Shown: positions 1 to 64,000 of the stretch, in pieces | Numbering within the stretch: the first letter of the stretch is position 1 | Layout: every line of letters starts with the position of its first letter | Assembly: GCA_965637545.1 (NCBI GenBank) | Contig: OZ281494.1 | Span: forward strand, 16,306,001-16,370,000 | Length of the DNA: 64,000 bases | Source of the DNA: Phallusia mammillata | Lineage: Eukaryota | Direction of reading: 5' to 3' | The notes under the pieces: generated by a model | Database searches by the model: none | The model's input: the letters and a program-made list of their open reading frames with translations, nothing else | Told to the model about the DNA's origin: nothing | Translations under genes and position numbers: made by a program

Positions 1-248
1 AAAAGTTAAATACACAAACACAACAAACCAAGCGTGCCCGGAAGTGTTTAAGTTTACGCATACATACAAGCAACTGGCGAACTATTCTAACGTTGCTTCA
101 ATAAAGTATTTCTGTGTATATGTTTGGTAAAAAAGGGAAATACCTTACCTGTAATTTTTGAAGTGAAAAAATCAAGAATAAACACATCGATACGGTTTCG
201 ATTTTTAGACAGATTGCAAATGTTATAAAAAATTGTTTCCAGTGTTAC

Positions 249-3200
249 CTCAAATTCTTGACGAAATGCAGCATAGTTATTGGCGCACTTTTTGAAGTAA
301 ATCCGTTCAAGGTTTTTCTTTGACGTTGAAGAACTGTTTCCGATATTTTGGTAGGGAGACACATTACCATATTTCACTGCCTCTAAATAAACAAAACAGA
401 GCAATAATAATGTGTCAATTATTTTTGCTAAAATCGTTATGTTAACTCTTTTTTTTCTAAAATCTTTCATTTTATTGTCCTACCTGATTCGTTTTGCTCG
501 AGTATTCCATTTGAAGAATCTCGGTTCTAAACAAACATACATATCATAAACATCACACGCAGGTATAACTTCAAGCGAAGATATAACTTTACATTTGATG
601 CCACTGCTGTGCTTGCAGTTGTCACTGTCACACGACCTTCAGCATTTTCCGAATCTTAGCAAAACAAACAAGTGTTAGACTATTTAAATCTTAAATATAT
701 GTCACTTAGCACTGCAACAGCAACAACTATTTCCATACCATTTGTTTGAAAAGTGGCTCCCCCGGAACTAGTTTTGTCCCTTTTGCGCCTAAAACACGTT
801 TAGTAATTCTATAATTTTAGTGGTTATGTGTTACAGTTACATAGATTTTTAAATATAAGGCTAAATAAAGTAGCATAAGTTTGCTTTTCAAAATTTAAAG
901 AAAATTACCTTTTCCAAACGATAATTACCAAGACCAGCAAAAGAATAAGTACAATGACACCTCCAACAGCACCTGCAATTATTCCGATTGGTGCTCCCTC
1001 GTTTTCTTGCGATATTAATTCTGATTTATTACAAAATATTGTTAGCGTTTTCAGGACCGAAAGCGCTAGAAATTATTCAGTTACCAGTTTCTCTTTTAGT
1101 TTGATTTGTTGTTATAGTTTGAACTGTTGTTGGAACGCGTACAACACAAAAACCAACTTCAACAGGACCGATAGTACGTTTGCAATGGATCACGTACAAC
1201 TGAAGCCAAATGCAGATTTAGTTACAAAAACCGTAATTAAAATTTTATATTTTTACCTGAAGTGTGTAGGTGTAGGGTACAAGTTCAGTCAGATTAAGTA
1301 CTGTGTGTCCACTTGAAACATTTTGGGTTGCTATAGTAACATTTTCACGAATACGATTGAATCGTACCTAAAAATATAAACAATTTTGTATTGCCCATCT
1401 CTAACCAGTTCTTAAATCACACAATTTCCTTGAATCAAATTTGTCCTTGAAAAAATGCATTCTGTGATCTTTCAAATACAATTATCGCAGTACACACATG
1501 GTTGGTTTTGCTTAGAACAATTAATATTCATTGCGAATAATAAAATTCATTGCGAATGTATCAAATCTGAAAACATCTTTAAATGTATACGAGGACATAC
1601 CTGGTAACCGTTGACTCCTTTACGATTATTTGATGATGGAATGTAAACAGCACATGGTGTTTGTTTTGTTATATTAGCACCAACCACTGATACAGGCGAA
1701 GAGGTTTTCACTGTCGTTTGGGCAACAACTGTTTCGCATACTGCAACTCTCGTCGTGAGCTGTCGTAAACAAATAACAATTAAAAATATATTGCATGTGA
1801 CAAACCATAAGGTTCTGTAAAAAATATGTTAAAATAACTGCACGTTGATAAATTTCTGAAAGTATGTGGTATACCTCAATTCTGTACATTGTGTTGTATT
1901 GTAATCCTCCGATTGAAGTTGAACCCGTCTCAAATATTGCATTTGTTACAGTCGAGTGATTGGTTGAGACAGCTTTCAACTGTAAGTAAAGCAACTGATA
2001 TGTAAAAAGCAGAAAAAGTAGTTTCATAGATTAAAATGTAAGATTTTGTGACAACTAAGGTACCTGCAGCTAACAAGGCCCATTAAAAAACTATTGTGTA
2101 TAACTGAAAAACCATTTAACCGTTCCAGGCCAAATTCGGCATGATTATTGCAGAGGTTGATATTAAACATCCATTAGATTTTGAGGGCGTTTGCAAGTTT
2201 TGTTTTTGTAGGATAACAGTTTAAAAAAAGTTAAAACTTGGGCCTTAATACATACCTATGCTGTTAATTAAGCCCTACATTTTCATGTTTTTAAAAATAG
2301 TCTAGAAACCAATCAGACTCATTTATACTTTGCTTCGGTCAAATAAAAGTTCAACAAGCAACGTTATTAACTCATATTACATATATACTGTTAACTAAGA
2401 CATATAACTGTTAATCTGAAGGTACTAATGAAAAGAATAAACGACCCCTTGACATTTGGTAACCAAAAATACTAAATGAAACATTACTTCTACAAACATC
2501 TTATTCGGACTTTTATCTCCCTAAGAAAGCAAAAAAAGCAAATTTTTTGCATATCAGTCGCCTTTAGTATAAAAGACACTTGAGAAAATGACAAATTATC
2601 GTTGGGCCTTATTGCAAGCAATGGCTGACAAACAAAACCGTAATAAAATTCATTTGAAGTAATTATTTTTTCCAGATCGGATAATGCTCCAATAATTAAA
2701 GTAAAATGACCCCATTACTAATATATCTTAATAAGTTTTCATTTTGACAACACAACCTTTCCATTTTTGTTACCAATTTTAACAAAAAATAATAAAAAGT
2801 TGAAAATAAACACTTCTTAATTTGGATTGGTCATGATAATAATTACACATAACTTTCAGGTCCAAAACTTTGTAAATCATTTTAAGTACATATATATTTT
2901 AAAATTACATCAAAACGACAGCTTTTTTTCTGGCACATAAGACAATATGAGCAGTGGGCCTTAATTATTACCTTCCGGGCCTATATACCTTCAGGTACCT
3001 TAATTTACCTGCACTGGAGTGTTGCTCTGTTGTTTTAACGGAATATAGTTGGTTGTCCAGTTTACTCGAATGGTGTCAGGGTTGCAAGTAGAAGGGCGGG
3101 CGTTAACTGTAACTATAAAAGCAAGTAAATTTATTAAAATAACGCTCAAAGTTGGGTTATAAGTGTTACGAGCTGCACTTATATGGAGAAAACGGTGTGC

Positions 3201-4766
3201 ACTGTCTGCAGTAAGTTGTTTTTAGATAACTACTAATTAAGTAAACAATATATAAGAACTGAGGATACGTAAAACAAATTAGCTAATTATAACTTGCAAC
3301 CATCGATTATATTATTATTAGTCTTGCAAACAAACACCAGGCAGAAGACTGTTTCGCTTTCACGCCTCCTATGTCAGCGCTTACCAAACTGCTATGTATT
3401 AGAAATTTTCAATTACCATAGGTTTTGACTATAAACGGAAGCTTTCGTTTTGATAAGTGAATCTAATTGCCTACCTCTGCTCAAGACCTTTTGTGCAAAA
3501 TAATAATTTCATAGGGGGCGATTTTGATTCAGAGTCAAGGGGGACGATTCGCAAAAAAGGGTTTAAGACCACTGTATCACAGCGTAGGTAAGTATCATCT
3601 TTAATATCATGGTTCTTTGTAACTTACATTCTAACTGACAAGCATAATACCCATATACACCAGTACACTGCTTTGTAGTATCTACCCAAGCTTGTTCATA
3701 TTGCAATGCGCTTTGCATGTAATGCGCTGAATCAGGTTGTATTGCTTGATAAGTTTCCACAAAAACTCTAAAAACTGAAGAAAAAAAAACAATAATTTTC
3801 ATTTTAGATTTTTTAAATTAATTACTAAAGATTTTCAACAAAACAATTATGAGCTGTATTCGCCATAACGCCAAGATCTTTTCTACTCTTGAACTTGCCA
3901 GGTAAGAACAAAGATTCCCATCTTCTATGGTACGGCGTCGAATTGTTGTCTTTGTTTTTCAACTTCGAAGAACTATCGTTTGCTCGGTAATTAAAAACTT
4001 CCTTAAATTTTGTAACATCTATACCGCTTCCGCCATACAAAACAAATCCCTGAATCCAACCTGGTGCAGAATTTCCTTGTTGCAAAATTAGGCGGTTTTC
4101 ATAACGTGGTACAACTCACCTGATTCATCATTGCAATTTGTTTTTGATGTTATCCACCATCTTTTATTTTTTAAGTGGGCTTGTGTTTTGCAAAATCTTA
4201 CCTGGTTCAATCCCGTGCCACTTCTGTAACAATGGTAACATGATATGATATATGTCGTAATTTAACAGCTATTTGCGTACGTTTTATACAAATGAATAAC
4301 TTTTGTAAATTCCTGGGGTTGCGTGGTAAAATATCCCAGTTTTGCTCCACCAATGTTTGATACCCATACTTTCTGTACATCTACAAATAAACAAAAGCAA
4401 TTTACTCCTTCCTTGTTAAGGGCGACAAAACGACCTGATTCAATTATTCAAGCGTTTACACTAACCTCCCAAATACATTTTATTCGCAGTGCTAATGAGT
4501 TTTTCATGAACGGCCGGATTGGAAATGTTGGCAATTTGGCCACCTTTTCCAGCACATCTTAATTTTACTGTGTTTCCATCGACAACTTCACTCGACAACT
4601 GAAATACTTGATTTCCTACATTAAAGATGGAATTGCAAGTTTCTGGTGAAACAAGCAATTGATTAAGTGTGAACCCTGCAAAACCCTGTTCGTTTTTATC
4701 CTTACCTTGAGTATTAGCTCCGTAAAATAATAACATTAACAACAATAGCACAAATATTTCCATCAC
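249..4766 (-). CDS. Gene A: 5' part (16 exons) of a C-type lectin/FN3 receptor protein tyrosine phosphatase; continues beyond the left edge
   Basis: Exons checked in phase: signal peptide 4706-4763/4766 ([19 protein letters not shown]), CTL exons 4466-4642, 4281-4380, 4120-4223, 3899-4060, 3628-3774, then FN3 exons ([11 protein letters not shown]; GLQYNTMYRIE; ELVPYTYTLQ), TM 909-1020 ([27 protein letters not shown]) and juxtamembrane exons down to 249-382 (ending FRQEFE). Exon-for-exon paralog of gene B; base 1 aligns with about 34428. The PTP domains are inferred from B and are not in the window. Confidence 0.85.
2058..3000. mobile_element. Non-autonomous TIR element (Tc1/mariner-like MITE) in intron 7 of gene A
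   Basis: Imperfect TIRs of about 24 bp (AGGTACCTGCAGCTAACAAGGCCC and GGGCCTATATACCTTCAGGTACCT) flanked by TA on both sides. Absent from the equivalent short intron of B, C1 and C2. Confidence 0.75.
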
Positions 4767-5106
4767 ACCTCCAACTTACTGTAAAGAAACTCTAAGTCTC
4801 AAAACTGTATGTTCATAACAAGGAAATACTACAAAGGCGTCGGGCATGCTAGCAGTGTTTCGGTCGTCTTGCGTCATTGGACGACGCAACAATATTGTGT
4901 GGTGCGTCATGCACATTCAAAGACATGGCACAAACGGGTATGGTGACTTTTATTCATTGAGGTTGAGACATAAATAACTGTGATTCAGTGGAGTTGCTCA
5001 GTCACGTACTAGAATTTTTCAACCTCACTCATAGTGCCCACCTTTATTTATTGTAAAACAACATTAGAACTTGGCGGTGACAAGTTGCAATAACATTAGT
5101 TTTTAG

Positions 5107-5534
5107 TAGTGATGCACCGAAGTTTCGGTTGGCCGAAACATTTCGGCCGAATCCGCTGTTTTCCAATGTTTCGGTTTCGGCCCGAACTTTTTTGAAAATT
5201 CGGCCGAAACCGAACTTTTTTGTTGCATGGAATTAAGGCCTTAAATTTCATTTACGCCCATACGAAACATCAATAATTAACTATTTGTTGTATCTATGAA
5301 ATACCAGCCACGTTGTCTGCAAAATATTAGATGTTTAGCAAAGTTTACCCAGTGTGAAAGTGATTTTAGTCTGTCAAAATTGAGTTCACTCGCATCAACA
5401 ACACAAGGTTCAGTTGAAACCATCCAAAAAACGGGGATTTTAGGTTCGGCCTGATTCGGCCGAAATTATTCGGCCTCATGGCCGAATATTCGGTTTCGGC
5501 CCGAACCTTTTTAGGCGGGTTCGGTGCATCACTA
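5107..5534. mobile_element. hAT-type MITE
   Basis: TIR TAGTGATGCACCGAA ... TTCGGTGCATCACTA, near-perfect 8-bp TSD (GTTTTTAG/GTTTTTAC) and internal GGCCGAA repeats. Empty site in the duplicate near 39280. Confidence 0.8.
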
Positions 5535-5870
5535 GTTTTTACAGTTAAAATTTATTGGAGTGATCAAAACATTGTTGTTTGTTTGGATGCAAATCAAAAA
5601 GAAAAACTATCTGTCGTCGTTTGCAACAAAATAACTCATTTTTGTAATGTTTTTGACATCAATGATTACAAGCAGACTACTTCTTTTGTTGTTGTTTTGT
5701 TCGCATGTTTGTGGCCGCCACTGGAATTAGTTGTTTACAGATATGTAGAAAACTCGTTCAAACAAAACAAAATTATAAACACCATCAGATATATGCTTGG
5801 ACACATCAATACATTACAGCATCAAAATTATTTGATTTTAAGAGCCACAGCATTTCTGCAACGTTAACAG

Positions 5871-6852
5871 CTACATAACATCGTAGCGACAAAGGGGAAC
5901 GCCCCCGACAAATGTATCAAAGTTCCACATTCCAGTGAGAGTGATTGGGACATTCGGTTTTGTGGCAACCGTCCATCCAACATTTTCCCCACGAGACCCA
6001 GGAAATCCATTGGCCCACTCTTCGTACACTGGTCCGCCGTTAAGACTTTGTAATTGCCCATTCTACACAAGAACTCATATTATTTGCCGGTTGGAAGCTT
6101 GTTGTTATTCAAAATTGAAGAGAAGGTTATGTAAATAGCTTCACCTGATAAGTTGACCCGAGCCAGACTTCAACGACATTGTTGGAGAGTTTGTCAAGAT
6201 AGACATTCCATGTTTTTTGAATGTATGTGTACAGTACTTCATACATTTCTTGGTTTTCGATGTCAACCAGCGTTCCGCCCTGGTAACTGCAGAGATCAGC
6301 TGCTGCTTGCTTGCTTCCACCCGCATTATAGGAAGCAACAATTAGCGGCAGGTGGTAGCAATAACCATTGTAGACGATTCCAGAACAATTGAGCTTGGCT
6401 TAAAGTAGGGTGAAGTTTAGTGTGTGTAATATAATTAAAAACATGATGGCCCAGCTTTAAGGTCGGCTTTGAACTTTAGACTAATTGAGATGTTTTTGAT
6501 CTATCGGCACCGGCTCCTTTTTTTTTGGGGGGGGGGGGGCTGGTTGAGAACCACTGTTATAGAGATTGGTCGCTATAATAAGACAACTACCTTGAACGAT
6601 CGATTCAATTCGACGATCTATTTCACTCCAGTCAGGTCGATTAGCTTGTCCTGGAGGTCCAACCGGTCCCTGTTTTCCAGGTGGGCCTTGGGGCCTCACT
6701 GGACTACCGCCCGCGTTTCCACTTTGTCGGTTAAAAATGCTTTGCACTGATCGGCAGAACATGTAATTTCCATCATTCTGTCCTTTGACTACTACCAGAC
6801 TGGTTGAAATTAACAGGCAATACGATAGTAGCATTTTAAAATGTAATCCCAT
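5871..6852 (-). CDS. Secreted collectin-like protein (signal peptide, short collagen Gly-X-Y, neck, C-type lectin), 3 exons, 235 aa
   Basis: Exons 6591-6852, 6145-6398 and 5871-6062 join in frame. Motifs: GPPGKQGPVGPPG; CSGIVYNGYCY; ADLCSYQGGTLVDIEN; EVWLG; GMWNFD; GVPLCRYDVM*. Confidence 0.85.
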
Positions 6853-6908
6853 GGTTACCTTTAAAATATAAATTTTTTTAGGAACAAATCAGGACTAAAA
6901 TGAAATGT

Positions 6909-7070
6909 CAAGTTTTACGAGCTCTTCTGGCAAATGTAATTTTTGTTCTGACGTTTCGACATCCTATACAGGTCGTCTTCATCAGGGTCACGTCGAAACG
7001 TCGGAATAAAATTACATTTGCCAGAAGAGCTCTACAAACTTGATATTATGCCTGGCAGCAATAGCTTATG
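6909..7070. mobile_element. Miniature Penelope-like insertion (inverted terminal-repeat remnant with hammerhead core)
   Basis: Same sequence as the ends of the 10644-12020 element, arranged as an inverted repeat; 13-bp TSD TAAAATGAAATGT at 6896-6908 and 7071-7083. Confidence 0.8.
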
Positions 7071-8614
7071 TAAAATGAAATGTGTTTGAACTGCACCCCC
7101 GCGAAACGCACAGTTACAAGCTCGAGTTCAGACGATTTACGCTACATGTTTAATGATTTCTAATCAGTGTTTAACACAGTCCTATGGAAGATGTCCTGAT
7201 TCAAAAACATGTTTTTGAGATTACTTTGCGCTTAAATAAATATTGTCCTCGATCAACTAACACAGATAAGAGAGGGTTCGTGAACACATCACGTAGTACA
7301 TAACAAATAAACAGATGCGCTGGATTGACTAAACGTTTTACCACTTGACTAGTTGACTTGCCTGACGACGGCGACAGTGTTTCACATAATAATTTTACAA
7401 CTGACCAGGCTGACTTTCCAAAAAGTGTTTGAAAGAGCCTGAATTTTATTGTAAGTTGCAAGAGGCTTGAAATTTGTCGGAAAACCTGCCTTTTTCAATT
7501 GTTGGTAGGTAAAAGCTCTTTCGTACAGAATTCCATAGGTTCCGTTTAACAATAAATAATCGATTATTATAATCAGTTTAATTTTCACCAAACAGAATAC
7601 AAAAATCGCAAAACTACTGCATTAGTCTCGTTCACATTTTGACCTACATGTCAAACAAATCTAAAACTAATGCATAGGTCAAATTCGTAGTGGAGGAACG
7701 CCAGTTTGACAATTGATCATACAAGATGAACATAAATTCCTTTCTGGGATCACCCTTGAAGCTCCCATGGAATTCGGTGATCATGGCACACTTATTTAGA
7801 CTTTGTATACACCTGCAACATCTAACCCATAGTTTATCCTTGACGTTAACAAATTCAAATGTGTCTCTAATCCGGTACAATATGGAATTTCATCTCATAA
7901 AAATCCCTCAAAGGCACACTAGAAACATTAACTGCTGGAAAACAAAAAGCGGAAAACATGACGCCACCGTAACTCAGTTGAAGCAAAATTTCCCACTCCT
8001 GTAGCTCTTAACCTTACCCTTACGAACCCCGATCAAACAGGGGGTACGAGAAAATTTTCGCGCCAGGCCATTCGGCCAAGTTCCTGCCCCCACCTTATAT
8101 AATCCTATCGATAATTTTAAGAACTGTGCCTGTTTAACGCCACCTAACGGTTTTGTTTTTTGAAATGTTGTTCGTTGTAGTTCTACCTATGGTGACAGTA
8201 GTTCTACCAATAAACAACTATTCTGTCTGCTACAACATCGGTTTAAGATCAACCATATAATGACAACATTAAACGTAAAACGTCGAACTTTTATGCTGCT
8301 GTTTAGTCCACTTTGCTAAAAAATGTTTTATAGGACTTAACGTCGATAATAGTTCGCTTGAAATATTTGATGACATATTGTTTATTGTTCATATGTGCAA
8401 GCTAGAATCCAAGCTTTCTGATCATTATTGAAAAGTGTTAAAGTCATTTAAGCAATACTGTTGTGCGTTAATGAAAGATGTTTCTTTCCCTTTTTCAGCC
8501 TAAAACATCTTTGTTTTGTGTGGTCATTACTGACAACTCTAGCTTGTCAGAACCATTGCTGTTTGTTGTTAGTGGAAAACACGCATCGCTGTAATTTATT
8601 GTGAAAATTACATA

Positions 8615-8915
8615 GTAGTAACTTCATCGTGCCGAAGACATCCAGCAAGTTCATCGTGGTAAATTCATCGCACGGCAATTTAATCGTGGTATGTTACATT
8701 GCAGTAGTTTTATCGTGATAGTTTCATGAAAGCAATTTTATCGTTGTAGTTTTTCATAAGTTAATTTCACAACAGTATTTTCATCGTGATAATTACATCG
8801 TTGTAATTTCGTTTTGGCAAGTTCATCGCATAGTAATTACATCGTAGCAATTGCTTCGTTATAATTTTTTCTCGTGGCAGATTGTTGCAATTCTATCGTG
8901 GTAATTTCATGACAT
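8615..8915. repeat. Degenerate minisatellite (TTCATCGTGGTAA-like units)
   Basis: More than 10 imperfect CATCGT-centred units; second copy at about 42362-42705. Confidence 0.7.
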
Positions 8916-9331
8916 TGCAGTAGGCTATAATAGCACAATTTTTTAACACAATTATTTGTGTACATTTTCGAAAGAGTTACTTGCTCCACCTATTTGTCGA
9001 ACTTTGTTGGATGTAAGTTCCCGTGTTAATATGTTTTCGGTGATTTGGCCGTTTCTGGCCCCCGATTTACTCCATAAATCTTAGCAAGTAGAACCATTTC
9101 ATTCTTCCCTCCTCTGATCAGTCACATTACTTTTCTCCAATTTTGTGTAAGGACCTGAATGTCAAACACATATAACAATCTTGGCGGTACAAAATTGGTA
9201 AATAAAATCGGTTACCATTGCTGATCAATTACAATTGTGGTTTAGTAAAAAGACAATTAACGTTGAGCAGTTGTTTTAGAAACAAAATTGTGTGAACGCC
9301 AAAGTAAGACAATATTGGTCTTTATAGAAGT

Positions 9332-9779
9332 CGGCTCTCAAACTGGTGTCCGCGGTCCCGTAGGGGTCCGCCACACGACTTCAGAGGGACCACGAGAAGC
9401 CTAACGTATTTCTGCAATCATATGTAATATCAGCTCTTACGACTGCATACGCAAAAATTACATATGTAAACGAGTATTCTTTGACAAAAAGTGGTACATT
9501 GCTTCATTTCCACTAACAAACACAGGCGATTGTTCGCGCACCATATTTATATTGTTTCATTCTTTTTTGTGACGTAATGAATTGCCCTTGAAAAAATCCC
9601 ACGCAAAGTGATGTGACAGCACTAAACTAAATTCTTTCGAAAGAAATAAACTAACTTTTAGTTTTTGACTCAACAGTTTTGTTTTGCCAAGATATATTCA
9701 GTTGTATAAATATATTTAGCTTGGACCGCGAGTGCTCGAAAAAATGGGCAAGGGACAAAAAATTAAAGTTTGAGAACCG
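9332..9779. mobile_element. Old hAT-like MITE
   Basis: TIR-like ends CGGCTCTCAAACT ... AGTTTGAGAACCG, related to the CAGTGGTTCTCAAACT element at 18090. No clean TSD. Confidence 0.55.
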
Positions 9780-10643
9780 CTCAGTACAGTTAATTGAGTG
9801 GCCATTTTTCTAACTAAGGCAATGATGGAGTAAACATGAATTTGTTCGATTTGAGACAACCTCACATGGAAATAGATCTATTGGACAAACATTTTGTAAA
9901 ACTTTCACATACTAATCAAAAAAATCTAAATCAATTCTAAAAAGTGTACGCATTTTAAATGGTCACATAGTTAAACGTGTCCAAGATACTTATTTATTGT
10001 TCAGTACACGATTTAGCCTATATGAACACATTTAAATACAACCATGTATGCAAATAACTTCTACCAGTTCCAAACATTTTTTAAAGCGTAGATACGTTGA
10101 AGAAGCACCATGCCCAGACGTAGTAGCTGCCTAGATGGTGTAATCACACGATTGCGTTGTTTTTAGCAAACCAACTAAGTCTCCCGAATTTCACGCTTTG
10201 TACTTCACCGGATATGCCCCTTTGTTAGCAATTAAACAGCTTCTGTAGACTAAGACGTGAGATAAGATTAGTTGGTCTTTCAACGCCAACGGAGCGATAA
10301 TTGGTTTTCGAATTGTGCCATTGTTCGCGTAGCAGTGAGAAAAAGGTTCTAGTGAGTCCTTCACACGCTTCGGTGATCACGATTGCTTAACTTTAGATTT
10401 TAGCGTTTGCTGTTGTGATTGATGACTGAATGACACATCCATAAGTCAGTGCTAAAGTTCAAAGCTGATTAGATAGAACATAACGACCCACTTGGCTTGT
10501 ATAGCCATCACTGATAGTGGACTCGTTGCATTTGAACTAAAACTCAATCGGTTGCTTTATGTTAAAATAAAAATGTGTGTATAATTATATTTATTACGGG
10601 CTATATGTTTGATATAAGCGGGTCGTAAACGTACACATTTAAG

Positions 10644-12020
10644 TTTAAAGAGCTCTTCTGGCAAATGTGATTTTATTCCGACGTTTCGACGTCCTATACA
10701 GGTCGTCTTCATCAGGGTAAATAACACTGAATGCGACTAGTACAGTGCACGATAAACAAAGGAAAAAAAGAATGGAACGCAAGCTTTTAACATTCAGGGG
10801 AAGCTTTTACCAGCAGGTTCAAGGCACAGCGATGGGTTCCCCGGTCTCCGTGGTTGTCGCAAACATGACAATGGAAGCGCTTGAGGAAAAAGCCTTATCA
10901 ACATTTGCTAACCCACCAAGATTCTGGCGGCGATATGTTGACGACATTTTTTGTGTCATTGCTAAGAACAAGGTTGAGGCATTTCTACGGCATCTCAACG
11001 AGGCGCAACCAGGCATTCAGTTTACCATGGAACTCCAATCGGTAAACTGTCTTCCATTTTTAGACGTTCAAGTCACAAGAACCGATGACGGTGTCTTGTA
11101 CTCGAGAGTGTACCACAAGCCAACGAGTACCGGCAGGTATCTCAATTTTCGATCTCATCACCCCACATACCAGAAAAGAGGGTGGTTTGTTCCCTAAAAG
11201 ATCAGGCACGACGCTTGTGCACTCATAGCGACGACTGCGAGGCGGAACTGGCTAAGGTTCGCAAAGCCTTGAAATATAACGGCTACCCCAACTGGATTCT
11301 CCGTGATGGACGGGCAACGTGTCCCAAACAGGTGACCCATCCAAAAACAGAGGGTTTTTGTGACACTTCCGTACATACCGAAATTGACGGATATTCTACG
11401 GCGTATGTTGCATGACTTCGGCGTAGCGGTTGGCGTTCAACCTGCTAATACTCTCCGCAAGCTACTGAGTCACCCGAAAGATCCAATCGACACCCTTGGA
11501 CAACGTGGTGTTGTATATTCTATTCCCTGCGCCGAGTGTCCGTTAATATATATCGGGGAGACTGGAAGGTCACACAACACCCGCCGAAAAGAAGAAGTCG
11601 GCCCTGTCCAATCACGCGGTATCACAATGCCACCGCATTGATTTCAATGCGGCGTCTGTTGTGGGCCGGGAGCCTGACTACAGGAAAAGACTATTTCTTG
11701 AGTCATGGAATATTCACCAACGGGGCAACACAATAATGAACATCAAAACAGACGTGATGCTTCCAGCGTGCTACAGGCACCTGCTTAAAGATTAGAGGGC
11801 CAATCATTTGTTATCGCGCGGTGTTTTTTTTTGTTGCGTTGTGACGTGCTTGCGTTCCATTCTTTTTTTCTTTGTTTATCGTGCACTGTACTAGTCGCAT
11901 TCAGTGTTATTTACCCTGATGAAGACGACCTGTATAGGACGTCGAAACGTCGGAATAAAATCATATTTGCCAGAAGAGCTCTTTAAACTTGATACTATGC
12001 CTGGCAGCAATAGCTTATAT
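10644..12020 (+). mobile_element. 5'-truncated Penelope-like retroelement (RT fragment and GIY-YIG), frameshifted, with inverted terminal repeats
   Basis: GTAMGSPVS, RYVDD, LPFLDV, VYHKPTSTGRYLNFRSHHP and LPYIP RT/thumb motifs; GVVYSIPC...YIGETGR GIY-YIG. Inverted repeat of about 150 bp at the two ends. 13-bp TSD GTACACATTTAAG at 10631-10643 and 12021-12033. Confidence 0.92.
11907..11958 (+). ncRNA. Minimal type I hammerhead ribozyme in the Penelope terminal repeat
   Basis: CTGATGA, stem II GACG/CGTC with inner CCT/AGG, GAAAC, then GTC cleavage triplet; stem I TTATT(TA)CC pairs with GGAATAA. An inverted copy lies at 10674-10724 (minus strand), and both recur in the second element. Confidence 0.8.
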
Positions 12021-12335
12021 GTACACATTTAAGACAGATTAAAAAGGCAGAACTTGTAAAATCATTAGAAGCTTTAAATGTAGCATAACTGACATACCGG
12101 ATCCTTAGATTTTTTCTGCCAGCAAGACCGTAGATATTTTTTTCGCCTATTAATCATTGATTTCCAACAGATAAATAAACAGGTAGTGGCGAAAACAACT
12201 TTTACACTGGTAAGTCGCATTTCATCATTTGTGGTGCAGCAGTTCGTGGTGGCCAGAAATCAAGTTTAGCAAAACTTTTTTTGTATTACATTGACCTGAA
12301 CACGTTTCAAAAAGCCCAGACATTTATAAATTCTC

Positions 12336-15300
12336 TTAGTGGCATGGTGCTGTTTTCATGTATACAGTTCGCTTGATGTCGACACTCTCATACCCATCAT
12401 CTCCTGCATATATTAGTTGTGTAGAAACATTTATAAAAGCGTTTCCAAAAGCATAAATTTTGAAAACAAAAAACGTTATATCGTACAAAGTTGATCAACA
12501 AGTGACGTGATAAACAATGTAAAAACTTGACCTTACTAAAAAGCATTACTACTTATTCCAGCATACCTTCGGTTTTGTTGGTTACTGCCTCGGAACTGTT
12601 TTTCTTTTCGTTTCTGAAAAAACGTTTATTCGTAAGATTGGATACGCAGGAGATTTTTTACGTGCAAGTTCAAATGCAAAGGTCGCCAGGCCTATTAAAG
12701 GCGTAATACCGAATCAAGCCGGTCTTCCAGGCATTGCCATATGGCAAGGAACAGACTAGAAAAATACAGCCTGCGGTGGGATCCGAACCCACGACAGGAG
12801 TCGTTCCAGAAGTTGCGTTGTACCAACTGAGCAATACAGGCACCGTTGTCTTCTTGTATGCTGTCAGCTACGTGTCAGCTTCGTAGTAGCAAAGGTAATT
12901 AAAGTTTATAATAAAACCTGCAACAGATTACCTTTTCCAAAAATAATTACGCAGACGAGCACAATAATGAAAGCGATGGCACCTCCAGCAACACCTGCAA
13001 TTATTCCGATAAAAGCTTGTGGTGTCAAATCTGTAATGACAGAATAAATTGTGAGCATTTTAAAGAAGCAATAAACTTATTTCTATCACGTAGTTACTAG
13101 TTTCGTTTCCGTTTAAAGTTGTAGTTGTTGGGTGTTGTACAACGCAAGAACCAATGTCAACAGGTCCGATAACACGTTCGCAATAAAACATGTACAACTA
13201 AAAACAAAATGCATGGTTTCAGTTACAAGACCCGGGGGTTATTAAAAAGTTTTATTGTTTCTACCTCAAAATTGTAAGTATAGGAGGCAATTTCAGCTAG
13301 ATTAAGTACTGTAAATCCACTTGAAATGTTTTTGGTTGCTACAGTAATATTTTCAACCACGCGTTTCAATCTTACCTAGAAAACACGTGATTCAACGGAC
13401 AAAAATTATCTCAAAAAGACAGAATATTCCAAAAATCGTACATGCATCAGTAGCAACATTGGGTGTGTTTAGATTTTTAACAATTTTAGTTTTATTGCGA
13501 TAGTTTTGTCGGTAAATCTAAACATATTTAGGGTTATGTTTTCACATATGTTTTCATTCATTCGACAGGAACCTCGCACCAAATTCTAAAAAAACCTTTT
13601 AAGTAGAAATGTTTTCCTGTGCTCAATGAACATTGGGTTTTAAACAATAAATTTGTCAGTTCTTACACTTTCTTTCAGCCCATCGCATCACACATTATAA
13701 ACTCACATTCAGTTTTTTTCTTCTATATAATAGTTCAACTTTAATTAAAAGGTTTTATTGGTTTACTTCTAAAACTTACCTGGTAGCCCCTAACTCCTTC
13801 ACGGTCATTTGATGATGGAATGTAAATGATACATGGTGTTTGTTTAGCTACTTTGGAACCGACAACAGAGGCAGACGAAAAGGTTTTCACTGTTGTTTGA
13901 GCAACAACTAAACGGCAATCAGCAAATCGCGTCGTGAGCTAACAAACGGACTACAGTTAAACGGAGTATTTTTGTTGTCTTTTGTCATAAAAACATAAGG
14001 TTAGGCTACAAACATAAGCTGAAATATTAACATTATTTGGACAAATATTGTACTTTTTGAATATACCTGTATTTGGTATGTTGTATCGTATTGTAAACCC
14101 TGTAAGGAAGCTGAACCTATTCCAAATGTTGAATTTATTTCTGCCGTTTGATAACCATCTGTAACAGCTGCCACCTACGTAAATCAATAAATTTGTTAGT
14201 GAAAATGCAAGCAACGTTTTTGAAACAAAAATTTGACATGCACGAAAATAAGACCTCCACTGGTGTATTGCTCTGTTGTATTAACGGAACATACTTGGTT
14301 GACCAATTTACTCGAATGGTGTCAGGGTTACAAGTGGAAGGCTGGCCATCAATCGAAACTGAAAAGAATTGTTTCAAGTCAACCACCAACGCCATAACAA
14401 GAACATACGTTTTTTCACATAATGACATTTCAACATTATTCTGGTATAGCACTTTGACATAACTTACATTGATACTGACAGGCGTAATACCCGTATACAC
14501 CAGTACACTGTTTTGCGGTGTCCATCCATGTATGCTCATACTGCATTGCGTTCTGGATGCAATTCGCAGAACCAAGTTGGGTTGCTGCATTGGTTTCTAC
14601 AAACACTCTAAAAACTAAAATAAAATCACGTGTTATATTATTTTAAACAGTTCTGTTAAACTAAAACATCCGTTGATTAAGACCTTGTGAATTTAGTTTT
14701 ACCTTACCAGGTAAGAACAAAGATTCCCATCTTCTATGGTACGGCATAAAATTGTTGTCTGTGCTTTCCAACATCGAAGAATAATCGTTTGCTCGGTAAT
14801 TAAAAACTTCCATAAATTTTTTAACATCTCTCCCATTTCCGCCATATAAAAGAAATGCTTGCATCCAGCCTGGCGCAGAATTTCTTTGTTACAATGATTG
14901 GTAAAGTTGCAAAATAGACTCACCTTTTAAAAAAAATAGACTCACCTTTTTCATCATTGCATGTTGTTTTTGATGTTATCCACCACCTTTTATTTTGTAC
15001 ATCGTCTTTAGTTTTGCAAAATCTTACCGGTTTTAATCCATCATTATTTCTGTAAGAATGGTAGCATGTTATGATGTCTGTGGTAATTTTACAATTAATT
15101 GCTTACGTTTTATACAAATGAATAACTTTTGTGTAATTCTGGGGTTGCGTGGTAAAATATCCCAGTTTTGCTCCACCAATGTTTGATATCCATACTTTCT
15201 GTGCATCTACAAATAAACAAAATCAATCTACTTATTTCTTGCGAAAAAAACCTGATTTCAATTATTTCAGCGTTTACACCAACCTCCTAAATAAACTTCA

Positions 15301-15581
15301 GTCGAAGTGCTAACAAGTTTGTCACGAACGATTGGATTGGAAATGTTGGCGATTCGACCTCCATTTCCAGCACATATTAATTTTGCTGTGTTAGCATCAA
15401 AAACTTCACTTGACAAACGAAACACTTCATTTTCTACACCGAACACTGACTTACAAGTTTCTGGTGAAACAAATAATTAGTTTACTTATTTGCTTAAATA
15501 AAACTTAATTTAAATTTTAGAAGTTATACCTTGAGCATTAGCCCCATAAATTAAAATTAACAAAAGCAGAGAGATTTGCAT
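12336..15581 (-). CDS. Gene D1: CTL-CTL-FN3-FN3-TM receptor with short tyrosine tail; 1-nt deletion at the end of the TM exon
   Basis: Exon 1 at 15530-15581 (MQISLLLLILIYGANAQ); exons homologous to A/B; TM IGIIAGVAGGAIAFIIVLVCVII; tail exon GDDGYESVDIKRTVYMKTAPCH*. Lacks one G at about 12943 relative to D2, which predicts an early TAA at 12582-12584. Confidence 0.8.
12665..12840 (-). mobile_element. tRNA-derived SINE in the intron after the TM exon of D1
   Basis: Head at 12770-12840 has A box TGCTCAGTTGGT, B box GGTTCGGATCC and a perfect T stem GTGGG/CCCAC, but broken D and anticodon stems. Absent from the homologous intron of C1/C2. Confidence 0.7.
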
Positions 15582-15734
15582 TGCACCTGTTTCGTTTTGT
15601 TCGAAATCTATCGCCTTAGACTCTTACCTATACACATAACAAGGAAATGTGGTTGTAAAGAGTTTTCGGCTAGACCGTAAAGCCTTAATAACTTTGATTG
15701 TTTAGTGCTGCTGCATGCGTCACATTTTGCAACT

Positions 15735-17850
15735 TTCTCTGTACATGCTATTTCGAAGGCATTAGTTGCCTCGCGTCATCGAACAACAAATCATTATTTT
15801 TTGTGCGTCACTTTCATAGACGCGAACGAAAGGGGAATGGACAAAGTTCGCACCTTTTTCATTGCCCTTTTACTCTTTAAGAAACCTTTTCATCTTAAAC
15901 CTATAACATTACATTTGTAACCGGGAAGAACGGGCATAACGAATACTCAGGACTGAGACGTCAAACGTTGGTCCTGGAAAGTTATATCACACGCTTGATG
16001 GTAACTTGGAACAAAGACGACCACTCTTAGTGACGAACTGTGTTATATGAAAGCGATAAAAAGCACATGGGCTCATAAAATGGGTTTTGCGAAACTTTTA
16101 CATTACAACTGTAAAACCTTGTTTCTGTATTGCGGTAACCCCCGATTTGGCCCCACAGGTAAAAAATCTCTTTCTTAAAATAGTGTTTTTCAACTTTTGC
16201 GTCACAACCTCCAAGGCAAATTGCATTATCCGCAAGTGTGTTTTTGTTTCAACTACTTTTTATCAGTATTTTTGACTTACAACGGATTTTAAGAGAAAAA
16301 ATGCCAATTAATGTGCCTTTGCTAGAAAAACCTCTTTTTTACACCCGTGTTTTTTAAATATGTTTAAGCGCAATAAATAAAATTTTGTCAAACGGTAAAT
16401 GCGTGGGAGGCTTTATGTGTTTGCTTTAACTGACCGAATAGTGTGTTTGAAGGATGTTTTTGGTTAAAATTGTAAAAATATTCACCAAAAGATTTAAACA
16501 TTTTTTTTTTCAATTTTCTATGGTAAGTTTTTAAAATGATGTGGTATACAGTCAACATTGTATAGACATAGTTCTCTGTTTAGAATAACTTTACAGTTAC
16601 AGTTTTATAATTCTATTACTTTAAGAAGTCTTTCTTCTAGTAGTAATTCGCTATATGATAAACGCCAGGAACAAAAAAAAACTGTAATAACACCAACAAA
16701 TGATCAGAATTTCTTACTGCAGAATGGGAATTGGCCAAAAACGAGCTTTGTGATTCAATTAAACCTTCTACAACGTTTCCTACATGCTCTTTCGAAGGCA
16801 TTAGTTGCCCCGCGTCATCGAACAACAAATCATTATTATATGGTGCGTCACTTTCATAGACGCAAACGAACGATAGAAGTGGCAAAGTTTGTACCTGTCT
16901 TCATTGCTCTTACTGTTCAGAAACCTCCTATAACCAGGGTTACCATCGACACGGAGCCGAAAATAAGGACAAGGGAAAAATTAAGTTTCCGTTCGAAATG
17001 AAACAAACGTTTTCGTATAAATCTTCACATTTAAACGAGCCATGGCATGTCACATGCGATATTTTTTGCCAAAAACGATCTGTTCCGAAAATCCTTGTTC
17101 GTAGAAAATAATTTGTGCATCTCACGAGAGCCCAGGTCTAGGTTTACTTTAACTAATAGCAGCGATTTGACATGTAATTGTTAAAAATAAGACAAAATAA
17201 GGACATAAGTCAAAAAGAAGGACATTTCTTATAAATAAGGCCAATACATTTTTCTAAGGCATTGCCCTTCAAAATAAGGACAAATCTTAGAAATAAGGAC
17301 GGTATGGCAACCCTGCCTATAACATTATTTGCAACCAGGAAAAACCGGCATAAAGAATGCTCAAAACTCGGCTGGATCGAAACGTCAAGCGTTCGAACGA
17401 TCGCCCTGGAAAGTTTCATCACACGCTTGATGGCAACTTGGAATAAAGCCAACCACTGTTAGTGACAAATTCAAGATTAAGGAACCTAACTCAGCAGTGA
17501 AGAAATTGTCTCTGATGAATAAATGGCTGCGTAACATGAAAGCGATAAAAAAACACACCATCGCAAAATAAGTCGGGCTTATAAAGTACATTTTGCGAAA
17601 CAGTTACATTACAGCTGCAAAAATCTTGTTTTTGTATTGCGGTTACACCGGTTTTTGTCACACAGGCAAAAATCTCTCTCTTAAAATAATGTTTTTCATC
17701 TTTTGCGTCACAACCTCAAAGGCAAATTGCATAATCTGCAAATGTTTTTTTTTTGTTTCAAACACTTTTTATCAGTATTTTTGACGGATTTTAGGAGAAA
17801 ACAAAGTGCCAATTAAAGTGCTTTTTGCTGGAAAACCCTTTTTACGCCCG
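15735..17850. repeat. Tandemly duplicated upstream module of gene D (about 15735-16330 and 16790-17850)
   Basis: Shared blocks TTCGAAGGCATTAGTTGCC, CTGGAAAGTT..ATCACACGCTTGATGG and TTTTGCGTCACAACCTC occur twice. The second copy is interrupted by a MITE. Repeated upstream of D2. Confidence 0.75.
16935..17315. mobile_element. hAT-type MITE
   Basis: TIR CAGGGTTACCA ... TGGCAACCCTG, perfect 8-bp TSD CCTATAAC, subterminal AATAAGGAC repeats. Confidence 0.85.
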
Positions 17851-18089
17851 CTTTTTTAAATATGAATTTCTTACTGCAGAAAGGGATATATTTAGTGCAA
17901 GCAGTTATGATTCCACATTGGCCAAAATCCAGCTTTATGATTCAACTGCTGCGAATCAAATTAAATACACTTTTTACGACCATAAAGTAATGTGGCTTCT
18001 GTTGTGCTGAGTTTTAGTGTTTGTGTTGGAGTTAGTAAGTTGTTGCCATGAAGTGAAAAAGCTCAAGACTTTATTCCAATAGGTTAAGC

Positions 18090-18876
18090 CAGTGGTTCTC
18101 AAACTGTGCGTCGCGACGCCCTGGTGCGTCGTTTCAATTTTCCAAGGGCGTCGCAGAATATTTCCGTTTCGTGGCTGAACTAAGTTAATCTCATAAAAAT
18201 GAGGTTTCAGTGCGGTTGACGTTCATCTACGTCCAAATACTTTTTGCGTAGAGTGCGGATTGACGTAAATTTACCCCAAAGGTTTTGATCAAAGATGCGG
18301 CTGTCCGTTAATGTACGTCGAGACCAAACAGTACAAGCAGCAAGTGCGTGATAGGCGCGTGTCTGGGGCGACGCTTGGCGGGCATTAAACTTGATTATGT
18401 GAACGGAGTCTCGCTTCTTAACAATGTAACAAAGACGACTTTTGTAGCAAAGGCTTGAGGTAGTTATAACGTATAATTGTTAGCAAAGTTTAAAGTAATT
18501 ATTGTGCATGAGTTGCAGCAGTAAATTTTTGTGCATCAGTTTATATTGTGCGTAGGTTGAAACATTACTTTCAATGTAATTCGTTATTGATGCTGTTAAA
18601 GCCTTGTAGCAGACAAGACAATGCAATTGTGCACAATAATTGAAACAATTAACAAAAGCCCGCACGTGATTGCCGGGTGCACTGAAAGTGTTGAGTGCAG
18701 TTTTATAACTTTGTCGAAAAACAGTTTGGCTAAAATTGTTCTCTAAGTGCTGTTTAATAGATTTAAATTAACTGTTTATTGATATGTTTCCTCATTAACT
18801 TTTATTTGATGGTGCGTCGGAAGTCCAGAAAACTTTTCCAGAGGCGTCGCAACAAAAAAAAGTTTGAGAACCACTG
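18090..18876. mobile_element. hAT-type MITE
   Basis: TIR CAGTGGTTCTCAAACT ... AGTTTGAGAACCACTG; 8-bp TSD GGTTAAGC with one mismatch here and perfect in the 58648 copy. Confidence 0.85.
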
Positions 18877-19769
18877 GTTTAAGCATTTTCAGATATGCCT
18901 TGCTTACGATCGCGTGCCAGCTCAAGCCATGACTAATCAGTTTCCTTCTCTGCCTTACCTGAAGTTTCCAGTCAGTGACGCATAGAGCTATTCAGGGTTA
19001 TCAGCAGGTCACCCAGTGCAAAGTTTTATTTACAAGTGTTTTTGCACTTTATCAACATCAAGTGGTATTTTTTTAAATCGCTGCAACATGTGTATTCAAA
19101 CTTTTAGAATAGTGGTTTCCAATCGATTTGTAGTTACCCTTTTTATATCTTCTTAATCTGCGGACCCCCAACGTAATTTTTTTACGTTTCTTGAATTATA
19201 CGTTATTACGCTTTTGAAGCATTTTAATCCACTCGCACAGTACTTTAATTTCAATTTTTAATTTTCTGTACAGTGACAGTCAACGCAACAGAGCGATTAC
19301 ATACATATCAATGCTATAAATATGCAAATATGATAATTTACTTTACATTTAAACATTAGTTAACAATTAGATAGTGGAAAACGTGATTAAAATGATATAC
19401 TGCCATTCAATTAGGCAAGTATTAAACAGTAATTTGTGAAAACATGAAAAAAACATGAGATGCCTCAGTTCATTCTGTGGTTAATGCGTGAATCACAAAA
19501 ATGCAAATATTAGTGTGTTAAGTTGAAGAGAAGAGCTGACATGTCTCTACTAATATATCATTTTAAACATAGATAAAAAATTAAGTGTACCCTAGATATA
19601 GTATCTAATCTAAGAGCACAATCGGATAGCATTTTGACAAAAATTTTTGATCATTTGAAAAAATGATAAATCTTATTCGTATCAGCCCTATAGGTTCAGT
19701 ATTCGCAAACATTTTTGGTGCAGCAGTTTGTGGTGGCCAAAAATAATGTTTGGCAATGGTTGGCATTCT

Positions 19770-22700
19770 TCATAAAGTGAGGTTTTCGTAAGCTGATACT
19801 TTTTTCGGATCTTCGTAGTGATGAACAGTGTCTGCAATGTTTTAAAATATACGTATTGCATTCACTGATCCGATTACTTTTAAAAAGTTTAAAGATTTTG
19901 TTATTACCTTCGTGGCATGGTGCTGTGTTAATGTACACAGGTTCCCTAATGTCTACAGTCTCATACCCACCATCTCCTGCATATAAAGTTGTGTAAACAC
20001 AGTTTTAAATGCAATTTTAGAACAAAACACTTTTTTAAAACACAAAAAGTGAAATTGTGTCAGAAAATGGTGTAAAAAGCGAATACAAAGAATACAAAAA
20101 ACCTTCACCTAAAAGCATCACTACTTATTCCGTACCTTCTGTATTGTAAGTAGCTGCCTGAGAACAGTTTTTCTTTCTGTTTCTGAAAAAATGTTTATCA
20201 ATTTATTGTAAGATTGGATATGCAGTACATTGTTTTTCGTGCAAGTATTTATATTTATATTTTAACCTAAATATATTACCTTTTCCAAAAGATGATTACA
20301 CAGACCAGCACAAGAATAAGAGCGATGGCACCTCCAGCTACACCTGCGATTATTCCGATGGGTGCTTCCCCGTTTTCTTGCGATATTAATTCTGATTATA
20401 AATATATTGTGGGCGTTTTCAAGATCCAAAATCCGTAGAAACTATTCAGTTACCACACTTTCTTTTACTTTGATTTGTTGTCGTAGTTTGAACAGTTGTT
20501 GGGTGACGTACAACACAAAAACCAATTTCAACAGGACCTATAGTTCGCGTGCAATGTATCACGTACAGCTAAAGCCAAATGCAGATTTAGTTACAAAACC
20601 TGTAAATAGGATGTTTATATGTTTACCTGAAATGTGTAGGTGTAGGGTACAAGTCCAGTCAAACTAAGTACTGTGTGTCCACTTGAAACATTTTGTGTTG
20701 CTATAGTATCATTTTCACCAATACGATTGAATCTCACCTAGATAATTCGAGATTAGTGTTGTAGGACTGCAGGAGAAAAAAACTTTTAGCTTGAAAAAAA
20801 TAACAACTTTGTGTCGACCATTTGTGACCACTTTTTGAAACCCGAAATTTCCTTGCAGAAAAAAATGCTTTCTGCAATCTTTCAAAAACATTTATGTAGT
20901 ACACATACGGTTGGTTTTACTTAAACAATTATAATAAAATGCATTGCGAATGTATCAAATCTCAAAATATTCTTGAAGGTATACGACGACATACCTGGTA
21001 ACCGTTGACTCCTTTACGATTATTTAATGATGGATTGTAAAGGGTACATGGTGTTTGTTTTGTTATATTGGCACCGATCACCGATACAGGCGAAGAGGTT
21101 TCCACTGTCGTTTGGGCAACAACTGTTTCGCATCCTGCAACTCGCGTGGTGAGCTATCGTAAACAAATAACAAGTAAAAATATATTGTATACAAGTTCTG
21201 TTAAAAATTGGTTAAAATATTTACACCACTTTAATTTGAAGATATATAATTTTTTGAAGATATACTGTATACCTCAATTCGGTAAAATGTGTTGTATTGT
21301 AATCCTCCGATTGAAGTTGAACCCGTCTCAAATAATGTATTCGTTACAGTCGAGTGATTGGTTGAGACAGCTTTCACCTGTAAGTAAAACAATTGATAAA
21401 AAAGCAGAAAAACTAGTTTCAAAGAATAAAATTTAGGAACTGTGGACAAATAATTTACCTGCACTGGTGTATTGCTTTGTTGTTTTAGCGGAACATAGTT
21501 GGTTGTCCAGTTTACTTGAATGGTGTCAGGGTTGCAAGTAGAACGGCGGGCGTTTACTGTAACTAAAAGCAAGCAAATTTAATAAAAGAACGCTCGAAGT
21601 TTGAAAAACTTATATGTTGAGCAACTTATATGAAAGAAACGGCAAGCACTGTCTTCAGCAGCTTTTTTTCGATAACTACTAATTGAGTAAACAATATTAG
21701 GAACTGAGGATACGTAAAACAAATTAGCTAACTGTAACTTACAACCATCGATTATATATTATTATACGTCTTGCAAACAAACACCAGACAGAAGATTGTT
21801 TCGGGGATTCGCAAGAAAAGGGTTTAAGACCACTGTATCACAGCGTAGGTAAGTATTATCTTTAGTATCATGGTTCATTGTAACTTACATTCTAACTGAC
21901 ACGCATAATACCCATATACACCAACACACTTCTTTGAGGTATCTACCCAAGCTTGTCCATATTGCAGTGCGCTTTGCATGCAATCCGCTGAATCAGGCTG
22001 TGTTGCTTGATAAGTTTCGACAAAAACTCTAAAAACTGAAGAAAAAAACAATTATTTTATTTTAGATGTTTTAAATTTATTACTAAAGAGTTTCAACAAA
22101 ACAATTGTGAGTTGTATTCACCATAACGCTAAGATCTTTTCTACTCTTGAACTTACCAGGTAAGAACAAAGATTCCCATCTTCTATAATACGGCATCGAA
22201 TTGTTGTCTGTGTTTTTCAACATCGAAGAATGATCGTTTGCTCGGTAATTAAAAACTTCCTTAAATTTTGTTACATCATTCCCTGTTCCACCATATAAAA
22301 CAAATCCCTGAATCCAACCTGGCGCAGAAAATTTTTGTTGCAAAAATAGACGGTTTTCAAAACGTGTTATAAATCACCTCCTTCATTGCATGTTGTTTTT
22401 GATGTTATCCACCACCTTTTATTCTTTATGAGGTCCAGTAATCTGCAAAATCTTACCTGCTTCAATCCCGTACCACTTCTGTAACAATGGTAACATGTTA
22501 TGATGTCTGTAGTAATTTTAACTTATTGCTTACGTTTTATACAAATGAATAACTTTTGTAAAGTTCTGGGGTTGCGTGGTAAAATACCCCAGTTTTGCTC
22601 CACCAATGTTTGATATCCATACTTTCTGTACATCTACAAATAATCATGAAATAATATGATTCTACAAATCATAAGGGCGACAGAACAACCTGATTTCAAC

Positions 22701-23019
22701 TATTTAAGCGTTTACACCAACCTCCTAAATACATTTTAGTTGCAGTGCTGATGAGGCTTTCACGAACGGTTGGATTGGATATATTGGCAATTCGACATCC
22801 TTTTCCAGCACATTTTAATTTTGCTGTATTTCCATCGACAACTTCCCTCGACAACTGAAAAACTTGATTTCCTACATTAAAGATGGAGGTGCAACTTGCT
22901 GGCAAAACAAACAATTGTTTAAGGTCCTGTTTGACAAAACTTTGAATACTTTGATTCTTACCTTGAGTATTAACTTCGTAAAACCAAAACATTAACAACA
23001 ATAGCACAATTATTTCCAT
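19770..23019 (-). CDS. Gene C1: CTL-CTL-FN3-FN3-TM receptor with an ITIM-containing tail
   Basis: Exon 1 at 22962-23019 (MEIIVLLLLMFWFYEVNTQ); the exons checked splice in frame. TM 20280-20391; tail exons 20136-20182, 19908-19976 and 19770-19831 encode RNRKKNCSQAATYNTEGDGGYETVDIREPVYINTAPCHEDTVHHYEDPKKVSAYENLTL*. Confidence 0.85.
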
Positions 23020-23286
23020 CGCACCTCCAACTTGCTGTATAACAAACCTAAAGTTCACGCCTCCAAACTGTATGTTCATAACAAGGAAATACTACAAATG
23101 CGTGAGACAATGGGACATGCTAGCAGTGTTTCGGTTGTATTGCGTCATTGGACGACTAAACAATATTGTGTGGTGCGTCATGCACATTCAAAGACACAAA
23201 CAGGTATGGTGACTTTTCGCACAAACGTTTACTAATCTAAGCAATAATTATTAATCTAACTTCAACTAGTCAAGCTTTTATACCAA

Positions 23287-23575
23287 CCGCCCAAATACAT
23301 TTTATGCGTGTGGTAATGAGTTTTTCTCGAACGGTTGGATTGGAAATGTTGGCGATTCGACCACCATTTACAACACATATTAATTTTGCTGCTTTTCCAT
23401 CGACAACTTCGGTTGACAATTTGAAAACATGATTTTTTACACTGAACCCGGAGTTGCAACTTTCTGGTAAGACAAAGGATGTGTTCAGTTATTTTCTTTA
23501 CAAAACCACAGTTTTTACTTTTTACTTTTGAGCATTTGCCACGTAAAATATTAATAGCAAAGGCAGATTATTCAT
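23287..23575 (-). pseudogene. Orphan exon 1 and exon 2 relic of the receptor family
   Basis: MNNLPLLLIFYVANAQ followed by SCNSGFSVKNHVFKLSTEVVDGKAAKLIC..., with a frameshift near the exon 2 end. No further family exons lie before C1 exon 1. Confidence 0.75.
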
Positions 23576-24856
23576 AACTGCAACTACTTTCATATGATTT
23601 GCTCTAAAAAACCGTACCTCCATTTCTTAAAACATTGCATCAACAACAAGGAAATGCAGTCAAGGAGAATGCCAAACATTTCGTTTGATCATATGTTGGC
23701 CGACTCTGTAGAAATGTGTTGTGGTGCGTCATGTCATTCATACCCTGAGGTAGATACAAGCGGAAAATGATTTTAAGTTGGTACATAAACATCTTTTTTA
23801 AAATAACCTATTCCGGTAAATTTAAAAACTATATCTACCAGAAATTTAGAAAAAAACTGACTACAAAGTTAGCGAAAAGCCTTTGGCCCTATTTCGTCTT
23901 TGCCATGACAATAAGTTGGAGTTCAAAAAGTTCATTTAACCTTTGTTAAAACTTGCTTTCAGACTTCCAGACAAATGACATTTTTCAGAATGACAAAAAC
24001 TGTTGTTTTCATAGCGTTTTGCAAATAATGCCAGCTGTATCATGCATGTAAAACACAACAATTTTGTTTGTTAAACTGAAAGAAATGCATACCTTTGTTT
24101 CTGCTTTCCCCTCGGCAACATTTTTTGCTTCTGATACCTTTCAGCAAACATTTTTAAGTCGTTTGCTTTTTTAAGTTTGTTTTTATTCTAAGATAGTTTC
24201 GAGGAACACATAAAACCTCTGAACGAAGTCATCTTATTAAATAAAGTTAATAAAGGTAATGTGAGTAACAAATGCTTAGTGGTGTTTTACAATGAATACT
24301 TTTATGGCATTTCGATATTCTGCTTAAGCGCAGACCACGAAGTCAATTTTTAAACTTCCAATACATTGGCTACCACACAATCATCCACAACAGTTGTTAA
24401 CCATTTCTTTTCACTGGCAATTTCCAAACATAAACTGTTTGATCTCTTTAGTAGCACAACACCTTCGAATGATTTTGAATTTAATTGTAACGCTTTGATC
24501 TGGTTTTGGTTGCTGTTCGAATTTAATGCCGCCTAGATTTCGAGTTAAACGTACTAAATTTTCTTTAAATTATTTTACAAACAGTTAAATGATAAATCAG
24601 TATAGATTCTGTATTCCAAAAGAGTAAAACAGAGATAAGTTGGGATGTTGTTGATTACATATTGTTTTGTTTCATAGTAACAGTACTACTTACAATAAAA
24701 ATATACAAATTAAAACCACAATTGTTTTGTGGTTTTAGCAATCATAACATTAAAACATGCTGAAATTTTGATAAGTTTCAAATTGAAGGACGTTGTAGTA
24801 TAGTGTTACATTCATGGATAATTGAAAAACATAAAAAACACAGTATAGCGTCACAT

Positions 24857-27800
24857 TTAATAATTTTCATACACAAATACTTTGTTGGGTTCTTCGTAAT
24901 GATGGCAGTAATCTGCAAAAACAACATTTCGGTTATAACGCATAAGCGTTTTCCATGCCTTGGTCTTATTTGGGCAGCGTTTTACTTATGGTGGAGCTAC
25001 TAACACCATATCTCACGGCAAACCAAACTAGCTAAACTTTCGTAGGTGGCGCGAAGGTTGAATTATTTATTTAGCAGCCAAACACGAGTAAAGATTTTAG
25101 GTTAGAAACTAAGTTTTAAAGTTATTTCAATGCTATTTAAATGGTAATATATTATACCAACTAATCAACCCTATGCGCTAGTATTTTTTGAGTAATATTA
25201 TTTATACGCGTTATCAGTAAGAGAGTGGTTAGGTTGGGAACTTATTTCAGTATGCTTCCAAATAGGCGCAAGTGTTCTTTACATTAAACCACAATGGTAT
25301 TTAGTAAATTTGCACGGTTTGGTGTTGGTGTATTTTCTTTACTAAAAGCACATATATGACAAAACACCGCACAATTTGTAGATATATACTTATACCTTTG
25401 TTGTCTGGTGCTGTGTTAATATATTCAGGTTGCCTGACGTCGACAGTCTCATATCCATCATCCGCTGCATACGCAAAATTGTAAAAATAAATGCAGTTAA
25501 AAAGTAAATTAGTCTACAACAATGAAATGCTGTTGTTTAATAAATAAATTGTGCAAAGTTAAAACTTTTACAAAAAGTTGCTGTATGATAAGTCAAGTAT
25601 ATCGTTTTGGTAACATACTTTTAATTTCTAACTTAACGGGTATGTTATGTGTACAAAACAAATCTGTGTTTCCTAATTATTAAAACCAAAAATGATTCGA
25701 AAGTATTAGCATCTTTTGCAAGTTTACCTTGAACGGTTTGCGGTATTATGGTTGGAGTTACTTGATTTCTTTTTCTAAAACAGATGTTTGTAATCGTTGG
25801 CAGCTTGAGGCAATATTGTTCAAGCTTGTTACAAATGCATTTAATAATTACGGAAAGACAGTTAAAACCTGTAAATTTGCTTACCTGGCCAATATACAAA
25901 CAACAACCAAAAGCAAAATGATCAGGACCAATCCAGCGACAGCACTTACTGCATAAATGTACGCAGGCGTTTCTACAATAAATGTTGGAGATACAATTTT
26001 TTTGACTTGCGATGCCCCAAAAACTATTTAGAAATTTTTTCACCAATGTTGATGCTTCCCGCAATGTTGATGCCACAACTTCCTTGCACCAAGCTTACAT
26101 TACTTTCCTCACCACACATGGTAATTGCGGATATCTATAAAATGTAAAGCACAAAATATAAGCTATATTTGTTAAATTAACAAAAACTAAAAACTGTAGT
26201 TATTGAGCACTTCTTGCAGCACAAAACGTATTAATAAAATAGGGTCGCCGCTTTTATAATACGAAATATAAAGTAGTTTATACAGGTGGCAATTCAAGCT
26301 CTTGGCGCATGCACGTTCCAGCACCAAAGTGAAATTACGAAGCAAGTGTCTCATAGCTGGAAAGCCCGGCCAGATATTCGGTACACATTTTTACATTGCG
26401 CAAAATGGCAATATTATCCTGCACTTCGGTATGCACGCCCGAATCATATTCGTCGAAAAGTAGACGTGCCTCTTCTTTTCTTAACAGAAGTATGAAAAAT
26501 ATTGGGAAGGGTAAATAACTTGGGGGTAACTGCTTTGTGGGAGAGAAGTCTACCAACCGCTCGAAATGACCAGGGGTTAAAAATGCGTTTTAAGATTTAC
26601 CGCCAATGGTCTGTCAAACTTGTTCCCTTCTATCGTTATTTCAATTGAATGATGTGGAATGTAAGGCATCACCATTGAGTCATTTGTTCCATTCCCATGT
26701 GTAATGCCGTAAATCTAGAAAGTCAAAAGTTAGTTGACAAAATTAGACATAAAATGCCGTATTATGCCCTTGACTTATCATAACTAAGTTAAATGTTTTA
26801 AACATTACATGCAGCGGCTGTGTCACATTTCAACAATTGTATTTTTTTTTTGTTTCATGAGAGTGAAACAGTAAAATAATGTTTTTTTTTGTAGTTTAAT
26901 TTCAGACAAACTGCATTTACTTCATTCTGAGTTAGCCTATATTATCTTGAAATGGGAAACCGAAGCAAGCTGCATCTCATCTTGATTAAGAACCTCAAGT
27001 GAACAATTTCCGATTTTAGATACTTTAGCCAAAACAGTTGGGGGCGGCCTTTTTCGTTTGATTGTTTTCACCGGTATAGTGTTTGATGGTATAGTACAAG
27101 CGTCCAAATACAAAATTGCCTGAAAAATATATTTTGTGGTGATACTAATTTAATAAGCAATTTGTTGTGCGTAGAAAGAGCAATAGACACGTGCCACGTA
27201 GGCCTACCGTTATATTGTATTGTTTTCCTGGTGACAATCTTGCCAACTCTGCACGAAAATTGTTGAAAGGTTTAGAAAAAGCCCTGTACGAAGTTGTATC
27301 TTCTGCAGCTCTGATCTGTGACAGAAAAGTTAAATTTATTTACATTGCAACTCATGTTACACCAAACTTGTCTCGAAAGGTTCGGGCCCTGAAACAAATT
27401 CGGCAAATTTGGCCTAACGAAAAATACCTGTCAGAATGGAACTATTTACGTATTATGCATGCAAACTCGTTTCAGACGTTGTTAAATATTTGATAATGTA
27501 TAAACTGTAACAACTATAAAATTGCAGACACCATTGCTTGTTTTTCGTATACAGAAGATGAAGAACGTTTTATAATATCGGCTCTGTAAAAAGCTAGTAG
27601 TGGGACGATATGTAATCAAAAGTTAACTTTACCTCAACCCTGGAGCTCTTGTTTCCTGGAAACATGAAGTGGTTCCATTTAAATAGAACAGTTTCCGGGT
27701 TACATTTTGTAGACGTTACATTAATTGTGACTGGGGACAGATAAGCTTTGAAAGTTTTTGTGGTCTTTACAGCATGGTTCACTTTAAAAAAGGCTGGTTC

Positions 27801-30480
27801 CTTTATGTCAGGGGTGGGCAATCTTTGTCACTGTGGGGCCAAATGCAATTGCCAAAATTAGATCGCGGGCCGCACCTTTATATAACACAAGGTGATTTTA
27901 CTTCGTTGCATACCAAAAATGCCTTACTGAAAGTAAAATTTGCATTTGATTCTAGCAGCATATTGTCTGGTCGCAGAAAAATAGCACCGGGCGCACTAAT
28001 CTGCTCAGAAAATATAACAATTGGACTCCTTTGCCAGTACATTTGAAACCAAAAAGTGTCTCTGCGGGCCGCACAACTTTAAACAATTGACCGCAGGTTG
28101 CCCACCCCTGCTTTATGTTGTCCGTTAAACATCCGTCATATTTCGCATGATTGCGCTATACTCTAAATTTACCAAAAACTCTTGAAATATTTTCACTTTA
28201 GTTGGTTTGTGACACAGCAACGTTTAGGGAAGAATGACTTACATTGCAGTTGACAAACGTAGTAAGCTAATTTGCCATTGCAAGGGATGCTTTCCATTTT
28301 CCAGGTGCTCCCATAGTGAAGCACTGCTTGCTGGCAGCCGTTCTGCTTGGCCGGTATCGCCAAATAAGCACGAGATGTGTTACTCCAGCGCCAATTCTTT
28401 GTTTGTACATTGTACCTTGCTCCGAATATGACGTTGACCACTGCGAAATAAAAGTTTTATAAAACATGGGCTCACTGGGCAACCGGACATTTTGTAAAAA
28501 AAACTTGAATTTACATATGTGTCATATTTAAAAAAATGATTTTGCCTAATTGTTATATTAAGTTGGTTAACAATGTTTGGTTCTATTACCTGGAGTTAGA
28601 AATGGCAGAACAAGAGCGTCCTTTACAAATGTCTCGTTTACAGCTTTCCTGTAAAGTCGTGTGGAGTAGTCTTTTTGAGGTACGACATAAAGTTTCTCGA
28701 CGTATTTGTTCTCCTGTGTTGCCCCGTACATACTGAAGTCTTGTTTCCAACCTTGAAGACGGCAATTGGTGTTTTATTAATTTTACTACAATACGTGCTG
28801 TCAATTTTAGAACACTGCAATACGCACCAAAATCGCAACTTGTGCCGACAAAAATTGCAAATTTTTCATATTTTTCATGACAAAAGGAAATCCGAATGCG
28901 ACCTTTTGCCCATCTGCGTTCAAAATATGATATCAGATTGCAAGAGCAGCCCAAGAGCTAATTAGGGTAATGCAGATTGTTCGAGAAAATGTTCAAATTA
29001 GTGTTGGTTAAGTGTTACCGAAAATCTACAACATCACACGGCGGCTCATATTTCGCAAAATTTCGATAGGTGGCGCGAAAGCACAAATACTTATTTAAAA
29101 CAATATATTTCTAAAACTGCAGACGATTAGAGGTATTATGGTTAAGGAAGGCTATTATCATTAATAAATTCAATGAAACTAACTTTAAAACTTAGTTTCT
29201 TCAATTTGTTAAAAACTCAATTTTGTTAAAAACTATCCCTAACCCTGCCTCTGTTTGGGTGAAAAATAAATAATTTCGTTCTTACAGAAAGTTTTGTTTT
29301 GTATCACTTAAAACCAGCTTTCATAGGGTAAAAATAATAATAAAGGATCAAAACTTATTTTACCAACAACTAAGCAAAAAGGTTTACGTTTTGAAAAGTT
29401 TAAAAGAGGCAATATCCGACGAGTTAGTTACTCTGCTCCACTGCGAAACGTGAGACAGACGAGAAAAACGGTAGCTTCCCTTCGAATTGTGATATACGTA
29501 AACAGTTTGAATTTCTGCATGAAAATATGTTTTTAGTCATACTTGTCTAAAATGTTAACAATCAATAATGCACAGAGCCCCTTTAAAACGATAAAGAACA
29601 TTCGCCTAAAAGAATTAAAACATTTCAGCGAAATTTGTCATAGATCCATGGTGGTTGGTTTCGCCCCGATTCGCAGAATATTTAGGCCAAACATATCATT
29701 CTGCAGTTACCACAAAACAAAGCGCGCCACATCTACACTAAAAAGAACTATGGCATGTTTGCGGACCAATTTTAATATAAACGCCACTGTTTTCTAAACG
29801 GCAGCGACATTTCATTAATTCTTATTAAAACACTGAAAGAAAGTTTAAAATCGGCCAAGTCTTGCTAATGCTTAAAAAAGTGACATTGTCAAATCCTAGT
29901 ATAATTTACCTTGGGCGTATTTCAAATTGCTGGCACGCACGACTGCCTGAGTAATTGAACGGTTATCCAAGAATGCTAAACTGCCGTTCATATTGGAGCA
30001 TTTCTTTTCAGCTGTTAAAGCATCGCTCATGAAATCTGATAGAACAAAAAGCCTGTTCCCGATTGAAGTGATCCCTCGACTACAGCCAGAAGCCATTGTT
30101 TGGGCTGCAAAAAAATCAACATTATCATCATCTATTAATTCCTTCAGTTTTACGCGAAACCAAGTAAAACAATATTTTCTGAACAACGTTTATAATGAGT
30201 TTTCGTAGTGTTTATTTTGATCGGCAGTAGATGTCGTAGCAAAGACTTGCACTCAAAAGCAATTAAAACTTAAAAATGGCGTTCCGCAAAGAACACGGTT
30301 TAAAAATCAGACTGTTTTTAACATCCCGAGTCATAGCAACGACTCGCAAAACTTTAGGATATCCTCTTTAAGGAAACTTACGTTTAGCTTGATAAAAATC
30401 TGACATTTATACTCACCTAAAACAACTCGTCGACTAAAACATGCCAGAAACAGAAATGTGCATCCGAATATAAATTGCAT
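24857..30480 (-). CDS. Gene E: divergent CTL-CTL-FN3-FN3-TM receptor with tyrosine tail; two non-canonical donors (possible pseudogene or secreted form)
   Basis: Exon 1 at 30417-30480 (MQFIFGCTFLFLACFSRRVVL). CTL exons 29910-30104, 29388-29514, 28828-28913, 28590-28751, 28243-28440. FN3 exons 27633-27730, 27208-27315 (LSPGKQYNIT), 26946-27119. TM 25885-25972. Tail exons 25396-25464 (ADDGYETVDVRQPEYINT) and 24857-24912 (HHYEEPNKVFVYENY*). Intron phases match A-D. The boundaries of exon 10 are uncertain. Confidence 0.75.
27809..28110. mobile_element. hAT-type MITE in an intron of gene E
   Basis: TIR CAGGGGTGGGCAA ... TTGCCCACCCCTG; perfect 8-bp TSD CTTTATGT. Confidence 0.85.
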
Positions 30481-30639
30481 GTTGACTTCTGTAGCTAAAT
30501 TTCTGTTCACTCCTTCATTCTACTTCAATCAAAAGTAAACTCTCTACTGGCTTACAAACTTCTTAATTTTAGTTTGTTCGTAATTTTTCATTACAGACTT
30601 CGCGCTACAAGGCGTAAACCATCGTGTGCTGTGTCATAA

Positions 30640-30647
30640 TGACGTCA
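30640..30647. promoter_or_regulatory. Palindromic CRE (TGACGTCA) 160 bp upstream of the gene E start
   Basis: Exact CREB/ATF consensus; paralog upstream regions carry TGCGTCA variants. Function is untested. Confidence 0.3.
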
Positions 30648-31215
30648 CACGAACGAGACTTGCACATACCAGGGAACCATGTACGTTTCAACAAATTATT
30701 TGTACAAAACGTGCCATTCTGTGCATTAAAAACATCATCATCAAAAATCTGCTTTAAAACAATAATTCTCACAAAAAATATATCGATGAAGCAAAGAAAT
30801 ATTCATGAAGACGGAAACGGAGACACAATGCCAAAACGTGATAAATCGCAAAAAGTAAAGGGTACAGTGTCTGATTCAAGGGCAAATAGTTTGTAGCCAT
30901 GCCATCGTAAGATAACGTTATATGACGAGAGTTTCACATTGATGCAAGGACGGAAAGAGAGTATACATTGACAGATCTGGTCGGGTTATGGTAAACCAAC
31001 CGGTCGAGAAAATGTGTTTTGCGTCATATCGAATGTGGCGTAACCGCGTAAACAAAACTTGCACGTTGCAGAAAATCATGAGCTTACTAATAAATGTTCG
31101 TTGTTTAATTTTCCAATAGCATATATAGATAAATCAAACTTTCACCACAAAACAACGCACACAGCGAAAATAGAGTAACACAGTCAGACCACGTTTGGGA
31201 TTTTCTGCCACATCC

Positions 31216-34200
31216 TTATCGGTAGTTCGCGTATAAGTCGAATGAAGAAAGATAGCCCAAAACGACACGATAACAATACTTGTACAAGTTCTGCAAAACG
31301 ACACATTATTCTGTAATTATCTGACTCTCAGTTTTCATGTTGTATACTTAATATGATTATTTGCTAACATACCTCATTGTCCACCATTTTTGGTCTCATT
31401 ACCCTCAAGTCCTTCACTGTTCCAAACACGTCCACTCTGTTCTCAGTCTTCAAGCGTTCAAGAATATTTACAAGTGCAATGAAGGTTCCTGTCCGGGCAC
31501 ATCCGTTGCTGCAAGAGGTTTTTAGATTTGGATCAAAATGAACTTTGTTTTGACTTTATAGTATTTACCTGCAGCACGCTAGTATACTGCCTTCTTGTCG
31601 TGAAAGGTTTGTTGCCAAAGTCAAGTTTATTATTTCTATCATAGTGGAATCGCTGGGAGGCAACTCATCCTTTATCCAACCGGTAACTTGGATCATAATC
31701 AAGTTTGAAACACCCTGTTGGCGAATGGATTTAATAGAAAAATATAACAATAGGTGTCCAAAAATGTTTTTTATGCAACGATGGAATTTTAAATCGCCGT
31801 AAAGGACTAAACGATCTTGTCTTTTCTTTCGAAACTATTATGGTAAGCATGTTACGCTAAAAGTCATGCTTTGCATGCTTTGCATGCTTTGCATGCTTTG
31901 CATGCTTTGCATGCTTTGCCAGGGCCAGAGATCTATTTGTGTTTGGGGTTGTTTGATAATGTACTGTTCACGTACCAAATGTTTTGATTTGGATGAAACT
32001 GTCACTGGTACAACTTGATAACCGTTGTAGCTTTTTGATTTTCCCGAGGCCACTTGTATCTCTCCATACTGTGTAACTTCGCCATCTCTTGCAACCTGTA
32101 CGTAAACACCAAACAACTAATAGGAAATTGCGCTTCTAAAGAGTTTGTTTACCCTTTCGTTACTTCCTAGTGAAACGATGACTGATAGATTTTTGTTCAA
32201 TACAATCATCCAAAACTCTTCATCATTAACGCCAGGTTGGTAAGATGCAGAAATGAAACTCTTTGAACAACCAAGATCCTAAAAGGAAACGGCGGAAATT
32301 TTGATTGACAAGCATCAAACGAAAGTTTACAGAGAAACTTTGAGCATCAAGCGAATGTTCACACAAAACACAATAGCGTATGTAAAGATCTCATCTAAAC
32401 TTAGACAAGCTACTTTCGACAAAGATACGTACACCACTTATATAGCTGCGTGCACAAGTTGCTTGGGAAGTCATGGGCCATTAGTAAGGCATTGTAATGA
32501 ATGGCGATTGGTTTTGAGTGTAACCATAAAGTGTGACCATACATTTTTCCTTAAAAACATACAAAACAATTCGTTTATTAACAGTTCTACTAACCTGAAT
32601 ATACGAACTGGTTGCCATCGTTTCCCCACTGCTTCCTGTTTTACCTGCAACAGGTAACATTAGTAAGCCCTTTAACGAACGCGTCGAATTCAATATTAAT
32701 TGTCTACCTTTGTTACTGGCGTCACTGCTGTATTGCCAAGAATCTAGCTGCTTGTGCTCTTCTTTTGCTATTTTATTCCTAACAGCAAAGTCAGGTCATT
32801 TAAAAAGCCAGTTAATGTCGTATATAGCTACTTACAGTTGATCAGTATTAAAGCTTTGTAATTCCGCAGCCGATCTGTCGCTGTTAGGGAGTGATATATG
32901 TTCGACAATAAGTTTGTGAATGAAGACAAATTGTTCCTGAGAGCAAAATCAATTTGGATTTGAATTTGATTGCACCCTTTACTTAACAAGGTATATGTTT
33001 GATTTTACTAACCCACGATTGAACCATATCAGTTCTGTTCCTTCTCATTGCTAAAACTGTATTTGGAACATTAACTTCCCTATTGGCATCAAGTTGGTCA
33101 AAAAGAACGTCCATTGCAATGAAAGTTCCAGTGCGACCAACCCCAGCACTGGAAGTGAAAGCGAAACAATAACCTAACGTCCAAAACAAGTTAAAATGTT
33201 TTACAAACCTGCAATGAACGACAATCGGATGATTTTTATCGTGAATTTTCTCTACCATTTCACGCAAGTATATCATTGTGGACGTTGTTACCGGGATTCC
33301 GTGGTCTGGCCAAGATATGTACTGCAGCTGAACTACAGTGCGTTCCTGCTACACAAGCCAAGTTCAAAGAAAACTGCACGTTAACAAGTCAGCAAATACA
33401 AACCGTTTTCTTGTTTGTTAGGATGAATTTTCGCTGAATGATGCCACTTAGTTTGTTTTCTTCTGTGGTGCGCAACGTGAGATTACCGTGTTGTTCAGCT
33501 TCCCCATGGTTTGGCCAGTACTTCTCGCACTTTTTCTAAACAGAACACAACTTGACAAATATGGGTAGAACAAAGCTTTTCTGCTTTAGGTTGTTTTTTA
33601 GCAAAGCATTTCCACAAAAAAACATAAACAAACAATCTTTAGTATGTCTATTTCACATACTTACGCTCATTGTACAACACGTGTAGCAAGTAAGTTACGA
33701 AAATTATATGTGTAGTGTGTCTATACCTTTTCCTTTAATCCTGTAAGCATAACGATGATCGATGTGTTTTGTTCCCAAATCATCAGCCAAAAGTCATCCA
33801 TGGTGCAATTTCTTGGTCCTTGTGTGGCGATAAATTTGTTTGGCTGATCAAAACCCTGTTAGGAAAGTTTAGGTTGTAATTAAAAACTAGCCTATGCTTA
33901 AAGTAAATCCATTGATTACTCACATCAAGAAATGAGGCATTGATATAGTCATTTTCAAGTGCAGTTTGCAGCACAACTCTAGCATGATCATCTATAAACA
34001 AAAACAAAAACTGATCTTTTGTTTGTTAAGAGCTTGTTAATACAAGTAATTGTAAGTTTTGCCGTTATAACAAAGCAATAATATTTGTCAAATTATAGTA
34101 AATTGTATAAATTATATAGATGAACAAATTTCATGCGCTTTTAGCGGTAGCCGAGTTAAGCTATCTATAGCTACGTGCTATGTGCAAACGTTTCAATTCG

Positions 34201-37200
34201 ACATAAAAAAATGTTTTGTAGAAGAAAATAATTTTCAATTAACCAAACACTACAACAACCCGTCTTCCATTACTGTGATTTGCATACATTACAAGTTATT
34301 TATAGCCTAACTTACACGGAAATATATTTTTGTATCTGTTCCTTGCAGCGTTTGTTTCGAGTTTAGCTACCGCGTTTACTTTGCTTGCATCTGTTCCGTG
34401 TTTCGCGAGTTTCTGGAATGTTCCAAGAAAAGTTAAATACACAAACACAACAAACCAAGCGTGCCCGGAAGTGTTTGAGTTTACGCATACATACAAGCAA
34501 CTAGCGAACCATTCTAACGTTGCTTCAACAAAGTATTTCTGTGTATATGTTTGGTTAAAAAGGGAAATACCTTACCTGTAATTTTTGAAGTGAAAAAAAT
34601 CAAGAATAAACACATCGATACATTTTCGATTTTTAGACAGATTGCAAATTGAATAAAACATTGTTTTACAGTGTTACCTCAAATTCTTGACGAAATGCAG
34701 CATAGTTGTTGGCGCACTTTTTGAAGTAAATCCGTTGAAGGTTTTTCTTTGACGTTGAAGAACTGTTTCCGATATTTTGGTAGAGAGAAACATTACCATA
34801 CTTTTCTGCCTCTAAATAACCAAGACAGAGTTAAGATGTGTCAGTTCTTTTGCTAAAATCGTTCTGTTAACTCTTTTGCTAAAATCTTTCATTTTAATGC
34901 CCTACCACTCCTACCTGATTCAGGTAATGCGTTTTGCTCGAGTATTCCATTTGAAGGATCTTGGTTCTAAAAAAACAATACATATCATTAACATCAAACG
35001 CAGGTAAGACTTAAAACGAAGATATAACTCTACATTTAATGCCACTGCTGTGCTTGCAGTTGTCACTGTCACACGACCTTCAGCATTTTCCGAATCTTAG
35101 CAAAACAAACAAGTGTTAATCTTAAAATAGGTAAATTAGCACCGCAACAACTATTTCCATACCGTTTGTTTGAAAAGTGGCTCCCACGAAACTAGTTTTG
35201 TCCCTTTTGCACCTAAAATACATTTAGTAATTCTATAATTTTAGTTGGTATGTTTTACACAGATTTTAAAAGTTAACGACAAAAAGTGTCTTAGGTGTGT
35301 TTTTATAATTTAAAATAAATTACCTTTTCCAAATAACAATTACCAAGACCAGCAGAAGAATGAGAGCTATGACACCCCCAACAGCACCTGCAATTATTCC
35401 GATGGATGCTTTCCCGTTTTCTTGCGATATTAATTCTGATTTATTACAAAATATTATTAGCGTTTTCAGGACCGAAATTCAGTTACCAGTTTTGCGTTTA
35501 CTTCGATTTGTTGTTATAGTTTGAACTGTTGTTGGATAGCGTACAATACAAGAGCCAAATTCAACAGGACCGATAGTCCGTTTGCAATGGATCACGTACA
35601 ACTGAAGCCAAATGCAGATTTAGTTACAAAAACCGTAATTAAAAGTTTTATATTTTTACCTGAAGTGTGTACACGTAGGGTACAAGTCCAGTCAGATTAA
35701 GTACTGTGTGTCCACTTGAAACATTTTGGGTTGCTATAGTAACATTTTCACCAATACGATTGAATCGTACCTAAAAATATAAACAATTTTGTATCGCCCA
35801 TCTCTAACCAGTTTTTAAATCACACAATTTCCTTGAATCAAATTTGTCCTTGAAAAAATGCTTTCTGTGATCTTTCAAATACAATTATCGCATTACACAT
35901 ATGGTTGGTTTTGCTTAGAACAATTATTATTCATTGCGAATAATAAAAATCATTGCGAATGTATCAAATCTGAAAACATCTTTAAATGTATACAACGACA
36001 TACCTGGTAACTGTTGACTCCTTTACGATTATTTGAGGATGGAATGTAAATAGCACATGGCGTTTGTTGTGTTAAATTGGCACCGATTGCCGATACAGGC
36101 GCAGAGGTTTTCACTGACGTTTGAGCAACAACTGTTTCGCATCCTGCAACTCGCGTCGTGAGCTGTCGTAAACAAAAAACAATTAAAAATATATTGCATG
36201 TGGCAAACGATTAGGTTCTGTTAAAAAATATGTTAAAATATTTCCACCACTTTGATAAATTTCTGAAGGTATGTGATGGTATACCTCAATTCGGTAAATT
36301 GTGTTGTATTGTAATCCTCCAATTGAAATTAAACCCGTCTCAAATGTTGCATTCGTTCCAGTCGAGTGATTGGTTGAGACTGCTTTTAACTGTAATTAAA
36401 ACAATTGATAAGTAAAAAGGCAGAAAAAGTAGTTTCAAAAGATAAAATGTAAGACCTAGAGACAAATAATTTACCTGCACTGGTGTATTGCTCTGTTGAA
36501 CATAGTTGGTTGTCCAGTTTACTCGAATGGTGTCAGGGTTGCAAGTGGAAGGGCGGGCGTTGACTGTAACTAAAAGCAAGGAAATTTAATAAAATAAAGC
36601 TCAAAGTTAGGTTATAAGTGCTACAAGCTGCACTTATATGGAGGAAACGGTTGCACTGTCCACAGCAGATTGGTTTTAGATACTACTAATGTGAGTAAAC
36701 AATATATAAGAACTGAGGATACGTAAAACAAATTAGCTAACTATAACTTACAAACATCGATTATACATTATTATTAGTCTTGCAAACAAACACCAGGCAG
36801 AAGACTGTTTCGCTTTCACGCCTCCTATGCCAGCGCTTACCAAACTGCGATGTATTTGATTTTTTTAATTTGGTGAATGTAGTGTAACCTATTGTTTTCA
36901 ACTCAAATGACAAAAGAAGGCGAAGGTTGCACATAACCGTAATGTTATCTTGTCTATGGCGTATCACATTCTCCTTAGATTAGCTAGATGTCATTAACGC
37001 TGCATGTTGCTGCATCAATTAACTTAGGTTTTGACTGTTAATGGAAGCTTTCGTATTGGTAAGAGAATCTGATGGTTCACCTCTACTCAAGAGGCAAGAC
37101 CTTTTGCACAACACAATAATCTTATAGAGGGCGATATCGAGTCAGAGTCATTAAAGGAGGGACGATTCGCAAAAAAAGGTTTAAGACCACTGTATCACAG

Positions 37201-38365
37201 CTTAGGTATACGTATTATCTTTAATGCCACGGTTCTTTGCAACTTACATTCAAACTGACACGCGTAATATCCATGTACACCAGTACACTTCTTTGTTACA
37301 TCTGTCCAAGCTTCTTTATATTGGAGTGCGCTTTGCATGCAATTCGTTGAACCAGGCTGTGTTGCTGAATAAGTTTCCACAAAAACTCTAAAAACTAAAA
37401 TAATAACAATTGTTTTCTGGATTTTATAGTTTTTACCTTTTGTTCATAGATATTAAACAAAACATTTGTGGATAACTCTGGGTCTTTTGCACTCTTACAC
37501 TTACCAGGTAAGAATAAAGATTCCCATCTTATATAGTACGGCATCGAATTGTTGTCTGTGTTTTTCAACATCGAAGAATAATCGCTTGATCGGTAATTAA
37601 AAACTTCCTTAAATTTTGTAACTTCTCTCCCGTTTCCGCCATACAAAACAAATCTCTGAGTCCAACCTGTCGTATGATTTCTTTGTTGCAATAGTTAAAA
37701 AATTTCTTGTTAACAGACTCACCTCCTTCATCACTGCATTCTGTTTTTGATGTTATCCACCACATTTTTTTTTTTATGTTTTTAGGTGAGCAAAATCTTA
37801 CCCGTTGTAAACCACTATTATTTCTGTAACAATGGTAACAGTTTATGATGTCTGTAGTAATTTTACAACTAAATGCGTACGTTTTATACAAATGAATAAC
37901 TTTGATAAAATTCTGGGGTTGCGTGGTAAAATATCCCAGTTTTGCTCCACCAATGTTTGATATCCATACTTTCTGTACATCTACAAATAAACAAAAGCAA
38001 TTTACTCCTTCCTTGTTAAGGGCGACAAAACGACCTGATTTCAATTATTCAAGCGTTTACACTAACCTCCCAAATACATTTTATTCGCAGCGATAATAAG
38101 GTTTCCACGAACGGTTGGATTAGAAATGTTGGCAATTTGACCTCCTTTTCCAGTACATCTTGATTTTGCTGCATTTCCATCGACAACCTCACTCGACAAA
38201 TCAAAAACTTGATTTTCTACATTAAAGACGGAGGTACACGTTTCTAATGAAACAAACAATTGATTAATCGTGCTGTTTGCCAAAACTCTGGTCGTTTTAA
38301 TAATTACCTTGAGTGTTAACCCCGTAAAACAACAACATTAACAACCATAGCACAATTATTTCCAT
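31216..38365 (-). CDS. Gene B: full-length receptor-type protein tyrosine phosphatase with C-type lectin and FN3 ectodomain and tandem PTP domains (30 exons, 1088 aa by manual count)
   Basis: All 30 exons join in phase with GT-AG introns (3267 nt including stop). First PTP domain: [67 protein letters not shown]. Second: [18 protein letters not shown]-terminus DLYANYR* resembles the YANF end of PTPRA/PTPRE. TM exon 35324-35435. Confidence 0.92.
31866..31919. repeat. (CATGCTTTG)6 tandem repeat, intronic in gene B
   Basis: Six 9-bp units between exons 27 and 28; explains the QSM repeats in the ORF track. Confidence 0.85.
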
Positions 38366-38539
38366 CGCACCTCCAACTCACTGTAAAGAAAGCCTCACAA
38401 CTGTATGTTCGTAACAAGGAAATACTATACAAAGGCGTGGGGCATGCTAGCAGTGTTTCGGTCGTCTGCGTCATTGGACGACGCAACAATATTGTGTGGT
38501 GCGTCATGCACATTCAAAGACATGGCACAAACGGGTATG

Positions 38540-39115
38540 CATGGGCGTCCGCAGCGGGGGGGCAAGAGGGGGCACGTGCCCCCCCCCCCCCCCTGGAAAA
38601 AAGAAAAACGCAAACGGTCGGAGAATCCGCAACTTAAAACAAAACACAATAAACATTCACACAGTGTCATACAAAAACTATTCCTGGAACGTAAATTGAA
38701 GACGCCGTAGGTCTCCACCCCTTTATTACAAGTGTAACTGTAACAGAACAGAATAAGGTTTTACAACAAATTAAATGAATCGAACATTATTACTTAACAA
38801 TAGTTCGGTAACAAGCATATTATTACGTCATTGATGGATGTGTCAAACAGGCATTATGTGATATCTTCACTGTATTTGTTGTTACATCTGATAAGGTTCG
38901 TCAATGTAAATCCTACTTCCGTTAAAAAGTATTTGCCAACCTACCACATACTTCAGTGATGTTTAATATTGTGTTTATTGTATTATTTTGCTACTTTGGG
39001 ATTGGCAAGAATGAGTAGCACAGTCAGATGATTTTTGTTCTGAAATGCCGTTTATCGAACGGCGATGTGACGATAGTTTTGCCCTCCCCTGTATTTTTTC
39101 CTGCGGACGCCCATG
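38540..39115. mobile_element. hAT-type MITE upstream of gene B
   Basis: TIR CATGGGCGTCCGCAG ... CTGCGGACGCCCATG; 8-bp TSD CGGGTATG; empty site at about 4935 upstream of A. Confidence 0.88.
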
Positions 39116-39609
39116 CGGGTATGGTGACTTTTATTCATTGAGGTTAAGACATAAATAACTGTGATTTATTGGAGTTGCTCAGTCACGTACTAGAATGTTT
39201 CAAGCCTCACTCATAGTGCCCACCTTTATTTATTGTAAAACAACATTAGAACTTAGCGGTGACAAGTTGTAATAACATTAGTTTTCACAGTTAAAATTTA
39301 TTGGAGTGATCAAAACATTGTTGTTTGTTTGGATGCAAATCAAAAAGAAAAACTATCTGTCATCGTTTGCAACATAATAACGCATTTTTTAATGTTTTTG
39401 ACATCAATGATTACAAGCAGACTACTTCTTTTGTATTTTTTTCGTTCACATGTTTGTGGCCGCCACTGGAATTAGTTAACTACAGATATGTAAAAAAACT
39501 CGTTCAAACATAGCGAAATTATAAACACCATCAGATATATGCTTGAACACATCAATACATTACAGAATCAAAATTATTTGATTTTAAGAGCCACAGCATT
39601 TCTGCAATG

Positions 39610-40593
39610 TTACATAACATCGTAGCGACAAAGGGGAACGCCCCCGACAAATGTATCAAAGTTCCACATTCCAGTGAGAGTGATTGGGACATTTGGTTTT
39701 GTGGCAACCGTCCATCCGACATTTTCACCACGAGACCCAGGAAATCCATTGGCCCACTTTACTTACACTGGTCCACCGTTAAGACTTTGTAATTGTCCAT
39801 TCTACACAAGAACTCATATTATTTGCCGGTTGGAAGCTTGTTGCTATCCGAAACTACAGAGAAGGTTATGTAAATAGTTTCACCTGATAAGTTGACCCGA
39901 GCCAGATTTCAACGACATTGTTGGAGGGTTTGTCAATGTAGACATTCCATGTTTTTTGGACATATTTGTACAGTACTTCATACATTTCTTGGTTTTCGAT
40001 GTCAACCAGCGCTTCGCCCTGGTAGCTGCAGAGATCAGCTGCTGCTTGCTTGCTTCCACCCGCATTATAGGAAGCAACAATTAGCGGCAGGTGGTAGCAA
40101 TAACCATTGTAGACGATTCCAGAACAATTGAACTTGGCTTAAAGTAGGGTGAAGTTTAGTGTGTGTAATAAATAGTTCCGTTAATTAAAAACATGATGGC
40201 CCAGCTTTAAGATCGGCTTTGAACTTTAGACTAATTGAGATGTTTTTGATCTATCGGCACCGGCTCCGTTTTTTTGGGGGGGGGTTGAGAACCACTGTTA
40301 TAGAGATTGGTCGCTATAATAAGACAACTACCTTGAACGATCGATTCAATTCGACGATCTATTTCACTCCAGTCAGGTCGACTAGCTAGTCCTGGAGGTC
40401 CAATCGGTCCCTGTTTTCCAGGCGGGCCTTGGGGCCTCACTGGACTACCGCCCACGTTTCCACTTTGTCGGTTAAAAATGCTTTGCACTGATCGGCAGAA
40501 CATGTAATTTCCATCATTCTGTCCTTTGACTACTACCAAACTGGTTGAAATTAACAGGCAATATAATAGCAGCATTTCAGAATGTAATCTCAT
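39610..40593 (-). pseudogene. Second collectin-like copy with a premature stop in exon 3
   Basis: Exons 40332-40593, 39884-40137 and 39610-39801 match the first copy in length. TAC (Tyr) is TAA at 39763-39765, which removes most of the last CTL exon. Confidence 0.78.
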
Positions 40594-40650
40594 GGTTACC
40601 TTTTAAATATAATAATATTTTAGGAACAAACCAGGACTAAAATGAAATGT

Positions 40651-40812
40651 CAAGTTTGTAGAGCTCTTCTGGCAAATGTAATTTTTGTTCCGACGTTTCT
40701 ACGGCCGATACAGGGCGTCTTCATCAGGGTCACGTCGAAACGTCGGAATAAAATTACATTTGCCAGAAGAGCTTTACAAACTAGATATTATGCCTGGCAG
40801 CAATAGCTTATA
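40651..40812. mobile_element. Miniature Penelope-like insertion (duplicate of 6909-7070)
   Basis: Same structure and TSD remnant; hammerhead stem II is mutated. Confidence 0.75.
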
Positions 40813-42734
40813 TAAAATGAAATATGTTTGATACTGCACCCCCACGAAACGCACAGTTACAAGCTCGAGTTCAGACGATTAATGTTATATGTTTGAATGA
40901 TTTCTCACCAGTGTTTAACACAGTCCAATGGAAGATGTCCTGATTCAAAACATGCTTTTGGGATTGCTTTGCGCTTAAATAAATATTGTCCTCGATCAAC
41001 TAACACAGATAAGAGAGGATTCGTGAACACATCACGTAGTACATAACAAATAAACAGATGCGCTGGATTGACTAAACGTTTTACTACTTGACTAGTTGAC
41101 TTGCCTGACGACGGCGACAGTGTTTCACAAAATAATTTTACAACTGACCAGGCTGACTTTCCAAAAAGTGTTTGAAAGAGCCTGAATTTTATTGTAAGTT
41201 GCAAGAGGCTTGAAATTTGTCGGAAAGCTTGCCTTTTTCAATTGTTGGTAGGTAAAAGGTCTTTCTTATAGAATTCCATAGGTTCGGTTTAACAAAAAAT
41301 AATCGATTATTATAATCAGTTTAATTTTCACCAAACAGAATACAAAATCGCAAAAACTGCTGCATTAGTCTCGTTCACATTTTGACCTACATGTCAAACA
41401 AATCTAAAACTAATGCACGTTTCAGATTCGTAGTGGAGGAACGCCAGTTTGACAATTGATCATACAAGATGAACAAAAATTCATTACTGGGATCACCCCT
41501 GAAGCGCCCATGAAATTCGGTGATCATGGCACACTTATTTTGACTTTGTATACACCTGCAACATCTAACCATAGTTTATCCTTGACGTTAACAAATTCAA
41601 ATGTGTCTCTAATCCGGTACAATATGGAATTTCATCTCATAAAAATCCCTCAAAGGCACACTAGAAACATTAACTGCTGGAAAACAAAAAACGGAAAACA
41701 TGACGCCACCATAACTCAGTTGAACCAAAAATTTCCTACTCCTGTAGCTCTTAACCTGCCTACCCTTACGAACCCTGATCAGACAGGGGGTACGAGAAAA
41801 TTTCGCGCCAGGCCATTCGGCCAAGTTCCTGCCCCCACCTTATATAATCCTATCGATAATTTTAAGAACTGTGTCTGTTTAACGCCACCTAACGGTTTTT
41901 AAAATCGTTGTTGGTTGTAGTTCTACCTATGGTGACAGTAGTTCTACCAATAAACAACTATTTTGTCTGCTACAACGTCAGTTTAAGATCAACCATGAAA
42001 TGACAACATTAAACATAAAACGTCGAACTTTTATGCTGCTGTTTAGTCCACTTTGCTAAAAAATGTTTTATAGGGCTTAACGTCGATAATAGTTCGCTTG
42101 AAATATTTGATGACATATTGTTTATTGTTCATATTTGCAAGCTAGAATCCAAGCTTTCTGATCATTATTGAAAAGTGTTAAAGTCATCTAAGCAATACTG
42201 TTGTACGTTAATAAAAGAGTTTTCTTTTCCTTTTTTAACCTAAAACATCTTTGTTTTGTGGTCATTACAATGACTAACAACTCTAGCTTGTCAAAACCAT
42301 TGCTGTTTGTTGTTAGTGGAAAACACGCATCGCTGTAATTTATTGTGAAAATTACATAGTAGTAACTTCATCGTGCCGAAGACATCCAGCAAGTTCATCG
42401 TGGTATTTAAATCAGTAATATTATCGTTACAACGTGATCGTGGTAAATTCATCGCACGGCAATTTAATCGTGGTATGTTACATTGCAGTAGTTTTATCGT
42501 GATAGTTTCATGAAGGCAATTTTATCGTTGGAGTTTTTCATAAGGTAATTTCACAACAGTATTTTCATCGTGATAATTACATCGTTGTAATTTCGTTTTG
42601 GCAAGTTCATCGCATGGTAACTATATCGTACCGATTGCTTCGTTGTAATTTTTTTCTCGTGGCAAATGTATTGTTGCAATTCTATCGTGGTAATTTCATG
42701 ACATTGCGGTAGGCTATAATAGTTTTTTAACACA

Positions 42735-42846
42735 TTTTTTTTTCACGGGGTTCGAACCCAGGACTCTCCCGGGGACGAATCCCGATCAGGTTTTTTTGTC
42801 TGTATATGGGTCAGGCGCGCCAGACCGTTCGGCCAAGATCCTGCCC
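42735..42846 (-). mobile_element. tRNA-derived SINE with poly(A) tail
   Basis: A box TGGCCGAACGG, B box GGTTCGAACCC, A-tail; TSD TTTTAACACA at 42725-42734 and 42847-42856. Confidence 0.75.
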
Positions 42847-42952
42847 TTTTAACACAATTTTTTTTTTTATTGCGATAGCTAAGACACGAAGAAAGACAGA
42901 TACATGAAAGTACAACAGAACAAACAGACAAACGCTAAGTATTTAACGGCAT

Positions 42953-45900
42953 TCAGAGGCCAGACCACTTTACTAAGCACTCTGCACGTTTTTTTCTTTT
43001 AGTAGCAATAATTAGTTCGGACTGTTTCGTCATTTTTAATGCGTTAATAAATCTGTTCACAGTAGGTTTGTTTTGTGCATATTTACATTGGTATATTACA
43101 AAACGGGCACATAGAAATATACAATTTAACAATGGTGTAACAGAACTGTACGAGTGGGTTCCAAATAAACATAACGCTACATTCGGTTTAATATTCAGTA
43201 ATAGTTTGCGAGAGATCCAAGAAGTAACATTTTCCCAATATAGGGCGACAACTTTGCAAGTGTAAAACAAATGAAAATTGGTTTCAGGGAAACTTTCACA
43301 GAAAACGCACTTTTCTGAAGTTACTATGCCAAAATTGTATAGTTTATTATTTGTTATTACCGCTCTTAAGTTTAATTTGATTTGAAACGCCCTTAATTTT
43401 GTTTCTAAGGTACAGTTATACGTGTTCCTGTACACCTCCCTCCAGTTGGGCTTTTCTGTACTAATCCCTATGTCGGTTTCCCATTTTTTCTGTTCTTGTG
43501 TTGGCGGTTCTGATGTGTGGTCTTTTACGAAGTTGTAAGTTTCTTTAACTGTGCCGTGCAGGGCTATGGTATGAAACCAAGTTGGTTTAGTTTCAGTGGG
43601 TACTCTGTTGGTTTGTCGGTCATATATATCCCAATTGTCTGGAATTGCGGCGACTAATTTGATAAAATAGGTGAAATCTTGATTTGTTGGCTGAAAGTTA
43701 TATTTGAGGGCAAGTTCGTCGTATGTATAGTAATCACCATCATTGTTAAGTAGATCAAGGTGACTGAGAATACCAGCGCGAATTAGAGGTAGCATGTAAA
43801 AGGGTTTTAGGCGTGATCGGACTTCTTTATTTAACCAAAGGGGTCTATAAACATTAGCGGGGAGATTTGTAAGTTTTGCGAATTTTTTGCAGGCAGAGAC
43901 TGCCTTTCTTAATGTTCGTAAGGGGATTGATTGAAGGAAGAGTTTTGAGTTGGGAGACACACTGCTGTTTAACCACGAGTTGAATTCGCTGGGGCTCCCG
44001 ACCGAGGTTTCGAGATCTTTCCATGGAGATGTATACGAATCGTTGAATAATCGATTGACCCATTTGATATCTAATGACACCAGATATGCGTCCAGGTCAA
44101 ACATATTGATTCCCCCATCCTCAATATTACAACAGAGCTTTGCTCGTTTTACTTTTTTCCATTTTGAGTTCCAAATGAATTTAAAAAAAATTCTTTTAAG
44201 GTTTTTGACGAATGCTTCTGGTAATTCGATAGGTACAACATTGACTTTGTAGGTCAAGGTGGGAATAATTAAACTTTTTAAAATGCAAACCCGCCCAATT
44301 AGCGTTAATCCTCTCCCTGACCAAATGTTTAGTATGGCTTTAGTTTTATCAATTAGTCCTGCGAAGTTTAATTCTAACAGTTTTTTTGGCGACCCGGTAA
44401 TAGGGAAGTTAATTCCCAAGTAACGAAAATAGGTTTGGGGCCACGATAGTCCTTTATCTAAATATGGTTTCTCAAGCGATGAGCGTTTTGAGCCAATAAA
44501 GAACGCCACTGACTTTTGGATGTTAATTTTACAACCAGACATCAGGCCAAATTCGTTAATAATTGAAAAGGCTTTGTCAAAGTTTGATACGTCCCCGTTT
44601 AAAAAAAAGTGTATCATCCTCCAGGAGTGAGACCTAAAAATCGATACCATTTAAGTTAAGCCCAATTTGATCATCTAGGCGAAGCGCCGCGGCTAAGCAT
44701 TCTATACAAAGCACAAACAGAGTAGGAGATAGGGGATCTCCCTGTCTTACACCTCTTTCGATTTCAAATTCGCGTGACAACTGGTTGTTGTTAATTAGTT
44801 TGCTTGTGTATCCAATGAATAAGTTTTTCACCAAATCCGAATGTTTGTAATACCGCGTAAATAAAGTTCCACTCGATCGTATCGAACGCTTTATAAATAT
44901 CCAACGAGAGAATAGCGCCTGGGCATTTATAGAAATCCGCATAATCAATTATGTCAAATAATAGGCGAAGGTTATCACCAATAAATCTTCCTTTAATAAA
45001 TCCGTTCTGGTCTGTTTTGACAAGATGGTGTAAATTGAGTTTGATGCGATTGTTTACAGCTTTGGACACTATTTTATAATCGGCATTCAAAAGAGTTATC
45101 GGTCTATAGTTCGTGACGTATTGTTTATCTTTACCGGGTTTGGGAATCAGGGTCACCACACCTTGGCGTTAAACTGGGCTGAAGTGCCCCATTTTCTCCG
45201 AATATTGCCATGCGTCGCAAAACAGGTCTTTAAGGTCGTCCCAAAACGTTTTAAAAAATTCAATTGGAAAGCCATCAAGACCTGGCGATTTGTTTAGGGG
45301 CATAGATATCAGCGTCGCGTAAAACTCTTTTTCTGTAATTGGTAGCTCGCTATCCTCTAGTTGTGCCTGATTCAGGGAGGGCAAGCGTAATTTCGAGAGG
45401 CGCGATAACAGTTCTGGGTGGGTAAGAGGATTATTAGGCTGTTGATACAGCTGCTCATAGAACAAAACCAATTCGTTTATAATTGTATTTTGATCTGTGT
45501 TTGTAACACCGTTTATGTTTAATTTCTCGATGGATTTCTTTGCAGAATGGCGTTTTTCCGTGGAGTTTCGTTCCCCATTTTCTACCCATCTTGCCCTACT
45601 CCTAATCATAGCACCTTTTGTTTGTATCTCCGAAAATTTATCTAGTTTTGTTTTGAAATCGTCAAGTTTTTCCGCAAGGACAGGATTTGGTTGGTGTGTT
45701 GAAGTTAGTTCACGCTCCGCATTTTCTATATTCCGCTCCAGGGACCGTTGTCGGGCAAAGTTACGTCGTTTAATAATCGCGCTGTACTGAATAGTTTCCC
45801 CCCGGATAACGGCTTTCAAAGCGTCCCATCGAACATGAGGGTTTACACCACAACTAGCATTATTTATTTTAAAATCCCTTATTGTGTTTTGGATCTTTGA

Positions 45901-46683
45901 AATGTAGTTATTGTCAGAGAGAAGATTTGTATTTAATTTCCAGTACCCGCTGCCACGTGGGCTTTGGGAAAATCTTAATCCTAGGGAAATGATCTTGTGG
46001 TCAGATTTAATGCCCACCGAGATGTCGGATGACGTCACTTTGTTAAATATTAAATTCGAAGTTAAGAAAAAATCTATACGAGTAGCACAAAAAGGGTTAA
46101 GTTGAAGTCGCGAGTATTTTTTGGTAGCTGGGTGAAGTCTACGAAAAACATCACATAAGTCATAAGTATTTATGTGCGATAGAATTCGCTGACGAGAATT
46201 CCGATTGGGATGTGGAGACCCGCGGGTTTTATCTAAACGTTCTTGCAAAATAGCGTTAAAATCGCCACCGATAATTAAATTAGGATTATTTCCTAAAGCG
46301 AGCTTATCAAAGATCATGTCAAAGAATTCTGGTTTGTCATTGTTGGGAGCGTATAGGTTGCAGAGTCTTATTTCTGAATTGTTGAACAGGAGGTTGAAAA
46401 TAGCGTACCTCCCTTCAGGGTCTGCTTCGACTTCGGTAATCGCGTAAGTGAATTTTTTTGCAAACAGAATAGCAACGCCCTTGCTGCGCGTAGAGCCGTG
46501 TGCCCAAATTATTTCATTTCCCCATTCTAATTCCCACAATTTTTCTTCATTAATGGAACAGTGCGTTTCCTGAAGGAACATTAGGTGATATGATTTCCCT
46601 TTGAGAAAGTTGAAAATTGTCCTGCGTTTACTACGTTTCCGTAAGCCTCCCACGTTAAATGAAGCGATATTTAAAGTAGACAT
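42953..46683 (-). pseudogene. LINE ORF2 (endonuclease and reverse transcriptase), disrupted
   Basis: FLQETH, GDFN, RIDFFL, KSPGLDG, RPITLLNADYK, GVRQGDPLSP. Frameshifts near 45165, 44800 and 44620, plus a stop at about 44634. The YADD-equivalent motif reads LEDD. Confidence 0.88.
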
Positions 46684-46729
46684 GAAAAATAAACAAACAA
46701 AAAAGGATATCGAAATACAGAAGGGTATA

Positions 46730-48113
46730 TTAGTATTTTTGTACTCCAGGTTCTATATCCCATTCATATTCAAGACCACAGTTACAGTTGTATGGTCTGC
46801 TTGGTTCTACTTCTTCTGATGATTTTTTTCCACAACTACAGTGGATTAATTTTTTTTTACAAGCCGGATTTGAGCATTCTTTGCTCATTGCGATTTTGGG
46901 TAAAGGGTTTACAGTGTCACAAGTACAAGCAATAGCATACCTTTTGCATTGGATGCACTCATACAGGTTAGTTTCCAATCTGAATTCCGGTTGCAGTTCG
47001 TCGCAGCATGGCATTATTTTCATTTGAGCTCGGCATTTCGGGCACTTTGCTTCCGTTTGACGAATCCTTATTAAAAATAGTTCGGCCTCATCACAACACG
47101 CTTTCGCAACTTTATATTCTTCTTTACATTTGCAACAATAGAAAAGTTTGGAATCTGGGTCAATCAAGCTTCCTGTGTTGCATTGAGGACAAGCCACGGG
47201 GATTGTGAATTCACATAGACTTCTTGACTTGCTTTCAGGGAATTCGGTAGGGCTATTGCGTGGACGCTTTCTAGACCCTGCCTGAACAGTCGTAGCGGTC
47301 TCCAGGTCTGTATTTTCCTCGTTATCTAGTGCTCCTTCGAGAGCAGTGTCGCCACCTGATTCGAGTTGTGACGCAACTAGGTTATCAGGGTCAGTTCGAA
47401 GCTTCACGCGTGACCCAGTTTCCTTATCAGGCTTACTTCGAACTTCCGTGCTTGACCTAGTTCCCTTACCTCTGGATGTGGTGCTTGTTCTTTGCTGGTT
47501 CTGGGTGTTTTGTAGGTGTGGAAAATCTTCTTGTCTTTTCAAGCAGTTAGACTGTTTATGGCCTTTCTCTCCACAATATTTACACGTTATTATTTGTCCA
47601 TTGTAAGTTACATAGAACTCGTTTCCCATGACACGTATGTAGCTGGGGATGGGATGTTTTTCCAAATCGACTTTGTTCATCGTAGCGATTCTCATTCCTG
47701 AGAAGAGACCCTCTTTATCTTTTCTGTGTGTAATTTTTTTTACCGCACCGTATTGCTCTTCCAGGTTTTTTACTATCAATTCGTTAGGAAAGGGTATAGG
47801 CGCCCATCCAATTCCGAAATTAATGACATCACTTTCGTAGAGTCTCGAGTTTTGAACATATGTAACTTCCATCAATCTTTTATTAAGCTCTACAACATTT
47901 TCCCTTGTTGTACATGTAACATCCACAAGGGTCCCCTTCATTTCCGCTATTCCAACAATTTTTGTAAGCGAAAAATTTTATTTATTTCATTAAATTCCAT
48001 AACTCATCTCTTTTCAGCTGTCTAGAGGCCTTGAAACTCAAACAATTAGGCCTTTTTAGTGCACTCTTTGCACTCTCAGTTGCCGCTTGCGCATAACTAG
48101 GCTGCTTGCTCAT
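46730..48113 (-). pseudogene. LINE ORF1 (zinc knuckle, Cys-rich C-terminus), frameshifted near the N-terminus
   Basis: MSKQPSYAQAA start at 48113; frame change at about 47975 into the 403-aa ORF containing CKYCGEKGHKQSNC. Confidence 0.8.
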
Positions 48114-48540
48114 GACTCCTTTCTCCACGAGCGCCAGACGGGAATCCCCTTTTAACACAATTATTTGTGTAAATTTTCGAAAGTGTTACTTGCGCCACCT
48201 ATTTGTCAAACTTTGTTGGACGTAAGTTCCCATGATAATATGTTTTCGGTGATTTGGCCGTTTCTGGCCCCCGATTTACTCCATAAATCTTGGCAAGTAG
48301 AACCATTTCATTCTTCCCTTCTCTGATCAGTCACATTACTTTTCTCCACTTTTGTGTAAGGACCTGAATGTCGAACACATATAACAATCTTGGCGGTACA
48401 AAATTGGTAAATAAAATCGGTTACCATTGCTGATCAATTACAATTGTGGTTTAGTAAAAAGACAATTACCGTTGAGCAGTTGTTTTAGAAACAAAATTGT
48501 GTGATCGCCAAAGTAAGACAATATTCGTCTTTATAGACGT

Positions 48541-48957
48541 CGGCTCTCAAACTGGGGTCCGCCACACGACTTCAGAGGGACCACGAGAAGCCTAACGTAT
48601 TTCTGCAATCATATGTAATATCAGCTCTTACGACTGCATACGCAAAAATTGCATATATAAACGAGTATTCTTTGACAAAAAGTGGTACATTGCTTCATTT
48701 CCACTAACAAACACAGGCGATTGTTCGCGCACCATATTTATATTGTTTCATTCTTTTTTGTGACGTAATAATTGCCCCACGCAAAGTGATGTGACAGCAC
48801 TAAACTAAATTCTTTCAAAAGAAATAAACTAACTTTTAGTTTTTGACTCAACAGTTTTGTTTTGCCAAGATATATTCAGTTGTATAAATATATTTAGATT
48901 GGACCGCGAGTGCTCGAAAAAATGGCCAAGGGACAAAAAATTGAAGTTTGAGAACCG
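48541..48957. mobile_element. Old hAT-like MITE (duplicate of 9332-9779)
   Basis: Same ends, with small internal deletions. Confidence 0.55.
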
Positions 48958-49585
48958 CTCAGTACAGTTAATTGAGTGGCCATTTTTCTAACTAAGGCAA
49001 TGATGGATTAAACATGAATTTGTTCGATTTGAGACAACCTCACATGGAAATAGATCTATTGGACAAACATTTTGTAAAACTTTCACATACTAATCCAAAA
49101 AAATCTAAATCAATTCTAAAAAGTGTACGCATTTCAAATGGTCACATAGTTAAACGTGTCCAAGATACTTGTTTATTGTTCAGTACACGATTTAACCTAT
49201 ATGAACACATTTAAATACACCCATGTATGCAAATAACTTCTACCAGTTCCAAACATTTTTTTAAAGCGTAGATACGTTGAAGAAGCACCATGCCCAGACG
49301 TAGTAGCTGCCTAGATGGTGTAATCACACGATTGCGTTGTTTTTAGCAAACCAACTAAGTCCCCCGAATTTCAGGCTTTGTACCTCACCGGATATGCCCC
49401 TTTGTTAGCAATTAAACAGCTTCTGTAGACTAAGACGTGAGATAAGATTAGTTGGTCTTTCAACGCCAACGGAGCGATAATTGGTTTTCGAATTGTGCCA
49501 TTGTTCGCGTAGCAGTGAGAAAAAGGTTCTAGTGAGTCCTTCACACGCTTCGGTGATCACGTTGGTGCGAATTAAAAGCGTGAAT

Positions 49586-50788
49586 CAGAGGTGTACACGA
49601 ACCGGAGTACCGGAGTGTCCGGAGCCGGAGTTTGCCAAAATTGGCCGGAGTCTATCCGGAGCCGGAGTTTACGTTATTTTAAATCAGCCGGAGCAGGAGC
49701 CGGAGTCGGATTCTATTTTACTTTTCAACGTCTTGCTTAAACCAAAAAAACTAAGGTTCTGGTTATTTTTTTAACGTTTTTGTTTGCCCTCATAGGATTT
49801 ATGTATTTGACCTTTAACCTTGCTATCGCATTACAATACAAATATTGCTTTCACACAATTGTTTTGAGTCAAAACTTTTGACTAGATTGCAGTTTGGAGT
49901 GTACAGTGTAGCATCACGGTTTAGAGTGAGCAACCATAAATATTGATCGTGAAAAATTAACGGAATTAATATGCAAAAATAAAGTTTTGGATAAACAGAA
50001 CGATGGTGCACAAAGTGAAGTTTATCAAACTTACTTTCATCTTTAGTAGACTCATTAATAGTATTAAATAGTGCTGGAAAAGACCTATGCAGTGAAAAAT
50101 AAGTGTCTGAAGTAGTTATATATGTCTGTAAAACATTATCTCCTTATGCATGTTTTTTTCTATGAATGTCCTATCCTAAAGCTGTGAATGCCTGCCACTG
50201 CCAATGTTTACTTACCATTTACACTGTTATCATATAAACCAGGATTTTCGTCAGGAATATTTTATTTTTCTCAATACTAGAATGGTTTTTTCTAGTTTCA
50301 ATTGCAAAACATTTTACAAAGAGTGTTATTCCTTCTTTCTGTTCAGTTGCTTTTAGTTTCAATGCTTATTTGTTTTCAGGTCTTATTGTTATCAATAACT
50401 TAAAAGAAAAACAAAGTTTTTTGTCATAGCTGTTTTGTTTTGCTTGGATACTACCACAGTGATTTTTACCTTCAATTACTTTTGCAACGATCATTTTGCA
50501 CTGAGTGTTATTCTTTCTTTCTGTTTAGTTTAAATGTTCATTTGGTTTCAGTATTGCTATTAATAACTTAGTGCAAAAGGATCGTTCCACAGGTAATTGA
50601 AGGAAAAAATCTTATTGCTATTAATAGCTTAAAAAGTAGGAACAGAAATTGTTTGTGACACCGGAGTATTATCAGGAGTCGGAGTCTGATTTTAGGTCTT
50701 TCATCAGGAGCAGGATTGGAGTCGGAGTTAATTTTTACGGAGTCGGAATGGAGTCGGAGTCTATAAATTTTGACTCCGTACACCTCTG
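49586..50788. mobile_element. Non-autonomous hAT-type element
   Basis: TIR CAGAGGTGTAC ... GTACACCTCTG, 8-bp TSD GCGTGAAT, subterminal CCGGAG/CGGAGT arrays; absent from the first unit. Confidence 0.88.
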
Positions 50789-51187
50789 GCGTGAATGGGT
50801 TGAGGGCGGATGTCGCGAAAAAGGCGATATACTACACTTCGACGCCGCAGGAGAAACGGCGAGGTTCCAGCATTGCAGTTGTTTCCAACCAACCACTGTA
50901 TTGGGATAACGTTACAGTCTAAAAGATTGCTTAACTTTAGATTTTAGCGTTTGCTGTTGTGATTGATGACTGAATGACACATCCATAAGTCAATGCTAAA
51001 GTTCAAAGCTGATTAGATAGAACATAACGACCCACTTGGCTTGTATAGCCATCACTGATAGTTGACTCGTTGCATTTGAACTAAAACTCAATCGGTTGCT
51101 TTATGTTAAAATAAAAATGTGTGTATAATTATATTTATTACGGGCTATATGTTTGATATAAGCGGGTCGTAAACGTACACATTTAAG

Positions 51188-52569
51188 TTTAAAGAGCTCT
51201 TCTGGCAAATGTGATTTTATTCCGACGTTTCGACGTCTATACAGGTCGTCTTCATCAGGGTAAATAACACTGAATGCGACTAGTACAGTGCACGATAAAC
51301 AAAGGAAAAAAGGAATGGAACGCAAGTTTTTAACATTCAGGGGAAGCTTTTACCAGCAGGTTCAAGGCACAGCGATGGGTTCCCCGGTCTCCGTGGTTGT
51401 CGCAAACATGACAATGGAAGCGCTTGAGGAAAAAGCCTTATCAACATTTGCTAACCCACCAAGATTCTGGCGGCGATATGTTGACGACATTTTTTGTGTC
51501 ATTGCTAAGAACAAGGTTGAGGCATTTCTACGGCATCTCAACGAGGCGCAACCAGGCATTCAGTTTACCATGGAACTCCAATCGGTAAACTGTCTTCCAT
51601 TTTTAGACGTTCAAGTCACAAGAACCGATGACGGTGTCTTGTACTCGAGAGTGTACCACAAGCCAACGAGTACCGGCAGGTATCTCAATTTTCGATCTCA
51701 TCACCCCACATACCAGAAAAGAGGGGTGGTTTGTTCCCTAAAAGATCAGGCACGACGCTTGTGCACTCATAGCGACGACTGCGAGGCGGAACTGGCTAAG
51801 GTTCGCAAAGCCTTGAAATATAACGGCTACCCCAACTGGATTCTCCGTGATGGACGGGCAACGTGTCCCAAACAGGTGACCCATCCAAAAACAGAGGGTT
51901 TTTGTGACACTTCCGTACATACCGAAATTGACGGATATTCTACGGCGTATGTTGCATGACTTCGGCGTAGCGGTTGGCGTTCAACCTGCTAATACTCTCC
52001 GCAAGCTACTGAGTCACCCGAAAGATCCAATCGACACCCTTGGACAACGTGGTGTTGTATATTCTATTCCCTGCGCCGAGTGTCCGTTAATATATATCGG
52101 GGAGACTGGAAGGTCACACAACACCCGCCGAAAAGAAGAAGTCGGCCCTGTCCAATCACGCGGTATCACAAGGCCACCGCATTGATTTCAATGCGGCGTC
52201 TGTTGTGGGCCGGGAGCCTGACTACAGGAAAAGACTATTTCTTGAGTCATGGAATATTCACCAACGGGGCAACACAATGAAGTTTTGAACATCAAAACAG
52301 ACGTGATGCTTCCAGCGTGCTACAGGCACCTGCTTAAAGATTAGAGGGCCAATCATTTGTTATCGCGCGGTGTTTTTTTTTGTTGCGTTGTGACGTGCTT
52401 GCGTTCCATTCTTTTTTTCTTTGTTTATCGTGCACTGTACTAGTCGCATTCAGTGTTATTTACCCTGATGAAGACGACCTGTATAGGACGTCGAAACGTC
52501 GGAATAAAATCACATTTGCCAGAAGAGCTCTTTAAACTTGATACTATGCCTGGCAGCAATAGCTTATAT
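51188..52569 (+). mobile_element. Penelope-like element, duplicate of 10644-12020
   Basis: Same TSD GTACACATTTAAG and same truncation point; one extra G keeps the RT fragment open for 223 aa. Confidence 0.92.
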
Positions 52570-52884
52570 GTACACATTTAAGACAGATTAAAAAGGCAGA
52601 ACTTGTAAAATCATTAGAAGCTTTAAATGTAGCATAACTGACGTACCGGATCCTTAGATTTTTTCTGCCAACAAGACCGTAGATATTTTTTTCGCCTATT
52701 AATCATTGATTTCCAACAGATAAATAAACAGGTAGTGGCGAAAACAACTTTTACACTGGTAAGTCGCATTTCATCATTTGTGATGCAGCAGTTCGTGGTG
52801 GCCAGAAATCAAGTTTAGCAAAACTTTTTTTGTATTACATTGACCTGAACACGTTTCAAAAAGCCCAGACATTTATAAATTCTC

Positions 52885-55800
52885 TTAGTGGCATGGTGCT
52901 GTTTTCATGTATACAGTTCGCTTGATGTCGACAGTCTTATACCCATCATCTCCTGCATATATTAGTTGTGTAGAAACATTGATAAAAGCGTTTCCAAAAG
53001 CATAAATTTTGAAAACAAAAAACGTTATATCGTACAAAGTTGATCAACAAGTGACGTGATAAACAATGTAAAAACTTGACCTTACTAAAAAGCATTACTA
53101 CTTATTCCAGCATACCTTCGGTTTTATTGGTTAATGCCTGGGAACTGTTTTTCTTTTCGTTTCTGAAAAAACGTTTATTCGTAAGATTGGATACGCAGGA
53201 GATTTTTTTACGTGCAAGTTCAAATGCAAAGGTCGCCAGGCCTATTAAAGGCGTAATACCGAATCAAGCCGGTCTTCCAGGCATTGCCATATGGCAAGGA
53301 ACAGACTAGAAAAATACAGCCTGCGGTGGGATCCGAACCCACGACAGGAGTCGTTCCAGAAGTTGCGTTGTACCAACTGAGCAATACAGGCACCGTTGTC
53401 TTCTTGTATGCTGTCAGCTACGTGTCAGCTTCGTAGTAGCAAAGGTAATTAAAGTTTATAATAAAACCTGCAACAGATTACCTTTTCCAAAAGATAATTA
53501 CGCAGACGAGCACAATAATGAAAGCGATGGCACCTCCAGCAACACCTGCAATTATTCCGATAAAAGCTTGTGGTGTCAAATCTGTAATGACAGAATAAAT
53601 TGTGAGCATTTTAAAGAAGCAATAAACTTATTTCTATCACGTAGTTACTAGTTTCGTTTCCGTTTAAAGTTGTAGTTGTTGGGTGTTGTACAACGCAAGA
53701 ACCAATGTCAACAGGTCCGATAACACGTTCGCAATAAAACATGTACAACTAAAAACAAAATGCATGGTTTCAGTTACAAGACCCGGGGGTTATTAAAAAG
53801 TTTTATTGTTTCTACCTCAAAATTGTAAGTATAGGAGGCAATTTCAGCTAGATTAAGTACTGTAAATCCACTTGAAATGTTTTTGGTTGCTACAGTAATA
53901 TTTTCAACCACGCGTTTCAATCTTACCTAGAAAACACGTGATTCAACGGACAAAAATTATCTCAAAAAGACAGAATATTCCAAAAATCGTACATGCATCA
54001 GTAGAAACATTGGGTGTGTTTGGATTTTTAACAATTTTAGTTTTATTGCGATAGTTTTGTCGGTGAATCTAAACATATTTAGGGTTATGTTTTCACATAT
54101 GTTTTCATTCATCCGACAGGAACCTCGCACCAAATTCTAAAAAAACCTTTTAAGTAGAAATGTTTTCCTGTGCTCAATGAACATTGGGTTTTAAACAATA
54201 AATTTGTCAGTTCTTACACTTTCTTTCAGCCCATCGCATCACACATTATAAACTCACATTCAGTTTTCTTCTTCTATATAATAGTTCAACTTTAATTAAA
54301 AGGTTTTATTGATTTACTTCTAAAACTTACCTGGTAGCCCCTAACTCCTTCACGGTCATTTGAGGATGGAATGTAAATGATACATGGTGTTTGTTTAGCT
54401 ACTTTGGAACCGACAACAGAGGCAGACGAAAAGGTTTTCACTGTTGTTTGAGCAACAACTAAACGGAAATCAGCAAATCGCGTCGTGAGCTAACAAACGG
54501 ACTACAGTTAAACGGAGTATTTTTGTTGTCTTTTGTCATAAAAACATAAGGTTAGGCTACAAACATAAGCTGAAATATTAACATTATTTGGACAAATATT
54601 GTACTTTTTGAATATACCTGTATTTGGTATGTTATATCGTATTGTAAACCCTGTAAGGAAGCTGAACCTATTCCAAATGTTGAATTTATTTCTACCGTTT
54701 GATAACCATCTGTAACAGCTGCCACCTACGTAAATCAATAAATTTGTTAGTGAAAATGCAAGCAACGTTTTTGAAACAAAAATTTGACATGCACGAAAAT
54801 AAGACCTCCACTGGTGTATTGCTCTGTTGCATTAACGGAACATACTTGGTTGACCAATTTACTCGAATGGTGTCAGGGTTACAAGTGGAAGGCTGGCCAT
54901 CAATCGAAACTGAAAAGAATTGTTTCAAGTCAACCACCAACGCCATAACAAGAACATACGTTTTTTCACATAATGACATTTCAACATTATTCTGGTATCG
55001 CACTTTGACATAACTTACATTGATACTGACAGGCGTAATACCCGTATACACCAGTACACTGTTTTGCGGTGTCCATCCATGTATGCTCATACTGCATTGC
55101 GTTCTGGATGCAATTCGCAGAACCAAGATGGGTTGCTGCATTGGTTTCTACAAACACTCTAAAAACTAAAATAAAATCACGTGTTATATTATTTTAAACA
55201 GTTCTGTTAAACTAAAACATCCGTTGATTAAGACCTTGTGAATTTAGTTTTATCTTACCAGGTAAGAACAAAGATTCCCATCTTCTATGGTACGGCATAA
55301 AATTGTTGTCTGTGCTTTTCAACACCGAAGAATAATCGTTTGCTCGGTAATTAAAAACTTCCATAAATTTTTTAACATCTCTCCCGTTTCCGCCATATAA
55401 AAGAAATGCTTGCATCCAGCCTGGCGCAGAATTTCTTTGTTACAATGATTGGTAAAATTGCAAAATAGACTCACCTTTTAAAAAATAGACTCACCTTTTT
55501 CATCATTGCATGTTGTTTCTGATGTTATCCACCACCTTTTATTTTGTACATCGTCTTTAGTTTTGCAAAATCTTACAGGTTTTAATCCATCATTATTTCT
55601 GTAACAATGGTAGCATGTTATGATGTCTGTGGTAATTTTACAATTAATTGCTTACGTTTTATACAAATGAATAACTTTTGTGTAATTCTGGGGTTGCGTG
55701 GTAAAATACCCCAGTTTTGCTCCACCAATGTTTGATATCCATACTTTCTGTACATCTTCAAATAAACAAAATCAATCTACTTATTTCTTGCGAAAAAACC

Positions 55801-56125
55801 CTGATTTCAATTATTTCAGCGTTTACACCAACCTCCTAAATATACTTCAGTCGAAGTGCTAACAAGTTTGTCACGAACGATTGGATTGGAAATGTTAGCG
55901 ATTCGACCTCCATTTCCAGCACATATTAATTTTGCTGTGTTACCATCAAAAACTTCACTTGACAAACGAAACACTTCATTTTCTACACCGAACACTGACT
56001 TACAAGTTTCTGGTGAAACAAATAATTAGTTTACTTATTTGCTTAAATAAAACTTAATTTAAATTTTATATACCTTGAGCATTAGCCCCATAAATTAACA
56101 TTAACAAAAGCAGAGAGATTTGCAT
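52885..56125 (-). CDS. Gene D2: CTL-CTL-FN3-FN3-TM receptor with short hemITAM-like tail
   Basis: Near-identical to D1, but the TM exon ends in phase (IIFWKR). Tail RNEKKNSSQALTNKTEGDDGYKTVDIKRTVYMKTAPCH*. Confidence 0.85.
53215..53390 (-). mobile_element. tRNA-derived SINE (duplicate of 12665-12840)
   Basis: Identical tRNA-like head at 53320-53390. Confidence 0.7.
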
Positions 56126-57493
56126 TGCACCTGTTTCGTTTTGTTCGAAATCTATCGCCTTAGACTCTTACCTATACACATAACAAGGAAATGTGGTTGT
56201 AAAGAGTTTTCGGCTAGACCGTAAAGCCTTAATAACTTTGATTGTTTAGTGCTGCTGCATGCGTCACATTTTGCAACTTTCTCTGTACATGCTATTTCGA
56301 AGGCATTAGTTGCCTCGCGTCATCGAACAACAAATCATTATTTTTTGTGCGTCACTTTCATAGACGCGAACGAAAGGGGAATGGACAAAGTTCGCACCTT
56401 TTTCATTGCCCTTTTACTCTTTAAGAAACCTTTTCATCTTAAACCTATAACATTACATTTGTAACCGGGAAGAACAGGCATAACGAATACTCAGGACTGA
56501 GACGTCAAACGTTGGTCCTGGAAAGTTATATCACACGCTTGATGGTAACTTGGAACAAAGACGACCACTCTTAGTGACGAACTGTGTTATATGAAAGCGA
56601 TAAAAAGCACATGGGCTCATCAAATGGGTTTTGCGAAACTTTTACATTACAACTGTAAAACCTTGTTTCTGTATTGCGGTAACCCCCGATTTGGCCCCAC
56701 AGGTAAAAAATCTCTTTCTTAAAATAGTGTTTTTCAACTTTTGCGTCACAACCTCCAAGGCAAATTGCATTATCCGCAAGTGTATTTTTGTTTCAACTAC
56801 TTTTTATCAGTATTTTTGACTTAGCCTACAACGGATTTTAAGAGAAAAAATGCCACTTAATGTGCCTTTGCTAGAAAAACCTCTTTTTTTACACCCGTGT
56901 TTTTTAAATATGTTTAAGTGCAATAAATAAAATTTTGTCAAACGGTAAATGCGTGGGAGGCTTTATGTGTTTGCTTTAACTGACCGAATAGTGTGTTTGA
57001 AGGATGTTTTTGGTTAAAATTATAAAAATATTCACCAAAAGATTTCAGCATTTTTTTTTTCAATTTTCTATGGTAAGTTTTTAAAATGATGTGGTATACA
57101 GTCAACATTGTATAGACATAGTTCTCTGTTTAGAATAACTTTACAGTTACAGTTTTATAATTCTATTACTTTAAGAAGTCTTTCTTCTAGTAGTAATTCG
57201 CTATATGATAAACGCCAGGAACAAAAAAAAAAAAAACTGTAATAACACCAACAAATGATCAGAATTTCTTACTGCAGAATGGGAATTGGCCAAAAACGAG
57301 CCTTGTGATTCAATTAAACCTTCTACAACGTTTCCTACATGCTCTTTCGAAGGCATTAGTTGCCCCGCGTCATCGAACAACAAATCATTATTATACGGTG
57401 CGTCACTTTCATAGACGCAAACGAACGATAGAAGTGGCAAAGTTTGTACCTGTCTTCATTGCTCTTACTGTTCAGAAACCTTAAACCTATAAC

Positions 57494-57874
57494 CAGGGTT
57501 ACCATCGACACGGAGCCGAAAATAAGGACAAGGGAAAAATTAAGTTTCCGTTCGAAATGAAACAAACGTTTTCGTATAAATCTTCACATTTAAACGAGCC
57601 ATGGCATGTCACATGCGATATTTTTTGCCAAAAACAATCTGTTCCGAAAATCCTTGTTCGTAGAAAATAATTTGTGCGTCTCACGAGAGCCCAGGTCTAG
57701 GTTTACTTTAACTTATAGCAGCGATTTGACATGTAATTGTTAAAAATAAGACAAAATAAGGACATAAGTCAAAAAGAAGGACATTTCTTATAAATAAGGC
57801 CAATACATTTTTCTAAGGCATTGCCCTTCAAAATAAGGACAAATCTTAGAAATAAGGACGGTATGGCAACCCTG
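57494..57874. mobile_element. hAT-type MITE (duplicate of 16935-17315)
   Basis: Same TIR and CCTATAAC TSD. Confidence 0.85.
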
Positions 57875-58647
57875 CCTATAACATTATTTGCAACCAGGAA
57901 AAACCGGCATAAAGAATGCTCAAAACTCGGCTGGATCGAAACGTCAAGCGTTCGAACGATCGCCCTGGAAAGTTTCATCACACGCTTGATGGTAACTTGG
58001 AATAAAGCCAACCACTGTTAGTGACAAATTCAAGATTAAGGAACCTAACTCAGCAGTGAAGAAATTGTCTCTGATGAATAAATGGCTGCGTAACATGAAA
58101 GCGATAAAAAACACACCAACGCAAAATAAGTCGGGATTATAAAGTACATTTTGCGAAACAGTTACATTACAGCTGCAAAAATCTTGTTTTTGTATTGCGG
58201 TTACACCGGTTTTTGTCACACAGGCAAAAATCTCTCTCTTAAAATAATGTTTTTCATCTTTTGCGTCACAACCTCAAAGGCAAATTGCATAATCTGCAAA
58301 TGTGTTTTTTTTGTTTCAAACACTTTTTATCAGTATTTTTGACGGATTTTAGGAGAAAACAAAGTGCCAATTAATGTGCTTTTTGCTGGAAAACCCTTTT
58401 TACGCCCGCTTTTTTGAATATGAATTTCTTACTGCAGAAAGGGATATATTTAGTGCAAGCAGTTATGATTCCACATTGGCCAAAATCCAGCTTTATGATT
58501 CAACTGCTGCGAATCAAATTAAATACACTTTTTACGACCATAAAGTAATGTGGCTTCTGTTGTGCTGAGTTTTAGTGTTTGTGTTGGAGTTAGTAAGTTG
58601 TTGCCATGAAGTGAAAAAGCTCAAGACTTTATTCCAATAGGTTAAGC

Positions 58648-59433
58648 CAGTGGTTCTCAAACTGTGCGTCGCGACGCCCTGGTGCGTCGTTTCAATTTTC
58701 CAAGGGCGTCGCAGAATATTTCCGTTTCGTGGCTGAACTCAGTTAATCTCATAAAAATGAGGTTTCAGTGTGGTTGACGTTCATCTACGTCCAAATAATT
58801 TTTGCGTAGAGTGCGGATTGACGTAAATTTACCCCAAAGGTTTTGATCAAAGATGCGGCTGTCCGTTAATGTACGTCGAGACCAAACAGTACAAGCAGCA
58901 AGTGCGTGATAGGCGCGTGTCTGGGGCGACGCTTGGCGGGCATTAAACTTGATTATGTGAACGGAGTCTCGCTTCTTAACAATGTAACAAAGACGACTTT
59001 TGTAGCAAAGGCTTGAGGTAGTTATAACGTATAATTGTTAGCAAAGTTTAAAGTAATTATTGTGCATGAGTTGCAGCAGTAAATTTTTGTGCATCAGTTT
59101 ATATTGTGCGTAGGTTGAAACATTACTTTCAATGTAATTCGTTATTGATGCTGTTAAAGCCTTGTAGCAGACAAGACAATGCAATTGTGCACAATAATTG
59201 AAACAATTAACAAAAGCCCGCACGTGATTGCCGGGTGCACTGAAAGTGTTGAGTGCAGTTTTATAACTTTGTCGAAAAACAGTTTGGCTAAAATTGTTCT
59301 CTAAGTGCTGTTTAATAGATTTAAATTAACTGTTTATTGATATGTTTCCTCATTAACTTTTATTTGATGGTGCGTCGGAAGTCCAGAAAACTTTTCCAGA
59401 GGCGTCGCAACAAAAAAAGTTTGAGAACCACTG
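58648..59433. mobile_element. hAT-type MITE (duplicate of 18090-18876)
   Basis: Same TIR; perfect GGTTAAGC TSD. Confidence 0.85.
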
Positions 59434-60326
59434 GGTTAAGCATTTTCAGATGTGCCTTGCTTACGATCGCGTGCCAGCTCAAGCCATGACTAATCAGTTT
59501 CCTTCTCTGCCTTACCTGAGGTTTCCAGTCAGTGACGCATAGAGCTATTCAGGGTTATCAGCAGGTCACCCAGTGCAAAGTTTTATTTACAAGTGTTTTT
59601 GCACTTTATCAACATCAAGTGGTATTTTTTTAAATCGCTGCAACATGTGTATTTAAACTTTTGGAATAGTGGTTTCCAATCGATTTGTATAGTCACCCTT
59701 TTTATATCTTCTTAATCTGCGGACCCCCAACGTAATTTTTTTACGTTTCTTGAATTATACGTTATTACGCTTTTGAAGCATTTTAATCCACTCGCACAGT
59801 ACTTTAATTTCAATTTTTAATTTTCTGTACAGTGACAGTCAACGCAACAAAGCGATTACATACATATCAATGCTATAAATATGCAAATATGATAATTTAC
59901 TTTACATTTAAACATTAGTTAACAATTAGATAGTGGAAAACGTGATTAAAATGATATACTGCCATTCAATTAGGCAAGTATTAAACAGTAATTTGTGAAA
60001 ACATGAAAAAAACATGAGATGCCTCAGTTCATTCTGTGGTTAATGCGTGAATCACTAAAATGCAAATATTAGTGTGTTAAGTTGAAGAGAAGAGCTGACA
60101 TGTCTCTACTAATATATCATTTTAAACATAGATAAAAAATTAAGTGTACCCTAGATATACTATCTAATCTAAGAGCACAATCGGATAGCATTTTGACAAA
60201 AATTTTTGATCATTTAAAAAAATGATAAATCTTATTCGTATCAGCCCTAGGTTCAATATTCGCAAACATTTTTGGTGCAGCATTTTGTGGTGGCCAAAAA
60301 TAAAGTTTGGCAATGGTTGGCATTCT

Positions 60327-63300
60327 TCATAAAGTGAGGTTTTCGTAAGCTGATACTTTTTTCGGATCTTCGTAGTGATGAACAGTGTCTGCAATGTTTT
60401 AAAATATACGTATTGCATTCACTGATCCGATTACTTTTAAAAAGTTTAAAGATTTTGTTATTACCTTCGTGGCATGGTGCTGTGTTAATGTACACAGGTT
60501 CCCTAATGTCTACAGTCTCATACCCACCATCTCCTGCATATAAAGTTGTGTAAACACAGTTTTAAATGCAATTTTAGAACAAAACACTTTTTAAAAACAG
60601 AAAAAGTGGAATTGTGTCAGAAAATGGTGTAAAAAGCGAATACAAAGAATACAAAAAACCTTCACCTAAAAGCATCACTACTTATTCCGTACCTTCTGTA
60701 TTGTAAGTAGCTGCCTGAGAACTGTTTTTCTTTCTGTTTCTGAAAAAATGTTTATCAATTTATTGTAAGATTGGATATGCAGTACATTGTTTTTCGTGCA
60801 AGTATTTATATTTATATTTTAACCTAAATATATTACCTTTTCCAAAAGATGATTACACAGACCAGCACAAGAATAAGAGCGATGGCACCTCCAGCTACAC
60901 CTGCGATTATTCCGATGGGTGCTTCCCCGTTTTCTTGCGATATTAATTCTGATTATAAATATATTGTGGGCGTTTTCAAGATCCAAAAACCGTAGAAACT
61001 ATTCAGTTACCACACTTTCTTTTACTTTGATTTGTTGTCGTAGTTTGAACAGTTGTTGGGTGACGTACAACACAAAAACCAATTTCAACAGGACCTATAG
61101 TTCGCGTGCAATGTATCACGTACAGCTAAAGCCAAATGCAGATTTAGTTACAAAACCTGTAAATAGGAAGTTTATATGTTTACCTGAAATGTGTAGGTGT
61201 AGGGTACAAGTCCAGTCAAACTAAGTACTGTGTGTCCACTTGAAACATTTTGTGTTGTTATAGTATCATTTTCACCAATACGATTGAATCTCACCTAGAT
61301 AATTCGAGATTAGTGTTGTAGGACTGCAGGAGAAAAAAACTTTTAGCTTGAAAAAAATAACAACTTTGTGTCGACCATTTGTGACCACTTTTTGAAACCC
61401 GATATTTCCTTGCAGAAAAAAATGCTTTCTGCAATCTTTCAAAAACATTTATGTAGTACACATACGGTTGGTTTTACTTAAACAATTATAATAAAATGCA
61501 TTGCGAATGTATCAAATCTCAAAATATTCTTGAAGGTATACGACGACATACCTGGTAACCGTTGACTCCTTTACGATTATTTAATGATGGAATGTAAAGG
61601 GTACATGGTGTTTGTTTTGTTATATTGGCACCGATCACCGATACAGGCGAAGAGGTTTCCACTGTCGTTTGGGCAACAACTGTTTCGCATCCTGCAACTC
61701 GCGTCGTGAGCTATCGTAAACAAATAACAAGTAAAAATATATTGTATACAAGTTCTGTTAAAAATTGGTTAAAATATTTACACCACTTTAATTTGAAGAT
61801 ATATAATTTTTTGAAGATATACTGTATACCTCAATTCGGTAAATTGTGTTGTATTGTAATCCTCCGATTGAAGTTGAACCCGTCTCAAATAATGTATTCG
61901 TTACAGTCGAGTGATTGGTTGAGACAGCTTTCACCTGTAAGTAAAACAATTGATAAAAAAGCAGAAAAACTAGTTTCAAAGAATAAAATTTAGGAACTGT
62001 GGACAAATAATTTACCTGCACTGGTGTATTGCTTTGTTGTTTTAGCGGAACATAGTTGGTTGTCCAGTTTACTCGAATGGTGTCAGGGTTGCAAGTAGAA
62101 GGGCGGGCGTTTACTGTAACTAAAAGCAAGCAAATTTAATAAAAGAACGCTCGAAGTTTGAAAAACTTATCTGTTGAGCAACTTATATGAAAGAAACGGC
62201 AAGCACTGTCTTCAGCAGCTTTTTTTTCGATAACTACTAATTGAGTAAACAATATTAGGAACTGAGGATACGTAAAACAAATTAGCTAACTGTAACTTAC
62301 AACCATCGATTATATATTATTATACGTCTTGCAAACAAACACCAGACAGAAGATTGTTTCGGGGATTCGCAAGAAAAGGGTTTAAGACCACTGTATCACA
62401 GCGTAGGGAAGTATTATCTTTAGTATCATGGTTCATTGTAACTTACATTCTAACTGACACGCATAATACCCATATACACCAGCACACTTCTTTGAGGTAT
62501 CTACCCAAGCTTGTTTATATTGCAGTGCGCTTTGCATGCAATCCGCTGAATCAGGCTGTGTTGCTTGATAAGTTTCCACAAAAACTCTAAAAACTGAAGA
62601 AAAAAACAATTATTTTATTTTAGATGTTTTAAATTTATTACTAAAGAGTTTCAACAAAACAATTGTGAGTTGTATTCACAATAACGCTAAGATCTTTTCT
62701 ACTCTTGAACTTACCAGGTAAGAACAAAGATTCCCATCTTATATAATACGGCATCGAATTGTTGTCTGTGCTTTTCAACATCGAAGAATGATCGTTTGCT
62801 CGGTAATTAAAAACTTCCTTAAATTTTGTTACATCATTCCCTGTTCCACCATACAAAGCAAATCCCTGAGACCATCCTGGTGCAGAAAATTTTTGTTGCA
62901 AAAATAGGCGGTTTTCAAAACGTGTTATAATTCACCTCCTTCATCATTGCAATTTGTTTTTGATGTTATCCACCACCTTTTATTTTGTATGTGGTCCTGT
63001 ATTCTGCAAAATTTTACCGGCTTCAATCCCGTACCACTTCTGTAACAATGGTAACTTGTTATGATGTCTGTAGTAATTTTAACTTAATGCTTACGTTTTA
63101 TACAAATGAATAACTTTTGTAAAGTTCTGGGGTTGCGTGGTAAAATACCCCAGTTTTGCTCCACCAATGTTTGATATCCATACATTCTGTACATCTACAA
63201 ATAATCATGAAATAATATGATTCTACAAATAATACAAATAAAACAATTTACGCCTTGTTTGTTAAGGGCGACAGAACAACCTGATTTCAACTATTTAAGC

Positions 63301-63604
63301 GTCTACACCAACCTCCTAAATACATTTTAGTTGCAGTGCTGATGAGGCTTTCACGAACGGTTGGATTGGAAATATTGGCAATTCGACCTCCTTTTTCAGC
63401 ACATCTTAATTTTGCTGTGTTTCCATCGACAACTTCTGTTGACAATTTGAACACATGATTTCCAACACTGAACCCGGAGTTGCACGTTTCTGGTGAAGCA
63501 AATGATTAGTTTACTTATTTTCTTAATAAAACCTAATTTAAGTTTGATATACCTTGAGCATGTGCCCCATAACCTATCATTAACAAAAGCAGAAGGATTT
63601 CCGT
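60327..63604 (-). CDS. Gene C2: ITIM-tail receptor with different 5' exons from C1 and ACG at the expected start position
   Basis: Exons 6 to last are near-identical to C1. Exon 1 (63553-63604, 52 nt, D-type length) reads ACG-EILLLLLMIGYGAHAQ. Exon 2 starts ETCNSGFSVGNHVFKLSTE. Confidence 0.78.
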
Positions 63605-64000
63605 TGTACCAGTTCTGTAAGCAACTTAGCACCTAAGCCTCTTATCCATATTCATAACAAGGAAATGCAGTTCTAAATGATGCTGAAAATTTTGGCAGCC
63701 TCACTTATTCTTTAGTGCTACTACATGCGTCACCTTTGGGAAAGTATTGTTTCTCCTTCACGGAAGCATCGGTTTCACGACGTCATTAAATGATGAATCA
63801 TTAAAATGTGGTGCGCCACTTTCATAAGAGTAGTGGCAACTTTTATCATAACACTTACTGTTTAAGAAACCTTTTATCTGATCCTCATACCGTTACAAGG
63901 AAAATAGGCATAAGGAATGCTCAAGATTTCGGCTGGGCTGCGACTTCAAACTTACTTTCGCCCCCTTCTGGAAAGTTTTAGCACATGCTTGATGGCAATT

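Follow-up and report, generated by a model that had tools for sequence, protein, structure and literature searches.

One ectodomain family on phosphatase or four-tyrosine tails: a predicted tandem receptor cluster in Phallusia mammillata

A stretch of 64,000 nucleotides of Phallusia mammillata DNA (hereafter the window) carries a tandem cluster in which, to judge from the gene models, one ectodomain family is joined to alternative cytoplasmic modules. This is probably a lineage-specific tandem family of type I receptors, each with a lectin-like region, two FN3-like domains and a transmembrane (TM) segment, that comes in two cytoplasmic formats and whose tails may recruit SH2 proteins under tuning by phosphatase paralogues. 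Format 1 (genes A and B) is a tandem phosphatase resembling RPTP-alpha/epsilon, and format 2 (C1, C2 and E) is a tail of about 60 aa with four tyrosines. An earlier note on this DNA had credited the cluster with three signalling outputs; that claim is not supported, since C, D and E have one ancestral tail.

Organisation of the cluster

Seven paralogous genes lie in tandem on the minus strand, and their exons 1–12, which encode the ectodomain and TM segment, are conserved in position and phase, in agreement with the earlier note. All introns are GT-AG with the sole exception of a GC donor at exon 5 of gene A. The genes and their neighbours are as follows.

4763-249, minus strand: gene A, a paralogue of the phosphatase type, cut off at the start of the window, with 16 exons visible
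15581-12335, minus strand: gene D1, 14 exons
23019-19770, minus strand: gene C1, 15 exons, 537 aa, intact
23265..23626, minus strand: orphan copy of exon 1 and exon 2 upstream of C1, a frameshifted gene fragment
30480-24857, minus strand: gene E, 15 exons, 553 aa, divergent but intact, with phases as in its paralogues
38365-31216, minus strand: gene B, 29 exons, 1104 aa, complete receptor tyrosine phosphatase
42742..48149, minus strand: LINE retrotransposon with a TTTTAACACA target-site duplication and a poly-A tail; its zinc-finger ORF1 precedes endonuclease, reverse transcriptase and zf-RVT
56125-52884, minus strand: gene D2, 14 exons, 512 aa, in frame
63604-60327, minus strand: gene C2, 15 exons, tail as in C1

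C1 and E are fully intact genes. Lesions are carried by four of the seven (A, C2, D1 and D2), and part of the cluster may therefore be non-functional. In A, Tyr stands in place of a conserved Cys (SAHY), exon 5 has the GC donor, and the first donor of exon 11 is lost, with a phase-1 GTAACT donor lying 15 nt downstream. The ATG of the other genes is ACG in C2, which has a stop upstream in the same frame, and D2 has Phe for a conserved Cys (ADFRLV). The lesion of D1 lies in its TM exon and is described with the tails below.

The window also contains a large duplication.

1..22921, no strand assigned: copy 1 of a segmental duplication with its partner at 34428-63513, tandem, roughly 40.5 kb

The copies are 83–89% identical at their A/B end and more alike towards the D and C genes, where identity reaches 98.2% (12.6 kb), and the LINE entered copy 2 after the duplication. 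The near-identity of C1/D1 and C2/D2 over those 12.6 kb, lesions of a kind that alleles can carry, and the high heterozygosity of ascidians would all fit an assembly artefact in which two haplotypes were set in tandem and the real locus has five genes. We regard this as quite improbable: the same repeat unit holds A versus B, which are only 83–89% identical and have different indels, unique sequence (E and the phosphatase half of B) lies between the copies, one copy has a LINE insertion with a target-site duplication, and the gradient of identity along the unit is typical of an old duplication that conversion has made partly uniform. Were the 40.5-kb repeat an artefact, seven loci would become five and the family would remain.

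A tandem receptor phosphatase in format 1

The model of gene B joins 29 GT-AG exons into 1104 aa free of internal stops. A signal peptide, a single TM (one hydrophobic segment, residues 446–479) and cytoplasmic PTP domains fall within one modelled open reading frame.

38365-35324, minus strand: B ectodomain and TM (gene model)
35212-34678, minus strand: B juxtamembrane region (gene model)
34412-32836, minus strand: B PTP D1 (gene model)
32778-31216, minus strand: B PTP D2 and C-terminus (gene model)

The Pfam family Y_phosphatase matches B at two separate places, D1 (PF00102, E = 1e-23) and D2 (PF00102, E = 1.5e-12 on 31367-31555), which confirms the tandem phosphatase claimed in the earlier note. 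D1 has all catalytic motifs (NRY, DYINAS, WPD, HCSAGVGRTG and the Q-loop MVQSWEQF); D2 has degenerate motifs and aligns to D2 of PTPRE and PTPRA. These two are also the best-scoring solved structures for the D1 and D2 exons alike, and CD45 scores below PTPRE, PTPRA, PTPRS and LAR. B is thus predicted to be a classical tandem-domain receptor tyrosine phosphatase, RPTP-alpha/epsilon-like by its best-scoring solved structures and with a modelled TM-to-phosphatase junction. It has the type I membrane orientation, the tandem D1-D2 and the D1 with all catalytic motifs of PTPRA and PTPRE (R4). However, the ectodomain of R4 enzymes is very short, heavily glycosylated and devoid of folded domains, whereas that of B comprises about 450 aa of lectin-like and FN3-like sequence. 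Members of the RPTP-alpha/epsilon class are known more as activators of Src-family kinases than as simple inhibitors. The last residues of B are FDLYANYR; a tyrosine in YxN context lies a few residues before the C-terminus, and this YANY site is like the Grb2/Src-SH2 site Tyr789 of RPTP-alpha: Y789 of PTPRA is needed for GRB2 binding (PMC7021549) and can also sequester the Src SH2 domain (as cited in PMC7021549).

In gene A, the visible parts are a signal peptide, the lectin region, two FN3-like domains, the TM and four juxtamembrane/pre-PTP exons ending in FRQEFE. None of these four cytoplasmic exons (788-249) is damaged, and the last shares 93% identity with its counterpart in B, which upholds the assignment of A to the phosphatase type by homology.

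One conserved tail in format 2

C1, C2 and E have one conserved tail of about 60 aa with four tyrosines, in the contexts GYETV, YINT, HYE[D/E]P and YEN[L/Y]. Between C1 and E the tail core is 63% identical while the lectin region has diverged to 27% and the FN3 region to 19%, which argues for strong purifying selection on the tail; on these comparisons the short tail is under strong constraint. The exons concerned in C1 are the following.

20391-20280, minus strand: C1 TM exon (gene model and RNA joint)
20182-20136, 19976-19908 and 19831-19770, minus strand: C1 tail exons (gene model and RNA joints)

C1 and C2 both end in SAYENLTL, as the earlier note had read them, and carry DGGYETV as well. 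E continues beyond DDGYETV by splicing into a homologous 15th exon (24912-24857) with HHYEEPNKVFVYENY at its end, and its tail keeps all four tyrosines; the terminal site is FVYENY, and the feature shared with C at this place is YxN. The D tail differs from that of C and E by a GAA>TAA change, the loss of a donor and the decay of exon 15, so that D is best read, from sequence comparison, as a truncated derivative of the tail common to C, D and E. The D2 tail stops at GDDGYKTVDIKRTVYMKTAPCH. In D1, the TM exon has lost 1 nt at about 12942, which shifts DDGYESV out of frame; the product ends in IIFGKETKRKTVPRQ, and its ectodomain is intact. Hence the DDGYxxV motif ascribed earlier to D1, D2 and E stands for D2 and E but not for D1, and C has the similar DGGYETV.

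RNA contigs of two runs (X16 and X17) match the modelled C splice chain from the TM exon through exons 13, 14 and 15 exactly, with C1 joints 20182/20280, 19976/20136 and 19831/19908. Expression of C is low (depth 4–6). No spliced D transcript was found in four RNA runs, in which D1 gave trace unspliced RNA alone, over its 5' half. As to whether transcripts join ectodomains to tails, a check proposed in the earlier note, the C contigs run from the TM exon through the SAYENLTL exon, but the four runs contain no full-length transcript of a cluster gene.

These observations bear on the idea that the cluster is a paired immune or allorecognition locus with inhibitory C (ITIM/SHP), activating D and E (hemITAM-like/Syk) and the phosphatases A and B. 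Ascidian receptors of the immunoglobulin superfamily in Botryllus do carry ITIM and hemITAM motifs (PMC12582321), SAYENL fits the ITIM pattern (S/I/V/L)xYxx(I/V/L), DDGYxxV resembles DEDGYxxL, the genes are clustered with similar ectodomains, and their divergence is biased towards the first lectin domain exons. Nevertheless, such a division is improbable. The ITIM pattern is of low information (roughly 3% per tyrosine by our own rough estimate) and occurs in C1 and C2 only, so that it is not conserved among functional members: the homologous site of E, a gene with all four tyrosines, is outside the consensus, and D has no such site. The earlier statement that D and E lack an ITIM is therefore right as to the consensus, although E retains the terminal tyrosine as YENY. 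The hemITAM is defined as [D/E][D/E][D/E]-x-Y-x-x-L (PMC12582321), whereas GDGGYETV, GDDGYKTV and ADDGYETV contain no more than two acidic residues and place Val at +3; with a signal peptide at the N-terminus and the tail at the C-terminus, the receptors also lack the type II orientation of hemITAM receptors. As for the ITAM (YxxL/I, 6 to 8 residues, YxxL/I), C, D and E all keep the required spacing (YETV, six residues, YINT), but Val and Thr stand at the +3 positions. Moreover, no TM segment in the cluster has a charged residue (IGIIAGVAGGAIA...), DGGYETV is present in the supposedly inhibitory C, the D tail is truncated and in D1 frameshifted, and the phosphatase module is of a class better known for Src-family kinase activation. 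In addition, the D motifs already differ (YESV in D1, YKTV in D2) in genes that are 98% identical, which suggests relaxed constraint. The activating/inhibitory split is thus not supported, and the reading of C1, C2 and E as carriers of one constrained, putatively SH2-recruiting tail is preferred.

Receptor phosphatases are mostly non-immune (adhesion, developmental or tissue-specific), and RPTP-alpha/LAR-like modules usually act in adhesion and neural development. The cluster could likewise be a non-immune receptor-phosphatase family of this kind, with the short-tail genes as duplication by-products (decoys or decaying pseudogenes). This is unlikely, if the more plausible of the alternatives: the lesions in A, C2, D1 and D2, RNA that is low or absent in four runs, and dN/dS below 1 would agree with it, but the selection evident in the C1/E tail core (63% against 19–27% in the ectodomain) argues against by-products, as do the fully intact C1 and E and the correct splicing of C.

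Lectin-like and FN3-like ectodomain

The ectodomain consists of a signal peptide, a C-type-lectin-like region of about 230 aa and two FN3-like domains of about 90 aa each, a size in keeping with FN3, followed by one TM. Searches of single exons (32–97 aa) with Pfam gave no Lectin_C or fn3 match, and matches to lectin and FN3 structures in the PDB are individually non-significant (E from 0.04 to about 2). They are nevertheless consistent. The exon-2 profile matches only collectin-type CRDs (SP-A, SP-D and mosGCTL; E 0.04, correct register), exon 2 of E has CLEC2I as its best match (E 0.2, correct register), and the only matches of E exon 6 are Ly49C and NKR-P1A (E 0.15), where IFGARY...WRW lies opposite WIGLSY...WAW. 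The exon-7 profile matches only a neogenin FN3, at the B-strand Trp (E 0.7–2.3, register correct), and the exon-9 profile gave nothing useful against the PDB. The sole Pfam signal in the FN3 region is a weak Pur_ac_phosph_N match of E exon 8 (E 0.01), a family that we take to have an FN3-like fold. Similarity to solved CTLDs, in correct register and with the Cys framework and a WIGL-type strand, thus rests on weak but consistent matches. The CTL-CTL-FN3-FN3 layout of the earlier note is weakly supported by four marginal PDB searches in correct register, while Pfam is silent on single exons.

The Ca2+/sugar-binding EPN/QPD triad and WND are not conserved across the family: QPD is found in C1, C2 and A only, with QPG in B, QLG in D1, HLG in D2 and PAK in E, and the WND position reads WVD, WTD, WMD or WKM. 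One lectin exon is exceptional in its variability.

22378..22478, minus strand: C1 lectin exon 4, with a hypervariable patch directly after a conserved Cys (FC-xxxxxxx-NKRWW), preceded by an almost invariant exon 3

This exon has nine unique substitutions and a 3-nt deletion in C1, against a 98% identical background.

Mosaic ancestry and probable gene conversion

The C1 ectodomain is 78–88% identical to those of A and B, compared with 56–73% to that of D2, whereas its TM is 88% identical to that of D2 and 69–73% to those of A and B. By these identities, C is a mosaic of a phosphatase-type ectodomain and a D/E-type TM segment and tail, and here the earlier claim of one ectodomain on alternative modules is borne out. 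In exons 2–10, C1 and C2 have 50 differences over 1166 positions, versus 12 over 1164 in introns 2–10 (Fisher p = 9e-7). Most of these variants are common to other paralogues, which fits gene conversion; the C1-unique ones cluster in exon 4, and divergence is biased towards the first lectin domain exons. Overall dN/dS is 0.3–0.7, with no global signal of positive selection. Duplication, gene conversion and gene loss, together with the exchange of exons at the TM exon, may have shaped the cluster.

Comparison with known systems

Like B, CD45 (PTPRC) and other FN3-bearing receptor phosphatases join an ectodomain of FN3 type through a TM helix to a tandem phosphatase, and CD45 sets thresholds for tyrosine-motif immune receptors, the mode proposed here. 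However, CD45 has neither a lectin domain nor sister genes sharing its ectodomain. PTP-GMC1/PTPRQ is a single-domain R3-type enzyme. The entries 'PTP-GMC1' and 'CFN3' in the Fugu CTLD catalogue are a precedent for predicted proteins that combine a CTLD with a tyrosine phosphatase or with FN3, but they are table entries only, and no tail-bearing sister genes are described (PMC514892).

The cluster resembles the KIR, Ly49/NKG2, SIRP, PIR and Siglec clusters in its tandem genes, similar ectodomains on different tails, gene conversion, birth-and-death and pseudogenes. It differs in its uncharged TM segments, where short-tail activating members of paired clusters have a charged residue for an ITAM adaptor, in having no separate ITAM adaptor logic, in a phosphatase as the alternative module and in an 'ITIM' that is not conserved. 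Lectin NK receptors are, in addition, type II, whereas the cluster receptors are type I. The same contrast holds for Dectin-1 and CLEC-2, which likewise combine a C-type-lectin-like ectodomain with an acidic-Gly-Tyr motif (DDGY) but have it near the N-terminus, with an acidic triplet and Leu at +3; in the cluster, the motif has no more than two acidic residues, with Val at +3, and three further conserved tyrosines come after it.

LAT has a Grb2/Gads site, DYENL, at its end. Format 2 is like LAT-type scaffolds in its several YxN/YxxP docking tyrosines in a short unstructured tail and its terminal YENL, but LAT has no ectodomain and sequence homology is limited to motifs. The fester co-receptors (FcoR) of Botryllus are a multigene set with ITIM, hemITAM-like (e.g. 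ADDVYAIL) and core YxxV motifs in their tails, which alleles and splice forms exchange; they belong to the immunoglobulin superfamily, and a lectin/FN3 ectodomain and phosphatase paralogues are not described for them (PMC12582321). In sum, the cluster combines two known kinds, a receptor phosphatase and a paired-receptor-like cluster, in an unusual family.

Proposed function

In the preferred reading, a ligand bound by the lectin region would cluster the receptors, and Src-family kinases would phosphorylate the tail. The phosphorylated tail could then recruit SH2 partners: Grb2-type adaptors at YxN, Syk-, SHP- or Src-type partners at YxxV, and Crk- or Nck-type adaptors at YxxP. Phosphatase paralogues that bind the same or similar ligands may tune this pathway: they could prime Src-family kinases or remove phosphate from the tail.

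A bolder and rather unlikely version is that of a germline recognition system, in which a lectin ectodomain sits on an RPTP-alpha/CD45-like phosphatase and on an ITAM-like/LAT-like scaffold, with paralogues kept similar by gene conversion. LAT and SLP-76 are said to be absent from this animal group. If this version were true, co-ligation by one ligand would set its own signalling threshold, and the cluster would be a one-family version of the lymphocyte circuit of phosphatase and tyrosine-motif receptor, in a close invertebrate relative of vertebrates.

A tandem cluster of related receptor genes

The window is AT-rich (about 36% GC) and eukaryotic, with short introns, and all of its receptor genes (A, B, C1, C2, D1, D2 and E) lie on the minus strand. 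Self-comparison of the window reveals a tandem segmental duplication in which 1-22921 matches 34428-63513; identity is 83-89% at one end and climbs to 98.2% across the last 12.6 kb. Along the direction of transcription the order is C2, D2, a LINE, B, E, an orphan fragment of exons 1-2, C1, D1 and A; thus, the repeat unit is C-D-phosphatase gene, and E lies between two units.

Repeats and gene fragments in the cluster
42742-48149, minus strand: nearly full-length LINE that interrupts copy 2 of the duplication
10745-11641 and 51288-52185, plus strand: older reverse-transcriptase fragment with a weak RVT_1 match, in both copies of the duplication
23265-23626, minus strand: orphan signal-peptide exon and frameshifted lectin exon 2, upstream of C1

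The LINE carries an ORF1 with a weak zinc-finger match, an ORF for an endonuclease, and the C-terminal part of a reverse transcriptase with zf-RVT; at least one frameshift breaks these ORFs. Because it has a poly-A tail and a target-site duplication (TTTTAACACA), its insertion is placed later than the segmental duplication; the RVT_1 fragment, being common to both copies, is older than the duplication. The orphan fragment shares 79% identity with the 5' end of C2 and, judged by its sequence, is a remnant of another family member. Searching the window by tblastn with B, C1 and E returned no further family pieces beyond this fragment and the cytoplasmic exons of A, and Rfam and tRNA scans across the window gave no match. 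A (GCATGCAAA)n microsatellite lies at 31860-31900 (minus strand), in an intron of the region of B that encodes its second phosphatase domain.

The reference gene model, that of C1, was assembled manually from a three-frame view and comprises 15 exons with GT-AG ends throughout, encoding 537 aa: a signal peptide, a cysteine-rich region of ~230 aa (exons 2-6), two beta-type domains of ~90 aa each (exons 7-11), a transmembrane (TM) exon and three tail exons. The C1 exons were projected onto A, B, C2, D1 and D2, in which exons 1-12 keep their position, phase and length (within 9 nt), with the exception of the TM exon of D, which is about 13 nt shorter. The ectodomain of E is far more divergent (19-27% protein identity); modelled exon by exon with phases unchanged, this gene has 15 exons and 553 aa with no stop. 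In the predicted model of B, the TM exon is spliced to phosphatase exons: four juxtamembrane exons lead into two phosphatase domains, here PTP D1, which is canonical, and PTP D2 (distinct from genes D1 and D2). The gene ends at 31216, and its 29 exons encode 1104 aa uninterrupted by any stop. Exon 11 of C1 (20469-20454) has two phase-1 donors 15 nt apart, GTAAAA and GTAACT, so the stalk may exceed the C1 model by 5 aa; the first donor is lost in A (1100-1085), and D has the second alone. In intron 2 of E (29700-29830, minus strand) are stop-interrupted stretches resembling lectin exon 3 (GVYIKIG..., ...ILRIGAKPTT), probably decayed duplicate exons; the one that is in frame lies at 29514-29388.

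Lesions are common in the family. In gene A one residue is replaced (Cys>Tyr) and a donor site is shifted; the start codon of C2 is changed (ATG>ACG); D1 is frameshifted; and D2 combines Cys>Phe with a truncated tail. These lesions, together with the orphan exon 1-2 fragment, mark the history of the cluster as birth-and-death evolution. It is possible that the cluster is in part non-functional, although B, C1 and E, and these alone, look fully intact in their predicted coding sequence.

RNA from the cluster

RNA from the same organism, in four small data sets, was examined as contigs over 14600-20599, a stretch that takes in exons 1-5 of D1, the spacer, and exons 11-15 of C1. Contigs from two runs, X16 (295 nt) and X17 (252 nt), contain joints at 20182/20280, 19976/20136 and 19831/19908, all with minus-strand GT..AG ends and all matching exactly the modelled C1 exons 12-13-14-15. 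Hence, the TM exon is joined to the tail that ends in SAYENLTL. The splice model of C is borne out for exons 12 to 15, at low depth (4-6); the junction of ectodomain to TM exon is not in the contigs. Contig X16 extends 9 nt into intron 11 (20392-20400) and then stops, which suggests some unspliced or partly spliced RNA at this intron. No spliced RNA from D1 exons 1-5 was seen in the four data sets, in which two short, apparently unspliced pieces are present.

RNA-covered segments of the spacer between D1 and C1 (depth up to 947)
17200-17400
18000-18200
18800-19000

These segments show many loose ends and non-canonical "joints" with no Rfam or tRNA match, and they look like expressed dispersed repeats. 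The share of words found in the RNA runs (0.09-0.14) was considered as a sign of receptor-gene expression and rejected, since it comes mostly from these expressed repeats.

One conserved tyrosine tail and its derivatives

The tails of C1 and C2 contain five tyrosines, in TYNTE, GGYETV, VYINT, HHYEDP and SAYENL, followed by TL and a stop. The E tail, which the earlier note had left incomplete, reads ADDGYETV, EYINT, HHYEEP and FVYENY before the stop, the last two motifs being held by an overlooked 15th exon (24912-24857). C1 and E share 63% identity in the tail core, compared with 27% for the lectin region and 19% for the FN3 region, and four tyrosines are kept despite near-total divergence of the ectodomain. 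The tail is thus under purifying selection, and its conservation is the strongest functional signal in the window. The D tail is a shortened form of the same tail: a GAA codon at the end of exon 14 now reads TAA, the GT of the donor is gone, and exon 15 is in decay. Its second tyrosine lacks the Asn (YMKT), and in D1 a 1-nt deletion in the TM exon puts the whole tail out of frame. The first tail motif is YESV in D1 and YKTV in D2, in genes otherwise 98% identical. Taken together, the short tails are best described as one conserved four-tyrosine tail and truncated derivatives of it.

This bears directly on the proposal of the earlier note that C genes signal through ITIMs and D and E genes through hemITAMs. 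The ITIM is a low-information pattern, and it fits C alone; the feature conserved at the terminal tail site is YxN, as it is at the YINT site. The first two tail tyrosines are spaced as in an ITAM (YxxV, six residues, YxxT), though Leu/Ile is lacking at +3. A hemITAM is defined as [D/E]3-x-Y-x-x-L (PMC12582321), a definition that the tail motifs fail. In addition, every TM segment is free of charged residues. The division into ITIM genes and hemITAM genes therefore gives way to a single shared tail. The TM helix of A to D (e.g. TM exon 20391-20280) has a conserved small-residue motif, IIAGVAGGAIA; small-residue TM motifs mediate helix-helix dimerisation in other receptors.

The phosphatase of B and A

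Pfam Y_phosphatase matches exons of both PTP D1 and PTP D2 of B. PTP D1 carries NRY, DYINAS, WPD, the signature HC|SAGVGRTG, split by a phase-2 intron, and the Q-loop, so that, from its motifs, this domain should be active. PTP D2 is degenerate, with WIKDE in place of WPD, and membrane-distal phosphatase domains usually are. PTPRE and PTPRA are the top-scoring solved structures for the PTP D1 exons, and their own D2 domains give the best alignment to the PTP D2 exon; PTPRS, LAR and CD45 rank after them. The C-terminus of B is FDLYANYR*; five residues before the end stands a tyrosine in YxN context, analogous to Tyr789 of PTPRA. GRB2 binding by PTPRA requires Tyr789 (PMC7021549), and this tyrosine can sequester the Src SH2 domain (cited in PMC7021549).

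Visible cytoplasmic exons of A (minus strand, all intact)
788-739
654-593
526-484
382-249

The last of these has 93% identity with its counterpart in B. The tandem phosphatase that the earlier note assigned to A by homology is therefore reasonable; the catalytic domains themselves lie outside the window.

Fold of the ectodomain

The fold assignment of the ectodomain is the weakest part of the analysis. When 20 ectodomain exons or ORFs were run singly against Pfam, none matched a lectin or FN3 family. Lectin exon 5 of the seven genes was made into a profile and run against 1.84 billion representative proteins; it returned three matches, all repetitive and spurious, and no true relative. Sequence searches of the PDB, made at exon level, gave matches that are individually non-significant and mutually consistent. 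The exon-2 profile matched only collectin and mosquito C-type lectin domains (CTLDs), over beta1-alpha1 (E-value 0.04), and exon 2 of gene E matched CLEC2I best (E-value 0.2). Exon 6 of gene E matched Ly49C and NKR-P1A only, with IFGARY..WRW on WIGLSY..WAW (E-value 0.15), and the exon-7 profile matched only neogenin FN3 domains, at the B-strand tryptophan (E-values 0.7-2.3). Because CTLDs are, by estimate, a small share of PDB chains, three independent top matches to them are unlikely by chance. The remaining PDB profile searches gave nothing for exon 6, chance matches only for exon 5 and a chance match for exon 9; the ESM Atlas returned only irrelevant bacterial clusters for exon 6, with scores of 0.45 or less. 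No internal repeat was found by hhalign between the two lectin halves or the two FN3 domains, the alignments being too shallow.

The second lectin-like region has no recognisable N-terminal half (exon 5 matches nothing) and the first lectin domain lacks its closing cysteine; hence, the lectin region may consist of one full CTLD and, after it, a second that is partial or very divergent. The QPD/WND sugar-binding signature is present in C1, C2 and A only and is not conserved, and the ligand need not be a glycan, by analogy with NK-type lectin receptors.

Evolution of the paralogues

The C genes are mosaics. Their ectodomains are 78-88% identical to A/B and 56-73% to D2, whereas their TM segments are 88% identical to D2 and 69-73% to A/B, and their tails are of the D/E type. 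Nucleotide similarity of C to A/B ends at ~20254-20275, where the TM exon has its 3' end. Between C1 and C2, differences fall at 50/1166 positions in exons 2-10 but at only 12/1164 in the intervening introns (Fisher p = 9e-7), and at 1/390 in the TM and tail exons. One may argue that positive selection on point mutations produced this exonic excess, but dS is itself raised (0.108, with dN/dS 0.5) and most of the variant bases are also found in A, B or D, so this explanation was rejected. Since synonymous sites are raised and variants are shared, the differences are read as patchy gene conversion among paralogues. Exon 4 is an exception: nine substitutions unique to C1, with a 3-nt deletion, lie there in a seven-residue patch after a conserved cysteine, and the adjoining exon 3 is almost invariant.

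A possible mode of action and its meaning

The earlier note was mostly right in its observation, and the receptor family is real; its three-output activating/inhibitory reading is unsupported. The lectin and FN3 ectodomain would bind a multivalent ligand, and receptor clustering would lead Src-family kinases to phosphorylate the four-tyrosine tail. The tail might then recruit Grb2-type SH2 proteins through its two YxN sites, SH2 proteins of Src, Syk or SHP type through YETV, and those of Crk or Nck type through YE[D/E]P. Paralogues with a phosphatase could be brought to the same ligand because their ectodomains are kept similar by conversion, and would there prime Src-family kinases, as RPTP-alpha and CD45 do, or else reset the tails. 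As an account of what the locus is, we consider this the best explanation and a fairly probable one; the specific circuit of tail docking and phosphatase tuning is doubtful. An immune role of the family is possible, as is a non-immune role in adhesion.

No description of a lectin-ectodomain receptor phosphatase in ascidians was found in the literature. Among the nearest published items are the Botryllus IgSF co-receptors with ITIM and hemITAM motifs (PMC12582321) and a Fugu catalogue that includes a PTP with a lectin domain and a protein that combines lectin and FN3 domains (PMC514892). According to the Botryllus paper, CD45-like phosphatases, Syk, SHP-1 and Grb2 are present in ascidians, whereas LAT and SLP-76 are absent (PMC12582321).

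If the models hold, one ligand-binding module has come to sit on a tyrosine phosphatase in some genes and on a phosphotyrosine docking tail in others, by domain shuffling at one phase-2 intron that follows the TM exon. In vertebrate immune cells this pairing is made by unrelated proteins, namely CD45 or CD148 and the ITAM receptors with LAT. A lectin-type ectodomain on a tandem receptor phosphatase is rare, and the family is one predicted example. It would offer a compact, testable system for studying the organisation of tyrosine-motif signalling near the origin of vertebrates.

What the first reader, a model, noticed from the sequence alone, without database searches (positions are those of the whole stretch)
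31216..38365. Receptor tyrosine phosphatase with a C-type lectin ectodomain
Seen: an unbroken 30-exon frame links signal peptide, CTL-like units, two FN3 domains, TM and two PTP domains. The first domain has all catalytic motifs (NRY, WPD, HCSAGVGR, Q loop). Known: human receptor PTPs use Ig, FN3, MAM, carbonic anhydrase-like, cadherin-like or mucin-like ectodomains, not C-type lectin domains; the YANx end resembles PTPRA/PTPRE. Inference: ligand-controlled dephosphorylation through a lectin-fold sensor.
Basis: partly seen in the sequence, partly recalled or inferred. Interest (0 to 1): 0.8.

Follow-up and report, generated by a model that had tools for sequence, protein, structure and literature searches.

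The report
Lectin-headed receptor tyrosine phosphatase gene
This is an intact 30-exon gene, reportedly from a sea squirt, for a cell-surface tyrosine phosphatase whose outer tip looks like a C-type lectin domain split by an extra insert. Humans have no such layout, but it is one copy of a large, unstudied gene family in this genome, and neither its fold nor its ligand has been shown.

Summary
On the minus strand, 38365 to 31216, I rebuilt an unbroken 30-exon, all GT-AG reading frame of 1088 aa. It runs signal peptide, lectin-like head, FN3-like stalk, one membrane span, a complete PTP domain D1 ([18 protein letters not shown] loop) and a degenerate D2, ending in YANYR.

D1 exons match Pfam Y_phosphatase and are closest to PTP-alpha and PTP-epsilon among solved structures.

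Five paralogues in the window conserve ectodomain exons 2-12 (with two gaps in each D copy), and three also keep exon 1. Spliced contigs from a probable RNA run confirm seven of the phosphatase exons.

The lectin label is only moderately supported. Exon 2 matches the N-terminal half of the surfactant protein A lectin domain (E 0.005) and Lectin_C clusters by language-model features. Exon 6 carries the C-terminal cysteine pattern. Exons 3-5 (121 aa, frame-neutral) are an insert of unknown fold. This copy has QPG and WTD instead of QPD and WND, so calcium-dependent sugar binding is not predicted.

The FN3 calls rest on motifs only. I could not fold the spliced protein.

The gene sits in a twice-repeated cassette with sister genes that have the same ectodomain but tyrosine-motif tails. 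Earlier notes of this scan report the family many times elsewhere in this genome.

Verdict: real, a new variant of a known kind, with function untested.

The parts
31216..38365 (-). Whole coding region: 30 exons, 1088 aa, ATG 38365-38363, stop 31218-31216
   Evidence: Model built and checked. All introns are GT-AG, with a modal length of 55-70 nt.
38308..38365 (-). Exon 1: signal peptide (aa 1-19)
   Evidence: Hydrophobic N-terminus. It is conserved in paralogues P0 and C1.
38067..38243 (-). [quoted passage not shown]
   Evidence: A profile of six paralogues hits only the surfactant protein A lectin domain in the PDB, E 0.005, aligned over 55 aa including the helix-1 cysteine. Atlas features score 0.92, with 35 of 40 hits in the Lectin_C set. 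hhalign to the neighbouring collectin-like exon aligns the same register but weakly.
37505..37980 (-). Exons 3-5: 121-aa insert of unknown fold inside the lectin-like domain (aa 79-199; Cys123, Cys141; variable patch in exon 4)
   Evidence: The three exons sum to 363 nt and are flanked by phase-1 introns, so the cassette is frame-neutral. No real relatives turned up among 1.84 billion representative proteins. There was no PDB or Atlas family for exons 4 and 5. Exon 4 is the most divergent exon among paralogues.
37248..37394 (-). Exon 6: C-terminal half of the lectin-like domain (aa 200-248; QPG, Cys218, WTD, Cys236, Cys245)
   Evidence: The cysteine spacing C-x17-C-x8-C followed by QFE fits the beta3-beta4-beta5 end of CTLDs (sequence; the consensus is from my own knowledge). 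Atlas features score 0.86-0.87 to perlucin and Lectin_C clusters. There was no PDB sequence hit.
35487..36569 (-). Exons 7-11: stalk of two FN3-like repeats (aa 249-443), 8 N-glycosylation sequons
   Evidence: Only motif-level evidence (NW in strand B, GLxYxTxYxI and GLVPYxYTL tyrosine corners). There were no Pfam or PDB hits at exon level. The exons are conserved in five paralogues.
35324..35435 (-). Exon 12: transmembrane segment followed by basic stop-transfer residues
   Evidence: Highest Kyte-Doolittle window in the protein, 3.18 at aa 460.
34678..35212 (-). Exons 13-16: juxtamembrane region with YGNV and YQNI motifs (aa 540, 546)
   Evidence: 83-95% identical to paralogue P0 at 784-249. 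Exon 16 has dN/dS 0.17.
32836..34412 (-). Exons 17-23: PTP domain D1 with [30 protein letters not shown] and QSWEQF
   Evidence: Pfam Y_phosphatase on exons 18-22. Best PDB matches are PTPRA and PTPRE. Spliced X3 contigs join exons 19-20 and 22-23-24.
31216..32778 (-). Exons 24-30: degenerate PTP domain D2 (no KNRY loop, WIKDE for [13 protein letters not shown], no Q-loop glutamines) and C-terminal YANYR
   Evidence: Pfam Y_phosphatase on exon 29, E 2.3e-10. Motifs by inspection. The loose end of an X3 contig joins exon 25 to exon 26.
31222..31233 (-). C-terminal YANY (pY-x-N type motif)
   Evidence: Read from the sequence. The resemblance to the PTP-alpha YANF tail is from my own knowledge.

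Best explanation
This is a real, intact, single-unit gene for a type I receptor protein tyrosine phosphatase.

Outside the cell it carries a C-type-lectin-like head that is split after its second beta strand by a 121-aa, three-exon insert with its own cysteine pair. The head sits on two glycosylated FN3-like repeats. Inside the cell it has a PTP-alpha/epsilon-like, catalytically complete D1, a degenerate regulatory D2, and three Y-x-N docking motifs.

It is one of two phosphatase-type members in a twice-repeated cassette. The sister genes in that cassette put the same ectodomain on short tyrosine-motif tails.

The most likely working (inferred, not shown): binding of a protein or other non-canonical ligand to the variable head clusters or repositions the receptor. 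D1 then dephosphorylates nearby phosphotyrosines, such as Src-type kinases or the tails of the sister receptors.
For: - Open 30-exon GT-AG model.
- Pfam PTP hits on D1 and D2 exons.
- Nearest solved structures are PTPRA and PTPRE.
- Exon-by-exon conservation of the ectodomain in five paralogues, and of juxtamembrane exons 13-16 in the other phosphatase copy, with low dN/dS.
- Spliced contigs at the predicted junctions of exons 19-20 and 22-26.
- Exon 2 matches the SP-A lectin domain, E 0.005.
- Lectin_C neighbours by Atlas features for exons 2 and 6.
- Tails with YxxV, YxN and SxYxxL motifs in the sister genes.
Against: - No Pfam Lectin_C or fn3 hit on any ectodomain exon.
- Exon 6 has no PDB sequence match.
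- AlphaFold on exon 2 alone gave pLDDT 46.
- No transcript was seen that links the ectodomain to the phosphatase. The spliced contigs are only 96-98% identical and may come from a paralogue or an allele.
- The QPG and WTD motifs argue against canonical sugar binding.
- No ligand, substrate or expression site is known.
Confidence: 0.7

Rival explanations
1. The head is not a C-type lectin-like domain at all. It is a lineage-specific cysteine-rich fold that merely shares short motifs with CTLDs.
For: - No Pfam hit on the ectodomain exons.
- No relatives for exons 3-4 among 1.84 billion representative proteins.
- No word-sharing relatives of exon 2.
- hhalign probability only 2.6 against the neighbouring collectin-like exon.
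- Low-confidence fragment model.
Against: - The only PDB hits of the exon 2 profile are five SP-A lectin-domain sequences, aligned in the correct register over 55 aa.
- Two separate exons point independently to Lectin_C by Atlas features.
- The cysteine spacing of exon 6 is canonical for a CTLD.
- Exon-level Pfam is also nearly blind to the neighbouring collectin-like CTLD exon, E 0.084, so the Pfam negative is weak.
Confidence: 0.2
2. The head is two degenerate tandem CTL-like units, rather than one domain split by an insert. Exon 4 (C-x9-WW-x6-C) would be the end of unit 1, and exons 5-6 would be unit 2.
For: Exon 4 has a Cys...WW...Cys pattern that recalls the beta3-beta4 hairpin of a CTLD. 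The seven cysteines can be partitioned either way.
Against: - Exon 5 and exon 4 have no lectin signal by PDB profile, and exon 5 none by Atlas.
- Exons 2 and 6 alone add up to a compact CTLD of 108 aa.
- Exons 3-5 form a frame-neutral, phase 1-1 cassette.
- Unit 1 would lack the closing cysteine and unit 2 the helix cysteine.
Confidence: 0.2
3. This copy is a silent or decaying duplicate in a fast-turnover family. The frame is still open, but the gene is not used.
For: - Earlier notes say many copies elsewhere in the genome are broken.
- The RNA-like contigs differ from this copy by 2-4%.
- Ectodomain dN/dS against the sister copy is near or above 1 in some exons.
Against: - All 30 exons are open with intact splice sites.
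- Every D1 catalytic motif is kept.
- The one cytoplasmic exon with measurable divergence between the two phosphatase copies, exon 16, shows low dN/dS of 0.17.
Confidence: 0.2

Closest known systems
PTP-alpha / PTP-epsilon (vertebrate R4 receptor PTPs, PTPRA/PTPRE)
   Same: Tandem D1-D2 cytoplasmic part. D1 exons score best against PTPRA and PTPRE among solved structures. The C-terminal Y-A-N-x tail resembles the Grb2/Src-binding YANF of PTP-alpha (my own knowledge).
   Different: By my own knowledge, R4 ectodomains are short, heavily glycosylated and without recognisable modules. This protein has about 435 aa outside the cell, with a lectin-like head and an FN3-like stalk. D2 here lacks the KNRY loop, WPD and the Q-loop glutamines. 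No phylogeny was done.
Collectin-type C-type lectin domains (e.g. surfactant protein A)
   Same: Exon 2 aligns with the SP-A domain from beta1 through helix 1 (with its cysteine), helix 2 and the YLG/WIGL strand. Exon 6 has the C-x17-C-x8-C end pattern.
   Different: - A 121-aa insert follows the WIGL-equivalent strand.
- QPG and WTD replace QPD/EPN and WND.
- There is no collagen stalk.
- The domain is anchored in the membrane as a type I protein, unlike most receptor CTLDs, which are type II.
Paired immune receptors with ITIM or ITAM tails (NK-complex lectin-like receptors, and Botryllus fester/uncle fester as a tunicate example of activating/inhibitory recognition, PMC11507803)
   Same: Clustered, duplicated genes that share one ectodomain but have different signalling ends. 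The sister genes carry SxYxxL, YxxV and YxN motifs.
   Different: Here one arm has a covalently built-in phosphatase instead of recruiting one through an ITIM. No immune, allorecognition or pairing function has been shown.
Other reported lectin-domain PTPs
   Same: A Fugu CTLD survey lists PTP-GMC1, a tyrosine phosphatase, among CTLD-containing proteins. I recall a sea-urchin-specific 'PTPRLec' from the 2006 sea-urchin phosphatase survey, but that paper is not held and I could not verify it.
   Different: No sequence comparison was possible. The Fugu entry is named after a mammalian phosphatase (PTP-GMC1, which I take from memory to be PTPRQ, a single-domain type); the paper gives no architecture for it. 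The split CTLD and the tail-type sister genes are not described there.

Membership tests
Classical receptor-type protein tyrosine phosphatase (tandem-domain) | Signal peptide and a single transmembrane segment upstream of the PTP domains in one reading frame | tested here: met
   30-exon open frame. Hydrophobic aa 1-19 and a hydropathy maximum at about aa 455-479.
Classical receptor-type protein tyrosine phosphatase (tandem-domain) | D1 with pTyr-recognition loop (KNRY), WPD loop, HCX5R P-loop and Q loop | tested here: met
   RNRY 604-607, WPD 735, [10 protein letters not shown] 767 and QSWEQF 812. Pfam Y_phosphatase hits on exons 18-22.
Classical receptor-type protein tyrosine phosphatase (tandem-domain) | Second, membrane-distal PTP domain | tested here: met
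   Exon 29 hits Y_phosphatase, E 2.3e-10. CX5R is kept, but KNRY, WPD and the Q loop are lost.
Classical receptor-type protein tyrosine phosphatase (tandem-domain) | Phosphatase activity | not testable with these tools
   Needs a pNPP or phosphopeptide assay with a Cys768Ser control.
R4 subtype (PTPRA/PTPRE) | D1 groups with PTPRA/PTPRE | tested here: inconclusive
   These are the top PDB scores for two D1 exons, but LAR and sigma are close behind and no tree was built.
R4 subtype (PTPRA/PTPRE) | Short ectodomain without modules | tested here: not met
   The ectodomain is about 435 aa with a lectin-like head and an FN3-like stalk.
C-type lectin-like domain (fold) | Significant match to a CTLD profile | tested here: inconclusive
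   No Pfam Lectin_C hit on single exons. The exon 2 profile hits the SP-A domain at E 0.005. Atlas gives Lectin_C neighbours for exons 2 and 6.
C-type lectin-like domain (fold) | Four conserved cysteines: helix-1 Cys paired with the last-strand Cys, and a beta3-beta4 pair | tested here: met
   Cys49 lies in an 'A...C...GG.IA.I' context. Cys218-x17-Cys236-x8-Cys245 is in canonical spacing. All are invariant in six paralogues except Cys218 in copy P0. The pairing itself is inferred.
C-type lectin-like domain (fold) | Predicted or solved three-dimensional CTLD fold | not testable with these tools
   The spliced protein has no reference, so it could not be handed to the structure tool. Exon 2 alone gave pLDDT 46.
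Calcium-dependent sugar-binding C-type lectin | EPN or QPD motif together with a WND motif at calcium site 2 | tested here: not met
   This gene has QPG (212) and WTD (229). Paralogues P0, C1 and C2 keep QPD but have WVD.
Fibronectin type III domain | Match to the fn3 profile or an FN3 fold | tested here: inconclusive
   No Pfam or PDB hit for exons 7-11 taken singly. Only motif-level resemblance.

The most novel reading that the evidence does not exclude
The phosphatase-type and tail-type genes of this cassette form a true paired recognition system. One shared, fast-evolving lectin-like ectodomain is wired either to tyrosine-motif tails or to a built-in PTP that erases their signal. This would be an independent tunicate invention of activating/inhibitory receptor pairing, in which the inhibitory arm carries its own phosphatase instead of recruiting one.
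Probability: 0.15. Interest if true: 0.8.

Novelty: new variant of a known kind. Interest (0 to 1): 0.5.

Why it matters
Receptor tyrosine phosphatases are defined by what their ectodomains sense, and no human member uses a C-type lectin-like domain.

A chordate relative with an expanded family of lectin-headed phosphatases, next to sisters that carry tyrosine-motif tails on the same ectodomain, offers two things. One is a natural experiment on how ligand recognition is coupled directly to dephosphorylation. The other is a candidate non-vertebrate recognition system.

For this single gene the gain is more modest. It is one of the intact copies, and so a good template for cloning, folding and assays.

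Tried and rejected
1. Gene finding. A length-maximising exon chainer over-extended exons (35 exons). A self-trained codon version dropped true exons with weak donors. I curated the model by hand using PTP motifs and paralogue conservation.
2. A 29-exon model with one 258-nt exon 3 was rejected once paralogues showed an in-frame TAA and a 2-nt indel inside it.
3. Pfam on single ectodomain exons found nothing. The same test is nearly blind to the neighbouring collectin-like exon, so this negative is weak.
4. The exhaustive representative search with the exon 3-4 stretch returned only four repeat proteins, judged spurious by their sequences and Pfam content. This query still contained 19 aa of intron translation.
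5. A word-based search with an alignment of exon-2 stretches gave no hit at E 0.01. Full-length relatives were outside its length filter.
6. PDB profile searches for exons 4, 5, 6, 9 and 10 gave no meaningful hit.
7. AlphaFold on exon 2 alone was low confidence, so I ran no fold search.
8. hhalign of exon 2 against the collectin-like exon found the right register but probability 2.6.
9. Folding or searching the whole spliced protein or its domains was left out. No reference exists for a spliced product, long sequences may not be typed in, and read-through of stops by reference is not accepted.
10. Literature: seven searches found no description of a lectin-domain RPTP in tunicates. The sea-urchin phosphatase survey is not held.
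11. The organism name is coded in the run table. 'Sea squirt' comes from earlier notes and fits the compact introns and 36% GC, but I did not verify it.
Full report
**1. What is there**

The region lies in AT-rich DNA (about 36% GC), and the gene reads on the minus strand. I listed stop-free segments, tried two automatic exon chainers, and then curated the model by hand using PTP motifs, splice sites and paralogue conservation.

The final model has 30 exons, and every intron is GT...AG, with most introns 51-122 nt long. It gives one open frame of 3267 nt (1088 aa), from the ATG at 38365 to the TAA at 31218-31216.

The thirtieth exon comes from a 57-nt intron (37880-37824). In this copy that intron happens to be in frame and stop-free. 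Four paralogues (D1, D2, C1, C2) carry an in-frame TAA there, and two of them (C1, C2) also a 2-nt indel, so it is non-coding.

**2. Cytoplasmic part**

Single exons of D1 hit Pfam Y_phosphatase with E from 1e-14 to 2e-4, and exon 29 of D2 hits it with E 2.3e-10.

D1 has [30 protein letters not shown] and QSWEQF, so all catalytic loops are present. D2 keeps a CX5R ([10 protein letters not shown]) but has no KNRY loop, has WIKDE in place of WPD, and has lost both Q-loop glutamines. It is most likely a regulatory pseudo-phosphatase, as in other tandem RPTPs (my own knowledge).

Two D1 exons score best against PTP-alpha and PTP-epsilon among all PDB chains, with LAR and sigma next. The protein ends in YANYR. 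Two more Y-x-N motifs (YGNV, YQNI) lie in juxtamembrane exon 16.

**3. Ectodomain**

Five paralogous genes lie on the same strand of the window: a P0 copy at 4763-249, D1 at about 15467-12933, C1 at about 23019-20279, D2 at about 56016-53481, and C2 at about 63598-60836. They conserve ectodomain exons 2-12 one by one with open frames, except that exon 8 matched only in part and exon 11 only over its first 25 aa in the two D copies. An exon 1 match was reported only for P0 and C1, with a partial one upstream of C2. These are therefore real coding exons.

Pfam finds nothing in any single ectodomain exon. The same test barely sees the collectin-like lectin exon next door (Lectin_C E 0.084), so that negative is weak.

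- **Exon 2.** A six-paralogue profile of exon 2 hits only the lectin domain of surfactant protein A in the whole PDB. E is 0.005, and the alignment runs over 55 residues from beta1 through the helix-1 cysteine to the YLG strand. By language-model features exon 2 lies at 0.92 from clusters in which 35 of 40 share the Lectin_C set.
- **Exon 6.** It lies at 0.86-0.87 from perlucin and other Lectin_C clusters. It has the spacing C-x17-C-x8-C followed by QFE, which is typical of the last three strands of a CTLD.
- **Exons 3-5.** Exons 4 and 5 gave no family signal, and the exon 3-4 stretch gave none either. An exhaustive search of 1.84 billion representative proteins with that stretch found only four repeat proteins, which I judge spurious.

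Exons 2 and 6 together make 108 aa, the size of a compact CTLD. Exons 3-5 add 363 nt between two phase-1 introns, so they form a frame-neutral cassette.

My reading is therefore one lectin-like domain split after its WIGL-equivalent strand by a 121-aa insert with its own cysteine pair (Cys123, Cys141). The most variable patch of the family lies in exon 4.

A reading as two degenerate tandem units is not excluded.

In this copy the sugar-site motifs are QPG and WTD. Three paralogues keep QPD, but none has WND. Canonical calcium-dependent sugar binding is thus not predicted.

The stalk (exons 7-11) has FN3-like strand motifs and eight N-glycosylation sequons, but no profile hit. 'Two FN3 domains' is plausible, not shown.

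**4. One gene or two?**

The membrane-span exon is followed at 111, 67, 67 and 103 nt by four small juxtamembrane exons. These exons are 83-95% identical in the other phosphatase copy, and exon 16 has dN/dS 0.17. The phases match throughout.

Contigs of a run labelled as probable RNA (X3) lie on the gene in pieces that end at, or within one to three bases of, my exon boundaries. They join exons 19-20 and 22-23-24, and through a loose end exons 25-26. The splice pattern of the phosphatase half is therefore right, and at least one family member is transcribed.

Those contigs are only 96-98% identical to this copy, and none reaches the ectodomain. The link between ectodomain and phosphatase in a single mRNA is thus inferred from gene structure, not seen.

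**5. Context**

The window holds a twice-repeated cassette:

- a phosphatase gene (4763 / 38365)
- a collagen-plus-lectin 'mini-collectin' (6888-5874 / 40602-39613)
- a reverse-transcriptase remnant (10721-11733 / 51264-52277)
- a D-type receptor
- a C-type receptor

A LINE-like element is inserted in the second copy.

C- and D-type genes share the ectodomain but end in short tails with YxxV, YxN and SxYxxL motifs. Earlier notes report the same family in many other windows of this genome and call the organism a sea squirt. I did not verify the species. The many 90-99% identical DNA contigs laid on the gene agree with a multi-copy family.

**6. How it most likely works**

- **Shown:** an intact type I receptor with a motif-complete PTP-alpha/epsilon-like D1.
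- **Inferred:** the variable lectin-like head binds a ligand that is probably not a canonical calcium-bound sugar. Clustering or segregation then changes D1's access to substrates. Candidate substrates are Src-type kinases, as for PTP-alpha, or the phosphotyrosine tails of the sister receptors. The Y-x-N motifs could dock Grb2-type SH2 domains.

A paired activating/inhibitory system is an attractive reading, but it is untested.

**7. Known or new?**

A 2024 review of RPTP ectodomains treats the family by subgroups R1-R8, and its only mention of 'lectin' concerns the separate receptors dectin-1 and CLEC2. Seven literature searches found no description of such a tunicate family.

The combination of a CTLD and a PTP is not wholly unprecedented. 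A Fugu survey lists PTP-GMC1 among CTLD-containing proteins. I also recall a sea-urchin 'PTPRLec', which I could not check.

I file this as a new variant of a known kind. It is a classical tandem RPTP with an unusual, split lectin-like head, and it belongs to a lineage-specific expanded family.

**8. Limits**

The spliced protein has no reference, so I could not submit it, or whole domains of it, to the fold, family or full-length homology tools. Only single exons and stop-free stretches were tested.

Noticed in passing
window 249-4763, 5874-6888, 10721-11733, 12300-15467, 19700-23019 versus 31216-38365, 39613-40602, 51264-52277, 52900-56016, 60250-63598: The whole gene cassette is present twice on the minus strand: phosphatase receptor, mini-collectin, reverse-transcriptase remnant, D-type receptor, C-type receptor. 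The offset is about 33.6 kb for the first two genes and about 40.5 kb for the last two.
   Followed up: partly
window 5874-6888 and 39613-40602 (minus): Small secreted collectin-like genes: a signal peptide, a short Gly-X-Y collagen run, then a lectin-like domain. The N-terminal lectin exon gives only weak Pfam hits (Chordopox_A33R E 0.004, Lectin_C E 0.084), and the C-terminal exon has a single cysteine.
   Followed up: partly
window 42956-47977 (minus): A LINE-like non-LTR retrotransposon (Exo_endo_phos endonuclease, zf-RVT) in three stop-free pieces, so its frame is broken. It is present only in the second cassette copy and accounts for most of the extra 7 kb.
   Followed up: partly
window 10721-11733 and 51264-52277 (plus): Duplicated reverse-transcriptase remnant (RVT_1 E 3e-4), followed by a stretch that looks to the eye like a GIY-YIG nuclease motif. 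It is possibly Penelope-like and is broken into several frames.
   Followed up: no
window 19700-20200 and 12300-12500 (minus): Tails of the C- and D-type sister genes carry GYETV/GYESV and VYINT/VYMKT motifs. In C there is also HHYEDP and a terminal SAYENL (ITIM-like). The D tail stops earlier.
   Followed up: partly
window 23315-23461 (minus): An extra, orphan copy of lectin exon 2 lies about 300 nt upstream of the start codon of gene C1. It is 65% identical to this gene's exon 2 over the 49 aa that align, and its end diverges.
   Followed up: no
window 3629-3772 (minus): In the other phosphatase copy (P0), the beta3 cysteine of the lectin-like domain is replaced by tyrosine while its partner cysteine is kept.
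   Followed up: no
window 29899-30189 (minus): A 97-aa stop-free stretch just 3' of the gene has an 'A...C...GSLA' pattern like the start of another lectin-like domain. Pfam finds nothing.
   Followed up: partly
window 31855-31915: A 9-nt microsatellite (GCATGCTTT and its rotations, about six copies) sits in intron 27. If read through it stays open, which misled the automatic exon chainer.
   Followed up: yes
window 38555-38596: A G-run followed by a C-run forms an imperfect palindrome about 200 nt upstream of the start codon.
   Followed up: no
window 37401-38000: The summed depth of DNA contigs in runs X1 and X2 is three to five times higher over exons 3-5 than over the phosphatase exons. 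This suggests that more genomic copies of the insert exons exist, but the tool warns that depth is not copy number.
   Followed up: no
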